NCBI GenBank assembly: GCA_003971905.1
Contig: RSEE01000006.1
Coordinates: forward strand, 124,001-188,000
Direction of reading: 5' to 3'
DNA length: 64,000 nucleotides
From: Moniliella sp. 'wahieum'
Taxonomy: Eukaryota
The position numbers were made by a program, and so were the translations under genes. Numbering within the stretch: the first letter of the stretch is position 1; each line of letters begins with the position of its first letter. The notes under the pieces were generated by a model that had not been told where the DNA came from, searched no databases, and saw nothing but the letters and a program-made list of their open reading frames with translations. Below, piece by piece: positions 1 through 64,000 of the stretch.

Positions 1-87
1 CCCATGTCACACATCACACGTCGCACATTGCACGCACGTTCGTCTTCTTGCTGCCCGCTTCCCCCCCCACCACACCCGGCTGCCACG

Positions 88-2243
88 ATGACCACTGCTC
101 CGTCGCAGGTCAAGAAGGATGCGCATCCATGGGACCGCGCTCTGCTCGAAGGGCTGATCACCAAGCGCTTTTTCTACAACCCCTCCTTTGAGATCTACGG
201 CGGTACGTGTCCCTTGTCATCTCTTGTCTGATCTCAGATCTCAGATCTCACTTCTCACTGGCCAGCCTGCGCCTCCCCCTGTCTGCCCACTCGCCTCCTT
301 CCGTTTCTTTGTTTCCTTGCTTTCTTTTGCCTCGCGGAGCGCTGACAGCCCGTCTTGCTCTGGTAGGTTCGGGGTCTGTACGACTATGGTCCGACGGGCG
401 CGGCGTTGCAGGCCAACATTATCTCCGAGTGGCGCAAGCACTTTATCCTGGAAGAGGACATGCTCGAGGTCGACCCGACCATCATGACGCTTGACGAGGT
501 ACTAAAGACGTCGGGCCACGTGGAGAAGTTCACCGACTTTATGTGCCGGATGTGAAGACGGGGACATTTTCCGTGCGGACCACTTGATTGAAGGGGTGCT
601 AGAGGCGCGGTTAAAGGGCGATGCGGAAGCGCGTGCGTTGGAACAGGGCAAGACGATTGACAAGTCGGCCGATGCCCGGACGCCAAGGACGACAAGAAGA
701 CAGCCAAGAAAAAGAAGATCAAGTCGACGGCGGTCAAGTTGGCAGACGAGACCAAGGCGGAGATTGAGTACGTGTTGGCGCAGATTGATAACTACACCGG
801 CCCGCAACGGGCGAGCTGATCACCAAATTTGCCATCCGTGCCCCCGAGACGGGCAACGAGGTGACCGAACCCGTCGAGTTCAATCTCATGTTTTCCACGG
901 AGATTGGTCCGACCGGGACGCAAAAGGGCTACCTCCGCCCCGAGACGGCGCAGGGCCACTTGTCAACTTTGCCCGCCTTCTCGAGTTTAACAATGGTCGG
1001 ATCCCCTTTGCGTCGGCGCACGTCGGCAAGTCGTTCCGCAACGAGATTAGTCCGCGGGCCGGGTTGCTGCGCGTGCGCGAATTTGTCATGGGCGAAATTG
1101 AGCACTTTGTTGATCCCGAAGACAAGAGTCATCCCCGCGCTTTGCCGAGGTGGCGCAGTTGACGCTACCGTGGCTGCCCAAGGCTACGCAAGAAGCGGGC
1201 AAGACGAGCTTACCTATGCTACCGTGGGCGATGCGGTGGCGCAGGGCATGTGCGACAACGAGACGCTGGGGTACTTGTTGCGCGGATCTGGCAGCAGTTT
1301 CTGGAAAAGATTGGCATGGACACGACCCGTATCCGTTTCCGCCAGCACATGCACAACGAAATGGCCCACTATGCATCCGACTGCTGGGACGCGGAAATCA
1401 AAACGTCGTATGGTGGATCGAATGTGTGGGCTGTGCAGACCGAAGCGCGTACGACCTTACGGTCCACGCTCGTACATAAGAAGGACCTCGGTGCACCAGC
1501 TCTTGACCGAGCCCAAGGTGTACGAAAAGTACATTCCTACTCTCAACAAGAAACTGCTCGGTCCCAAATTCAAAAAGGACGCCAAGGCAGTGGAGGAGCA
1601 GATTCTTGAGATGGACCAAGCCCAGCTCGAACGCTTGGCCCACGCCCTCCAAGCGTGCCAAGCCACGATCACCGTCGGTGGCCAAGAGCGGGAGTTGAGC
1701 TCGGACTTGGTCACGGTGGAGCACAAGACAGTCAAGGAGCACACGCGGACGTACGTACCGAATGTGATTGAGCCTTCGTTTGGCATGGGCCGGATTTTCT
1801 ATGCCTTGCTCGAGCATGCGTTTTGGTCGCGCGAGGAGGATGCGCAGCGTGGCGTGCTGAGTTTGCCTCCGCTCGTGGCACCGTTCAAGGAGCTGATCGT
1901 GCCCATTTCGTCCACCAAGGAGTTCCAGCCCTTGGTGCGCGAGGTGACGCGCAAGTTGCGTGCGGCTGGCGTCGCGAGCCGGGTGGACGATAGCAATGCG
2001 ACCATTGGACGGCGGTACTCGCGCAACGATGAGCTCGGCACCCCGTTTGCCTGCACCCTCGACTTTGCGTCGTTGGAGAAAGGTACGATGACGCTGCGCG
2101 AGCGCGACACCACGTCCCAGCTCATTGGCCCGATCGACGAGGTGATTGCGGTCATCAAGGGCTTGTCGGATGCCACATTGACCTGGGAAGAGGCCCAGAC
2201 GAAGTTGCCCAGCTATAGTGGCGAACAGGATGTACAGCAGTAA
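88..2243 (+). CDS. GRS1: Glycyl-tRNA synthetase (eukaryotic alpha2 type); intron ~203-366; several apparent indel frameshifts; possible in-frame upstream start at 4
   Basis: Peptides across frames: [133 protein letters not shown], and anticodon-binding [21 protein letters not shown]. Intron GTACGT(203)...GCTGAC...TAG(366). Confidence 0.95.
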
Positions 2244-2682
2244 GCTAACTCATCCCCTTTGTTCCTGTTCCTGCACCTGCACTGCACCTGCTCTTACTCC
2301 CTTTTGTTTCATTGTCTATCTTTCCCCATACCTATCATCGAATGCAACGCAGTGGTCGGTTGCTAGTAGTCTGTTAGAGGTACCCAACGTCCATCCAAGC
2401 ATGGGAACAGCATCAGGATATACAATTAGTCAAATCGAGGAGGAAGGATCTTAAACCGGGTGCAGAGACGTGGTGCGAGGGAAAGCGCGAAATAAGTACA
2501 CCCTGACACAAAGAAAAAAAGAAACGATGGACAAGAAAGCGGGGAGGAAGAAAAGAGGAAGAGGGAAGGGCATACACAACACCAAAGCGCGACACTGAAC
2601 CTGAACCTCAACGCAGTAGGAGACACAGTAGGGGGAGGAAGGAAAAAGGACGGGGGGGGGGGAGACAGGGGTCGTGCAGCCG

Positions 2683-4235
2683 TTACGCCCAGACGGGGTC
2701 CTGAATTTCGGGGCCTTGCCAACCGAGTGAACGACCCAGCCGAGCTTGCGCAACGCTAGCGGATTGACAATGTTGCGGCCATCAAACAGGAAGGCTGGCT
2801 TCTTGACACTCTGGTAATCTTGGCCCAGTCCAAGGAGCGGAATCGTCCCATTCGGTAATGATCACCACTGCCTCTGCGTCCTGGCACGCCTCCTCGGCCG
2901 AGGCGGCAATGTGGACCTGTTTTTCGTACAGGTCCGCATCGGACTGAACCCCGGGCTCGGTCAGGTCGAGGAAGATCTGGTCCCTGGACACCTGGGGTCG
3001 TAGATGGAAATATGAGCATTCTCGTTGCGGAAGGCTTTGCAGATACTGATCGCTGCCGTTTCGCGCGTGTCGCCGGTATCCTTTTTGAATGCAAATCCAA
3101 GCACGGCAATCTTCTTGTTGGTAATTGTGTGAACAGCGTCTTGATGAGACCTTGTTGGCGAAGCGATCTCTTGCTGTACTCGTTCATCTCCACCACTTGT
3201 GCCCAGTACGCTGCTACCTCGGGAAGACCCAGACTCTCTGAGAGCTGTGTGCAACAGTCAGTAGACCTCATAGAGAGGGAATGATGAATGAGAGAGAGGG
3301 AGGGAGGGAGAAGAAAGAAAGAGAAAATAGGAGAATGGAGACGCACGTAAACCAAGTTGAGGATGTCCTTCTGGAAACAAGAGCCACCAAAGCCGACGAG
3401 GCCTTGAGGAACTTGGGCCCAAATTCGGGCGTCGAGGCCGCATGCATGAGCAAACCTCTTCAACGTTGGCAACGGTCGCTCGACAGATGGCGGCCATGGC
3501 GTTGATGGAAGAAATGCGCTGGGCGAGAGGAGAGCGTTGGCGGCGAGTTTGGAGAGTTCGGAGGACCAAAGACCAGTGGTGTAGATACGTTGCATGGGGG
3601 ACCACAGTTGTTGTACACCTCGGCCAGGGCGGCGGCAGCCTTGGTGCCGCTCTCGCTGGGCAGGGAGCCAATCAAGACGCGTCGGGATTTTGAGGTCGGA
3701 ATGGCGGTGCCTTCGGCAAGGAACTCGGGGTTGGACAGAATGTCAAAACTGCAGGCCCGGGCGCGAGTTGGATTCGAGAATGACACGCATCGAGGCCGCG
3801 GTGCGGCAGGGCACCGTTGACTTTTCCACAATGATCTTGGAGCTCTCTGCGACGGCGGCGATGCGAGGGGGTAGAGGCGACATAGGCCAGGTCGGCAGCA
3901 AAGCCTTTGCCGACGCGGGACTTTTTGGTGGGCGTGTTGACGGAGACAAAGATGAGGTCGGCCGTCGCGGATGGCAGCGTCAATGTCGGTGGAGAAGAAG
4001 AAGGGTTGCGGCCGCGGCAGCTCTTGACGACGTGGTCGAGGCCAGGCTCGTAGACGGGCAGGTGGTCCGAGTTCACGCCGCAATGAGGGTGGGGTTGACA
4101 TCGACAATGGTGACCTGGATGTGAGGGCAGCGCTGGGCAATGACTGAAGGTGGGGCCGCCGAGTAGCCGGCGCCGATTGCCAGCAGATCTTGCGGGCGGC
4201 GGGCGGGTGGGGGACGAGGCGGAGGGGACGACCAT
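2683..4235 (-). CDS. UGD1: UDP-glucose 6-dehydrogenase; intron ~3245-3346; indel frameshifts
   Basis: [88 protein letters not shown] (catalytic Cys), [25 protein letters not shown]. Intron GTGCGT...TACTGAC...CAG. Confidence 0.94.
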
Positions 4236-4870
4236 GGATGGGGGGGGGGGGGGGCAGGTGGAGGGGGCAGGCAAAAGGGAGGGATGGTCCGATGGGGTGG
4301 CGAGGGAGGCGTCTTTTATTGGCGGCTGGCTACCCGAGGCTGTGGGACGCAGGCGGGCGGGCACAGGAGCGGCGGCGTGGGCCAGGGTGCTGACAGGCGC
4401 TCTGGCTGGGCGGGGTGAGCGGCGAGGCGAGGGATGGGCGGGGCGGTAGGGGGGGGTTGGAGGCGTGCTGATCGGCACGTGCGCGTGGGCGAGTGCGGGC
4501 GAGTGCGTGCTGGGCAGTGCTGGGCAGTGCGGCGACTGGCTGGGCGGTGTGCGCGTCGATCGGAGGGCGCAGACTCAGATTCGATGCAGACAGTGTCGAT
4601 CAGCATCGGTCACGCCGCCCAGGCACCCAGCCCAGCCCTCGGTTGCTGGCGAATACCGGTGGGCAAGCGCTTGGCAGATCCATCTCCGACGCCTGTCCTC
4701 CTCCAGCGCCCTCCTCCCGCCCCCTTTCTAGGCACCCGAGGCGGCCGCGGAGGAGCAGGCACGGGGCGGTGCTGTGGGTTCTTCGGCTGCTGCGCTTCGG
4801 CATTCGATGTCCAACGTCGATTGTCGACGTTCGACGTTCGGCTGGGACGTGGGGGGGGTAGCACTTAACA

Positions 4871-4891
4871 TTAACGTTTAAGCTTAACTAG
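4871..4891. repeat. 7-bp periodic array TTA-ACGT-TTA-AGCT-TAA-CTAG
   Basis: Read directly: three different 4-bp palindromes separated by TNA triplets in register. Confidence 0.8.
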
Positions 4892-5171
4892 AGCGAGGCC
4901 CTAGCAGTTCCTAGATCCTGCTTCAAGCTCCAGCGTGCCAAGCCCTGCCATGCTCCGCCTCCCATCTCAATTTCATCTTCTAGTGCACACAGCCAATGCC
5001 CAATGCGCCTCCCCGAACCCCCATTTCATTCTAACCGTTCGCCAGCCTCGACATTCTCTCCTCCGGTCATATCAAAACAGGGACTGGGCACTGATCGAGA
5101 TCCGCCAGTGCCTTCCAACTCTTGCCTGTCTAGGCCATGCGAACAGCCATGCCTAAGTGCTCCGATCAAGT

Positions 5172-5254
5172 TCAAGCTTCAAGCTTCAAGCTTCAAGCTT
5201 CAAGCTTCAAGCTCAAGTGACTAGTCCTAGTCACTAGTCAAGCTTCAAGCTTCA
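5172..5254. repeat. Heptamer array (TCAAGCT)n with interspersed CTAG-core units
   Basis: Five perfect TCA-AGCT units at 5172-5206, then TGA-CTAG, then TCA-CTAG-TCA-AGCT-TCA-AGCT-TCA at 5231-5254. Confidence 0.95.
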
Positions 5255-5865
5255 AGCGACGAGTGACATGCCATTGTGACATGCTATGTGACGCGATGAC
5301 GGGGTGCCGGTGACCGATTAAGCTGCCATGTCAACTTCAACGAGCGCCAAGGGCCCGTGACCTCGGCGAAACGGTAAAAGGTGACCGAGCTGATCTGCGC
5401 GTAGGCACCTCACGGTGCCGGGGTCTGCCGGGGGCCGTGCCCTGCTGCCCCTGCTGCACTTCTCCATCGACCCAACACGCGGGGGCAATAGATGACGGGT
5501 ATGGTCCATGATTGATGAAACGAGCAAGTACGCAGAACCTTCCCTGGCTTTGCAAGAGTTTGATGCCTCGGTGACAGCAATGCGGTGCTGGTGCGGGTGA
5601 GGGGCGAACAGACAAGAATGAGGTGAGACCTGAGGGAGACTGATGGTACTGATGGCCCATCATCTCACCCTTTTCGTCCTGATGATCGTCGTTGAGGAAT
5701 TGGAGCCGCAGTCAACATATACAGGCAAACCAGAGTGCACACTCCTTGTGTGCCCACGGGCCACGGCCTCGCCCTGCAGCATAGGCTGGACGATCAGCAC
5801 CAGCCATCATCTGACTGGACCGAAGAGAGAGGGGATACGAGATACGTGTGCTTGTTGAACCCCAT

Positions 5866-7008
5866 TTACAAAAACGAGGACCCCGATGCGGCAAACCGAG
5901 TTGAAAGCGTGGCCGCCTCGGCAATCTTTTTCGCCTTTGCCGACTCGTCCAGCAACTTGCCCCGGCGCCCAAGGCCGCTTCGCGGTCCCACACAAAAGGC
6001 TGTGGCTGAGAGGAGGACGCGCGGGGAGAAGCGGACCGGTCTCGTTTCCGATCGCGGTCACTGCGAGACGGGTGGGAGCGGTGGGAACGATGGGAACGGT
6101 GGGAACGATGGGACCGCTCGGCTTCCTCCTTCGTCTCGCTATGGCGGGAAGAACGATGAGAGCGAGAATGGCGACCTTCCCTGTCCTTATCCTTCTCCTT
6201 ACCTCTCTCTTTCTCTTCCTCCCGGTCCCGGGACCGATGGTGGTCATGGCGATGACGGTGGCGATGCCGGCTCGATTCGTCTTTGCGGTCGCGGTCGCGG
6301 TCGCGGTTGACGCTGCCCCTGCACCTCGCTCCGTCTCTTCTCGCGATGCTGGTCCAAGAGGGACTGCGAACGGAAGGATCAAACCGTGAGATCTCATCAC
6401 GAAGAAGCTGGGTGCGCTGACGCTCCCTTGCCTCTTGGGACTGTGCGGCCAGGTCAGACCCGGCATGGACAGGGCGCTACTTCGCCCCGTACTTCGGCCG
6501 CTTCCCGCGCCTGGCGCTCGGCCGGCGTCTCGGTCCAAAGCGTCCCTGCGTCAGTTTGGGAGGAAATGCCAGAGCGGGACTGGACCCGTCCGGCTGGCCC
6601 CGCGGCCTGGGAAAATCCACGGTTCTTCAGCTTGAGCGGGTTCCCGATCACGGACTGCAAGTTGGGACCCGGGAGCGGCGTGAGCATCCATTCGTCTCGA
6701 GATGGGGGCGCGTTGGCTGCGTCCTGCTCGGCCTGGGGACAGTGAGTGGGGGTTAGCACTACGTATGGTTTGAGGTGAGTCATGGAAGAAAAAACACACC
6801 TGCCGTGCGGCGTGCATCCGTTCTTCCTTTTGGCGAAAGGCATGCTCGGCGGCATCCATCCCGGCGGGCGCGCGGGTGCCTGGGCGTGGGCGGTGCAGGC
6901 AAGGGGCCGACCTCGGGCTCGGAGCTGCTATCAGAGTGCTGGGAGGGCGATGCAGACCGGGGTGGGCCGTTGGGAAGCCAGGCCAGGCGGGAGGCTGGGG
7001 CCGATCAT
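5866..7008 (-). CDS. GPALPP1 / DUF3752-like protein; intron 6733-6799; frameshifted
   Basis: Start MIGPSLPPG (GPxLPP motif), RDEWMLTP...NPLKLKNRGF, LWTETPAER, and C-terminal WDREAALG..KLLDESAKAKKIAEAATLSTRFAASGSSFL*, the motif order I recall for DUF3752 proteins. Intron GTGTGT...GCTAAC...CAG. Confidence 0.7.
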
Positions 7009-7300
7009 CGCTGGGGACGATGTCGGTAGTTGCAGAGCGGGGGTTGCGCGTTACGCGTTACGACGGCCAGCAGCGGAATGGGAGTGGGCGGGGCTGCGGT
7101 TGAAAGTTTGCACAGGCGGGCGCTGGCGCCACCCAGAGGAAACTGCAATTTCAAACGAAACGGATTGGTGTGCGGCCGTGGGCGGCGCAACGCCGCTCGC
7201 TCCACCGCATCTGTCTTGGATTGGGCGCCTCCTCAGGCCTCACCACCACCACCACCGCATCCATCCCAGCCGCTCCTGGAGAGCCCGCGTTGAATCCACC

Positions 7301-10112
7301 ATGGCCACCACGGCGAATGACCCCGCATCGCCTCACCCTCTCTGCCCACCACCACCGCACCACCCCACCCCCGCCCCCGCCCCCCACCTTCCCCGCACAC
7401 GCTCCTTGCGCAAACAGGCGCGCGCCGCTGGCCGCCGCAAGACCTCCCCTCCCCGCGCTCGGACCTGCTCCACGAACAGCCTCCTCCTCCGCTGCCACCC
7501 GCATCTCCCACGCTATCCTTGTACTCCTCGCCCCCCGCCGCGACAGTGCCCGCTAGCCTCGCCCGCCTCCCCCCTCCTGTCTCTAGACCCGCCGCCAGCC
7601 CCAGCCACCAGGGCCGCCCTCTGCACCCCACCGGTCCGGACACCTCGGCACACAACGCAACCACCAGGGTGCGACTGCGGACTTTCCCTGCGCCTGCATT
7701 ACCGATGTTTCGGAGCGGTGCCTCCCGCCCTAGCTCTGTCAGTTCCGATGGGGACACAACTCGCAACAGCTTTTTCAGCGCCGGTCACGCTAGCTTGCAC
7801 TCGCCCTCTACTCTCTCTATCGACCAGGACCATAACGGTGGTACGATGGGCCAGGGAAGGAATCACCACCAATCCCTGCCAAGCCCAGTACACCCGCATC
7901 GGACTCGCGTCACGTAGTCGACGACGCGCCCCAGTCCCATGATGTCCGACCCGAAGTGGCGATACTACCGCAACCCCCACACCCCAGCATGGACTGTTAC
8001 CCTCCAGTCCTGGCGATGAGGGGGGCGATTTGCAATCCAGGGAGAATAGAGACGAGCCCCTGTCGAGGCAACCGGGCACGCCAACCGTCCACCCCGAAGC
8101 ACGACACAACACGGTCTTTTCCGCCGGTCTCGAGGATGAGGAGGAGACAACTCTTTCCGTATCCACCGACCTACCCCATCCCACTCGAGCACCTACTTTT
8201 GTTCAAAGCCCCGACTCGATGCCATCAGCCTTTATGTTCCCTGATTTGACCTCGCCGACGCTAGACGCGTCGCCCAATCCGCTGTCGCTCCAGCCAGGGC
8301 CGGGCACAGGAGATGCGGCGTTCTGGGACATGGTCCTAAGAGGTACGTGAACCATCATTTTCTGGCGGTGCGTTCCGTGTATTAACCTTGGCCTGCGATT
8401 AGACTACCAGCGCGTAGCATGGCCGAGCCGGAACGCCTTGCGCAAGCTATTCAACAGGGCATCCTTCCCAGTACCGAGGAGCCTTGTGGCGTGAAATGAG
8501 CGCCAGTCGAGATGCGGATCTCGAGGCCAAGTTCCACGAATACCTATCCGAACCCAGCGACCAGGACGAGGCGATCCAGCGAGACCTGGCAAGATGTGCA
8601 GATGAGCTGCCCTACTGATGATCCTGCCCAAGGCCAGCAGCAAGTGTTCCAGGTGGTCAAGGCGTATGCGATGCACGATCCAGAAGTGTGCTACCGCCCG
8701 GGCTTGCAGTTCCTGGTGCGCCCCTGTTACTGGTGATGAGAGGCCGAGGCGTTTTGCACCCTGGTAGCACTCATGCGCACCTACAACCTCCGTGGCCACT
8801 TCCTATCTGGCATGCCGGGTCTGAAGCTTCGGCTGTACCAATGTTCTCGCCTGGTGGAAGAGGAGTTGCCGCAGCTGTATGCCCATCTGGCCCGGAGTGG
8901 AATCAAGTCGAGTGCCTATGCTTCGCAATGGTTTATCACGCTGTTCTGCTACCATGTCCTCTCCCCGTTGCCTACCGTGTGCTGACACTGTGTTTGCTGA
9001 GGGCGTGGATGCGCTGTTTCGGTTTGTCTTGGCGTTGCTTGCTGCGTACGAACGAAGGCAGGTACTCACCTGGGTCCGCATGAGACGGTGTTGTTCCTCA
9101 AGAACAACATGTTTGACGCCTACCACCTCACGCCGTCGTCGGGATGGGAAGGGGACTTGGCTGCGGTGGACAAACTGGTGCAAGATGCCGAGGCGGCACG
9201 AGATTGGGCGAGCGTAGCTCGTCTGAACCAGTACGCGACCGAGTTTCAAACCACCCTGGAACGAGCCTCGATGCCGTTGCAAGAGATGGAGTCGCTGCGG
9301 CAGGCTACCTGGCACCTCGCTGCCCAAGTCAAGGAGATGGAGGAAGACATGGCCCGCCGCCAGTCGGCGCACATGGAGCTGGCACAGCAAGTGTCACATG
9401 CTACGCTGCAGAAAGACGAGGTGGCAGAACAGTTGGTGCACTACAAGACCCTCTATGCCGAAGCGGCCCTGGCTCTGGAACAAGCAACGCTATCTCCGCC
9501 CCCACAGCCGGCGCCTGCGCCTGCACCGGCACCAGCACCTGGCTGGACCAGTTGGGCCACCCGAGCTCGTACCTCGACCCCCGCCTCGCGCTTGTCGACC
9601 GCCAGCGCTTCGACGGCCGTGTCCCATTCCAGTCGGTCCACCACCACCACCTCCCCGTCCTCCGCATCGCGCCCGAACCAGCTTGCCCTCGTCCCACACC
9701 GTCGCCCAGTCCGTCTCCTCCGCCATGGCGTCCTGGGGACGTTGGATGTCGCGCGAAGCACGCCGGCCCCCCCTGCGCCTACACTGGACAAACCTCTTCC
9801 CAATCCGAATTCGAACCGACTCTGAGCCCGGCACAGTCCTTGACGCCACCGCCGTTGCCGCCACGCAAACTACCCCCTCTCCCGGTCCGCACGACCCTTG
9901 GTTCAGCCTCCCCCCCACCCCCCCTCCCCACTGGCTCCACCGCCGTCGGTGCGATGAGTGTAACTCCCTCCGAGGCCGAGGGGGAGGACGCAACGCCGAA
10001 CGGCAGTCCGACCGCTAGCCGCGGCCGAGCGAAAGTGGTCACAGTCTCAGTTCCGAGATGGAGTCGGTCAACTTGCAGGTATCGACCGAGGGAGTTGAGT
10101 GTTCAACGTTGA
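7301..10112 (+). CDS. TBC-domain Rab GTPase-activating protein (Gyp5/EVI5-like) with coiled coil and Pro-rich tail; intron 8343-8402; 3' end approximate
   Basis: FWDMVLR|DYQRV, IQRDLAR (IxxDxxR finger), VFQVVKAYAMHDPEVCY..GLQF, LRGHFLSGMPGLKLRLYQ, LPQLYAHL...YASQWFITLF, DTVFAEGVDALFRF. Confidence 0.85.
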
Positions 10113-10544
10113 ACGTTGACGTTCAGTTGACCGTTGAGGCCCCAAAGGCGAATGCGGAATCTGTTTCCATGCCAGAAGGCTTGGCTGTGCCCTAGTATTG
10201 GCTGGAGTCCAATATCCAATGGCGATCGCATGCCGAACGATTGCATGTATGTTGTACCGTAGACCATTTGTCGGTTTCTGGTCGTGGGTGCGTATGGGAG
10301 GTGTGTGCGGGACTTCGAGCCAGTGTGCTCCACTTAGCCGGACAAGACCGGCGATGGAGTTGTGCTTTGTCCGTGCCCCTCGAACGCGGATGGTAGCGCC
10401 AGGTAGTTGACTGTAAGCGTCAACTTGTACATCTACTACGCCACACCCGACTGAATCCCGTCAGGAATATACCGGCGGGGACATTGCAGGGCATGTGATT
10501 TCTACAGTGGTGCCGTGCTCGATCACAAGTCCTCTCCAACCGCT

Positions 10545-12129
10545 TCAAAGGGTCAAACCGGCCAGGATGAAACTAAAGGAACCCATCTGTTTTATATACA
10601 GCAGAGGGGAGGTAACCCCATTTAGGCCAGGAGAAATACTAGGAGAAAGGCTGCAACCTTTGGGAGACTCGACTCCCACTGCAACCAGCCAAAGGGTTTT
10701 TTCCTGTGGAGACTGTGTACTAAGTATATGCTCGATAATGCTTTTCTGTGGCTGAAAACTGTGCTGAGAATAGGAAACGAGGAGAGAGAACAATCAAGGA
10801 GAGATGAACAGGGGAAGGAAGAAGGGGGTGGAGGAGACAGATGATAAATACCAGGTTAGTACAATGATGGTTCAACCCAGCTGCAAAAACTTTTCAACGC
10901 ATACAGTCAACTATACCCTTTTGGGGCGCATGCGATTCATCATGCGTTTAAGAGTTTTTCTATATGTCTCGAAGAGAAGACAAGGAACTTCGAGGGGAAG
11001 CAGCACAGTAGCGTGAGCGCAAATCTTTCGATGTATCCAAACCATGCGTTCCTCTCGGATCGTTAACCCTGTTGGCGTTGACCCGAGTCATAAGAGGCCA
11101 AAGCCTCAGCCAGCTCCTCGAGGTGCGTTTCGAAAAGCTCATTACGGCCCTTGAGCCATACCAGGAGATCTACCGCTTGGTACAGGACCGCCGCCTTGGA
11201 CCCCTCCTTTCCCCCCGCACTGCCACCGCGACCACGACCGGGGCCCTGGATAGGGTGGAATCCTCTGGGGGTCAGCCCACAATGCAATGCGCATATATCT
11301 TTGACATGTGTACGTGGAAACAAGCAGATAGCACGCACTCGTTTCGTTCCCCCACCGCGGCCGGGCAGGCGGGGGGGAATGGCCAACGTCTCCAACACTT
11401 CCAGGTCCGGACCACTTCCCTGAACCAAGTGCAGAATCGGTTCCGACTCTTCCTTGTCCAACCGATTGTCCTCGACTTCCAAGTCCACGCCTGTCCCTGC
11501 GGCCGAGGCCATGCCGAGCGATCGCGCCCCATACGCTCGTCCCAGTTGCAACAGTTCGCTCACTTCTTCGAGACCGCGACGGATGTTCTCGCGGAGCAGG
11601 TGGGATCGCGTTGGGTGTAAACCCTTGGTTTCTTCCATTGCCTCTTCTTCTCTTCCCTGTGGGTCGAGTCTGGTTGATCGCAGCTCGCTGCTGGCAGGGA
11701 GGCACCGTTGGCCGAACCAAGCTGCGGCGCCTGCACAAGCTCGTCCAGCGGCGAAGGGCGCAACTCCGGAGTACCTGGGGGTGCAATGGTACCAAGACAG
11801 TAGAGGAGATGGGCGTATCCGTGCCAAGAACAGTAGGCGTGTACGCCTCTAACCAACAGGCCTCAACCGAGTCGAAGAAACCGTTCGGATCTGGTGTGTC
11901 AAAAGGCATGCCCTTGTCTTCGAATGTCGCCGAGGTCGGGGGGACAATCGATGCTGGTGGTTTCCATATTGCGACAACTGGAGAGGGAGGGAAGAAAAGG
12001 TTTCGCAGATGAAGAATGGGGCGCTGCGGGGATGGATAGGATGCTCAGCTTTATAAAGAGGCTCTTCTCATCTGCACGGGCCAGCAATGTCCTTAAATTG
12101 GGTTGAAAGTTGGCGCCAGGCCAAAACAT
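10545..12129 (-). CDS. Hypothetical, apparently spliced protein of unrecognised family; boundaries approximate
   Basis: Chain of minus-strand ORFs (11899-12129, 11142-11909, 11063-11827, 10545-10793) with non-repetitive composition. Intron-like signals GTATGC (10904), TACTAAC (10855-10861), a polypyrimidine tract and CAG (~10766). No recognisable domain. Confidence 0.35.
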
Positions 12130-12413
12130 ATAGATGGTGGGGGCCTCCTAGTTTTTGATCAGACATTGTTCACGAAGATTATACGCTTTTCGCCTCCAAT
12201 CTCTGACATCTGAACCCTGAAATTCCTTATCGAAGAAGTGTGAAAGACTCCCAAGTGACAGCGCCACAAGAGCCCCGTCACGCGTTAGTACTCAATCTGA
12301 GTACTGAACTCAGTATTCAGTACCGGTCACCCTATCTCTTCCCCACAAATTAAGATACACCCCACAGAGACTTGACTTAATGTTCTTGGTTTTTGGTTGG
12401 ACAACAGAACGGA

Positions 12414-12951
12414 TGTGACTTTTTGATAATACGCGAATATATCCACAGCGAGACATCCCTCCGACACTAGGATTACAGACCTCCCAATAAAAGGCCATCT
12501 GAGCGACTCTCTCCTCTCTGTGTGCCCCCCACACGCGTGTGGGGTCTCTCTCCCTCAGTCTGCAGCCCGCTTTTGTACCCTGTGAGGCATCACAGGCTGT
12601 ATGGTAGGAGAGCTCCAATGTGTTTTCGCGTCTCTGTGTTGCGTTGCTTGTTCTCCGTGGCAGTGTTGGGACACTAGTGCGGTGTGCCAAAGGCATAGCC
12701 GGACTCTGGCGCTCCCAGCCACTTCAATCCAGCGGCTAGCTCCGCTAGTTCCGCTCGGGCGGAAATGTGGCTGGCTGACTGGCCTCCTATCTAGCAGCCC
12801 CGGCAGTCGTAGCTCTTAGTTTTCCCTCTTCCACTCCCTCCTCCTCCTCCCTCTCCGCTACTCTCTACTATCGCTCACCAGCAATCAATCCCTATCGTCT
12901 ATTGGCCCAGTTCTTGATTGCTGTCTCGCTTGGCATCGGGATCCGGTCACA
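12414..12951 (+). mobile_element. Possible degenerate solo-LTR-like or structured non-coding segment
   Basis: Bounded by TGTGAC(12414)...GTCACA(12951). The 3' end (pyrimidine tract, TTGGCCCAGT...CTCGCTTGGC...GTCACA) resembles the 3' end of the LTR at 55154-55330 read on the minus strand (TTGGCCTAGT...CTCGCCTTAGC...GTGACA). No TSD found. Confidence 0.25.
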
Positions 12952-13544
12952 TCAGCAGTCAGATTGATCAGGGCTGATAATATGTGGATAAATGGTGTCC
13001 CTGTGGCTTGTTTTCAGCCTGTGCGGTTGGGTGGCTGGCAAAGGCCCGCTCAGGCCTTAGGACGCTTCCGGACACCAGGTCTCCTCGTCCCTCCTATTGC
13101 TTTGTGGGAACACGTGGTTCCCAACGACCTACTCCGCAACGAAACCAAGAGCCAAAATCGATTATTTGAATGTTGCTCCATGACAAGTACGTAGAAAAGT
13201 GGGCGTCTAACCTTTTTTCGGCACATATACCCCGCTGCCCGGGCGGCCGTCCAACTCCGTTGATCTTCATCGGGGAAGGGCGGACAGGGACGTCGGACTT
13301 CCACCCCCTGCCAGGACTCCACCTCTCGCTCGCAGTTCCTTGGGCTTGAGTACGCGCGTCGTGTGTACCCCTCGGGACTCGACGACCTGGTAGGGCAGAT
13401 GCTATCGCAACGTAGAAGAGTAGAAAAGGCAGAATACAGACCCCCCTGTTGCGTCCAAAAAGCGCCTCATCTCCCCCCCCCAATCCCCCCTCCTCGAGAC
13501 CATCTAAGATCCCCCACCACCGCTTCCCTCTTCTGTCGCCCTTG

Positions 13545-13844
13545 ATGCGCACTTGCCACCCGACCTACGCGTACGTTCCCCCCTACTCCCAACTGCTTTT
13601 CGCCTTCCCTCTGGCCCATAGCAGGCACGCACCCCACTAACACCACTGCCCATTCGGCCGTATTTTGTCTTTTCGTGTTGTTGCGCCTGCTCTGCCTTCG
13701 ACCAACAGCCCCACCACGCGTCGCGAGAGCGTGAGCTACGTCCCGGCCTACTGCCCGCACTGCAACGGCCGCCAGATTTGCCGCGCTGACCCGCAAACGC
13801 TCCAAGTCCAGTGCACCCACTGTGGCTACACAGTCGTTCGCTAA
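13545..13844 (+). CDS. 53-aa spliced microprotein with a CxxC-x16-CxxC zinc ribbon (exons 13545-13570 and 13709-13844)
   Basis: ATG 13545, donor GTACGT 13571, branch CACTAAC 13635-13641, acceptor CAG 13708. Splicing gives the in-frame MRTCHPTYAPTTRRESVSYVPAYCPHCNGRQICRADPQTLQVQCTHCGYTVVR* (162 nt). Absent from the ORF track. Confidence 0.65.
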
Positions 13845-15639
13845 CTGCGCGCGCTCTGGTTTGGTGCCCCCCCCCCTTCCCTTTCCAGATGGCCGGCACT
13901 TGCCCGTTACCAATCGGGGTGAAGCGGGGCAAGTGGGGCGCAAATACGGTTGTCTATCTTCTGGTTCTCAGTGGCATCTCCTCAGTCCGGGCCTTGTTGC
14001 GAAGGCTTCTCGTACACCACTCTGCCCCACTCTGCCCCTTTTTGCCTTCTGCTTCTGCTTCATCTGTTTCTGCCTGTGCCTCGGCTCTCCTCCTCTTTCG
14101 GCCTCCCCTCACTGCTTCGCACCTGCAGGGAGGCATGGGGCGTCGATGGCGGGGGACTAGGACGCCGGATGTATGTGGAGGGCGAGGCTGATGGATACAC
14201 CGGTGCCGAGCGACGGTGGTACGTTGCATGGTGCTCGTTCTGCGCGCTCGCCCGGTGTGGCAATTGCTGCAACGTACGAGGCGGAGCCTGTCAGAGCACA
14301 TATAATGCAGTGCGTTCACGCTCTGCAAGGCGATGAGAGGCGGGCGCAGGGATCACTACGGTTGCGTTGCGTGCTACACGAGATACGAAGCGTGCCAAAT
14401 TCTGTTGTACATGTAGAGCGTTAAACGTTAAGTACTAAGCGTGCGAAACAGGATACTGCGGGAGGAGAGGGGGGCGTTGCAAAAACAAGCGCACAGAGCG
14501 AGGCAGAGAAGAGCAGAGAAAGCGAGCAAGAGGAAGAGAAGAAGAACCGAAACGGAAACCGAATGAGAGAAACAGAAAAAGAGGAGAGAAAGAGAGATAG
14601 AGAGAAATCAAAAAAAAAACAAACCAACAAAACAAGCACAGACCGATCAGGCCAGGTCAGGCCAGATCAGAGATCCGATCCGGTTCCCAACGCCGCAATC
14701 CGACCCCATGGATCCGATCCGCAGAGTAGGTGGGAGCCAGCTCAGGCTGAGCACTGAACGCTAGAGTCGCAGGGCCGTGTACAGAAGAGCACAAGGTGTA
14801 CTCTGGGTACCGAACGGGGGTTTCAACCTGGAGTTGGTCGGGAACCTGCGTGAGGCGGAGCACATTGGAGCCCAAACCCTCGGACGCCCGGGTACGATGG
14901 ATCAACGATCAACAGAAGTAGTAAGAACGAGCCATGCACATAAGAAGGATGTGGACGTGGACAAGCAGGCCTCTGCTTGAACCGGTGAGGTAACTGCAGA
15001 GCAAGGTGCAGGGAAGCACAGCGAGAGAGCGAGAGCGAAATGATTCGTGGGCAGGGGGGGCGTGGGTCGTAGTAATTGAAAAAAAGTAGACAACTTCCCG
15101 ACCGTTTCTTTCTTTTGGGGAAACACGTTACCGCGCAGGCGGCGCAGAAGAACGAAAAACGAAGCACGAAGAACGAAGAACGAAGAACGAAGAACGAGAC
15201 TCGGCCCACCGACACTGGAGTCACCCAGCGATGTGGGGGGCCTTAAGTAAACAAAGTAACCGCAACCGATGGCAAACGGGCGGGAGGGGGGTTTAGACAC
15301 AAAAGCAGACTTGCGACCTGAAGCGAAACAAGCGGCGCACAACACCGTACCCACCCACCCCATCTCCCCGTATCTGACTGCAGCCCATTACGTTCGAGAG
15401 GGTCGAAGGTGCATGGGCCTGAAGCGTCCAGCATTATATCGTTACTCGACACTGGTGGACCATCGTAGCGGGGGGCACGATGCACAAGGGCTTAAGGTAG
15501 GTAGGATGGAAGGCCTGGCCACGCGAAACAATTGGATCGAGCACCAACTGTGGGGTGAAGGTTACGCCCCACCGCTCCGGCGCCTATCGGTACCCTGGAA
15601 CTGCCGAGCGAGGCAACCGGCGGAAGGCCAGGGCAACGC

Positions 15640-18205
15640 TCAGCCCGAGCGGTCCGGCACGTGCACCGCTCGGTCCTCTGCGCGCCGCAAGGGTGGAATG
15701 GGCGGGATGGGATGGGCGTTGGACCATACCTGGCCCTGGTCCTGGTCCTGGTCCCACACCTGTACCTGTACCTGCTCCGGGCCCCACTCTTGGCCCACGT
15801 TCACGCCCACGCCCACGTCCTGATTCCGATCCCGGTCTGGCTGGACACGCTCCGGGACAAAGGGGGGGGGGTGAACGGTCGACGCCAAGCTGCCGTTCAC
15901 GCGGATTGGGCCACCCACTGAGGGCGCATCAAGCGAGGCGAGCGAAGACGCGGTGACTTGACGTGACCCTGACCCTGTCTTTGACTTTGACCTTAGCTGG
16001 TCTGGATCAACGTCTGGGTCTAGGTCTGGATCAACGTCTGGGTCTAGGTCTGGATCAACGTCTGGGTCTAGGTCTGGGTCAGCGTCTAGGCGCGTCGGCG
16101 TGGGCGGCCGCGTTCCTGGGGGCGGCAAGCCCGGGATGAAGATCGGGGGAGGACGGGTGTACGCTTGGCCTAGGGTGCGAATCACCTGTTCTACCCCCTG
16201 CTGCCGCAACAACCTTTCGTCCAACACGCCAATCGCCTTTTTCGCATTCAAAGCCAGATAGCCTTGACGAAAGTCGCTGGCCGGCTGGCGCAACTCGGGA
16301 CACAGGTCAGTTACACTGCCCGCTCGTTCTCGTCCTCGGTCGCGTTCCCGTTCCGTTCCCGGTCCCGTTGCGTTGGCGTGGGCTCGCACGTCATGCGGAC
16401 CACGTTCGCGTTCGGCGTGCCTCTGACCCTGATGGCCGTGGGAGCGAAGCGCCAGTACCTCTTCCATTCGTTGGCGCGCTACTTCCACGTGCTTTTCGCG
16501 GTAATGGGCCAACGAGTTGTCTTGTCTCGTGAAGCGTGAGGGGCAGTTACCAAACAGACATCGGAAGCGTTTCAACGCACCGTGCGTCGTGCGCCAGTGC
16601 CGTCCCGCATGACCCGTCGTGCTAAACGTCAAACTGCACCCGGGCCACCCACACGGGTACCGTTTCTTGCCTTGGATCAGCACGGGCGCCATCTTGGGCC
16701 GGTTGGGCGGAGGCGGAGGCGCGTGGGCATGCGGGTGCGGGTGCGGCGGGGCGTGCGGGTGGAGGTGTGGGGGGACATGGGGGGGCACATGGGGATCAGG
16801 CAAGATAGGGTACCCGTCTGCACTGGGACCTAGGACAGACGCTGCAACCCAGATCCCATGCCAAGCGAGTGGGAGAAGTCAGTATGACAAGACAAGCAAA
16901 GCGCGCCAGCGCGGGCACAGCGAACAACGAGCTGGCTGCCGCCAGGACAGGAGAGGAAAAGGAACCGGTATGCGTACCTTGTTGCGGCGGAGGTTGGGCT
17001 GCATAGGGCGTCGTAGTAGGAGTGAAGGGCGAGCTTAGGGCCGCGGACGCGGGCGGGCGGTAAGAGCGCGACTCGGGGTGCATGTGCATGGACATCTGCA
17101 TCTGCATCTGCATGGGCATGGGCATGGGAGGTTCCGAGGTGGCATGGTCAACAGGCACCACGTACCGTTGTGCTGTTAGCCCAGGCAGGCGAGCTGCCCA
17201 TCGGCAGACTGTACCCATTCCCGTCCCCGTCCCCATCCCCATTCACATTTGTATTTGCATTCTCAGTCCCGTGGCCAGGGAAGGGCGGGGGACGGGTGCC
17301 ACGACGAGGGGGGGTAGTGGTGCAGCGGGGCGTCGGCTGCCATCGCCGTGGTTCAGGGGGATAGAGGGGCACGGGGGCGTCATGGGCCAAGGGAGTGGGG
17401 TCCGAGGGGGGGAGGGGGGTAAACGAGGGACGAGGCAGGTCCCGCTGTGGCGGGAGCCCAGTGCCTATGCTCGCGTTCGTGCTCATGTTCGTGTTCGTAC
17501 TTGTGCGGGGGCAGAGGCGGGTGCGGTCGAGTGCGTGCGCGTGCGCGGGCAAATGCGAATCCGAGATGGCGCTGTGGGTCGCTGGGACAGGTGGCGCGAC
17601 AGCCGAAGGATGAGAGAGCGTACCCGACCGAAGAACTCGGTTCGCCACTATGGGCATGGGCCTGGACATGGTACGACGGGGCCAGCTTGCCCACAGGGAC
17701 CGACGAGGGCGGATCGGTATAGGAGGTACTAGTACTGCTCGCCGCCGTCGATAGCACGGTCGGGGCGTTGGCGCCCTGCGCATCGTACAGCGCCGAAGGG
17801 CGGTACACGCTCGGGTCCTGGCTCGATGGGGGTGGGGGGGCAAGGTCTGCCCCTGACTCTGCCCCTGGCTCTGGCTTTCGTCCTGTCCCTGGCCCGTTGA
17901 GGGGGGAGGGACAAAGGGGCGATAAAAAGCGGGCAGGGGCGGAGGAGTTGGGGTCAGTGTGACTGCGTGGGTTGAGCGTCGGACGAGGGAGGTGGGTGGC
18001 TGGGCGGATCGGACGTAGGGCCAGGGTAGGCGTCCACAGCAGAAGGAGCGCTATCTCCCGTGGGAGGGACAGGAAGCGCAATTGCCGGGCCGGCCGGCGC
18101 CGAAGTAGGTCCGACGGGGGGTGGGGAAACCGTATGCGCTAGACGTGGCGCCTCGGACGGCCCACCGCGCGGCTGGCTGCCGCCAGGGAAGCTAAAGTAA
18201 TCCAT
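15640..18205 (-). CDS. C2H2 zinc-finger transcription factor, Nrg1-like (two fingers), long low-complexity N-terminus; start could be as far up as ~19010
   Basis: YPCGWPGCSLTFSTTGHAGRHWRTTH-GALKRFRCLFGNCPSRFTRQDNSLAHYREKH at ~16490-16660. FxTxGHxxRH and RFxRxDNxxxHYRxH are the Nrg1-family finger signatures. Confidence 0.8.
15999..16080. repeat. 24-bp tandem repeat x3 plus partial, encoding (DPDLDPDV)n in the C2H2 factor
   Basis: GGTCTGGATCAACGTCTGGGTCTA repeated three times. Confidence 0.9.
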
Positions 18206-21200
18206 TGGTGCGCTGGCGCTGGAGCTGGAGATGGAGCTGGCATTGGCATTGGCGTTGGCATTGGCGTTGACATTAGCATTAGCATGGGGTGTGGTCGGAC
18301 CGGATGTCGGCCAGGTATGAAGCCCGGGGTGAGGGTGGAAGGGGCAGCTGCGTGCTCGGTCGTGGGGACAAAAGTGGGAGGAAGAGGAGTCGTCACGTCT
18401 GGGCCCACGTCCATTGGCCAGGGAGGACGGCAGTGGGCAGGGTCGAGGGAGAAAGGAGGGAGGTGCAGGGGCGTGCCGCGGAGACGCTTGGCGGGGGGAG
18501 GGTGGGCCTCGGCGCGGCGGGCGGCAGACTGGGCTTTGAGTTTGGTGAATGCCTGGGCTGGGGAGGCAGGCGGGTGAAAGCGGGGAGTGAGGTGGCTGGT
18601 GTCGGGGCGCAGGGGGGCGTGGCGAGGGTGGCGAGGGAGGAGGAGGAGGTGTGGAAGAAGTGGGGGTTGGAGCTGGCGCTGGAGCTGTAGGAGGAGAGGG
18701 AGGATGGGCTGGGCATGGCCCATGGTGGGCGAGAGACGAGGAGGAGGAAGAGGAGGAAGGGTAGGTGCGCTGGAGTGGGCGGAGATCGGGGCGAGGGGTG
18801 CAGTGGCGGGGAGAAGGGTGGTTGGGACGATGCTGGCCAGGGAAGGTGAGAGTGGCGGGGGCTGTGGCATCCACCGTCGCGGTGGTTGCAGGGCTTGGGT
18901 CGTGGCTGGGCCGGAGAGGCGTGGGGAGGGGCATGGGCAGGGGCAGGGTTCGCACCCGGAGCAGGCGGGGCAAAGAGGGGCAGATGGATGTGCGCTCATG
19001 TTTGGTGTGCGGGAGCGGGGGGGGTGGGAGGAAAGGGGGAGAGGATGTGGCAGCACAGCAGGCGGCAGACACGCCGACGCGACGCTGCCCCCAGAGAAGA
19101 GACGGGGAGGAGGAGGAGGAGGAGAGGGAAAGGTCGACGGGGTGGGACGAGAGCGGGGATGGACGGTGTGCCGAGGAGAGCAGTTGGTTCCAGCGGGTTC
19201 AAGTGACAGAGAGGGGCAGGAGGGAGTGTGAAAGAGGTGTTCTAACTGCTGCGACGCGGTCCCGTGTGCGTGTGTGGGTCCGATCTCGACGACGGCCCGG
19301 TTGATTCGGATGGCGAGGGGCGATGCCGAGGCACGGTAGCTGCAGTGGCTGACGTGCACCAGGCGGCAGCGCTGGGCACGCGCCACGCGTGACCAACGTC
19401 TAGCGTCCGTCCAACGTCCAACGGTCAATATTCAATGTCCATCGTCCAACGCCTGCCGTCTTGTACCGTGCAACCCTGGACTGCCACCAGGGCCTTGTCT
19501 ACCAGGGCCACCAAGCCTTACTAGTTACTGCCAACGACCATTGTTCCCCGCGCGGCACCGAGCGCCAAAGAGAGGAGTGGCAGGCCGTCGCTCAAGGCGG
19601 GCGTCCCTGGCGGCGGCTGCGCCCCACTGTTGGTGGGCTACTGCGCAAACCCTGGTGTAAGGGTGGGATCGATTGCTGCTGGCGTGCTGAGCGCTGACGC
19701 CAGGGCCTCCATTTTTTCGGTGCTAGGCGCTGAAGAGCGGCTGGATCGGGTGGAGCGTGAGCGCTGAGCTGAGCGCGTGAGCTGGGTGGTTGGACATGTG
19801 CACGATATGTATACGCTGGCCCTGGGCGGGTCGCAGGGGGGGCGAGGGGATGGGCAGGTGGGACATGTGACGTAGGTGCAGGGGCCAACAAGTGCTGGGC
19901 ATAAGTGCGTCGATGATCGATTATCGATTCGTATTCGGTCGGCCATGGTTGTTAAAACCCCCGAGGTGGAAATGCGGAATACTGAGTGCGCCAAGTGCGA
20001 AAACGTTACCTAGTAACTAGACACTGCCCCCAGCGGCGAGTGGCGTTGAACGTTGAAAGTTCAAGTGAGCGTTGATCGTATCGTTGATCGATGACGATGA
20101 AGAGCTTGGAGCGGCAGTGTGGCGTAGGGTGTGGGATGTGCGATGTGCGATTTCGATCGCAGATGTGAGATGGAGATGCATTCAAGATGCAGCTGCAGAC
20201 ACATCACACGTCACGTGCCAGTCCAGCTGGCTGCTGCACTACCCGAGGAGGGGGGCTGCCCAAGTGCGTCTGCTGCCGTTCGCTTTGCGTCCTCTCGCAT
20301 GCTAGTGGCGTTGTGACATACCTGTGACAGACGTGAGCGTATGTGACACAGGTGATGCATGTGATGAGCGTCATCGACCACACGTGCGTCCCACGGTCGC
20401 ACGTGTAGGCGGCGGTGACGCGTGACGCACGTGACGAGTCCGTCGAGTGGCGTTAAATTTTAAAACGACCCTGGTCCAACGTCCAACCATTTGCATTTGC
20501 AATTGAAATGAAATGAAATGGATCGATTCATGATGCATGATGCATGATGCATGATGCCTTTTCAATTTGAAATGGGAAATGCGGCGGTGCCATCATCGAT
20601 CATTACTCACCGGCTCACCCATCCGCCTCGGAACCGTGGCGATCGGACGCAGCAGAGTCTGGCGCCACGCGGTCCTGCAGGTCACTGGTCATGGTCACTG
20701 GTCACCGGTCAAACATACTAACATCATGCATGATGCATCATGCATCATGCGGTCGTATTCATTCGAGCATCAATTTGAAATGCCTTTTTCGCTTCTGGTT
20801 CGTCGCGTGCATCCATGCCCATTCTCCATGCCGCGTCCCACCCTCTCACCCTCCCTTGTCCCCTCGGCCGCTTGGCACATCTCAGGTCTTCTCAGGTAGC
20901 ATTTCACCTCTCATATATATCATCCATCTCCGTCTGCCCCCATCGGTTTCGGCGGCTGCCGTCTTGGGCCTGTTGGACGCACGCGTCGGAGAATATACGT
21001 GAAGCGTTGTATGTTGAAGCTTGACGTGGATATACTCATCGACTCGTTTCCTCGACTCCTCGAGTGCTCCCCGCTGCTCTTTTCTCTCGCCCATGCAATA
21101 AGTGTGCCCTACAAGGTCTCGCATCGCTGGCGTCGCTCTCCCTTTCCGTACGGCCACGTATGGAATTGCAACTGCCTTCGGTCTAATGTAATGCATGTAA

Positions 21201-21860
21201 TGTTCTTCCATACCAGCGAGCACGACCCGTCTGTCTGCCTCCAGTCACCCTACCCCCTCTGATGGCCAAATAGCATACGACATGAACGCATTTTACAATG
21301 CGCATCGATCGCCTGCTATACCCATCAGTCCTGTGGGCGGTACTGAGGCAGGGCACCGCTCCGCCTGCACCACACTTGCGCCCACCACACTCGGCAGTCC
21401 AGTGGCACCAGAACATCTAACCTAACGGGAGGCAAGCGCCCAGTAGACCAGTAGACCAACATGAACGTCATGAACCATCTCGTTTGGGTTTGGTACGGTT
21501 GCGATACTGTATCTGTGAGATTTGGCATGTGGTAGACGCCCAGGCTGAGGGAGGTGCGGCACAAACTAGGCACCGCTGAGTCGCGGGAGAATAGAGAATA
21601 GATAGATAAGAGCGCACGACGCAGTGCAGTGGGGAGTAGGGGGGGGGGGGGGGGGGGCAGGTGGGGTAACAATGTAGGGCACACGAGATGGGGGGGGGGG
21701 GGCTTAGAGGCCAGTGATCAGAGGTTGAAGCAAGGGGGAAAAGGAAAGAGGAAAGAGGAAAGAGGAAGCACAAGGTAGGAAGTACCACGGGAAACCAACC
21801 ATCACGTACATGTACGCACGTGCTCGTCACATTGGAGCCCACAACGCGCGCGCGTGGTAC

Positions 21861-24800
21861 TCATACAGCGCATCGCATCGCATCTCGAGCGGCAGGCACG
21901 GATCGACTAAGGTTTACCGCGTCCACCGCGTCGGCGTGGGGGTGCCGGGAAGAGACATGATAGAGCGGTAAAACGTCGTGACCTGGGACGGGGGCAAGTC
22001 CGTTCGGTCTTGCGCAAGTCAGCGCACTGGGATGACGCAACGGCGCAGCATGTTGGGACGAGGTAGCTGACGCGGCACGCCGACTGGCAAGTCGGTGCGG
22101 TACTTGGACTTGCAGCTCGCGCATTTTGCCCTTACGTGTGGACCGGTGCGTGTCAAGGTACCCGACTGGTTGTGGGAGCTGCGTAGGTGTAGATTGCGCC
22201 ATCGGACCGGGTTGGATGCCTGTGGTTGTGCCTGTGGCTGGGAGGGCGGGAGGGTGTGGGGTGGTGGCTGTTGGGGCTGTTGCGGGACCGGTTGCGGGAC
22301 CGGGTGGGGGACCGATTGCGCGGCCGGTTGAGGGGCGACAGGGGTGGCAAAGTGGACTTGTTGAAGATGAAGTTTTTGCTGATGCTGGGCAAGTTTGTAG
22401 CGCTGATCTTCCTGCAGGAGCGTAGCGAACGATTGTTCCATCAGCTTGGATGCCTTGGAGCCTTCTGGCGGCAAGGTCAGGGGGAAGAAGGGTGGGGTGC
22501 CGCTCCGGGCCGGTGGACACCAACGTCGGCGATGTTAGCGAGGTGGACCAGGACCCCCCACTTGCGCGTTTGCGAGGTGACAGACTGGCAGTTGTGGCGT
22601 GGCTGGGCTCCCAGCCTGTTGAGCCTGGAGGACCCGGCGCGGGCAAATTGCTCCCGGCCCCATTGGCATTGACATTGGCATTGGCATTGGCATTGATATT
22701 GGCATTGGCGTTGGCATGCACAATGGACAAAGCCGCCGAGCCAAACGGTACAGGCTCGACCCCTACGCCGGACCCACCCAGAGCGACCATCGTCGGTCCA
22801 ACAGCTACGGAGGACGCGCGCGATTTGCGATGCATGCCCCATGGCTGAGCCGGGATCGATCCGGCTCCGAGCAGGGGGGCAGGAGGAGAGGGGGACGGGT
22901 CGACGGATCCGGATCCTGAACGGGAAAACGAGCCGGAGCCAGAGCCGGAGCCAGAGGCGGACCCGGACCTCCTCTCCCCCACGGCGCTGGTCCCAGGCGC
23001 GTCCGGTCCGGTCGGCATGGTAAGCACGCCAGAAGAGGTGGGGGAGACCAAGGACGTGCGCGACCCAAAGGAAAACGCACTGAACTGGTTCTGCAGGCCT
23101 GCGGCGCCGTCGCGGGGGCGGAGGTGGTCGGGGCCAAACTGGGCGAAGGGAGGGAAGGGAGTAAAGGCAGAGGAAGCAAAGCGAACCGAGGTACGTTGGG
23201 CCACCAGAGGAGAATCTAAAGGACGAAGCAAGATGGCGAGACGAACGTGGGCCTTGATCATGTCGAGGTAGAGTTGGTTCAGCTGGTTGGCCAGAACGAT
23301 GGCTGCGGCCATGAGGCGTTCCTTTGTACTTTTTTGCAGTGGCGTCAGGACGGAAAAGTGGCGCGCGGTACGCTGGTACGAAGGTAAGGCCGAATCGGCC
23401 GCTTCGAGCACCGCACGCGCAGACTTGATCTTCTCTTCAAACTTGCTCTCTAGCTCGGCCAGGCGCGTCTCTCGCGCTGTCGAGTCACGTTGGCTCTGCG
23501 AGTCGCTACGTAGCGCGTCTGGTGCACCACTGATTCCGCGTGCGGAAAGGCTGCTGGCTCGGCCGTCGGGGGTCAGCTCCTGGCTGCCCTGACTGCTGGC
23601 CGTCGTGCTGCGTCGTTCGGCCAATGCGTCTTGGGGCGTCAAACTAGCAGAGATGGCGGAAGCCGTCGAGCCACGCCGCACACGCGCCAGCGCAATCAAT
23701 TCGCCCTTGGTAAACCCGTCCACCTTGCGTACCCCGGCCCAGCGCATTGTCGCTGCAAAGTTGATTTTCGCCATCCAGTCGTCCCGGTCCGACAAGGACG
23801 AAGTCTGGAAGAGAAAGAGACGCTGGACGTTGGTGCTGGGGTTGTCGCTGCGTACCTTGAATGCGTTCGGCACCTTCTGTGTCTCCTCGTCGCAGAACGC
23901 AACCGCATCGTACAATGGCACGAGATAGTCCGGGCAAAAGTTGGAGATGACATCGTCGGCCTTCTTGGGGTCCTGAGCGGCCTTGATCAAGCGCTGCAAC
24001 ACCATATCGGCATACGACGCGTCTTTAAAGATGACCAGCTGGGCACTGGTAAGTAACAACCCCCAGCGCCGAGCGCGCGAGGAGGATGAAGACCAATTGG
24101 ACGACACTGGTTTCCGCACCGAGATGCTGTCCGACTCGTCCCGCCCATGCACCACATCCAGCTTGCAGACACGAATGGTGTTGATCACCTCGGTGGCCGG
24201 GGCTGCGACCGATGTGTATACCGCCAGGGGAGGAAGGCGAGCCCATTGCAAGGAGGACCGGTCCAACTGGCGGAACGAATGATGGGCGCATCGCAAAAGT
24301 GGTGGAGAAGTTTGATAGCATCGAGGGAAGTGTAGTCTTCCATGACGCGCATGGAGGATTGCAGCGTGAACAGGCGGGCCAAGTCGTCCGACAAGTCATG
24401 GTATCGTCCGTTGAGGAGCAGCGGGTACGGGTTGCCCTTGGACTTGAACCGTTTCTTGTCTTTGGCCTGGTCCGCATACACAAACGGGGCACACGTCACG
24501 TTGTCGTACATGTACTCTAGCAACTCCATCGACTGCATCGACTGGATGATGCCCGAGGTGTTCCTGACATAGTCTGCCTTGGTCATCTTGGTCTTGAGGT
24601 TCTTGTTAAAGTGGTCAGTATGCAGAAGCATGACGGAGGTGGTAAGGATGTAGGGGGGATCTGAGGCACCAGCACGTTAGCATACAGGGGAAAACGATCA
24701 CGTAGGAATGGCGGTCAACGCACCTGGATTGGTAAAGATGTCTGAATTGGCCTGGGCATACCGAATGGCGAACGCCTCGAGCATTCGATCAATCTGCTGC

Positions 24801-26290
24801 GATTCCTGCGGCAGCGGGACTTGGAGCAAGAACTTCCGCAGCGCCATATCCAATGGGTCACTGGCACAGTCAAACTTCTCCATCCCGGTACGAAGCGCAT
24901 CAATGTAGAACGCATCACCGTACCCAGCCAAGGTGACCAACGCTTCTGCGTGGCTCATATGCCCCAACAGCCGTCCATAGAACAGTTGGGGCTTTCATGC
25001 CCCTCGGGCTGAAGCTTAGACCCGTCTGGCAGCTTGACTGGCGGAAGGGAAGCGTACGCATAGTCGGTCGTTTCCACCAGTGGTTTGGTTTCCCTCCCTC
25101 GCGTCTCAACCGCATGGGGGTGATCACGTTGTCCAGAGGGACCCGACTGAGCCAACTGGGCCTCGTCGCTGTTGCCGGTATCCAACTCCGAAGGCGGGGC
25201 AAGAGACGTGGCCTCTGATTCTCGGCGCGCCTCGAGACAGGGAGCTGGGGGCAACGTCGGTCGTTGGGGAGTCGTGTAGGAGTTGGGACATTGAAGGGGC
25301 ACAGAAGCGTGCTCGGAACCCGGGTGGGACACAATGACAGGGCCGGTAGACGTCCGAGTCAAGATGGCACCCGGGAGCGAATGCCGCTCGTCATCTCGTC
25401 TTCCGTCGCATCAGAGGGAACTCCGCCCTCGAGCGTCGGAGGTCTGGGGCAAAGGCAAGAGGGAGACCAGGTTCTTCGCTGGCCTGCGAGACGCAGGAGG
25501 CATACGACTCGGATAGACCGACATGTGCTTCAACTCATCACCCAACCGAACAGGGAAATCGGCTGGGCCAAGGAGGGCCGAAGGGCGGCGGGAAGCAGGT
25601 TGCGTGGAGCCTCCTTGCCCTGGTGCGGAGGCAGGTCCAGGCCCAGACCAAAGATGGTGGCGCCAGGCGAACGTGGGTTGGAGTGAATCGGGAACGGCGA
25701 GCTTGGTGGAGGAAGCATTGTCAGGAGGGGTGACAAGAGCAAGTGGCTTGAGCAATGACTGGCGGCGCGAGACGGGCTCGGACGCCAAGCCGCCGTGGCT
25801 GTGGGAGAGGGCAGCGGATGTGCTGTCTTCATTGGGACGGGGGGCCTGTGGGTGGGAGCATCAGTACATGACAAAGCGCAGCAGCGCAGCGGCAGAGCGC
25901 AGAGCAGCAGCAGCAGGGAGGCACGTACCGTGGAGGGACGCTTGCTGGAGCGCGCGGGCGGGTAAAGACGCGTGGATGCTCGGTTGGGGAGACAGGCGGG
26001 ACGGGTGAGGTGGGGAGGGAGGAGAGCGGAAGGAGGGGGTGGCTGGAGGGCTGGGAGGGCGGGCAGGGGGCAGAGGGGATGTGGGTGGGGGCCTGGCTGG
26101 GGCGGGGGGGCGGGTGCAGCCCGTCGTGGAGATGGTGCGGGGAGAGCATGGAGCGGGGCGGAGCTGCGGCGTGGCGTGGCGTGGGGAGGCGAGGGCAGGG
26201 TGCGGGTGGGGTGCGGGTGGGTGAGAGGGAGGGGAGGGATAGGGGGCGTAGGCTGGCCCGGGCGGAGCCGGGGGCGAGGCTGGAGAGCAT
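21861..26290 (-). CDS. Sec7 + PH domain ARF guanine-nucleotide exchange factor (Syt1-like); intron 24661-24723; termini approximate
   Basis: Sec7: DPLDMALRKFLLQVPLPQESQQIDRMLEAFAIRY (catalytic Glu), YILTTSVMLLHTDHFNKNLKTKMTKADYVRNT, LLEYMYDNV. PH: RRWGLLLTSAQLVIFKD ... FLFQTSSLSDRDDWMAKINFAA. Confidence 0.87.
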
Positions 26291-28886
26291 GGGGGGGAGG
26301 TGATGGAGGTGGTGGGGGGGGTTGACGGTGGCGGTGGCGGTGGCGGTGGCGAAGGTGGAGGTGGTGGAGGTGGGTGGAGGTGGAGGTGGACAAGGCGGCG
26401 GGGCGGCGAGGGCGTGCGGGATGGGGCTGGGCAGGTGCTGGGATGGAACGCAAGGCGGGAAGGACGGGTGGGGGCGGACGCAGGCGCGTACGGCAGCTGG
26501 GCAGTCAGTCACACGAGGCGGTGTCAGAGGCGGGTGTACTTGGTACTTGGCCCACGACGGCGTCTCTGCTGGTGTGCCTGCCCACTACGAAGCCCCAATG
26601 TGTGTCTCCCCCGTCCGGGCGAAGCGAGGCAGCTGGGTAGCCCAGCGCAAAGCGCCCGGATGCTGCCCATCTGATGCAGACCACCTGCCCAGCCGTGCGG
26701 CACACAGCCAGGACCAGCCAGCCAGCCAAAGGGGCAGCGCCCCAGCGCCCGCCGCGGCGGCCGCCATGGCGTGGATGGCTACGTACTTCTCCAAACATCT
26801 CCTAGCCGCCGCCTGCCAGCAGCAGCCAGCCGAGCGCTCGCACGCCCATCCCACACCCGCCCACTCTCCGTCCGTCCCGTTCCCCTTTTCGACGCCTCCC
26901 GCACGCCCATCCCTTGAACGTTTGAGATGCCCCCGCCTCACTTGTCACATGTCACATGTCACGTGTGTCACAGCTCCTCTTCCTCTCCGTTGGCAGCACG
27001 CCACTATCACACAGTGCGTGGCGAGCCACCGCTGACGATCACCACTCCTACCGCATGCTCACCGGTCACAGCAAGTTATAGTCACTTGCCACTGGTCACT
27101 ATCTCCCAGACCAGCCTCGCGCCTCCCCCTGTCGCCAACTGCGGGGTCCCACACTCCTGCCCTGCCCCTCTCTGTTCTCTCAGGCTCAGCCATCTCAGCC
27201 GCTGGGCTGACGCTGATCTCAGCAGCACCTCGCCAACTCCGCGAGCCAATGGAATCGCGTCACATTCTACTCGCATCTCCGCACTGTCAGCATGGCAGGC
27301 CTCAGCAGCACCCAGCCCCTCACACGCTGCCTCGGATCGAATCTGAGATCTCACATCTCACATGCATTCGCCATCTCCGCATCACATGCATCGGCCAAGC
27401 CAGCCAAGCCCCCCGACTGGGCGCTGAGCCACAGCCACGGAGCTCAGCCTGCGTCCTCGCGTACTCAGCGTACTCAGACGCATACTCAGCACCCAGCAGC
27501 TCATTCATGCGCCCATGGTATCCGACCCCATGTACACAACCCAGCGACGACGACAGCTTCTGCTACAGCACTGCTGCAGCTGCCAGCCACTCTCCCGGCT
27601 TTCAGGCGCAGAGCGTCAGGCCTCAGGCTCAAGGCTTCAAAGAAGGTTCCACTGAACGTTCAACGTAACAGCCTCAACAACGCCAACCTCACAATAGAAA
27701 AACTTTTTTCTACAGCGTTTGCCCATTTTGCCTCTGCTCAAGCGACCATCGATCAAGCTTCTTCAAATGCCCGATGGTTCTCAGCTCCTTCGGGACCTGG
27801 TTGAACAGTTCAGTTGAACGTTGAAAACGTTGATGGCTAGGAAGGTCAGTACGTGTCAGTACTCAGTCAGCGCCCGTCTTCATCGGTGACCACCTCTCAC
27901 TCCCGAACCCTACCCACACGCCCTACCCTCCGAGAGCCCAAGCAGGCAGGCCCAAGCCGCCCCGCGCCTACCCTGTCAACGCCAACCTAGCCTGCCCAAC
28001 GTGCGACGGCCCACCCTCCTCAGACACCCTGGTGCATTTTCCTGTGTTGCCTTGTCCCCGGGCCCGCCTGTGCACCCTCGACCACCCACCCGCCGGTCTC
28101 CTGTCTGGCATCTCCGTCAGCACGGCAGCAGCCATGCGTTGTCGCCCTTTCTTGCGACCGTGGGCGCTGGGCGCTGAGCCGCCAGTATATAGTAACCGGT
28201 GACCGGTGACCGGTCACCGGTGACATAAAACCCACCGCGGTACCTTACTTGGCCTCAGGCGCCTGATCGCGCCGTGGATTGGGGAAGCTTGAAGCCGATG
28301 ACGATGATGCGGACGATACGATAATCAACAGCGCGCAACGTGCAACGTCGATGTGCTGATGCGGGACGCAGCGACCCACGCGCTTTGCCCTGAGGGTCAC
28401 GGGTGACGCGGTGACGTTGCTCCTCACGCGACCCTAGTCCTGTCCCTTGGGCAGCTGCCACGCGGTTCCTTTTTTTTTTTTTGTCCCCAGTGGACGCGTA
28501 TTGTCAGAGAAGCGGAGGCCGGCCAGAGCGCCGCCTGGGCCGCCAGAAGCTGTGTTCAGAACCTTCTTGCGTACACGCATACACCGGCGTACACACGCCC
28601 GCGTTCCACGTTCCACGTTCCACACTCCCATTTCAACTGGTCAAACTTCCGAATCAGAGGCAGCCCTCGGGTCCTACATTCCGCCTTGGTTTCTTCCGCT
28701 GCGTGGAGGTCCAAGGCTGGGTTTTTTTCCCGTTCTCGCTGGTGGTACGCACGTACATAGGAAGGAAGCCACATCCCCCTCCCCTGTGCAGATTGGTCCA
28801 CCCTTGTCACCACTACCACGGTTCCAGGGCCTTCAGGCGCCACAGGTGTGCCAGCCATCTAAAAAGGTACGTTTCGCGCCCTCTAC

Positions 28887-28985
28887 GCGGAGAGGATGAC
28901 AATACCCCATTCTTCTCAAGGCCGACCCATCTACCACGGGTCGGACGCGATGACTCGAGATTTTGTCATAGTTACCCTGACCCGC
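28887..28985 (+). ncRNA. Box C/D snoRNA, snR63/SNORD46-like, predicted to guide 2'-O-methylation of LSU rRNA helix 69 (yeast A2256 equivalent); lies in a putative intron 28867-29051
   Basis: C-like box AGGATGA 28893-28899, C'-like CGATGA 28948-28953, D box CTGA 28977-28980, terminal stem GCGG/CCGC. Guide GTCATAGTTAC (28965-28975) is complementary to the conserved LSU GUAACUAUGAC, and the D+5 rule points to the second A of GUAAC. Confidence 0.75.
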
Positions 28986-29995
28986 CTCCTGCCATTTTTT
29001 GCATGGCTTTCTGACGCTGAGCGCTGAACACTGACACGAGTTGATTTTCAGGACCTTGATCGGAGTGTGTAAACGACTCTCTCGCACACGCTTCTTTCTA
29101 CAGGTTTCCAGCTTGATTTTGATTCCCAGATCTCCTTGCTCTGTCTACAAACTTTTCGCACTCGGAGCTGTTCCTCGATCGTCTGGTCTTTTTGTTACGT
29201 GGGTAAGTATTTGTGTTACCTGACCCCTCTCCCCCCCTCCTCTCTCCCATCTCTGGATGAATTGTTGTGTGCTGGATTGATCAGGGGGCGAGACGGCTAG
29301 GCCATTAACCTGGTCGGAAATAGAGCTGTGAGCTGTCAACTAGAGTAAACAGGCAGATGCACTTTGACACATGACAATCGTGATGGAGGAACATGCTCCA
29401 AAAGTGGGTACATTGAAGTGCTGCAATCTCTCTGGCACTGCCTACGCTGTTCAGCGCGCTCGTTCAACAGAGCTGAACGCCAGCCGGCGGCAGGACGGTA
29501 GATGCGATCGTGCCGGGAGGCGCCCAGGCCGACCAAGCCAGGGCATAGCTCATCTCCCCCTCGGTCCAAGCCACTGACTTGTGCCCAAGGACTACGAGCT
29601 CGGCCAGAATCCACCAGGCTGCTTCCGCTGTGGGTTGGTAGTTGGGACATGCCACTGTGACATGGGGCATGCGACGTACGCTTACGTGAGCCGGCACCGC
29701 GGTGGCGGGCGGCGGCGACAGGCCGCCAAAAGGCCAGTGTGCGCGTCGCGTTTCGCACCCCGTCGGCTGAGGTAAGCTGCGGTTGGGTCCACTTTGGGCG
29801 ACTTGGCCAAATTCCGAGCTTTTGCCGAGCAAACAAACAGAGGAACGCTGCTCTTCCTTGCCACCACTTCCCCCTCGCGCCCCCTTGCCTGTGCCCTGGC
29901 CCGCACCGCCTCTGCCCTGCTTCTGCCCCTCCACCACCTCTCCACCCGCGCACATCCTCCCTCCTTCCTTCTCCCACCCACACCGCCTCATCACC

Positions 29996-32900
29996 ATGGC
30001 CCCGCGGCGCAAGTCAACCATCAAGAGCGACGACGACGACGACGAGGATGCACCTCTTGTATGTTCTGCCTGCCCCCACCCACTGCACCCTACTAACCAG
30101 GCCTCGTACGCTTCACCCACACCAGGCGACCATGACCAGCAATTCCAGTGCCCGCCTCGCTCTGCCGGCCGCGCTTCTGGGCGTCCCAAGCCAGCTGCTG
30201 AAGAGAGTGAGGAAGATGACGAACCGCTTGCCAGATCGGCGGCCAAATCGGAGCATGACAGTTCATCCGACAGCCTTGGTGGTTCCTCCTCCTCGTCTGA
30301 AGACGAAGAAGGGGGCGAGAGCTCGTCGGACGAGCTGGATGACGACAGAGCCGGGACGCCATCGACCAAGCCCATCTTCTCTGCTGCGCGGGGGCGCGGG
30401 GGCAAAAGTGGGAGACGCTGTACCACACCGGACCCCGTTTTCCACCCGACTATGAGCCTTTGCCTTCGCATGTGAAATTGCTGTACGACGGGTGCCGGTC
30501 GACCTGCCGCCGGCAGCGGAGGAAGCGGCCATGTTCTATGCGGTCAAGCTCGAGACGCAGCATGCGCAGAACCCGTGTTTAACAACAACTTTTTCAGTGA
30601 CTTTAAAAAATACTTGGCCAAGTACCCGCCCCGTGGTGCCTCGGCCGACCTCAAGATTGTCAGTTTCAGCAAGCTCGATTTCCGTCCGATGTATGAACAT
30701 TGGAAGCAACTGAAAGATGATGAGGCGGAGCGCAAAAAGATGTTGGCCCCGTCCCAACGCAAAAAGGAGTTGGCCGAACGCAAGGCGGCCGAAGAGGCAA
30801 TCAAGACGTGCATCGTCGATGGTCAAGTGCAACGCGTGGGCAACGTGTTGGTCGAGCCGCCCAGCGCTGTTTTTGGGCCGCGGCGCCCATCCCAAGACGG
30901 GGTTGATCAAGAAACGTGTCCAGCCCGAACAGATCACTATCACCACACCCTCAACGACCCGAAGCATCCGCCGCCTGCCCCGCCCCAGGGCCATAAGTGG
31001 AAGAACGTGATTGAGGACAAGCATGCGACCTGGCTCGCGTTTTGGAATGAGAACATCAATGGCTCGCACAAGTACATGTTCCTCGATGCCACCTCGACGT
31101 TCAAGACGGGCTCGGACAAGGCCAAGTACGAAAAGGCGCAGAGTCTGGATGAGTCGGTCAAGAAGCTGCGGGCCAACTATACACGCATGCTGTCGTCCAA
31201 GTCGCGCAAGGAGCGGCAAATTGCGACCGTGATTTGGTTGATTGATGTATACTCGCTTCGTGTGGGCAACGAGAAGAAGGAGGACGAAGCAGACACGTAT
31301 GGTGCCTGTTCGCTCTTGAGCGAGCACTGTACCTTGATTGAGCCCAATATTGTCAAGCTCTCGTTTTTGGGTAAGGACAGCATGAAGTTTGACGACGAGT
31401 TGATCTGTACCGACCAGGTCTTCGGAACTTTAAAATGTTTGCCCGCTCCCACGCCAAGGACAAGAAGACCGGACGATTGCCTTGAAGCGCAAGGAGGATC
31501 CGATCTTTGAGGTGGTGGACCCGGCTGATGTCAACAAGTGGCTCCAAAAGCGATCGAACGGCGGGATGCCCGGTCTGTCCGCCAAGGTGTTCCGTACGTA
31601 CAATGCGTCGACGACGTTCCAAGCACTGCTCAACAAGACGGAGGAATGGCTTGCCGCCCGGCCCAACCCAGACGAGCGGGTATGGAACCCGGCCAACTTA
31701 AAGTTGGCCTACAATGAGGCCAACCGCCAAGTGGCCATCTTGTGCAACCATCAAAAGACGGTGAATGCAGCAGTTGCACAGCAAGACGTTGCAGCGGTCG
31801 GACGAACGTACGTTGCGCTTCGGTACGAGCGGTACAAGGAACTTCAAAAGCTCAAGACGGTTGGCTCGATTGCCGAACTCAAGAAACAGTTCCCTGCCAA
31901 GGACCACGATTGGGCCAAGCAGTGGAACGTGGTGGCCGAGGAGGTCAAGATCCCGGTTGCGGACATCAAGGCGCATGAGGAACGTGTGGCCGAAGAGAAA
32001 AAGGCGCGTCTGCGCGCCCGCTACGAGCGGGACATGCGTGAACGACAGTACCTCACAGAGCAGGCCAAGAGCACTTCTGCACGTCCCGTGGCGCTAAGCA
32101 GGAATCGGATGAGGAGGATGCGAAACCGCTCAAGCGGCGCAAGGTGTCCCAAGGTCGCAAATCGGTCAAGCCAGATGAGGACGAAGACGCGGCGTTGGAA
32201 GGCGCCAACCTCAAGTTCAAGTCGCAAGCTCAATTGGACGAAGAAGTGGCCAAGGTGGATGCGCACCTGGCCGAATTGGCCGAGGAGCGCAAGATCAAAA
32301 GTCCTTGGCCAAGACCATCAACGTTCCCGTTGTCGCCCGTCGCATCTTAGCCAAGGTGGAAGCGATCAAGAAGGTGCGGCAGAACGGACCAATAAGGAAA
32401 ACACCAAGGAGTTTCCTCGGCACGTCGAAACTCAACTACATTGATCCACGGTGCACGGTTGCCTGGCTCAAGGAGTGGGACCAAAAGCTTCAATCGTCCG
32501 GGTACGGCAAGGGCAAGGCGGCGCCCAAACGGGCTTCGAATGCAGAGCTAAAAAAGAAGAGACGGGCAACGGGAATGGTGACGCGACCAAGGCGTCAGAG
32601 AAGATGGAGTTGGGCTTGAAGATCTGTCGGTGGTGGGTATGTTTTTCCCATGACGATGCAAAAGAAGTTCAAATGGGCCGCGAGGACGACAATGGTCAGC
32701 CTTGTCGGCCAAATGGCAGTTTGTCAGCCCCCCGAAACCAAAATGCGCGTCATGAACTGGCGCAAAAGAAGCAATTGAAGAGGGGGGATGCGGCGCTGCG
32801 GCGCCTCTTGCCAGCTCACGAGGTGCAACTAAGCAGGAAAGCGAGGACGAGGATGAGGACGATGCGCCGCTGGGCCAACGGCGTACAAGCCAGTGGATCG

Positions 32901-33120
32901 CGTGGGTCTGAAAAGACCAAGCCCAAGAAGGAGCCCAAGAAGGAGCCCAGAAGGAGCCAGAGGAGCCCAAGGAGGAAGAAGACGACGAAGACAGTGACTG
33001 GCTCCCCTTGGTATGGGCAAACGGCCGCGCTCCTCCCTCGCCACCGCCACCGCTCCCGCTACCAAGATCAAAGTCAAGTCCGAGGCCAATGGTCGGACCG
33101 AGCCAGCGTCCAACGCGTAA
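29996..33120 (+). CDS. TOP1: DNA topoisomerase I (type IB); intron 30059-30100; indel frameshifts
   Basis: [141 protein letters not shown] (catalytic Tyr). Confidence 0.96.
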
Positions 33121-33949
33121 ACTCACGCCTGCCTCCAAGCCGCGTAGGTCGTAACCTAACCTAACCGACCCTAATCGGACGTAACCCATCCCGCTTGGCG
33201 CTGCCACCGTTATGCTTATTGTTTCTCCCTCTCATCGGCCCCCCCAACCTTTCCCTCCGTCTGTCGTAGTTGTCTCCAGTCCTGCTTGCGAGGCTTAACC
33301 AACTTAAACCAGCTTAACCCCCGCCGTCCAATTCGCCCCGCCCTTGCGGCTTCTATGGAAAAAAATAACTGATTTGGTCAAGCAATGCACGAGAATCAGG
33401 TAGTAGTAGTAGCGTTATTGCGTTGTTCTGGGTGCTTGAGGGTTGAACGTTGATCGCGAGTTTACCCCCCCGTTCTGTGGAATCCAGCTTCGGATGCTCT
33501 ACCAGTCTCCTCAGTCTTTTGCTCCCCCCAGACCAAGACGAGCTCAGGAGGGATCGAGCTTCGAGGCCACAGGGGAGGCGGGCGACCTGGCGACATGATG
33601 TGACTGGAGGGGTCCCACCCCGAGGGGGGGGTTCTTCAAGATGTGTAGGCGTGCACGGGTAACTAGCTGCCTCTGTCCGCCCCGAGAGAGACTAGCTGGC
33701 CAAGCTCAAGGTCAAACGAAGCATCATGCATCAACGAAGCACCATGCATCATGATGTGTGAGCTACCGATGACACTGGTTGATGGCACGTTGAAATGTTT
33801 TTGTGAAATTGCACTGGTTTCATCTTTCATCGCCGCTCTGGCGGGTCCCGGCGGCTGGGCCATCCTAAAAAAACCGACCACTCGCGCCGCGTTGGAGGCC
33901 GTCCGAAGGTGTGTTGCGACCTCACCGGCCTCTCTGGCGCCCCCACCCC

Positions 33950-35216
33950 ATGACCGTGCCCAGCGACAGCGACATCCCACCCATCGAGGTACTCATCTCC
34001 ACGCTTCGAGCGGAGGAGGAGAAGCAAGGCCCGCAGGCCGAGGTGGCAGCGACGTTGGCGGACGAGTTGTTGGCGGTGAGCAGCATTTACCAGCCGGAGC
34101 AGATCCGTGTGCTCCCCCTTGGCGCCTCCACCCGGTCCACGCCCGAACCCCAAGGCGCGTCCGTCAGTGAGGAACAGGATGTGTTGGCGCGCGCCTATGT
34201 CCCAGGACAACGCTTGCGCCTGGCCGTGACGATGGAGCTGGAGGTTGCGGGGAGGAGGATACGTTGTACGGCCGGCCTGGGCCTGGGGACACACAGCCCG
34301 AGCCAGTCGACTTGCACCCTCTCCATCACGCTTCCGGCCCACTACCCCCGACACGGAGCAGACGCCGCAACTGCAGTTGCTCAATCGGTTTGTCGGTGCG
34401 CACGTGGTGGACCCGGGCTGTTTGGCCAGGTGTTGCGTTGTTTTCTGCATGACCCGCAGGCGATCAAGCCGACTTCGTCGGCCGCCCGCCGCTCGGACTT
34501 ACCTGGACCAGGGGCGAACCGATGCTGTTTGAAGCGCTCGAGTGGGCCAAGGAGACTGTGTCGGTTTGGTACAACGACAAGGAAGAAGAGTTGCGTCTTC
34601 GTTCGGAACAGTTGGATCGGGAACGGGAGGCGCGGACTCAAGCCGCTGCCGCTGCCGGCTTACCCGCTGACCCTTTCCCGTCCCGCCCTGAACCCGAACC
34701 AAGCGTGGTGCATACCAAGGAGGAATTGGAAGCGCTCGTGACCCAGTTGGGATTCCGAACCTCGATGACCATTGTCGATCGCAAATCCGAGTTTGTCGGG
34801 TATGCGTGCAAGTTGGACAATGCGGAGCAGTACCGTTGGTGGTGGAATGGGTGGTGCAAGACAAACGCGTCGCACGCGCTGCCCACCCAGCCATCTTTGC
34901 TTATAGTGTGACTTTGCCCGATGGCACGACGCAGCGCGACTTTGAGGACGATGGCGAGACGGCCGCCGGAGGACGCTTGGCGCATCTACTTTCGATTCTG
35001 GTACGTGTCCCTGCTGTGTCCGGGCGCAGGTGGAAGGGAGGGAAATCACTAACACCGCAGTCTGGCTCGTGGCAGAACCTGGACAATGTGTTGGTCATCG
35101 TGACGCGGTGGTGGGGGGGATCGTTGTTGGGACCGGATCGGTTCAAGCACATTAACCGCGTCGCCCGGGATGCGCTCGAGAAGGCTGGGTTTGTGGCACC
35201 GGGGGGCAAGAAGTAA
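33950..35216 (+). CDS. YIH1: IMPACT/Yih1-family protein (RWD + ancient domain); intron 35001-35075
   Basis: DELLAVSSIY and LSITLPAHYP (RWD); IVDRKSEFVG, AAHPAIFAY, DFEDDGETAAGGRLAHLL, NVLVIVTRWWGGSLLGPDRFKHINRVARDAL. Confidence 0.9.
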
Positions 35217-36140
35217 GTACGGTGTTCCGGGATGACGCTAGATGAGCTTAGTAGATGAAGCCTGAAGATCTTCTTGTCCCGTAGTGGGATCCTGCTTCGC
35301 ACACCCCTTCCTTTCCTGGCGGCTTTGTCTCCACGGCCGTGTTCCTGCTGGCGAGTGCATCGTCCGCCGTAGTTGGTGCATCTACGATGGTCTAATCTGG
35401 TGCGCTGGTGCGCGGCAAAGCTCCAGTTGCCCACACTATCCACCAATCCACTACCACACGCGAGGAGATTGTCCGAAGACAAAGGCATGTATGTCCTTGT
35501 TCATAGTTCACCCGACTGTTCATTCGTATTTGTTCCATTTGTCTTGCTAGAGCCCGAGCCGTTCGAGTTGACCTTGTCGACCACGTTCATACCTTCGAGA
35601 GACTGAGAGGGAGGGTGGTAAGTTGGCAGATGGAGCGGCGGAAACATGCCGATGGGGATCGGATCGGCTGCCACACCACCTAAGCCAAGAGATGGTGGGA
35701 GAGAAGACACTCCCATTGTTTTGCAGTAGCTTGATCCATTGACAGCCGAAACTGCGTGCTGCCATTGCTGCGCCGCCCTGGCCCGAGTTCGCCCACCACT
35801 TCTCTTCGTTAGTTCGGCCTTCAATCGTCAATATTCATGCATCCTAATGTCCGCACTACCGCTTACGGGCTACGGTCCAACTTTCCACACAAAGATTCCG
35901 TAGAGAATTTGTTGATGCTTCGTCCAAATCCTGGGAGGAGGGAGGAAAGGAGGAGTCGGGGAGACTGGGAGTCGGGGAGAGGAAGAGGGAGAGGGGGACA
36001 GGGAGATGGAGAGGGGGGGATGAGCATACAACATGCAGTGCAAAGAAATGCAGGGATCGAATTGATGAGGGTCGTGCGTTGGTTCGTAAGAGGGTAGTGC
36101 AATCAACCATCCGTCTTGGACGGGGGTCCAAACCCCCCAA

Positions 36141-39100
36141 TCAAGAGCTGAGGTGGCCGATGCGGCTTCCTGATCTGTGCCTGTGCCTGCCCCTGCCCCT
36201 GCCCTCCCCTTTGCACCTCCCCCTCCCCCTCCCCTTCCCCTTGCCGCGCTGCTTGGTCGGAAGCGCACGGGTAGTCGACAGAGAATGCTGCAGAGACGAA
36301 GAGGCCGAGAAACCTGCGGGGCCCGCCATCCGTGCTCGCCCATCCTCTTTGTCCTTCTCGTCCTTCTCGCCCACCGATAGCTCACTCCGGGAGCTGGAGG
36401 ACAACTCACCATCCTCCATCGACTCGGCATCGTCCGAGTCGTCGTCCGAATCCTCGTCCATATCAAAACTCTTGGGTAGCGGGAAAGCTTTGCGAGGTGC
36501 GCCAGTGGCCGCTGGGAACCGCGAGGTCTCTGGTCCTCCTTCCGCGTCGCCATCTGCTCGGGGTACGGCGGGTAAGGTGATAGAAGCGCGGGCGGCTTCG
36601 ATGGCAGTGAGGGCGGTGGGGTCAAGGCGAATGTCAAACAGTTCCCACACAAAGCGGCGAACGGATTGTTTCCAAGGAAGGGTGGCCAGGTAGGCCAGCA
36701 CGTAAGCGCGCAGAGTTGGGCAGGTAAAGTGGCGCGGGTAGCGCGCGCGTAACTTGCCTAGTCGCAGCACGACGCTTTGTTGACCAACACCGAGTTTCCC
36801 ATCATGGCCAAGGCGTCCAGGATGTTCCTTGACGTCCGCCCTTCCGCTGGTCGGAGGTACAGGTAGTCCAGATCCACCTCATGTTTTGGCTTCCACGAAT
36901 CGAGCTCGATCGCGTGCAGATCGGCAGGAATGGCGATCCCTTTGAACCTCAAAAACTGGGTGTGCACCGTTTCCCACCCAAACAAAGCCAGCAATTCACT
37001 GCCCAAAGCCGTGCGGGCAAAGAGCCCCAGCACAAAAAAGGCAACGCTGGTGGAACATGAGGTTAGTATAACCACGCGTGTCCATTCCTCCCAAACGAAC
37101 AAATCTTACCCTCGGACCGAAATGACAGGCGAGTGCTGCGCAATGGAGACAATCGCACCCAAGAGACCACAAGACTCGACCTCCTTGATACCATATTCGG
37201 TGGTGCCCACATTTCCCTAAGGACGCCACAACAAGCAATTACCAAGTTAGCGTCCACGCACGATCAAGGGAGAGAGGCCAAGAAAGACACATACGACGGC
37301 CCACACATGCTCTTGAGCTGGGCAAGAATAACAGGGTCTGGGACTCTAAGCCATACTGCTGAATGAAGGAGATGAAAACGTCAAAGTGGCCCGAATCAAG
37401 CAACGCCGAGAGGCCCTGCTGCGTCTGGGCTAGCTGGGCGTAGAAATGGGTAGGGGCAAATCCTGTGACGGCTTCCGCCGCTTCGAGCTCTGACGTTAAC
37501 GGTTCCCCTGGACGAGGAGAGACACCGGCGGCGGCGGTACCGGGATAAGGACGATCAATATCCAATGCGTACGACAAGTTGATCTCGAGCTGAAGGCTGT
37601 AACGGTAATTCAGCTCGTGGAACCACAGCGCCAGATTCTCCCCGATGTAGCCCTCTTCGTCCAAGAACGCAAAGCCAGACGGGACCGAGAGGAATTGAGC
37701 ATCAGTGCCCGACCGGCCTCGCCCAGATGCTCAAAGGAAGGCTGCGTCGCAATCACCAGCTCGAGCAGCGCAGAGTCATCACAGACTCGCCCCAGCATCT
37801 CAATCGTCAGCTTTTGGATACCTGGGTTGGTATCGTACACCTGGGCCACCAGCAGCTCGACCATCCAGCTCGCTGTGGATGGGTTCCATGTCGTGACATG
37901 GGTCGGCATGCTCTGCAACGTCTGGGCTAGTTTGGACGTGGCAAACAGACGCAATGCTCGTGAGCCCGCTGTGAGCGCATGGCTGAGCAGCACGCGCGCG
38001 TGACCTTTCACCTCAAAGGGGAGGTGTTGGAGGACAGCGCGGACGAGATAGTCGCGGGCTGGGACCGCGATGAAACGGTGAAGCAACGTAAAAATTCGGA
38101 AACGTTCCAGCAACGCTAGGCCTCCCTTGGTTGCCCCCACCACACCAATCATCTCAAAGTATCCGTCTACCACGGTTGTCCCAAGCTTGGCTCGCGAAAA
38201 CAGCGGCTCCTCCATCGTGTTGATAGCCAACGGTGCTTGATGTGTCGTGTCGAGCTGGGCAAGACAATCGCCAATTGGGACAAGAGCGGATCTTCAGCGA
38301 GGAACTTGAGTCCATCCGGGTGCTTCATGATCAAGCGAATCAGCTGTGTCCCGAGCCGCGCCCACAACCGACTTGCGCGCGTCTTGGGTAGCGTCGAGAA
38401 ACGGCGTGCATTGGGGTGGTAAAACGAGATGAGGCGGCGAACAAACCGGCCTTGGTGCATCACCTCGTCAAAACGCCGAGGCGAACAAGCACGCCATCTA
38501 GCAGGTCAATCAGAATGTCCATGTTCCACTTGTTGGGGTCCCGAGCATTGCCCACCTGCGAGTCGAGCACCATGGTGCGAAAGGTAGCATGTCCACGCTG
38601 GATAGTGCCTGCTGCTGCAGCGCTCCCACTTTCGGCCCTCGGAAGAGGACTGGCGCTTGTCCGCTAGGAAGAGATAATGGAGGGGACGTGGCCGGCGTGG
38701 CATCTCTGCTGAGCTTGTCCAGCGTCGAAAGTGTGCTGCCTGCCACGTTGCGGCCGCGGCCTGGCTATGTCCATGCTACTTCCCAGGGAAAAGAGGCGGG
38801 GAAGGGGTCGAAACGCGCGCTGGCCCACAGGGCCGGGGTAACAACAAGTGCACCAACCGCAGCACTCGCTCAAGGTCAGCGTCGCTTGGTGCGCACCGCT
38901 CATCTCTCGATGAGCGTGATCAGAGCATCGATCAAGCCCGCTTCAATAAGCACCTCAAGCAGTAGAGCCACATAGTGGTCTAGTAAATTCTGCGGACCAG
39001 TCACCTCGTCTTTGGGGGCAGTGGACCCTGCTTCCTTGAAGGCAGCCCCCTCTTTGCCCATCGTCTGGGACGAGACGCTGGTCATACGGATCAAAGACAG

Positions 39101-40868
39101 AAACTCATCAAGAAGGATGGAGCCCGTTGATTCTGGGTACACTTGGACGGCCGAAACAAGCGATCGGATGCCGAGGCGGTCGTGCAGGCAAAGGTACATA
39201 AACCCCGTCCAGCTACGTAGCATCGTAGCAACGATATGCGAGTGCCGCTTCAGTTTCTCTTCGCTGCCGTACTCGGACAGGCTGGCTGGCGGATCAGTCA
39301 AGGTAGCTAGGACAGGCTGGGTGGGGAAAAGGGCAGGCAAGATTGCGTTAGTCGTGTCCCCCTAGCCCTTGCAAAGGGAAAGAAACGGAAGGCAACACAC
39401 CTCTAGGTCAATCCCTGGGTTGATAAGCGCGCGAGAGGAAGGTAAGTCGAGAAGGGACAATATGGTTCGCATCAGGCCTGGTGCAGCATCCAAATCGCGA
39501 TCGGCAATGGCGCTGACCACCACGGGGAGCGAGCCGGCGCGAATAAAGTGAGTGGCATCTACCAGGGCCACTTCGGCCAATGTTTCGACACAGAGTGTGC
39601 TGAGGGGATCCTCAGCATCGTAGCTCACCGCCACCAAGCCTCGCATAACGCTCATGTCGACCAAGGCATCCAAAGGTGGAGGCGGATGGGCGAGTGCATG
39701 CCCCGCGCCTAGTATTGTGCGCGAGGCCGAAACCAACGCACGCACCAACATGAGCGCCTGCTCGCGCTCCTCTGCAAACGCAGACTCGCGCAGGAAGGTA
39801 CGGACCATGTACCAGTGCAGTCCCGCCGCTTGTGCAGCCTCGGCAAACGTGTTGAGTGGGGGCAAGAGGGAGAGACGTAAGGCACGATACGCACGCGCCC
39901 GCACGGCCTTCCCGTTGTCTTCGGCCAGCTGAGCTGTGACAGTCTGAACGTACGAGGCGACCGGGAGGGTGTCGCGCAGCTCGGGTTGCTGGTGGAGCAG
40001 AGCAGCAAGCTGGTTCAAAATGCGTCCGCGTTCCAATTCCGTTGAGGGAGGCGGTCCAAGGCGGTCCAACTTGTCAGTAACTCGGATATCCGGGCCGCCT
40101 CGGGAGAAAGAGAAGATTCAGCCGCGTCGGAAACGGCCGAAACGGCTGAGGGGGAGAGGGTAGACGCAGGGGGGCGGGAGGTCATGTCGCGTGCGCTGAG
40201 GGAAGACCACTGGGGAGGAACGCTAGGGTGAGGCGATTCACCGGCAGAAGGGGTGAGGGGAGAACGCTGGTCGGGGGCTTTGGAAACTGTGTCAAAGGGG
40301 AAGTGACGTGCACTCTCCATTGCCGCTGTCAGCTGCGGGGAAGAGCGGGAGCGCAGGAGCCAATGACTCTTGGGTTCCGTAAGGCCCGTGCCGCCCTTGT
40401 CTGCTGTGCCAACAACGTCGGACCGGGTGGGGGATAATCGACGGGCATGGGCGCCGCCGTCCCATCCCCCGGGGCCAAAGCCAGGAGGGTCCGCGTCCGA
40501 AGCGAAGCCAAGGTCCGAAGTGGGGAGGGTCGGGCATTGGTGCGATCGTCAGCATGGGCATTACGCAACTGGGCGATTTCGAGCTTGAGGGAGTTGATGT
40601 GGGCCTGGCTGTTGGAGAGCTCCTGCAGGATCTGGTCCCGCAAAGCGGCCGAGTCGGGCGGAAGCACATTGAGCAGCCCGGCGGCGCCCTCGCGAATGTT
40701 GACGGCGACGGCGAGGCTGCGCTCGAGGTCAGCGATGCGGAGGCGTTCGGGGGTGAGGCTGACGGCGCTGCTGCTGGCGTCGGTGGACTGGTCAATGGGG
40801 GAGCTGGGCGGCGGGGCGGAGGCGGGGGCGGAGGCGGAGGCGGAGGCGGGGTCGAATGCAGCGGGCAT
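36141..40868 (-). CDS. AVO3: TORC2 subunit Rictor/Avo3 with N-terminal HR1-like helix pair; intron near 39317-39400; 3' end approximate
   Basis: HR1-like LERSLAVAVNIREGAAGLL...ELSNSQAHINSLK; VRARAYRALR, EREQALMLVRAL, DPLSTLCVETLAEV, LRSWTGFMYL, FVRRLISFYHP, HARVLLSHALTAGS, LLVAQVYD, PTHFYAQLAQTQQG, VRRFVWELFD. Confidence 0.88.
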
Positions 40869-41318
40869 GGAGGCGGCGTCGGATGCGGCGGGCGGGGCAG
40901 GGCGGTGCCGGCGGGGCGGATGTCCATGGGGACGTCGACCAACAGCGGCGGGACGCCCAGCGGCGGGGCGGAGGGGGCGGGGAGGAGGACGCGGCGGTTA
41001 AAGGAGGTGTTTCGTGTCGGCGGAGTCGAGTTGGCCGTCTGAATCGACCCCAGACTGGTCCCCACGCCGCTTACCTCAGCAGCCAGCCACCCACCCCGCC
41101 TGCAACTTTCATTTCACACCCACGCCACCGCCACCGTCACGTGATGGCCGTCGGGCTACCAGCTCCCTGCTCCCTGCTGCTCCCTATAGCCCCCGCCCCA
41201 CCATGGGACATGCATCGCCATTAAATCACCCACCACAAATCACATCGCCACGCAGCGCGTACACGACGGCGCACACAACATACAGACCCGTTTGGGCCGG
41301 AGAAAGCAAACAAGAGAA

Positions 41319-43763
41319 CTATCGCCGCCGATCAGGCCAGCCGGTCGGGTTGGGCGGCAGGTGGAGCGTAGCCAGCGACGCACGCGACGGGCTGCGGGTA
41401 CTTCGAGGTGCCGGCGTCGCCTGCGGGAACAGTTCGGGCTCGGTGGAAGCAGCCACAAGGCCCGGGGCCCGTCTTCTTTGTCCGCGAGAGGAAGGGAGAA
41501 GGCAGCGTGCTGCTGTCCCACAAGCTCGAGTCGCTGCGCAGGGGCGAGTGTGGGACCCAGGTGCGTTTGGCTGTCGTCCCGCCGCCGCTTCGTCCGCCTC
41601 GCTCGTCGTCCGTTGTGCGGCCCGCGCCAGCTCCGCACCCAACGCACCACTTTTGCGCGGGGTCTGTAAGAGCGCACGCGGCTGCGTCGTGTCATAAGTC
41701 CATCGTGTCTTGTCCATGCTCAGCATCGGCTCGTCCGAGTCATCCAGCGGTGTGCGGGGGGCATCGCCCGAGGCGCCGTCGCGGGCAGAGGGTCAGCGGG
41801 CCCACGAGCTCCCATGCTCCCGTTGGACGGCCGTGGCTTCTTGCCGAGCTTGGCGGGCGTCGAAGCTTCAGGATAGCCGGTCGCCACAGGTTCTGGATCG
41901 TCGTCCGGCATGGACGGCCGCGAGCGCCGAAGAATCGTTTCGACCGACTCCTCTTCCGCCTCCTCTGCATCGGCGTACGCTGAAGGATCCACGGCGGCAG
42001 GGGGCGTGATCCGCCGCGGGCCCAGATCCAACTCTTGGAATTCTTGGTTGGGGAAGGAAGAGCGGGAGGATGGTGCGGCCGATGCCCGGCGGGACCGGCG
42101 TGGACTCGTTACCGCTGGTGCTTCGTCCCGGTCCGACGAGCTAGGGGGGCAGAGGCCGTGCATCGGGCAACGGACCAAAGGTGGTCGCTCGCCGGTCAGG
42201 CCTGGTAAGTTTGCTGGCCCCACGCGCAGTTTGCAGGCGCTCTTCCATCGCTAACTCACGTTGTTGGCAGGCGCGCTCACGGGCCTCCAGGGTTTTCGTC
42301 CGCTCCTCGAGCTCGCTCGCTCGGCGGCGAAGCATTTCTTCCCGGCCCATTTGCTTGAAGGCCAGGGGCGCATTGGCCTCCCATTCGCGCTGCTTTTCGT
42401 CGTACCACGCGTTGTGCTTCCGCTCGTGTTCTTCAAATTCATGGACACGAAGTTCAAACGCTTGTTGCGCCTGTGCTTGGCGCAGGGCTTGCGCCTCCAG
42501 GTCTTGGGCTAGCTTTCCCAACCGTTTCTTTTCCGATCGCCAAGTCGCATCGGCCGCGGTCAACTCAGCCTGCTTGTTGAGCAGTTCTTGTTGGAGCACC
42601 ATCATCTGATCTCGCTCTTGGGACAAGGCCGTTTGTGCGACTGGATCGTGTCGTACTCGAGGGCAATTTTAGCATGTTCCGAGGAAAGTTGGCGCTCTTT
42701 GGCACGCAATTCGCCTGCACGCTTCTCGATTGACCTTCGCTCGGCATCCAACAAATCCTTCATCTCTGCCATCTCGAGCGAACGAGAATGCATGGCGATT
42801 TCAGGCATGGCGAGCAGTTCTTGGGTGGAAGGACGGTCATCTCGTCGTAGACTGCGCATCCGGTAGATCAACGCTTTGAGTGCAGGCGAGTAACATGCGG
42901 GCATCGGCGGCCTGGGCATCCCAGTCAGAGCCGGCAAAATCTTGTCCACCGAATCTGGCTGCACAGGCGGCTTGAGGGCGCACAGTTCATAAAAGATGCA
43001 TCCCAAAGCCCAAATGTCGCATTTAAAGTCGTACCGCTCGCCCTTGACTTGTTCGGGGGCCATGTACATTGGGGTACCACAGTAGGTTGTGGTCACACTT
43101 TGGGCATCCAACACTTTGCTCAGCCCAAAGTCGGCCAGCTTGATTCGTCCCCGGGCGTCGAGAAGAATGTTCTGGGGCTTAAGGTCGCGATGGAGAATCT
43201 GGGCGGCGGAAGGGTGGTGGGGTCTGGGTGATGGCATGCGTGGAGCGCACTGACCAATTGGACAATATACGACCAAATGACATCTTCAGGGATGTACTCG
43301 CCTGTGGCATCGCGTTTGGCCTGAGCTTCGTGAATCACCGTTCCAAGATCCCCGCCATCGGCCAACTCCATGACGATGCAATGTGCTCTGCCAGTTCGAG
43401 ACGCACGACAGGGTCAGTTTCTCGATCTCCTTCATCAACTGCAACAGGGGGAAGCAATGCAACGTGGGAGAAGACGTACCTGCGCTTGGGATCATAGTAC
43501 CAGTCGACGTACTTAATGATGTTGGGGTGCTTGAGGGTGCGAAGAGTGTTGATCTCAGTGATGCTTTCGGCAACAATGTTGGTAGCGTAGGAGGGCGGGA
43601 TAATCTGCTTGCAGGCAAACACCTTGCCATCTCTGATTCTGCGGACCCGCAGGACCTTTCCGAAGGCACCCGCACCAATCACGTTCAGTTGCTCGTAGTC
43701 GTCGGGCGAGGAGCGGGAAGGCCGGGGCGTGGTAACACGATCCAGACCGCTGACCCGGGCCAT
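41319..43763 (-). CDS. NIMA-family Ser/Thr kinase (NimA/Fin1/Kin3-like) with coiled-coil tail; intron 43388-43479; 3' end approximate
   Basis: YEQLNVIGAGAFGKV, FACKQI, EINTLRTLKHPNII, MELADGGDLG, YIPEDVIWSYIVQLVSALHACH, ILHRDLKPQNILL, KLADFGLSK, TYCGTPMYMAPE, DIWALGCIFYELCALKPP. Confidence 0.87.
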
Positions 43764-44355
43764 GGTGGGTGGGGGGGTAGGGCGTGGGGCGGGAGGGCGG
43801 GAGGGGGGGGGTAGAGGGGGCGGTGAGGTGTGCAGGTGAGCGCGGCGGTGGGGCTGGCTGGAGAGGTGGCGATGGCCGAGTGGCAAGCGCAGAGCGGCTG
43901 GCCCAGCAAGGTGCTTGTTTGTGGAGCGAAGCGTAGATCGTCTTCGCACGCTCTTCCTTTCAACATTTCAGTTCGCCCCGTCGCCGCCCAGGCGGAATGG
44001 GCGGAGGCAACTTTGAAATTGGCAGCAGGACACGCTGGAGGGATAGGATAACCCTAACCCACCCCCTGTACTGCCTATCTGCACCCAACTACACCACATC
44101 TCCCTCGGCGTCTCCAAGCTACAAGTGCCATAGAACTGGCAGGCGCACGACCGATCGTTCCACGTCTGGCTAGTCCGCACATCAGACTAGTGGGAAGAGA
44201 CAGAGGTATGTTGCATAGAGAACAAGCAGAGCCAAAGGAAAGGAGAAGCGTGTCTGGTATCGGGCGTATGCGCGACCTTCTGGTCTCTGTGCAGGGTCTG
44301 GGCCAGCCAGATCCGCAGGTACAAAAAGACGAGGACCAGCAAGGGGCACGAGTAA

Positions 44356-44430
44356 GAGGCAAGCGGCAAGCGGCCAGCGGCAAGAGGCAAGAGGCAAGAG
44401 GCAAGAGGCAAGAGGCAAGAGGCAAGAGGC
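44356..44430. repeat. Heptanucleotide tandem repeat (GCAAGAG/GCAAGCG)n
   Basis: Directly visible repeat between the kinase start and the protease stop. The LLPLASC ORFs in the track are its translation. Confidence 0.9.
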
Positions 44431-44532
44431 AGGGGGCAAGGGGAAAGGCACAAGGCGCAAAACACGGACGGCGTGGATTGTGCAGGAGGATGGGAGTAGG
44501 GGAGCTCAGGCCAGTCAGGGCAGAAAAGCTCA

Positions 44533-46149
44533 CTAGATCAGCCCGGCGACAAGCACCAACAGGCCCATCCCCAGCGACAAAGGCAATGTCCTGCAAGACA
44601 GCTGGCGTGCCAAACTGGATGCGGGCGAGGCAACAGCGGTAATGGAGATCAAGCCCTCAGTGTCATTGGCCAAGGGAGCGAGACCCACCTTTGGGGAAGA
44701 CGCATCGTTGTATGTGAAGATAGAGTAGACCAAGGAGAGAAAGTCAGAGCCGAGGATCCACTGCGGTTCCGATTTTTTGTTGGTGCCCAGGTCGAAAAGG
44801 ATACCAACGCAAGACGAGGTGGATGGGGTGGACGGAGCGCCATCCACGAGACCAGGGGCGGCCGCAGGGACAATCCACGATTGGGGAGGAAGGGTGTACA
44901 GGCGATCGCCCAATTGAATCGACAGATCCGGCAACCCAGTCCCATTGCCCGATTGGGATGGGCAAGGCAAGGTCCAGTACCCTTCTGCCGTTGCCTCTCG
45001 GGCCGAAGGAATGGCCTTGTAGAACGAACGTACCACCTTGGATGGTCCACCGATCAATGTGGAAGCGGTATCGACCGCCGCCTTCGACAGACGCTGTACT
45101 CCGATCGACTTGGTCCCAGCATGAAGGCCGGAAATGGAGACCATCCAGAATTTCGTCGCCGTGATGGCAACCAGTTCACATCGGGTGTGTACAGGGACGT
45201 ATTGGTCCCCCCCAAGGTGAAGGTACCACCCGTCATTGTCATGTTGGAAGCGGTCAAGACGGGGCCAGGGGAGGAAGAGGAGGAAGAAGAGGATGTAGCA
45301 TTGATGATCTTGCTCTGACTGGAGCCAGCGCGGTCCAGTTGGAACGCAAATGTCTTGTCGTTCAAGGATGCACCCATCCAGAACGGTTGGGCACCGACTT
45401 TGGATAGTGACGGGAAGGCCATCCAAGAATACCTTGCATGCCCCCATTCAGGATGCCAGAAGACGCAGTGTTGGCTACAACGAGCGGTTGAGACGTGACA
45501 ATCTGGTTGCCGAGTTGGATGTTGTCGTGGCCCAATGAACCAGACACGTTGCCGCCGCCATAGGCAAGGGTGACAGCTGCACCGGCTTGACTGGCAGGCA
45601 ACGGAGTCCCCTCACTGTTAAGTGGGGCATAGCTCGAGCTGGACGAAGGGTTGTAGGTGGCATCCAACAGCCAGGCATCGGTACTGCCGTATCGAGAATA
45701 ACTTGGAGGTGGATGGGAGGTGTCCCGACCGAGACGGGGGCCAGAAACGATGCTCCCAAGTTTTCCGATGTAAGATCGATGCCAGAAGCGAGAATGTCCC
45801 GGGGGGCAAGCATGGAAGGAGAGTGGTGATTCAAGCCAAATTTGCGCTGCACGGCGAGGCGGTACTGGTCGCCGAGGCGGGCATCGAGTGCGACAGAATG
45901 TTCAGCGCCGCCGCGACGGTGAAGGAGGAAGTGGTGTGGATCGACCGCGATGGGAGCGAGCTTCCGGGCCAGCCGGTGGTGTAGATGTGGGGGGGGAGCA
46001 AGGGGAGGGGAGGGGCGGCGGGGTAGAAGAGGCTGAGCCAGGGGATCAGAACGAGGGAGGCCAGACGCCAGCGCGGCACTGAGGAAGGCCGAGGCAAGCG
46101 CAAGCGCAAGGAGGAGGAGGCGTAGGCTGAACATGAGCGCGGCGTCCAT
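44533..46149 (-). CDS. Secreted pepsin-family (A1) aspartic protease with C-terminal hydrophobic anchor (yapsin-like)
   Basis: Signal peptide MFSLRLLLLALALASAFLSAALA; APVSVGTPP..QVILDT(G)S (one indel); flap LAYGGGNVSG; GILG; second motif AAVDTASTLI; WILGSDFL..VYSIF; KVGLAP; hydrophobic C-terminus LGMGLLVLVAGLI*. Confidence 0.87.
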
Positions 46150-47578
46150 GGAACCAAGGCACAGCACGGGCAAGAGAGGGGGGCAGCTGGGCGTGCGCCT
46201 GTAGCCGGGAAGCACCAGCGCCACTGCCTGGTGGTCGGATGGGCCGGGCGAAGAGGTGGTTGCGGCAGGCCGTCGTGTCGCCGCCGTGTGCGCCGCCCAC
46301 GCATGTCTGCCCAGCCGCGCGCCAGCCGGGCCACTACATTTCACATTTCAACTCGCCCTGCATCATGCATCGCTGCTCACCCATCACTAGTACGCATCCG
46401 TCACACTCACCATGCACATGCTACGTTACTGTCACGTGCCGGCCCCCCGCCGGGGGATCATCGATCACTAGCTTCACACAACTCATGGTGGGTTCGTGCT
46501 TGGGCTTGTGGGTGGATCCGAAGGGGGCGAGGGACAAGGAGAGGCCTCTCGGCGTATAATAAAAGCACCGGGGCTTCATTGTGTGACCGTATGTTGCGTA
46601 CATACGGGCACGTTGGGCAGTAGTGACGGATCTGGAGCCGTTCGCACTCTGATGGGACAGGGAGAGAGGTAGCGGAGGACAGCACTAAACGTACTGCGCT
46701 TGGAGCGGAGGGCGGGGCCGGAGACGATACTGAAAATTTGGACTGAGGGCTCCTCCGATTCGATTCTTTTCAGGAAAACCACGGAACACTGTGAGCGGCT
46801 GGCAATCTGTTTGTTGGGGAGCGAATAATAAGTTGTGGAACGCTGATGATAGGCGAGAAGGAGGAGAAAAGACAAGATGATCAAGCTAGCAAGAGGATGA
46901 ATTGCTTGTACCGGATGGATTGACGAAGATGTAGATGCAACAATGGATTGGTGAAGACAAGAGGTGAAGATTGCTTACAGTGGATAAAAAAGAACAGAAA
47001 CTAGTATATAATAAAAGGCAAACGAGGGGAGACGGTGGTCTCGCCAACGATACGGTATGGGTGAGTCATCGCTGGGATTCCCGGACATGATTCGTCCACT
47101 TTACTGTCATACTATACTTGGGTTGGGATTGGGAGGGGGAGCTCTGGCAAGATAGCACTTAGGCCTGAGAAAATATCGGATCGAATCCGCGGTGGCCGTC
47201 GTAACAAGTGCATGTCAATATTAATAAACACCACCAAGCAGCACATGCAAGATGAACGGCTTAGTTCAGGTGTAGCGTTTCCCTGTCCAAGCCTTTAAAG
47301 GCTCTCTATCAATGATTTGGATGCAAAATAAAAGGTAAGTGTGTATTTAAAAGTTGCGGGGAGGGGGGGAAAAAGAGAAAGAAAGGAAACATTGCATATA
47401 ATGGAAAAAAGTGTGCCTAATCCCCAGTCCATCTCTCCTTGTCCACAGAAGCTCCGGCATACTAGCCACCATGCGCCACAGAATACCACAAGTGATAACA
47501 TCGTCGGGGTAGAGGCATTCTATCACGCTCTCCGTCCTCCTTCGACCTTTGCGCGCCACGATCTTTGAACTTTGAGAT

Positions 47579-49417
47579 TCAGGTGGGCATCATGACGTTG
47601 GCAACAGCCACCAGCTCATTTTTTTGCCCTCGAACATATCCGTTGTCACCTCAGGATCCGGTTGTGAATTTTGCACCCATTCAAGCGTCTGGTTGATGGC
47701 AGTATCCAACGCCTTCTCTCCCAGCGCCCCACGTTATTATTTTCTTTTAGAGAGGCGCGCAGGTCATACGCATACTTCTCTAATTCCATGGGGCAGCATC
47801 GCGCTGTGGCGGAGTTCATCGTCTGCTGCTTGTACTTCTCCGCATCAGAAATCATCCGCGCAATGTCATCCTTCGACAGATGGCCGCTGTTCAAGATGGT
47901 GAGAACTCCGAAATGTCGGTTTCCAAAATGGGACTGACACGGTGAGATTGGAGTTGGCGTCCAAGTCAAACCTCACTTCCCTATGCGAAGCACGAGGGGC
48001 AAGTGGGATGTCAGGAAGTAGACATTCGCCCAGAAAATGGTTGTCCTCGGTGCGGGGTCGCTCCCCTTCGTATACTTTGACCAGCACGCTACTCTGATTG
48101 TCGAGTCTGGTCGAGAAGACATTCGACCCTCGGGCAGGCAGAGGCGTGTTGCGGTCGATCAGCGACTTAAATTGACCACCGCCAAATTGAATCCCCAAAG
48201 ATAGAGGGACCACGTCAAGTAGAACCAGGTCCGTGATTCCCACTGGCTCCTCTTCTTCATCTTCATCCAGAAAGGACGCCTGGATTGCGGCACCGTGAGC
48301 CACTGCTTCGTCGGCATTAATTGAGCGGCTGATTTTGCTTTCGCCAAAGAAGTCAGTGAGGAAGTGCTGCACACGAGGAATCCTTGTTGACCCTCCAACC
48401 AAGACACGTCAGTCACGTCATCTTTGTCAACCTCGGCATCTTGTAGGACGCTCTCGAGGAGGCTAACGCCACGCTGAAACAGATCGTCGCACAAATCCTC
48501 AAAGAACGGCCGGGTGATAGAGGAGACAAAGTCAATGCCGTCAAGCAGCGAGTCGATTTCGATCGCAGCGTAGGTCGCGGAGGAAAGGGTACGTTTCGCG
48601 TTCTCGCACGCCGTGCGGAGACGACGAAGAGCACGAGGGTTGGAAGTGAGGTCCTTATTAAACTTGCGTTTGAATTGATCAGCAAAATGGTCGACGAGAC
48701 GGGTGTCAAAGTCTTCACCACCGAGGTGGCTGTCTCCATTCACGGCCTTGACTCGGAATTGGGTCCCGTTGAGGGTGAGAACCGATACGTCAAGCGTCCT
48801 CCCCCAAAGTCAAACACAAACACGGTGCGCTCACCCTCAGGCTCGTTGTCCAAACCGTAAGCAACGGCGGCGGCAGTTGGCTCGTTGATAATGCGCGCAA
48901 GACGTTGAGCCCAGCAATGGTACCAGCGTCCTTGGTCGCCTGGCGTTGCGAGTAACTAAAGTAGGCAGGTACCGTCACCACAGCATCCTTTACAGGCCCG
49001 CCAAGGTACGCCTCGGCCGTCTCGCGCATCTTGATCAAAATCATGGACGAAATTTCCTCGGGCTTGAGCTGCTTCGTCTCGCCCTTGTATTGGACTTCGA
49101 TTACTGGCAGACCGTCCACATCAATCACCTTAAATGGCCACTGCTTCATGTCAGACTGGACCACCTCTTCGTCAAACCTGCGGCCAATAAGTCGTTTGGC
49201 GTCAAACACGGTATTGGATGCGTTCATCGCAATCTGATTATGGGCCGCATCACCAATCAGCCGTTCCCGCTCGTTGAAGGCGACACAGGAGGGGTGACAT
49301 TCCTTCCCACTTCGTTGGGAATGACTTTGACCCGGCCATTCTGAAAGACAGAAACGCACGAGTGGGTGGTTCCAAGGTCGATGCCAATCGCGGGGAGGGT
49401 TGGGGGGAAGAGGACAT
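47579..49417 (-). CDS. Hsp70 paralog A: cytosolic-type NBD, divergent SBD, no EEVD
   Basis: [133 protein letters not shown]; ends ...[15 protein letters not shown]. Confidence 0.9.
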
Positions 49418-49884
49418 TTCGACCGAGGATAGGTACGACTTGCTCTTGTGGAGTGGAGGGGAGACGGCGTAGTGTTGGTTGTGGAGGGATGCATCCCAAA
49501 AGGTAACTGTCACAAAACGCACATATATATAGCAGTGGCGCACCCCTTTGCATCTATATATCCTGGTGCGCTGGGATGATCGATGAGTCCGGAAGTGCAC
49601 CCCTGTGGCGCAACGCCACTGAATACTATTAATATGCGCCCAAAGCACTTGTCGTCGTCCTCTCTCTGCCTGCCTTTCTGGATTTGTGTCATACATGCCA
49701 ATTTGCCGCCAATAACGTCATCATCAATGTTATCGATGCTGGCGTGTCAGGCACCTCTTCCATGAAGATTGTTTGTTCTGGTACTTGACCCTAGCTTGAG
49801 ACTAGCTTGAGTAATACTCGGAGCCGCATCAAACGTATGTCCATACACACGCCATCAATCATCGATCGCCGACTAATATAATGG

Positions 49885-51047
49885 CGGCTCAGCACTCAGA
49901 CCAAGCTGCGCCACCTGCTCCGCACCATGCAGATGGAAGGAGAGCTAGACGAAGTGCTGGCCGAGATCGATGCCTTCATCTGTACGGAGTTCAGACGGAT
50001 CCGGGGCGACGAGGATCCCCAAGGTGCCAAGGACGACCACTTCGACATGCTCATGAGCCTGCCTCTCCGGCTGGAGGATGCGGCAGCCCGCTTTACTCGT
50101 ATATCGCGCCCCATGCCCGGCCGCGGCCAACGAGGTCAACGACTATCTTATTACCACTTATGTTGACCGTTCGGGACCGCAAACGGCAGAGGCCAACGCA
50201 TTTACGAAGCAACGCAGCGCTGCCGCGAGATGGGGAGAAAAGTCGACAGAGCTGCTCCAGAAGCTGGACGCTGCCGATGGTCGTCACGTGGTTGAGCACA
50301 GCAACCCGCTGAGCCACAACTGGCTCTCCGCCATTCCGTCCGTCCCATACCTCAGGCTCTCGACAGCAGGTCCAGGTTGGTCTCCAGCTCCGCACGCTGT
50401 GCCGCACCACGCGCAGCATGTGCAAGTGCGGTGTCATGTCCTCGCTGGAGCACATCATGTACTGCACTCGCTCCCAGGCCAAGTTTGGAGCGTTGCATGA
50501 CGCGTGCGGGAGCCCATTCTCCAGCTCCTACGCTCCATTCCCAACCCATGTCCACAACGAACCAATGGTGGAGGACGAGGATGGCCGGAGACAGAGGACA
50601 CAGCGCACTGACTACCGCGTGATGGGACCCGGAGCCTGGGAGGATCAGAATGGAGGTCGACCACACGCTGCGCGACACGGGATCACTGGCAGCGCAGAGC
50701 GCGTTCCGGGGGTGGTGCACGCGAGCACCGCAACCCCTTGGAACGCCGGGAGAAGGAGCTGCTTCGGAGCTTGAACAAGCAGAAATGCGAGAAAAGAACG
50801 CCAAGTACCAGGGACGCACTCAAGAGACGTTTTCCCCTGGTTTTGACGACGCGAGGTATACTACGGCACCAAGACGGCGAGCAAGTTGTTGCGATTGGAG
50901 GAGTGGGCTACTAAGTCTCAGTGGAAATGGTTCCTCGCTCGGATGTCAACCACGTTCCTCCGTGTCCATACGCGCTTCCTAGGGTACGGGACCGGATGGC
51001 ATGAGCCGGAGGGTCCTGATATCCTGGCGATCCCCCTGGTTCCTTGA
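49885..51047 (+). mobile_element. 5'-truncated non-LTR retrotransposon fragment, CRE/Cnl1-like with restriction-like endonuclease
   Basis: Ordered motifs across frames: RLSTQTKLRHLLRTM, SLPLRL(G)GCG, NWLSAIPSVPYLRLS, CCHC knuckle CKCG..SSLEHIMYC, HD, HNEP, RTDYRV, EVDHT, REKNAKY, F.PLVLTTRG. The RT core is absent. Confidence 0.7.
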
Positions 51048-53148
51048 CCCTGGTGGCGCCCCTAAGTAACCCCGCAAGATGAACGGTTAGGTTTAGACGT
51101 AGCGTTCCCCCTGTCCCAGCCTTCTTAAGTCTGCCAATGAAATGGAAGTTACTAGAGATATCACACACCACTCACTACAGTTTCGATGTTTTGTTCACTG
51201 GTGTCACTTCGCGCTCTCCCACAGCTTTTCTCTCGCGGTTGTTGTATGGCTCCTCTCTGCAGTGCCCTTTTGCCCTGTAGAACAAGCTCTCGTATACCAT
51301 CTGCTATAGAGGCGTCGCCATGCATAGCGGGCAATCCTATTATAAAACCAGTGCAGTCACCCATTGCTGTCAGAGGCAAAACTCCCACACTGCACGCAGC
51401 TCCCTGCTGTAAGTCAATATACGCGCATCAATGATTCCTCATCTCTTCCATAGTCTCATCACGGTGTACTCCACTCCGGGTGAGGCTCTGACAATCCAGG
51501 GGATCTTTTTCATATGCTCTCTCGGACTTTATAGGCCAGTGGAGAATCGAAGTGGTGGTGGTCATATAGTGGTTCTGTTTGAAGCACGCACACCCCGTGT
51601 GATCATGTTGATAAGGGGGGGGAAAGAAGCGCATCGTCGACTACGGCAATGCCCCTGCCGTTTTTATTGTATCGGTTTAGTACGTTTATCAGAGGAGGAG
51701 CCCAATAGTGGTACGTGTTCCTACAGCGTTTCGCTCATGAACAACCCCTCCCAGTACTAGAAGGCCAGCGCAACCTCTTCTCCGACGGTCCCGTTGTCAA
51801 TTCTACTAATGAAGAACTGAGAGTATTGACACGATTGACGCTTTCGGAAAAGCAGCATGATACACATCTCTGGAAAGGAGCGTTTGTCCCACACAAGGGT
51901 ATAGTTCCATGCCCAACAACCATAACATATTTGCCCAGGAGAATACAGAGTGTATGTATAGGGGGCCAGGGTGATGCAGGTGATGACATGGTCAAGGCAA
52001 GGCATTATGGCCCTTACATCCGGAGTAGTGCCGACCGCGTTTCGGGCTTACGCATTAGCGCTTCCGTCCGAACCACAAAAAGAGGGTGAGCAAACGATGG
52101 TGAGACAGGAGTTACACACACACGCAGTCACGATGGACACAAGGGGTGTGGTCTGTGCGCTTGCCGGCCGGGGGTAAGAAGAGGGTTTTATATCGCGCTT
52201 CAATGCGTTGGGGAGGCGCAGAAACGCAGCCAACGCGTGCCCGTGCACAGGAAGCTGCGTTCTCTCACCAGTAGCACCAGTTTTCCCCAGTTTGCTTCAA
52301 GCTTCATCGATCATCTCTCCGCATGTGTCTCAAGTTCCACACATACGTTCCACAAGCTTCACTACACGGATACAATAATCCGGCTCACTCTCCCCTTGTG
52401 TCGCTCTCTCTAAATCAATCATTAACCGCGGTTCTCATGAGATGTGACATGCATGACATGTGATACTTATACTGTGCCCCTTTTTCAAGTCAACAGAGAG
52501 AGTATGGTTAAATTAAAAAAAGGTTATCGGTTACCGATGAAGCTGATGAAGCTATGTAGAAAAGGCAAGAGCGCAGGGACAGTTGATGGTGTCGTATTGC
52601 ACATTGCACGTGGGGCTACAGAGGCTCAAGAATATTCCTGCCCTCCACAGTAGAGGAATATTGGAAGGAATGAACCGGAAGGTTCAGGCCCTTGTGTGGC
52701 TATCCGCGCTACCACACCACAGTGTGGCGTCACAAGTTGGTGAAGCTTCGTTTTCGCCTGGCTTGATTAGCTTGATCATATTATCTATAGCCGAGAGACG
52801 ACAGTATATATGCATAGTGTGGTAACAGTCGATTTGAGGACATCATGCTGTGAAGACGAGACAATTCGGTGATGCCGATGATCGTGTGAAGAGAGTCCTG
52901 ATATGTGACAGAGGGGGGTCTTTTCGACCGCTCTTACAGAGGTGTTAGGAGAACTCATCTAGTTTTGCTTCCAGTTTCCAGGGGAGAAGAGGAAGAATGA
53001 AGAAGAGCAAGGGGAAAAAGAGAAAAGAAAAGAGAAAGAAGAAAAGAAAGGAGAAGGACGAGAAAAAATATTGGCGTGTATTGGGTTCCACCAGGAAACA
53101 CCTGTGACCATCGATATAGTACAGGTGTACAACAGAGGGTGGGCACCA

Positions 53149-55024
53149 CTAATAGAAATGCCGATCGGCGCGGTGATATCCAGAGCTCTGGCCTCGCAGC
53201 TCAACTTCCTGCATGATGGGATCTGCAATGGACTGCAGGTTCCTTTTCATTTCCTCATACATCTCCTTTGAAGCCTGCTCCGTTGGGCACTGTTCCTGCC
53301 ACACAAACGACTGGTTGATCGCCTCTTCCAGGACCTGCCTTTCGCTTGAATGGAGCTTGCCCACAGTATCATGCTCTTCCAGCCAGCGACGCATACGGCA
53401 GGCGTACAAATCCAACTCATTTCTGGCTTTAATCCGTGCCTCCGCTTCTTGATCATTTTCTTGTACTTCTCCGCCTCCGACACCATGCGGGCAATGTCCT
53501 GCCTCGACAGGCGACCGCTATTGGTGATGGTCAAATCGCCTGCGAATTCGTCTTCTGTTCAACGGCCGACACCTTGAGAATAGAGTCGGAGTCCAAATCA
53601 AACGTCACAATAAACGAAGACACACCACGGGGAGAAGTCGGGACGTCAGTGAGCGTGAAATCGCCCAGAAAATGGTTGTCAACGGCGCGCGGCCGCTCAC
53701 CCTCGTACACGGGAATAGTGCCGGAGATCTTCTGACGGCGTTGGCTATAAGGCAACGTTTGGAAGAATCGCCACGACTTGGTGGGCAATGTTGAATTGCG
53801 TTCAATCACAGCACTGAACCCACCACCCTTTATTCCAATACCCAAAGATAGGGACCACATCGAGCAGAATCAGTTCCTGGTTCAACTCGGTCGGGCACCC
53901 TCGAGAATAGCAGCCTGGATGGCGGCGCCATAGGCAACAGCCTCGTCGGGGTTGATTGAGCGAGAGTGAGTGTGCGCCCGTCAAAGAACTCCGTGAGAAG
54001 GCGCTGCACTCGAGGAATCCTTGTTGACCCCCCAACCAAGACAACGTCAGTCACGTCATTTTTGTTAACGTTCGCGTCTTGCAGGACACCCTCAACAGGG
54101 CCAATAATACGGGCAAACAGGTCTTTGCACAACTCCTCAAAGAGGACCGGCTGATAAGGGCGATAAATCAATGCCCTCAAATAGACAGTCGATCTCGATT
54201 GTGGTATGTTCAGCCTCCGAAAGACTGCGCTTCGCGCGCTCGCAACAAGTACGGAGGCGACGAGAGCGCGAGGGTTAGATGTGAGGTCCCTGCTAAATTG
54301 CGTTTGAATTCTTCAACACAATGGTCGACGAGAGGGTGTCAAAGTCTTCGCCACCTAGATGGTGTCACCGGAGATGGCCTTGACTTCAAATTTCCCCTTT
54401 GTAATCTCAAGCAACGATACGTCAAAGGTACGCCGCCAAAGTCAAAGACGAGGACAGTGCGTTTATGTTCAGGCATGGTGTCCAACCCGTAAGCAATAGC
54501 AGCAGCTGTCGGCTCGTTGATAATGCGCAAGACGTTCAGCCCAGCAATGGTACCAGCGTCCTTGGTTGCCTGGCGTTGGGAGGTTGAAGTAGGCAGGTAC
54601 TGTCACCACAGCATCCTTTACAGGACCGCCAAGGTAGGCCTCGGCCGTCTCGCGCATCTTGATCAGAATCATGGACGAGATTTCCTCGGGAGTGAAAATC
54701 TTCGTATCGCCCTTGTATTGGACTTCAATTCCCGGCTGACCGTCCACATCAACCACCTTGAAAGGCCAGTGCTTCATGTCAGACTGGACCACCTCATCGT
54801 CAAATCTGCGCGATAAGTCGTTTGGCATCAAACACGGTGTTGGATGGGTTCATGGCAGTCTGCGCGAACGCCTCCTCACCGATAAGCCTCCCATGTCGTT
54901 GAAGGCCCATAAGAGGGGGTGGTCTTTAAGCCAAGGTTGTTGCGAATGATCGTGGCCCCGTCGCCCTCATGAATGGAACACATGAGTAGGTGGTGCCAAG
55001 ATCGATACCGATTGCTTTGGTCAT
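53149..55024 (-). CDS. Hsp70 paralog B: cytosolic-type NBD, divergent SBD, no EEVD
   Basis: [127 protein letters not shown]; ends ...[26 protein letters not shown]. Confidence 0.9.
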
Positions 55025-55125
55025 GGTAGGATTGGAGAGCGGCGAAGTGACGGGGGGTGGGGAGAGAGGCGGTGGTGTTGGTGAAGGTGTGTAGTGCGTA
55101 TGGTTAATTCGGCATCGACACACTC

Positions 55126-55132
55126 TTATATA
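55126..55132 (-). promoter_or_regulatory. Probable TATA box of Hsp70 paralog B
   Basis: TATATAA on the minus strand about 100 bp upstream of the ATG at 55024, in GC-rich context. Confidence 0.55.
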
Positions 55133-55153
55133 TCGACAGATGCCCTTGCCAAT

Positions 55154-55330
55154 TGTCACAGTCGGGGCTAAGGCGAGGGAGACCAGGATCGGACTAGGCC
55201 AAGGGGTGTAGCAATCGTTCGTGGGGAAGAAGCAAGAACAGAGGACATGGTGCGAAGTGGAAGGAACAGGGAAGGAGCGAGACGCTCGAGAAGAAATTGG
55301 AATGGGAGCGAGATCAGCCAAACTATGACA
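55154..55330 (-). repeat. 3' LTR
   Basis: Starts TGTCACAG and ends ATGACA on the plus strand; direct repeat of 58635-58811. Confidence 0.95.
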
Positions 55331-55343
55331 TTGCCCCCTTTCA
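55331..55343 (-). other. Polypurine tract
   Basis: Minus strand reads ...TGAAAGGGGGCAA immediately before the 3' LTR (TGTCATAG). Confidence 0.75.
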
Positions 55344-57281
55344 GACCTCATCTCCCGGGCGGCGACGGAGGCGAGAGAGGGCGAGTCGGCGGGCATGGGA
55401 GACAGGCTTAGGGGGAGAGGCGTGGAAACGGACCACTGGCTCGGCGTCATGAGACATGTCCGCAGCGGGTACCCACTCCCGCTCGTGGACAGGATAGCCC
55501 CGGAAGTGAACAAAGTACTCAATGCGGCCACCACGACCCTTGCGGCGAGAGTCGAGGACATGTTCAACCTCGTGATGAACCGCACCATCATCAGCATACT
55601 CGGGGAGAGGAGGCGGGGGCTCAATCAAGCGGGCAGGGACCACGTCACCAGGGGTGTAGGCTCGCAAGCGGGACACATGGAACACGTCATGGAGGTGTAG
55701 GTAGTCGGGGAGGCGGACCTGGTATGCGGCGCGGCCCACGGCGCGGACAATGGGAAAGGGGCCGAGGTAGCGATAGTCGAGGCCGTCAGAAGGCCGCTGG
55801 CTGGCCACATAGCCGTCCCGACGGACCAAGACAGGCTGGCCAGCAGTGAAGGAAGCCGCCTCGGTGCGCTGCTGATCGGCTAATGCTTGTAGCGGTCCTG
55901 GGCCGCGGCGAGCGTGCGGCGGGCCACCGCCTGGGCCGAGCGCAAGTCCTCCAAATATGGCGCAGCATCGGGCACGGGCGAAGTGGAGGGCTCCACCCCC
56001 CGGGGAGAGTAACCATAGGTGAGGACAAAGGGGGACTGGGGGTGCTCGAGTGGGAGGACGAGTGTAGGCGAATTCGGCCGTGGGGAGGGTCGAACCAGTT
56101 GGACTGCTGCTCGTCGAGGTAGCAGCGGAGTACTGTTCGAGGATCTGGTTGAGTCGCTCAGTCTGGCCGTCCGTCTGGGGGTGGGACGCGGTGCTGAGGC
56201 TCGACTTGATGCCCAAGTCGGCACACAAGGCTTGCCAGAAGTGGCTTGTGAAGGTCGGTCCCCGATCACTCACCAGATCCCGGGGAAGGCCATGGTAGCG
56301 AAAGACATGGTGTACAAACTGGCGTGCGAGCTGGGGCGCAGTGTCCGTCGTGTGGGCGGGAATGAAGTGACCCATTTTGGTACAACGATCCACCACCACC
56401 AGAATCGCGTCGTAACCATTGGATCGGGGAAGCTGGGTAATGTGGTCCATCGTCAAGTGGGTCCACGGGCCTTGGGGAGGGGAAAGGGGCTGAAGGGGTC
56501 CGGCGGGTTGGTGGCAAGGCGCTTTGGTCCGTTGGCAGCGGTCGCACGAGCGCACGTAGGCCCACACGTCGGCTGACAGGCGGGGCCACCAATATTGAGC
56601 GCGGACACGGGCCAACGTCTTGTCGCGCCCTTCATGGCCCGCCAATGCCGAGTCGTGGGCTTGGTGGAGAATGGCAGCGCGGATCGGCCGGTCGCCGGGG
56701 ACGTAGACCTGGTTTCCGTGCCACAAAAGACCGTCGCGGACCGTCAAAGCATGGGGAGGTGGGCTTGGAGCCGTAGCAAGGGACCAACGAGGGTCACGAG
56801 GCACGAGTTGGCGGATGCGCTGTCGAATCTCGTCGGCAGACGCTCGCTCCACCACCGGTGTATCGGGGTCCGCCGCCATGAGCTTGAGGGCGGCGGCAGA
56901 ACGTTCGGACATGGGCTCCGCCAGTACTTGAGGTGCCGCGCCAGCGGGCCGGGAGGGAACCGAGGAGGGAAAAGGAATCGAGTTGACAGAGGGGGGCGAG
57001 ATGGGGTTAGATGAGGAGGTGGACTTGGGCCGGGGCCCGGGCGAGTGCTGGTGCTGGTGCGTAGTCTTGGTCTTGGGCTGGTCTGGGTGCTGGGGCTGGT
57101 CTTGGGGCTGGGGCTGGTCTTGGTGCTTGGGCTGGTCTTGGGGCTGGGGCTGGTCTTGGGGCTGGGGCTGGGTTTGGGGCTTGGGCGGGAGTTTGGGGCT
57201 TGGGCGGGAGTTGGGGCTTGGGCTGGGCTTGGGGCTTGGGCGGGAGTTGGGGCTGTGGCCGGGGTCAGTCGTGGAAGGCAT
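55341..57281 (-). CDS. Pro/Gln-rich linker + integrase (HHCC, DDE core, GPY/F) + chromodomain
   Basis: HDSALAGHEG...YWWP...CDRCQRTK; WTHLTMDHITQLP, ILVVVDRCTKMGHF, HGLPRDLVSDRGPTF, HPQTDGQTERLNQ; YLGPFPI...HDVFHVSRL; chromodomain HEVEHVLDSR...EYFVHFRGYP..EREWVP. ATG at 57281, 7 nt after the gag stop. Confidence 0.92.
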   Translation of the reverse strand: MPSTTDPGHSPNSRPSPKPSPSPNSRPSPKLPPKPQTQPQPQDQPQPQDQPKHQDQPQPQDQPQHPDQPKTKTTHQHQHSPGPRPKSTSSSNPISPPSVNSIPFPSSVPSRPAGAAPQVLAEPMSERSAAALKLMAADPDTPVVERASADEIRQRIRQLVPRDPRWSLATAPSPPPHALTVRDGLLWHGNQVYVPGDRPIRAAILHQAHDSALAGHEGRDKTLARVRAQYWWPRLSADVWAYVRSCDRCQRTKAPCHQPAGPLQPLSPPQGPWTHLTMDHITQLPRSNGYDAILVVVDRCTKMGHFIPAHTTDTAPQLARQFVHHVFRYHGLPRDLVSDRGPTFTSHFWQALCADLGIKSSLSTASHPQTDGQTERLNQILEQYSAATSTSSSPTGSTLPTAEFAYTRPPTRAPPVPLCPHLWLLSPGGGALHFARARCCAIFGGLALGPGGGPPHARRGPGPLQALADQQRTEAASFTAGQPVLVRRDGYVASQRPSDGLDYRYLGPFPIVRAVGRAAYQVRLPDYLHLHDVFHVSRLRAYTPGDVVPARLIEPPPPLPEYADDGAVHHEVEHVLDSRRKGRGGRIEYFVHFRGYPVHEREWVPAADMSHDAEPVVRFHASPPKPVSHARRLALSRLRRRPGDEV

Positions 57282-57288
57282 ATGGTGA

Positions 57289-58594
57289 TCACGGCACTGC
57301 GCCTTGAGCGCGGCGCTCGGTGCGCCGGGCCGCCGCTTCAGCGGTGGCGGTGACTGCGCTGAGGTCCATGGGCTCCGCTTCGGGCGACGAGGGCCGAAAC
57401 CAATGATTGCCGCCCGATCCCGGGGAGATGGCGGTACCATGAGCGCCCAGCGATTGCGATTGGTCGATGTCAATGGCCGCTGTGCGCAGTTGTTCGAAAC
57501 TGATCCGTCCCAAGTGAGCCGACTCGCCGCGGGAGGCGATTGCGTCACGCACCCGCGGCTTCAAGCCGTACAGAAAGCAATAGTAGCGGTCCTCATCCGA
57601 CGCGTTGGGGTTCCAGCGACGCAGCAGAACCGTGAACGTAGCGGAATAGTCCGCTGCAGATCCCGTCTGCCGAAGACGACGAAACTCCTCAAACGCCTTC
57701 AGCGCCGGGTTGCGCTCGCCCCACTGCTCCAGGAAAGCTGCGCGAAACGCAGGCCAAGACTGGAGGGCGGGTGTGGTGCGCGCCTCCAGGGGAAGGGCCA
57801 CCTCCGAGCCGAACTGCTCGACCCAAGTGAGGGCCCTCTCCCTGCAGCAGGCCCATGAAGCGGTCGATCCATGCCGCCGCGCCCATATGCGTGAGGGCGA
57901 CGCGCGCGTAAATCTCGAAGGAGGTGACGACGTGCTGGGCCTGGACCCGGTCACGAGAGTTGGGATTCGCACCAGACGACGGGCGGAAACGAACGGGCTC
58001 GAACATCTTAGGCTCTTCCGACACCGTGTTCGGGATGGCAGTCAGATCACCATAAGGCCCAGGGGCGGGAGCGGGGGCGGGGGCCGAGGACACCACGCCA
58101 GTTTGAGCCTCCCGTACCGAGGCGGCCAACCGGGCCTCTTCCGCGGCAAGCGCCGCCTCCTCCTGCCGCTGACGGAGGCGGTGCTCACGGCGCTTCGCCT
58201 CTTGCTCATCCTCGAAAGCGCGGCGCTTCGCCTCTTGCTCATCCTCGAAAGCGCGGCGCTGGTCCTCCTGGGCTGCAAGGTAGGCCTGATTTTCCGGGCC
58301 TCCGTCAACAGAAGCTGGCGCATTCTGCGGGCCTCATCGACCCGACGCTGAGCGGCCTCGAGGCCCAGCCCGACAGGTCGGAGGCAGGCAATGTATACCC
58401 CGGGGGCGCGGCGCAACAGACGGAGCTGCATGGGGGGTCCAGAGGGGCCAGCCGGGTGGAACCACTCCGGGCCATCGTCGTCGAACGGAGCGTCAGAGGG
58501 GGGGTCGGACGGGGTCGGATTGGGCCGCGCCGCCGATGGGTTGCGGCGCGCTAGGGTTACTGGGGTCAGGGGGGTTGTCGTGGATCGAGGACAT
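57289..58594 (-). CDS. Retrotransposon Gag (capsid); no CCHC knuckle seen; frameshifted
   Basis: LQGEALTW (joined across one indel), SWPAFRAAFLEQWG, EFRRLRQTGSAADYSATF, FLYGLKPRVRDAI, LRTAAIDID, EPMDL; likely start MSSIHDNPP at 58594. Confidence 0.85.
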
Positions 58595-58624
58595 CTCTGG
58601 TCGGGCTCGCCTGTTGACGGTTAG

Positions 58625-58633
58625 ACGAACGAT
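58625..58633 (-). other. Self-priming-type primer-binding site
   Basis: Minus-strand ATCGTTCGT next to the 5' LTR is the exact complement of ACGAACGAT inside the LTR (58694-58702). There is no TGG tRNA-type PBS. Confidence 0.75.
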
Positions 58634-58634
58634 A

Positions 58635-58811
58635 AGTCACAGTCGGGGCTAAGGCGAGGGAACCAGGATCGGACTAGGCCAAGGGGTGTAGCAATCGTTC
58701 GTGGGGAAGAAGCAAGAACAGAGGACATGGTGCGAAGTGGAAGGAACAGGGAAGCGAGACGCTCGAGACGAAGAAATTGGAAATGGGAGCGAGATCAGCC
58801 AAACTATGACA
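58635..58811 (-). repeat. 5' LTR
   Basis: Direct repeat of 55154-55330, followed by TSD CCAAT. Confidence 0.95.
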
Positions 58812-59806
58812 CCAATATTACAGAGCCACTGCGGCATATGCCATTTACATATTATTGTTTTAGGTTACCGTCGCCAGCTGCGCTGAGTGGGCGCTGCCTG
58901 TTGATATGGGAAACCCTGGCGTGGGTTGCGTTTCAGTATCCTAACTAGTAGTATATGGGATCGAATTCGGTCTGCGTTCACCAGGTCCTCGCGTATGCTT
59001 CCGTCGAACCTCGTCACGGACCGCTCACGGATCAAGCTCAAGCGCAATAAGCGCATCGTCGTCGATTATCGATGAAAACCGACTTCTCCTCTGTGGAGAG
59101 GGGGATAACATGCCTGGGCTCCCGCATTTGTTTAGAATCATGTCCTTGCGTGTCGACCGATCCACTCAATCCACAGGAGGTATTACTACCGGTCGATCAC
59201 CGATAACACCATGACACGTTATAGTAGTTGTGCTTTGTGGAAAAGCAGAACACTCTACTACTTTTCTAGACGCAAAACTTTCACGTTGGACAGCTATAAT
59301 TTGAGATCTGACGGTAGCTTAATGAGCAGGAATGAGGTTGCGATGGAGTAGAGCGAGAAAAGAGCGTGGCGGTAACAAGGAGGCAGGCAACTAGCACAGG
59401 AGGAAAGAAGATTGAAGAGAAGGAAGCGGGGGCTGCGCGCGCCAAGCGCAGCGGGCGCGGTGCAGCCCCGTACAGGTGCCGGTGCGGGGGTCCGGCGCCA
59501 GTTAGGCACAAGCTATTATCGAATCATTAGTACCTTCCACACCTGAGGCCTGACATACAACACAAAGTAGGTGTCGTATGTCACTCAGCCCCTAAAACCG
59601 GTTTTGTTACGCCGCCGAACGAAACCCCATGCCTCGCCGCTAGGATGTTGTTGGACTCGTCGCTGCTCTCATGTTTCATTAGACGCTACCTTTACCTCTG
59701 ACTGTGTGGGCAGATATATGTATGTGTGTTGCAACCCGTTTCGTCCTACTACTAGGTAGAACCCTCATGTAATAATCCACAGCACTGCGCCCGCTGCTTC
59801 GCCTCA

Positions 59807-62724
59807 TCACGCATCACGCCTCCGCTTCAGATTTGCCTTTTCGCGCTCGTGCTTCTTCTGCTCTGACCTCTCTGTCTGGAGATCGGACATGATGCGGTCA
59901 ATGTGCGTCTTTGTAGCGCGCATATTTCCTCTTGCTGCTCCTTCTCCTTGATCGATGCTGTGAAGCGTGCATCGCGGCGCAGTTCGCGGATCGTCGACTT
60001 GCGCTCCTTCCTGTGCAACGCACGCAGCTTGCTCGCCTCGGCGCGCTCGGGATCGGGGTCGGTCGAGACGCCCGATACAGAAACTTGGGTGCGTGCATCT
60101 CGAGTGCCTTGGCGCGGTGCGCCTGCAGACGGAGGAAGCGCCGACGCGACTGGGCAAGGCCCACTCGCCTGTCCAACCCTTGAGCCAGCGCAGGTAGCTC
60201 GGGCCCAGCTGCCTTGCCTGCGCCCTTGACCAAGCTCACCAGGGGACGGAAGAGATCAACGTACGCTTCGCATCCCGTGTAGAGCCGAGCGAATACTTCG
60301 ATCAATTTGGCTGCTTGCGATAGAAGTTGGGCTCCAGCGGGCGGTCCCTCCCCCTTCCAGGCCAGCAGATTCACCAAGTCCACGCGCTTCCTCCATCCTG
60401 CCTCACCCTCAATCAATGAAGCCTCGTCCATGGCAGCAGAGACTTTGGCCTTTCGCTTGGGCTGCAGAGAAGTGAGTGCCGCCAGGTCGTCCTGGGAAAC
60501 AGCCATGCCGTACTCGGCCGCAGAATGGAGGGCAGCGAGACGGTCCGTGTCGGAGAGAGGCACCAGACCCAAAAGAACCAAATGTAAGAATTGAGCGCCT
60601 CGGGTACGATCCGCTTGCTCTCCTTCTCAAAGGACGCGGAGAGAGAGACGAGGTAGAGCCCGGCGGCCGTGTCTGAGACAGCTGAGGCAGGACGAATCCG
60701 GGCATGAGCCAAGTACTGGGCCATGAGGATCTGGGCCGATGTTGATACAGGGTGGGAGCGATCGGAGGTGGGCCAGATTAGCCCAACGAGACGCAGGAAG
60801 GAGAGTTCAGAAAACGATGGCCAGGTTCGCCCGCTCCTCCCTGTCGCCGCAGCAGCAAGGCCACGGGTTAGGTTGCGCTGCATCAGTGTAAGTTTGGTGC
60901 AGAAAATGTGAGCCGCCGTCTCGGGGAAGAGCTTGGAAAGATCAAGGATGTGAGGCAGGAGCGTGTTGAGAAGAGAAACTGCCTCCTTACTGCTCACCTC
61001 CGTCTCACTCCCACTGGCGGACTCCTGCGCTTGTGCACCAAGGTAGAGAACATGATCCACTAGGATCTCGAGGAACGTTTCGGTGTGCTCCCGGTTCTGC
61101 GGGCCAAGACTGGGATTGTACAAGGTTCGGATCCGCTTAATCACTGTTGGCACCTGTTGGGTCTCAACGTTATGCTCTTGAAGTAAGGCAAGGAAGTCGC
61201 CATGCGTCTCGGGAGCAGGGAATGTGTAGGGAAGTTGGCTCGTTTCCTTTTTCGAGCCGGACGGGGCCTGTTTGCTTGAAGCACCGACGGGCCTCAGCCT
61301 CGCCACCAGCCACGACCTCCTCGTCCGAGTCCATGTCCTCCCCTGGTTTGGACAGGCCCTCCAAGTCGGCCAAGTCATTATAATTGTGTTCGTGGTTCTC
61401 GATCTCCTCTTCGTCATTATGAGGAACCAGTCGTCCGTCTGCGTCGTCGGAGGTATCCTCCTCCTCTTCAGAACCCGATTCTGCACGACCGAGACCTTGT
61501 CCCAGACCGTAGACCTCTCCTGCCGAGACACCCTCAAGGATAAAGTCGTCATCCAAATCATCAGCACCACGCTCGTGACGCTCCAAAAGCTTGGCACGCT
61601 TCCGCTTGCCCGCTCCCGTCGCAGTGCTTCATCCTCCGCAGCTGCCTCGTCATCCGAGTCGCCACGCATGCGTCGTAACCGTTCACGCTCAGCAGCTTGA
61701 AGTCGCTCTGCCTCCTCTGCCGCCCGCTCCTCGTCCGTCTTCATCCGCGTTCCGTTGGCTGGGCCCTTCGTCATACACCAAACTGCGATACAGTGCATCG
61801 TACGTGCTCCCCCCATCGGCCGGCATGGCATTAGCGCCGGTCGCTGGGTCTCAGTGTAGGTACAGTAGATGGCACAGGCGCCTCGCTGGGGCGAGTCGGA
61901 AGGGGGCGCATTGCCAGAAGATCGTTCTTAATGTCATCCAGAGCATCGTCCAGCTCATACCGCGTCTCCTCTTGTTCCCCGCGCCTTTTGCCGCTCGTAC
62001 TTGGCATTCTCTGGACTTGAGCATAACCTCCGCCATGATCTCCTCCTTACTCCGCGGCTTTCCCTCTGCGTCTTCCCTGGCCACACCTTCCGGCAACTCG
62101 TCGTCAAAGGGGTTGTAGGTTGTTGGGCACCTGCTTCCTCCTCATCGTCGGTACCCAGTCCGGCACCAAGAACACAATCGTCCATGCCCGATAAGCTTTG
62201 GCCAAAGTGGGTCAACCCTTCGTCCTCCGAGTCATCAAGGTTAAACAGGCTCGCCTTGCCCGCGGCGGCGGTGGCAGAGCCACTTGTGAGCTGTCGTTTG
62301 CGTTCGGCAGTAAAACGTTCGAGCATGCGCTGCTCCACCGACATGTTGGGGTTGTTCTCGCCGAACCGGCGATCGACAAACGCCCGCGCTTGTGCCGGTC
62401 CTGCAGCTGCGGCAGCAGCTGGGCCTTCCGTGCGGCTATGGCAGCTGACTTGGAATCAGCCGGCCGGCCGACGGTACCCTTGGCGTTCTTGTGTTGGATG
62501 CTGGCGCGGGTGAGAATGTCGCGCTTCTGCTTGGTAACTTTGGTGTCAAACGTGCTGGCAAACGCATCGCCCAGGGCGGAGCGTGCCTCGAGGCGTGTGC
62601 GCGCCTTGGCGTTCGCGCCGGAGGCAGACGAGCGCTTCTTCCCCTCGGACGGACCTCCCCGCAGGCCATCGCTAACCGCTCGGTTCTTGAGCTGGGCCAG
62701 CTGGGAGCCTCCCTTCTTGGCCAT
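59807..62724 (-). CDS. NOP14: Nucleolar protein Nop14 (SSU processome); frameshifted
   Basis: GSQLAQLK, FDTKVTKQK.DIL, DRRFGENNPNMSVEQRMLERF, LFNLDD...LTHFGQSL, RSKEEIMAEVMLKS, KTDEERAAEEAERL, LPYTFPAP, WPTSDRSHPV, SKRIVPEALN, KERKSTIRELRRDARF. Confidence 0.9.
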
Positions 62725-62951
62725 GGCTGTGGTGTGGGACGCCCAAGCGGTTGATGCTGATGTGCAAGGTGGATATTTTTTTGGGCCACAACGGATCGGT
62801 GCAAGTGCGGTCGACTGCCAGTTTCAATTTCCGACCACTTTTTTTTTTAATTACTTGCTGCCCCCTCTCGGGTCGATCTCAGGCCCGCTGGAGGAAGGGA
62901 GGCCATCCGCTTGCGACAGACCACCATCTCCACCGCGTCGTTCCCGAGAGG

Positions 62952-64000
62952 ATGGACTCGGCCGCTAATTCGCGCATCGCTCGCTCCCATGCCGCCCAGG
63001 ACCGCATTGAAGCCAAGCTGAAGGCCGCGCGTGAGCGGGCTGCGGCCAAGGCAGCTCCCCCGGCCCAGGACGGCCATGAGGAGGACCAAGCCCCCGGCGC
63101 AGCTCCTGTTTCCCCTCCCATCCTGCTGCCCTGCCCGCCCACCTTCCCTCCGACGAGTCTGATACAAAGCCGCAATCATTCGGAGAGCTGGGCATCACCC
63201 CTCCTCTCGTCCGTTCGCTTTCCAACCTGGCCATCACCGTCCCCACCGACATTCAAGCGCTTACCATCCCTGCCATTCTGGCTGGCGGGAGGGATGTTGT
63301 GGGCGGAGCCCAGACGGGTGCCGGTAAGACCCTCTGTTTTGCTCTGCCGATATTACAACGCCTGGCTGCCGACCCCGTCGCTGGATTTGCCCTTATCCTC
63401 ACCCCGACGCGCGAACTGGCCATGCAGCTGCACCAGCAATTCGTAGCTGTAGCCCAGGGTATCCGGCCGCCGCTTGGCTTGCACTCGGCTCTTGTGGTGG
63501 GTGGGTTGGACCAGCTCAAGCAAGCGTCAACGTTGGCGAACGTGCGCCCGCATGTCATCATCGCCACCCCGGGTCGACTGGTGGACTTGCTGCGGAGCAG
63601 TGGCAACGGATACAATGGCCTACTGTCGCGTTGCCGCTTCGTCGTCCTGGACGAGGCAGACCTGCTCTTGACGCCTTCTTTCGCTCCTGAATTGGCCTAT
63701 TTGTTCCAGGAGGCTCTGCCGCCTGCCAAGCAGAGGCAAACGCTCCTCTTCACCGCTACCTTGACCGAGTCGATTGATGCGCTGGTTGCGAAGAATGCGA
63801 CACGCGCCTCTGACGAGGGCAAGTTGCCACCGCTTGTTTGCAAGATTGATCAGGCTACCTCCACCCCCAAGGAGTTGATTCAGCGCTACATTCTCGTTCC
63901 TTCACATATGCGTGAACCCCACCTTTATCATATGCTGCGCCATTCGCCGGCCTTGCGCCAACTGATGCGCAGGCCAAAGGAGCGCTCCTCGGATTCTGGC
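62952..64000 (+). CDS. DBP8: DEAD-box RNA helicase, Dbp8/DDX49-like; runs off the window end
   Basis: Q motif FGELG...PTDIQ, AQTGAGKT, FALPILQRLAADP, FALILTPTRELA, VVGG, IIATPGRLVD, VVLDEAD, RQTLLFTATLT, QRYILVPSH. Confidence 0.85.

Follow-up and report, generated by a model that had tools for sequence, protein, structure and literature searches.

The window, that is, the whole 64-kb stretch of DNA analysed here, contains a Sec7/PH gene on the minus strand, a topoisomerase I gene on the plus strand, a DBP8-like open reading frame (ORF) and, in total, 18,451 bases of Pfam-supported ORFs. Among the named matches of the DBP8-like ORF, the closest were Tilletiaria anomala (63%) and Pseudozyma flocculosa (62%), and judging from these matches the host is a smut-related fungus of the same subphylum as U. 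maydis. The non-coding DNA carries short units in which two TNA triplets enclose a 4-bp palindrome (T.A-pal4-T.A). A sequence-only reading had counted about 60 such units at about 40 loci; all 16 loci given as its examples were recovered in place, and the exact count was 67 units, which collapse to 47 arrays (units chained at a distance of 7 bp), comprising 35 singles and 12 multi-unit arrays. None of the 67 units was located inside the Pfam-supported ORFs, where 13 of the 91 non-palindromic T.A-N4-T.A sites were found, and only 10 of the 47 arrays lay in the 50.6% of the window where codon-phase GC periodicity was above a set threshold. The non-coding location described by that reading was thereby borne out.

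The TNA-palindrome-TNA pattern is real and very strong. The core was palindromic in 67 (42%) of the 158 T.A-N4-T.A sites of the window, compared with 3.3–8.6% when the flanks were of any of the 15 remaining X.Y types. When the triplets on both sides were identical, palindromic cores occurred in 25 of 53 TCA, 19 of 42 TGA and 4 of 9 TTA sites, and in 90 of 1857 sites for all identical non-T.A triplets pooled. Dinucleotide-preserving shuffles of the window (n = 200) yielded 6.00 ± 2.59 units with a maximum of 15 (the sequence-only reading had given a rough estimate of about 7 in 64 kb), and shuffles confined to 500-bp blocks (n = 100) yielded 6.6 ± 2.65. In an external control of 80 unrelated metagenome loci (820,717 bases), 209 of 3338 T.A-N4-T.A sites (6.3%) had palindromic cores. 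A spacer of 4 bp was the sole enriched length between T.A flanks (67 palindromic, 9.9 expected); palindromic spacers of 2 bp (18, 21.2 expected), 6 bp (2, 1.6 expected) and 8 bp (0, 0.3 expected) were not enriched. The window shows no general excess of palindromes, since the counts of 4-, 6-, 8- and 10-mers deviated by at most 4% from what a maximal-order Markov model predicts. As cores, 14 of the 16 possible palindromic tetramers are in fairly even use. The two missing ones are TATA and TTAA, as had been reported. No sequence preference past T.A was detected in the 10 nt on each side of the units.

The core depends on the bases adjoining the unit, a feature that the earlier reading had missed. 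In 34 of the 47 arrays, one half of the core repeats the host dinucleotide adjoining a TNA, and the reverse complement of that dinucleotide makes up the remaining half. The upstream two nucleotides equalled the last two of the core in 24 arrays, and the downstream two equalled the first two in 16, compared with 6 and 8 for the control relations. Among singles, the core consisted of a flank dinucleotide plus its reverse complement in 24 of 35, whereas 20,000 permutations of the cores averaged 5.1 matches and never exceeded 14. Two forms were distinguished: in form A the core begins with the downstream dinucleotide, and in form B it is the reverse complement of the upstream dinucleotide followed by that dinucleotide. 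The commonest structure, ab-TNA-b'a'-ab-TNA, is a 5-bp direct repeat with two P-nucleotides in between. This 12-mer signature occurred 53 times (0.31 ± 0.58 in 100 shuffles, 0.15 in 20 shuffles) and, with one mismatch, 65 times (7.95 ± 2.8 in shuffles); no other X.Y class had more than 8, both forms taken together. Constant symmetry and spacing, as claimed earlier, therefore stand, but the core, which had been taken as freely interchangeable, is tied to the flanking dinucleotide and that claim needs correction.

Form B is seen in two-unit arrays at 234..250 (tc TCA-GATC-TCA-GATC-TCA ct, upstream 'tc') and 10103..10119 (gt TCA-ACGT-TGA-ACGT-TGA), and in singles at 7233..7242 (cc TCA-GGCC-TCA), 33444..33453 (gt TGA-ACGT-TGA), 33724..33733 (ca TCA-TGCA-TCA), 46458..46467 (ga TCA-TCGA-TCA) and 49577..49586 (ga TGA-TCGA-TGA). 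Three singles lie within 59066..59553, namely, ga TTA-TCGA-TGA (59066) and cc TGA-GGCC-TGA (59544), both of form B, and TGA-GATC-TGA (59302). Form A is seen in the single TCA-GGCC-TTA gg (13050..13059) and, with downstream 'ag', in the five-unit array (TCA-AGCT)x5-TCA (5172..5209), which was probably further expanded by slippage or re-insertion. Both flanks match in cg TTA-CGCG-TTA cg (7051..7060). Every core was predicted by the array's own two flanks in 8 of the 12 multi-unit arrays, including the mixed three-unit array ag TCA-CTAG-TCA-AGCT-TCA-AGCT-TCA ag (5231..5254), where both cores are as predicted, and the mixed two-unit array ct TCA-AGCT-TCA-TCGA-TCA tc (52297..52313), where each core follows from its own flank. 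Cores outside this simple prediction occurred in four multi-unit arrays: the array starting at 28193; TTA-ACGT-TTA-AGCT-TAA (4871..4887), where neither core matches; gt TAA-ACGT-TAA-GTAC-TAA (14422..14438), where the first core is of form B; and the cluster at 12278..12307, in which cg TCA-CGCG-TTA-GTAC-TCA is followed by TGA-GTAC-TGA (12298), the first core copying the upstream flank and the GTAC cores being unmatched. Flank match was absent in 13 of the 47 arrays, including 11 of the 35 singles, such as TGA-GATC-TCA (6387..6396; N differs), TCA-ATAT-TCA (35828..35837), TGA-CATG-TGA (52454..52463), and TTA-GGCC-TGA (47159) and TCA-ATAT-TAA (47215) within 47159..47224, in both of which N differs.

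Two tracts are dense in arrays. The densest, 1.6 kb of spacer at 19425..21024, holds 14 arrays, or one per 121 bp, the peak density of the window, with flank match in 11 of 14 (starts at 19425, 19518, 19688, 19758, 19914, 20047, 20085, 20416, 20453, 20531, 20593, 20702, 20724 and 21015). The second, at 26945..29027 in the spacer from the Sec7/PH gene (−) to the topoisomerase I gene (+), holds nine, with flank match in seven (starts at 26945, 27059, 27344, 27616, 27653, 27815, 27856, 28193 and 29018). Strong enrichment in spacers and possible promoters, together with strict spacing and the intactness of most units, would suit selected cis-elements, either binding sites at which a dimeric factor contacts TNA half-sites spaced by 7 bp or a signal in DNA structure. 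The dimeric factor proposed in the sequence-only reading predicts inverted half-sites (TCA...TGA), but the half-sites are direct: the central N of the paired TNAs was identical in 50 of the 67 units and complementary in 9. In addition, neighbouring bases dictate the core, which would be unexplained in a binding site, conservation is limited to T.A, and a cruciform or nucleosome signal is required by none of the features. We therefore regard selected cis-elements as the least probable of the readings considered, although some scars may have been co-opted secondarily.

The direct repeat can be longer than TNA. Clean 7-bp tandem duplications, with TNA occupying positions 3–5, account for six of the 91 non-palindromic T.A-N4-T.A sites, compared with about 0.36 expected at 1/256. 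They are TC-TCA-CT x2 (246..259; TNA central, junction non-palindromic), GA-TCA-AC x2 (14900..14913), TC-TCA-CA x2 (27349..27362), TT-TCA-TC x2 (33818..33831), CA-TCA-CG x2 (59805..59818) and GG-TCA-CG / GG-TGA-CG (28395..28408), in which N differs between copies. Some arrays of mutated units, such as CCA-ACGT at 19408 and TCC-ACGT at 28602, have clearly expanded. Such arrays, the excess of period-7 tandem repeats of at least two copies (41 tracts, compared with 10 for period 8) and the flipping of N to its complement within arrays (9 of the 17 pairs with differing N) would accord with heptanucleotide microsatellites, in which hairpin-prone 7-mers originate and then grow or shrink by replication slippage and quasi-palindrome correction, and singles are contracted arrays. 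Slippage, however, only adds whole copies of existing sequence, so the two inverted nucleotides are not creatable by it. Singles hold 1.4–1.7 copies, their exact period-7 tract having a sharp mode at 12 nt (15 of 35; the 5-bp repeat plus 2 nt) rather than at 14 nt or more; TNA-pal4 heptamers (220 observed, 157 expected) show a surplus of 63, against 67 units, and thus no excess of lone heptamers beyond those followed by TNA; and the T.A specificity is left without a reason. A microsatellite origin is thus very unlikely.

Excision scars had already been suggested, in a version modelled on Tc1/mariner footprints: a 3-bp TNA duplication, PIF/Harbinger-like, enclosing 2+2 nt of inverted element termini. 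Duplications of TNA or TWA of 3 bp are typical for IS5 and PIF/Harbinger elements, and a Tc1/mariner footprint consists of the target TA, terminal nucleotides of the element and TA. The units resemble such footprints in having a direct target repeat, TNA, around a short palindromic remnant of exactly 4 bp. The Tc1/mariner remnant, however, comes from the fixed termini of the element, which would give few cores independent of the flank, whereas here 14 kinds are in fairly even use, and 24 of the 35 singles have a core copied from the adjoining host bases. The modal direct repeat of 5 bp and the six clean 7-bp duplications also imply a duplicated target of more than 3 bp. Scars as a kind are therefore retained from the earlier proposal, while its 3-bp version is unsupported and highly improbable, only slightly less so than cis-elements.

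We consider it probable, with considerable room for doubt, that the units, rather than being functional sites, are scars left where a cut-and-paste DNA transposon was excised. Such an element would cut the symmetric target nnTNAnn with a 7-bp stagger and insert there, leaving the host heptamer ab-TNA-cd on both sides. Excision by the transposase would then create covalently closed hairpins on both flanking ends with the tip exactly at the end, as in RAG/Transib-type geometry, and a host nuclease would nick each hairpin 2 nt off the tip, thereby producing self-complementary 4-nt overhangs (left cd-d'c', right b'a'-ab). End joining that retains one overhang and drops the other would yield ab-TNA-b'a'ab-TNA-cd or ab-TNA-cdd'c'-TNA-cd, either of which lengthens the site by exactly 7 bp and reads as TNA-palindrome-TNA. 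Re-insertion at either TNA of a scar would add units whose cores are limited to the two palindromes set by the original flanks, giving 7-bp-periodic arrays with one or two core types, some of which slippage could then extend. Scars would persist solely in non-coding DNA because a 7-bp gain with stop triplets ruins the reading frame. The clean 7-bp duplications are the unmodified double target site expected from a 7-bp duplication, and the missing preference past T.A is expected for a weak symmetric target. Products keeping both overhangs (TNA-pal4-pal4-TNA) numbered 0 in the window, and TNATNA, with both overhangs lost, stood at baseline level (30 for TCA+TGA); with other predicted products rare or absent, the scar model must assume a very uniform repair outcome. 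All evidence for this model comes from one 64-kb window.

The same scar origin may also be framed with a Transib-like element duplicating only 5 bp (ab-TNA), with one hairpin opened right at its tip and its partner 2 nt away from it. In favour of this, the commonest structure consists of precisely such a 5-bp direct repeat and two P-nucleotides, and even-centred palindromes match RAG/Transib-type hairpin geometry. With T.A at positions 3 and 5, however, the target would lack the symmetry that one would expect with a dimeric transposase, and clean 5-bp duplications (spacer 2, TNA-ab-TNA) occur at baseline frequency (27 for TCA+TGA), whereas clean 7-bp duplications are enriched. The scars alone do not discriminate between the two lengths; only the six clean duplications of that length and the symmetry of such a target speak for 7 bp, and we hold the 5-bp version to be unlikely.

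Neither a transposase gene nor a terminal-inverted-repeat element with a duplication centred on TNA was found in the 64 kb, so the agent, including the flank hairpins and the 7-bp stagger, is a putative one deduced from the scars alone. The scar density is very high for a transposon with no copy in the window. A window without a transposon, the high and local scar density and the unusual uniformity of the repair products would suit a host or domesticated nuclease that makes a staggered cut around TNA and leaves hairpin ends, the scars being written by repair. No enzyme of this kind is known. A duplicated target beside P-nucleotides is the textbook mark of insertion followed by excision, whereas a filled-in plain staggered break yields clean duplications only, which are the minority here (6, compared with 53 P-type 12-mers). 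This explanation appears slightly less likely than the 5-bp version.

The hairpin excision chemistry of hAT, Transib and the MULE Muta1 is that of V(D)J coding ends. PMC5499845 describes how hAT, Transib, RAG and a MULE excise by way of hairpins that form on the flanking DNA and are opened by host enzymes; footprints of this type resemble the units in having a duplicated target with inverted flank nucleotides in between and short palindrome arms. According to PMC5873905, Ac/Ds (hAT) footprints in yeasts contain short palindromic P-nucleotide insertions (no longer than 3 nt in Candida albicans) and are centred on the complement of the base adjoining the element; footprints obtained in experiments are heterogeneous, with 28 types among 128 Candida events. 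Unlike these, the window shows one dominant product, with two P-nucleotides on one side, 2 nt lost on the other and a net gain of 7 bp; its palindromes are centred between bases; and, unlike footprints of a single donor site, the scars would be a genome-scale accumulation. The even centring means that the best-documented fungal candidate superfamily misfits in detail. Basidiomycota families with 7-bp target duplications, hAT7 in Pucciniales and Kyakuja in Agaricomycotina, are described in PMC12730594. They share the duplication length and phylum with the proposed element, and the hAT superfamily forms flank hairpins (PMC5499845), but neither family is reported from Ustilaginomycotina in that account (PMC12730594), and the odd-centred hAT footprint geometry differs from the even-centred palindromes here. 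Within the same subphylum, 10-bp repeats of U. maydis were suggested as "TE footprints" in a 2012 study, as quoted in PMC4081816. They are likened to the window units by their intergenic location, length (10 bp = TNA+4+TNA) and suggested origin, and the two may be identical in kind. Perfect units in the window number 67, compared with about 17 (above background) in which one core pair is broken, and this predominance of intact units fits a process that is recent or still running.

Exact counting bore out the pattern described in the sequence-only reading, in which a 4-bp palindrome stands between two TNA triplets, and all loci named there are present in the window. A self-complementary core was found in 67 of the 158 T.A-N4-T.A sites (42%), each such site being termed a unit, and chaining of units 7 bp apart yielded 47 arrays, comprising 35 lone units (singles) and 12 multi-unit arrays. 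By comparison, dinucleotide-preserving shuffles gave 6.0 ± 2.6 units (maximum 15, n = 200) and block-wise shuffles gave 6.6 ± 2.65. Within the window, the excess held for palindromic against non-palindromic cores, against other spacings and shuffled background, and in the split of coding and non-coding DNA. The palindromic fraction was 42% for T.A flanks versus 3.3–8.6% in the 15 other X.Y flank types. When identical triplets stood on both sides, palindromic cores were found in 25 of 53 sites for TCA, 19 of 42 for TGA and 4 of 9 for TTA, and in 90 of 1857 sites for non-T.A triplets. The excess of palindromic cores was restricted to spacer 4, and palindromes as a class were not enriched in the window. 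The distance spectrum of TCA and TGA together reached 95 at spacer 4 and 18–35 at the others except spacers 3 and 6 (48 and 47, where most control triplets were raised too) and spacer 11 (45). As an external control, 820 kb of unrelated metagenome contigs were used (80 loci retrieved with the DBP8-like ORF as metagenome query, the best 46% identical), and palindromic cores occurred there in 209 of 3338 sites (6.3%), matching the expected 1/16. Microhomology was rejected as the cause of the T.A preference because it would favour A.T, G.C and C.G equally, and none of these is enriched.

The two triplets of a unit are arranged as a direct repeat. The same central N was found in 50 of the 67 units (CC 25, GG 19, TT 4, AA 2), and the two N were complementary in 9. 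The reverse would be expected of a binding site with dyad symmetry, whereas a duplicated target site fits. The core is also tied to its surroundings. The 2 nt upstream of an array equalled the final 2 nt of the core in 24 of the 47 arrays, and the 2 nt downstream equalled the initial 2 nt in 16, whereas the control (swapped) relations were found in 6 and 8; no flank match of either kind was present in 13 arrays. Among the singles, 13 matched upstream, 9 downstream, 2 on both sides and 11 on neither, so that 24 of 35 had a flank-matched core, compared with a mean of 5.1 and a maximum of 14 in 20,000 core permutations. The proposal that cores are freely interchangeable and independent of their surroundings was thereby contradicted. 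The earlier suggestion that the units are sites for a dimeric factor also conflicts with the data, since the half-sites are direct and the core copies its neighbours, although individual units may have been co-opted at a later stage. Two further candidates were set aside: bZIP half-sites have the wrong arrangement, and selection for stops in all frames leaves the palindromes without reason.

A typical single is a 5-bp direct repeat whose copies are separated by 2 nt, the reverse complement of the 2 nt next to them, and the exact period-7 tract in singles showed a sharp peak at 12 nt (15 of 35). With ab and cd denoting the host dinucleotides upstream and downstream of TNA, and b'a' and d'c' their reverse complements, the corresponding 12-mer (ab-TNA-b'a'-ab-TNA or its mirror, TNA-cd-d'c'-TNA-cd) occurred 53 times in the window versus 0.31 ± 0.58 and 0.15 in two shuffle sets, and its one-off variants 65 times versus 8 in shuffles. 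Clean duplications, namely exact tandem copies of a heptamer with TNA at positions 3–5 and a non-palindromic junction, accounted for 6 of the 91 non-palindromic T.A-N4-T.A sites, with approximately 0.36 expected; GA-TCA-AC and TT-TCA-TC, each present twice in tandem, are examples. In one-off units, identity between position 6 and the base that follows the second TNA was seen at 6 of 14 sites, which are three loci counted on both strands and represent clean duplications. The flank logo at the reconstructed targets in the window showed no consensus past T.A. Intact units numbered 67 versus approximately 17 one-off units above background, and this ratio suggests that the units are young on average.

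Transposons whose excision produces hairpins in the flanking DNA have a characteristic signature, in which a duplicated target adjoins nucleotides mirroring the flank. We therefore consider it rather probable that the units are best explained as excision scars of such a transposon, with a 7-bp nnTNAnn target. In the simplest scheme that accounts for every product observed, insertion would duplicate the symmetric heptamer ab-TNA-cd, and excision would leave a hairpin at each flank end. Opening of the hairpins 2 nt off the tip would give the self-complementary overhangs cd-d'c' and b'a'-ab, one of which would be retained in joining and the other lost. The predicted product is TNA-pal4-TNA (pal4 being the palindromic core), with half of the palindrome supplied by the host and a net gain of always 7 bp; clean heptamer duplications would be the outcome lacking P-nucleotides. 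The near-even use of 14 cores seemed irreconcilable with transposon termini, and the flank dependence of the core resolves this difficulty. No product retaining both overhangs was found in the window; this absence and the lack of TNATNA enrichment mean that an unusually uniform repair would be required. Neither a transposase nor an inverted-repeat element with a TNA-type target was found in the 64-kb window, where searches for intact elements (TNA with 8-nt inverted termini; 5-, 7- or 8-bp duplications with 10/12 inverted termini) returned only array-internal hits or chance pairs. It is possible that a nuclease wrote the scars without a mobile element, but we know of no precedent for this. Staggered breaks by topoisomerase II or Spo11 were rejected because they yield tandem duplications and no palindromes.

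Possible, too, is a 5-bp, Transib-like variant of the same excision process. Transib/RAG-like elements make a 5-bp target duplication and place the hairpin tip exactly at the end of the flank, which the even-centred palindromes and 5-bp repeats of the scars would fit. However, clean 5-bp duplications, which would fall at spacer 2, were at baseline in the window whereas clean 7-bp ones were enriched, and T.A lies asymmetrically within a 5-bp target. We infer a 7-bp stagger because nnTNAnn is symmetric, clean 7-bp duplications number six and spacer 2 shows no excess. The sequence-only reading had also offered a mutational footprint, and this was right in kind in so far as the units are excision scars; its detail, a 3-bp TNA duplication flanking 2 + 2 nt of element termini, is contradicted by the relation between flank and core and by the 14 core types. 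PIF/Harbinger elements make a 3-bp TNA/TWA duplication. Only this 3-bp target is duplicated and excision is mostly precise, whereas the repeat in the window is longer, running past TNA in 24 of the 35 singles, and TNATNA shows no enrichment there. Tc1/mariner elements leave their own terminal nucleotides, whereas the remnant here has 14 kinds of core, which depend on the flank of the host.

The scars share with footprints of flank-hairpin excision both the retained target duplication and the flank-derived inverted complement between the copies. Excerpts of one paper (PMC5499845) report that hAT, Transib, RAG and a MULE form hairpins in flanking DNA, which host enzymes open before the ends are joined. 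In the passages available of another, Ac/Ds footprints in yeasts carry short palindromic P-nucleotide insertions, and the palindromes have as their centre the base complementary to the one adjoining the element (PMC5873905). Such P-nucleotide footprints are well known at single donor sites, whereas the scars in the window are unusual in scale, uniformity and their TNA-centred heptamer target; on balance, we are inclined to place the scars in this known kind. The target duplication of hAT elements is typically 8 bp, with the form nTnnnnAn. As far as the excerpts go, hAT palindromes are odd-centred, whereas the palindrome b'a'|ab is even-centred with a net gain of 7 bp, so that hAT does not fit in detail. 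An odd-centred parse of the hAT type was tried and rejected, because N would have to flip between the copies and is the same in 50 of the 67 units. Duplication length alone does not exclude hAT, since Basidiomycota hAT families with 7-bp duplications, and Kyakuja likewise, appear in the excerpted text of PMC12730594.

Re-insertion at the TNA of a scar could add only b'a'ab or cdd'c' cores. All cores were of these types in 8 of the 12 multi-unit arrays, among them the two mixed ones at 5231 and 52297, in which every core is predicted from its own flank; the other 4 hold cores not predicted by the model. Pure microsatellite slippage of heptanucleotides would copy whole units in tandem, which is true of some arrays, but it does not account for the pattern: the 35 singles hold only 1.4–1.7 copies with a mode at 12 nt, and an inverted dinucleotide cannot arise by copying whole units. 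Some arrays were evidently lengthened by slippage, including those of the mutated units CCA-ACGT and TCC-ACGT. Near-miss arrays (CCA-ACGT, TCC-ACGT and TGG-GCGC) at 19408–19423, 20474–20487, 28602–28623 and 28161–28176 seem to derive from TNA units that mutated first and expanded later, and thus slippage works on scars after their formation. Period 7 was over-represented among exact tandem tracts of at least two copies, with 41 such tracts in the window; at periods 8 and 9 the counts were 10 and 9. Period-7 repeats without the TNA-palindrome structure (ACGAAGA, AGGAAAG and 7.6 copies of GGCAAGA) were also present, and period-7 repeats lie at 15166–15197, 21742–21767 and 44379–44431, among others. 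N flips between G and C within the arrays at 20724–20747, 28193–28223 and 10103–10119, and of the 17 units overall whose two N differ, 9 carry complementary bases there. The flips resemble products of template switching or of quasi-palindrome correction in these hairpin-prone arrays.

The units are confined largely to non-coding DNA. Pfam-supported ORFs (18.4 kb) contained none of the 67 units versus 13 of the 91 non-palindromic T.A-N4-T.A sites, and codon periodicity exceeded a threshold passed by half of the window at only 10 of the 47 arrays. A scar in coding DNA would bring a frameshift and stop triplets, which explains why scars are missing there. Spacer tracts are dense in arrays at 19.4–21.1 kb (14 arrays) and 26.9–29.1 kb (9 arrays). 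Scars with CGCG cores at 7051, 12278 and 20416 create ACGCGT hexamers, the sequence of the fungal MluI cell-cycle box, and could by accident yield regulatory sites.

If the scar reading is right, an apparent regulatory grammar is a mutational record, and each unit stands for one insertion and excision, keeping a trace of the target, of where the hairpin was opened and of how host repair chose to join the ends. Past cut-and-paste activity would then be countable in genomes that seem nearly free of transposons, as do those of many relatives of smuts; part of the spacer DNA and the period-7 tandem repeats would have a concrete origin, and caution would be needed before enriched promoter palindromes are taken for binding sites. 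The reading would also give a testable identity to the 10-bp repeats of U. maydis, suggested 'TE footprints' that citing text credits to Laurie et al. 2012 (as quoted in PMC4081816) and also to Schirawski et al. 2010. These repeats fit the window units in length, location, taxon and suggested origin, a likeness drawn from citing descriptions. Tandem repeats make up 11.24% of the P. flocculosa genome according to the portion of the genome paper at hand (PMC4824034), and this content may be related to scars. In the literature searched, which left most subscription journals outside its scope, no description of the TNA-N4-TNA motif was found and the strings TNANNNNTNA, TCANNNNTCA and TGANNNNTGA did not occur. 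A broader reading, which we offer tentatively and rate somewhat short of an even chance, is that thousands of uniform 7-bp scars in the spacers of this Ustilaginomycotina genome were written by a transposon that forms hairpins and is highly active yet low in copy number, or by a domesticated nuclease descended from such an element, with an nnTNAnn 7-bp target not described before. Such scars would outnumber the elements by orders of magnitude, make up a measurable share of non-coding DNA, seed period-7 repeats, and explain the 10-bp repeats and high tandem-repeat content of related smut-like fungi. Transposition, and the preferences of the host in hairpin opening and end joining, could then be read from the genome as from a fossil record.

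The window has a G + C content of 59% and carries eukaryotic genes for RICTOR, an HR1 repeat followed by a protein kinase, Sec7/PH, topoisomerase I, two Hsp70 copies, an aspartyl protease, Nop14 and a DBP8-like DEAD-box helicase, together with a Ty3/gypsy chromovirus. Two other proteins are 88–91% identical to the DBP8-like helicase ORF, and its closest named matches are from Tilletiaria anomala (63%) and Pseudozyma flocculosa (62%); judged by these named matches, the organism is a basidiomycete of the Ustilaginomycotina kind. The chromovirus (approximately 55154–58812, minus strand) encodes gag and an integrase with a chromodomain, and no Pfam hit to reverse transcriptase or protease was obtained among ORFs of at least 150 aa. 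Its TG...CA LTRs of approximately 177 bp (55154–55330 and approximately 58634–58812) differ by a few small indels, none of them a 7-bp scar indel, the target being small at 177 bp each. The element lies directly upstream of the second Hsp70 copy. The tandem Hsp70 paralogues (47829–49182 and 53460–54810) are 5.6 kb apart and 73–90% identical in aligned blocks, and both are split over several ORFs through introns or frameshifts. A Pfam hit to NAD-GH (PF10712) at 48892–49341 on the plus strand lies opposite to the Hsp70 gene; this family is known for matching antisense frames of Hsp70 genes, and the hit is therefore probably not a gene.

Follow-up and report, generated by a model that had tools for sequence, protein, structure and literature searches.

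The locus at positions 55154–58811 of the window, that is, of the whole 64,000-nt stretch of Moniliella sp. 'wahieum' DNA analysed here, raises the question of how an LTR element comes to carry a gag gene and an integrase with a chromodomain, and neither protease (PR), reverse transcriptase (RT) nor RNase H (RH). The original prediction saw in it a parasite that evolved to borrow the missing enzymes. Our analysis favours, with a probability of roughly 0.6, a one-step PR-RT-RH deletion derivative of a Tf1/sushi-like Ty3/gypsy chromovirus, recently inserted and non-autonomous. The non-autonomy that had been claimed, with gag and integrase-chromodomain present and PR, RT and RH missing, stands, whereas the further step to an evolved parasite is unsupported.

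The LTR element is real and lies on the minus strand. Comparison of its two repeats with each other delimits a 5' LTR at 58635–58811 and a 3' LTR at 55154–55330, each of 177 bp and on the minus strand, both reading TGTCA...TGACA in element orientation. A 36-nt LTR probe had two matches in the window and none in 100 shuffles, placing the pair far above chance. On both sides the element is bordered by an intact TSD, CCAAT, read directly at 58812–58816 (5' side) and, identically, at 55149–55153 (3' side), and the purine tract GAAAGGGGGCAA (55331–55342, minus strand) abuts the 3' LTR immediately upstream, so that the TSD and the PPT were both as predicted. Direct LTRs with TG...CA ends, a 5-bp TSD (4–6 bp expected) and a PPT beside the 3' LTR together correspond to what defines an LTR element. 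Outside the element lies an Hsp70 gene (52950–55024, minus strand) in the same orientation, whose ATG (55024–55022) is 129 bp downstream of the 3' LTR.

The LTRs had been described as near-identical, and over 176 aligned positions they show no substitutions but four indel events (1, 3, 3 and 1 bp); besides these, one base differs at the 5' LTR's inner end. Both LTRs may be truly identical, the observed indels notwithstanding. Given the absence of LTR substitutions and the intact TSD, the copy looks very young.

The claimed PBS fared differently. No tRNA-type PBS follows the 5' LTR, where no TGG is found, and the window contains no tRNA genes with which the priming site could be compared. Two nucleotides past the 5' LTR, at the PBS position, lies the 9-mer ATCGTTCGT (58625–58633, minus strand), complementary to 58694–58702 inside the LTR. 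This is the longest complement between the PBS position and the LTR, and that length was reached by 2 of 5000 LTR shuffles. Members of the Tf1/sushi self-priming group use no tRNA primer; the 5' end of their transcript pairs with the PBS immediately following the 5' LTR. Judging from its sequence and position, the 9-nt complement is a candidate Tf1-like self-priming site.

The 3' part of the interior (55344–56939, minus strand; stop at 55341–55343) encodes an integrase with an N-terminal extension, as delimited by Pfam and tblastn. The HHCC motif, the DDE core, the GPY/F motif (here GPF, in the SH3 region) and the chromodomain can all be read, as had been claimed, and are matched by Integrase_H2C2 (E 2.9e-22), rve (1.1e-10), SH3_Tf2-1 (5.3e-14) and Chromo (3.5e-7). 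The closest full Pol protein, P0152, shares 59% identity across the searched region and 67.6% over 204 ungapped residues. Its tblastn homology is confined to residues 662–1186, starting right after the end of the P0152 RNase H, at window position 56939. Four full Pol proteins and one integrase-only protein gave significant tblastn matches to the integrase part alone, and upstream of 56939 neither tblastn nor motif scans matched PR, RT or RH in any frame. The motif scans of three frames found no DSG/DTG, CCHC or ADALSR, and the sole YxDD-like strings, YADD and FDDD, sit in integrase and gag contexts. The predicted lack of protease, RT and RNase H is thereby corroborated. Compared with the pol order PR-RT-RH-IN of Ty3/gypsy elements, gag and IN are present and the three other domains absent; the element is therefore a derivative and not a complete chromovirus member.

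The gag gene, delimited by translations and Pfam, spans 57289–58594 (minus strand), from an ATG at 58594 to an apparent TGA at 57289–57291. It contains a Retrotrans_gag match at 57556–57843 (Pfam E 3.5e-7) and a perfect 33-bp (11-codon) tandem duplication at 58188–58260 (minus strand; 2.2 copies, 100% matches). Its end reads ...PMDLSAV...RRAQG, and a scan for a CCHC knuckle there was negative. Searches for gag relatives gave no scoring hit among 4945 candidates from longer proteins and no confirmed case among 251 pattern matches in metagenome contigs, and the comparison with the gag of P0005 (E 0.079) stayed below significance.

Between gag and integrase lies a low-complexity spacer rich in P, Q and S (56940–57281, minus strand), without homology to PR, RT or RH. 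The Pro/Gln/Ser repeat linker described in the original prediction is real in this sense, as is its tandem array (57049–57259; 18-bp period, 11.7 copies, 84% matches). Of the 16 related Pol proteins in which 7 or more residues precede the DSG motif, 5 have a P/S-rich low-complexity segment just upstream of the protease. Since some full-length relatives carry such pre-protease segments, the spacer is not necessarily a newly acquired linker, and by analogy with them it can be parental sequence. Two specific sources were considered and rejected. The pre-protease N-terminus of P0161 matched at E 0.066 and 0.77 in non-integrase frames, which we regard as low-complexity noise. The low-complexity RH-IN linker of P0025 (Tilletia indica) lies downstream of QPILRP, whereas the spacer in the window lies upstream of the equivalent AAPQVL; being on opposite sides of this landmark, the two are not positionally homologous.

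Much of the case for an evolved architecture had been built on reading frames, and these have to be judged against the quality of the assembly. All three housekeeping genes examined in the window are divided between frames, with the pieces at contiguous positions. Set against an 83%-identical protein, TopoI (30197–32541, 2.35 kb) changes frame at least 9 times, or 13 times if two short excursions are included, a rate of roughly one frameshifting indel every 180 bp, and Hsp70 and UDP-glucose dehydrogenase are each split over all three frames. The element has about 7 breaks in 2.9 kb (at least 3 frame changes in gag and 3–4 in the integrase), a density not above that of the host genes. An interpretation of these breaks as the decay of an old, dead copy was dropped, as host genes are equally or more densely broken. 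The gag stop (57289–57291) followed by an ATG (57281) is literally present, as predicted, but the relation between their frames is untrustworthy given the indels. The spacer had also been said to run in frame into the integrase, a frame relation equally untrustworthy. The integrase itself is not an intact ORF: relative to its relatives it changes frame 3–4 times at about 56130–55880, between rve and SH3 (ungapped frames -3/-2/-1/-3), and the long ORF stays open by chance only. With frameshifting indels so pervasive, neither the gag stop and the ATG nor the in-frame linker can count as evidence of design, and the inference of a dedicated start and linker, placed in an indel-rich assembly, loses its footing. 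The practical lesson is that the indel errors of this assembly make ORF-level arguments unsafe.

Siblings and an autonomous partner were sought in the window and in sequence collections. Within the window, LTR and repeat searches and a Pol tblastn that spanned its entire length found neither a second copy nor an autonomous partner; the Pfam survey of the window covered 142 of the 271 ORFs that are 110 aa or longer. The protein collections yielded no sibling or partner: the best match among 83,744 proteins at E <= 0.001 was only 48% identical overall, and the best match of a length-restricted search 59% identical. No sibling was found in metagenome and viral contigs either. For the integrase, none of 6 pattern matches in viral contigs was confirmed, and 7 loci in metagenome contigs, at 35–43% identity, were too distant to be accepted as siblings or partner.

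The favoured deletion from a chromovirus would have taken place in the genome of a smut-related fungus of the Ustilaginomycotina. A single internal pol deletion of some 2 kb would have removed protease, reverse transcriptase and RNase H, joining a P/S/Q-rich segment after gag to the start of the N-terminal extension of the integrase. The element retains all its cis parts (LTR ends, candidate priming site, PPT) along with gag and integrase-chromodomain, but is unable to replicate by itself. The deletion may have arisen by template switching during reverse transcription of the copy, which would then have been born deleted, or it may have occurred shortly after integration; by either route the enzymes would have come from a full-length sibling located outside the window. 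Some features of the locus sit against a deletion in one step. The breakpoints coincide with domain boundaries, and gag and the integrase are kept whole, the latter with all its catalytic motifs, which selection for gag and IN would equally predict; the 18-bp repeat period is divisible by three. The parent is itself a deduction, the searched collections and the window containing no full-length sibling, and the parental origin of the spacer is argued by analogy, the P0161 N-terminus matches being weak (E >= 0.066) and in other frames.

The same boundaries, together with the preserved gag domain and the full set of integrase motifs, would also be found in an established family of non-autonomous elements that depends on an autonomous chromovirus for mobilisation in trans and brings a Gag and a chromodomain integrase of its own. 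A Gag-spacer-IN product could then be packaged via Gag and freed by the protease of the partner, or the integrase could be translated separately. The repeat period, a multiple of three, fits such a family, as does the absence of LTR substitutions next to an intact TSD, from which the deleted form itself may have transposed; and with a break density no higher than the noise in host genes, both ORFs may in reality be intact. We nevertheless consider this family unlikely. One copy was seen, with no second copy or partner in the window or the searched collections, the integrity of motifs is expected without selection in a copy so young, and the arguments from start, stop and frame are void in an indel-rich assembly. 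The forms described in the accessible parts of two sources are gag-only partners and decayed-domain derivatives (PMC11302176, PMC13570524), and our literature search found no description of a functional gag+IN family. That the copy belongs to a propagating chromovirus lineage which shed PR, RT and RH and kept Gag and chromodomain integrase under selection, as the original prediction implied, is more doubtful still. If it were true, the parasite would take charge of its own packaging and choose its own integration sites (here the promoter of a stress gene), borrowing only the replication enzymes, from a partner.

It is improbable, to a greater degree, that the assembly or its consensus created the short form from a full-length element at this locus, with about 2 kb lost, for example, by collapse between similar P-rich tracts. 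The window is of low accuracy, as the indel rate in TopoI illustrates, and the junction lies in or beside a tandem low-complexity array, both of which would favour such an error. The errors elsewhere, however, are indels of 1–3 bp and not kilobase losses, their type suggests long reads, which would probably span a 6-kb element, and the flanks, LTRs and TSD are mutually coherent. Finally, a gypsy-type integrase without RT might point to a cut-and-paste DNA transposon of the Ginger type or to a gypsy-integrase gene that has been domesticated, a reading that the direct LTRs and gag refute. The termini of Ginger elements are inverted, whereas the terminal repeats here are direct; the element has gag, a PPT and a complement to the priming site, and its TSD and LTR ends are typical of an LTR element.

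As it stands, the element is most likely a fungal LTR retrotransposon shortened by an ordinary deletion, and its closest resemblance is to chromoviruses. With those of the Tf1/sushi type, such as Tf1/Tf2 of fission yeast and Tcn1 of Cryptococcus, it shares the SH3_Tf2-1 signature and a C-terminal chromodomain in a Ty3/gypsy integrase. It also has in common with them the lack of a tRNA-type PBS, a short LTR stretch complementary to the site after the 5' LTR, and insertion a short way upstream of a gene transcribed by Pol II, in this case Hsp70. It differs from them in missing PR, RT and RNase H, in a candidate complement of 9 nt, and in a gag without detectable relatives in the searches reported above. 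The possible self-priming site of Tf1-like kind and the position relative to Hsp70 may make the element of interest to specialists in fungal transposable elements.

Among non-autonomous elements, TR-GAG, BARE-2, RLG_Quinta (with its partner RLG_Cereba) and RLG_Sabrina are comparable in having a gag coding region and no RT and in being mobilised in trans, as far as the available portions of the sources describe them (PMC11302176, PMC13570524). The TR-GAG/LARD-like property of having no RT and being unable to replicate alone applies to the element studied here. [quoted passage not shown] TR-GAG-type elements also form families of many copies, for which a partner with the same PBS and LTR ends has been named, in contrast to the one copy seen here, which has no known partner.

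The combination of a partial pol, including integrase and chromodomain, with gag and an inability to transpose alone recurs in sugar beet. For that plant the available part of the source lists 15 non-autonomous families with partly decayed RT, RH, INT or chromodomain, 8 of which also contain GAG/PROT remnants (PMC13570524). Template switching is known to give rise to rearranged elements, according to the same source (PMC13570524). In those families the domains are described as partly decayed, whereas here all integrase motifs are present with only host-like indel noise, and the host is a fungus rather than a plant. Should the gag-spacer-integrase junction prove to be multi-copy, the element would be a non-autonomous LTR element with its own targeting integrase, and would offer a test of whether the choice of integration site goes along with the parasite and not with the helper. 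Since partners known so far supply gag alone, this would be a division of labour as yet undescribed among retrotransposon parasites.

The LTR retrotransposon copy at 55154-58811 (minus strand) encodes gag and an integrase with a chromodomain and lacks protease, reverse transcriptase (RT) and RNase H; tblastn, Pfam and a motif scan bear out this core of the original prediction. Pfam profiles matched Retrotrans_gag in one gag frame and Integrase_H2C2, rve, SH3_Tf2-1 and Chromo in the long ORF. Using four full Pol proteins (P0152, P0005, P0161 and P0009) and the integrase-only protein P0001 as tblastn queries, we obtained significant matches to the integrase only. The match of the closest protein, P0152, begins at residue 662, an AAPQVL motif (window position 56939) that in P0152 comes directly after the RNase H end. 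From 56940 to the gag end, no likeness to protease, RT or RNase H was found in any frame. The motif scan was likewise negative for the protease DSG/DTG motif, for a CCHC knuckle and for the motif at the RNase H end; YxDD-like strings appeared only in integrase and gag contexts. No Pol homologue was found elsewhere in the window, and the copy is non-autonomous. The coiled-coil-like N-terminal part of gag carries a perfect 33-bp (11-codon) tandem duplication at 58188-58260.

The element is bounded by direct LTR repeats at 55154-55330 and 58635-58811 (minus strand; TGTCA...TGACA in element orientation), a CCAAT target-site duplication on both flanks (55149-55153 and 58812-58816) and a purine tract, GAAAGGGGGCAA, adjoining the 3' LTR. 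Across the 64-kb window, a 36-nt probe from the LTR has exactly two occurrences, versus none in 100 shuffles, and a blastn search of the window with the element as query returned only the self-match and the LTR pair. The LTRs had been described as near-identical; they show no substitution in 176 aligned positions and four indel events (1, 3, 3 and 1 bp), and the inner-end base of the 5' LTR also differs. These differences carry the same error signature as the indel breaks in host genes. The copy is probably very young.

Regarding the primer-binding site, no TGG-type tRNA site follows the 5' LTR, and the predicted feature stands only as a candidate of another type. The 9-nt ATCGTTCGT (58633-58625, minus strand), starting two bases past the 5' LTR, is fully complementary to ACGAACGAT at LTR positions 110-118 (58702-58694), a complement length reached by only 2 of 5000 LTR shuffles. 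This pair is, by its sequence, a candidate for self-priming of the Tf1/sushi type, which would take the role of a tRNA site. Self-priming has likewise been proposed for Tcn1 of the basidiomycete Cryptococcus (PMC7175516).

A DNA topoisomerase I fragment (30476-32441) is 71% identical to Tilletiaria anomala, with best matches at 82-83% and other Ustilaginomycotina next at 50-56%, which places the host among the smut-related basidiomycetes of this group. The element lies 129 bp upstream of the start codon of an Hsp70 gene, in the same orientation (55022-55153), and the target duplicated there is CCAAT. Promoter-proximal insertion near a stress gene resembles the behaviour of Tf1. The Pfam survey also recorded a class II aminoacyl-tRNA synthetase in two frames (506-2240, +) and a large Sec7/PH-domain protein (21864-24676, -).

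Compared with P0001 and P0152, the true integrase frame runs -3, -2, -1, -3 from the rve core to the SH3 module; the linker-integrase ORF stays open across these changes only because GC-rich DNA has few stops. Gag has at least three frame changes. At approximately seven detectable breaks over 2.9 kb, the element is no more densely interrupted than the host genes, and all three housekeeping genes examined are broken. Compared with the 83%-identical P0263, topoisomerase I (30197-32541, +) has at least nine frame changes, or 13 if two short excursions are included. The frameshift density in this gene is roughly one every 180 bp, and the changes are not introns, as they fall where both protein and DNA positions are contiguous. 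The neighbouring Hsp70 gene (52950-55024, -) has HSP70 profile pieces across all three frames, and UDP-glucose dehydrogenase (2500-4700, -) has N-domain pieces 39-103, 106-141 and 143-181 in three frames. Decay of the element as the origin of its frame breaks was dropped, since host genes are broken likewise. The window has the look of an unpolished assembly rich in indels; ORF-based findings in it therefore need caution, and no claim resting on a single frame relation is trustworthy. This applies to the proposed dedicated start, in which a gag TGA (57289-57291) was followed "7 nt later" by an ATG (57281) opening an in-frame spacer, an arrangement made unreliable by the same noise. The element ORFs may be intact in reality, and the data are as compatible with a single gag-spacer-integrase ORF, as in Tf1, as with two ORFs.

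The spacer itself (56940-57281) is P/Q/S-rich, includes an array of 18-bp units (11.7 copies, 84% matches) and is located upstream of AAPQVL. In the Tilletia relative P0025, a long low-complexity linker sits downstream of the equivalent motif and was for this reason rejected as a positional homologue of the spacer. Of the relatives in the protein collection that have both protease and RNase H motifs, 16 extend at least 7 residues upstream of the protease, and this extension is P/S/Q/T-rich (44-86%) in 5 of the 16; direct matches between the spacer and such segments were not significant. By this analogy, the spacer is most simply read as the parental segment between gag and protease, in which case one deletion would have removed everything from that segment to the RNase H end.

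We consider it likely (probability roughly 0.6) that the copy is a deletion derivative formed in one step, the deletion being either present from birth as a result of template switching or acquired shortly after insertion. A propagating gag-integrase family seems doubtful: its sole hint of design, the neat breakpoints, is equally explained by one deletion between two spacer regions, and intact motifs in so young a copy say nothing on selection. Gag had no detectable relative among longer proteins or in metagenome contigs. The nearest integrase relative was 59% identical in a length-restricted protein search and 48% overall in an exhaustive one, with relatives at only 35-43% in metagenome contigs and none found in viral contigs. 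An assembly artefact is highly improbable, and the element anatomy is real.

In the accessible parts of the open-access literature, we found no description of a functional gag-integrase parasite. Gag-retaining non-autonomous elements are well known there, sharing the primer-binding site and LTR ends with their partners (PMC11302176), and in sugar beet, families combining GAG with decayed INT or chromodomain remnants have been catalogued (PMC13570524).
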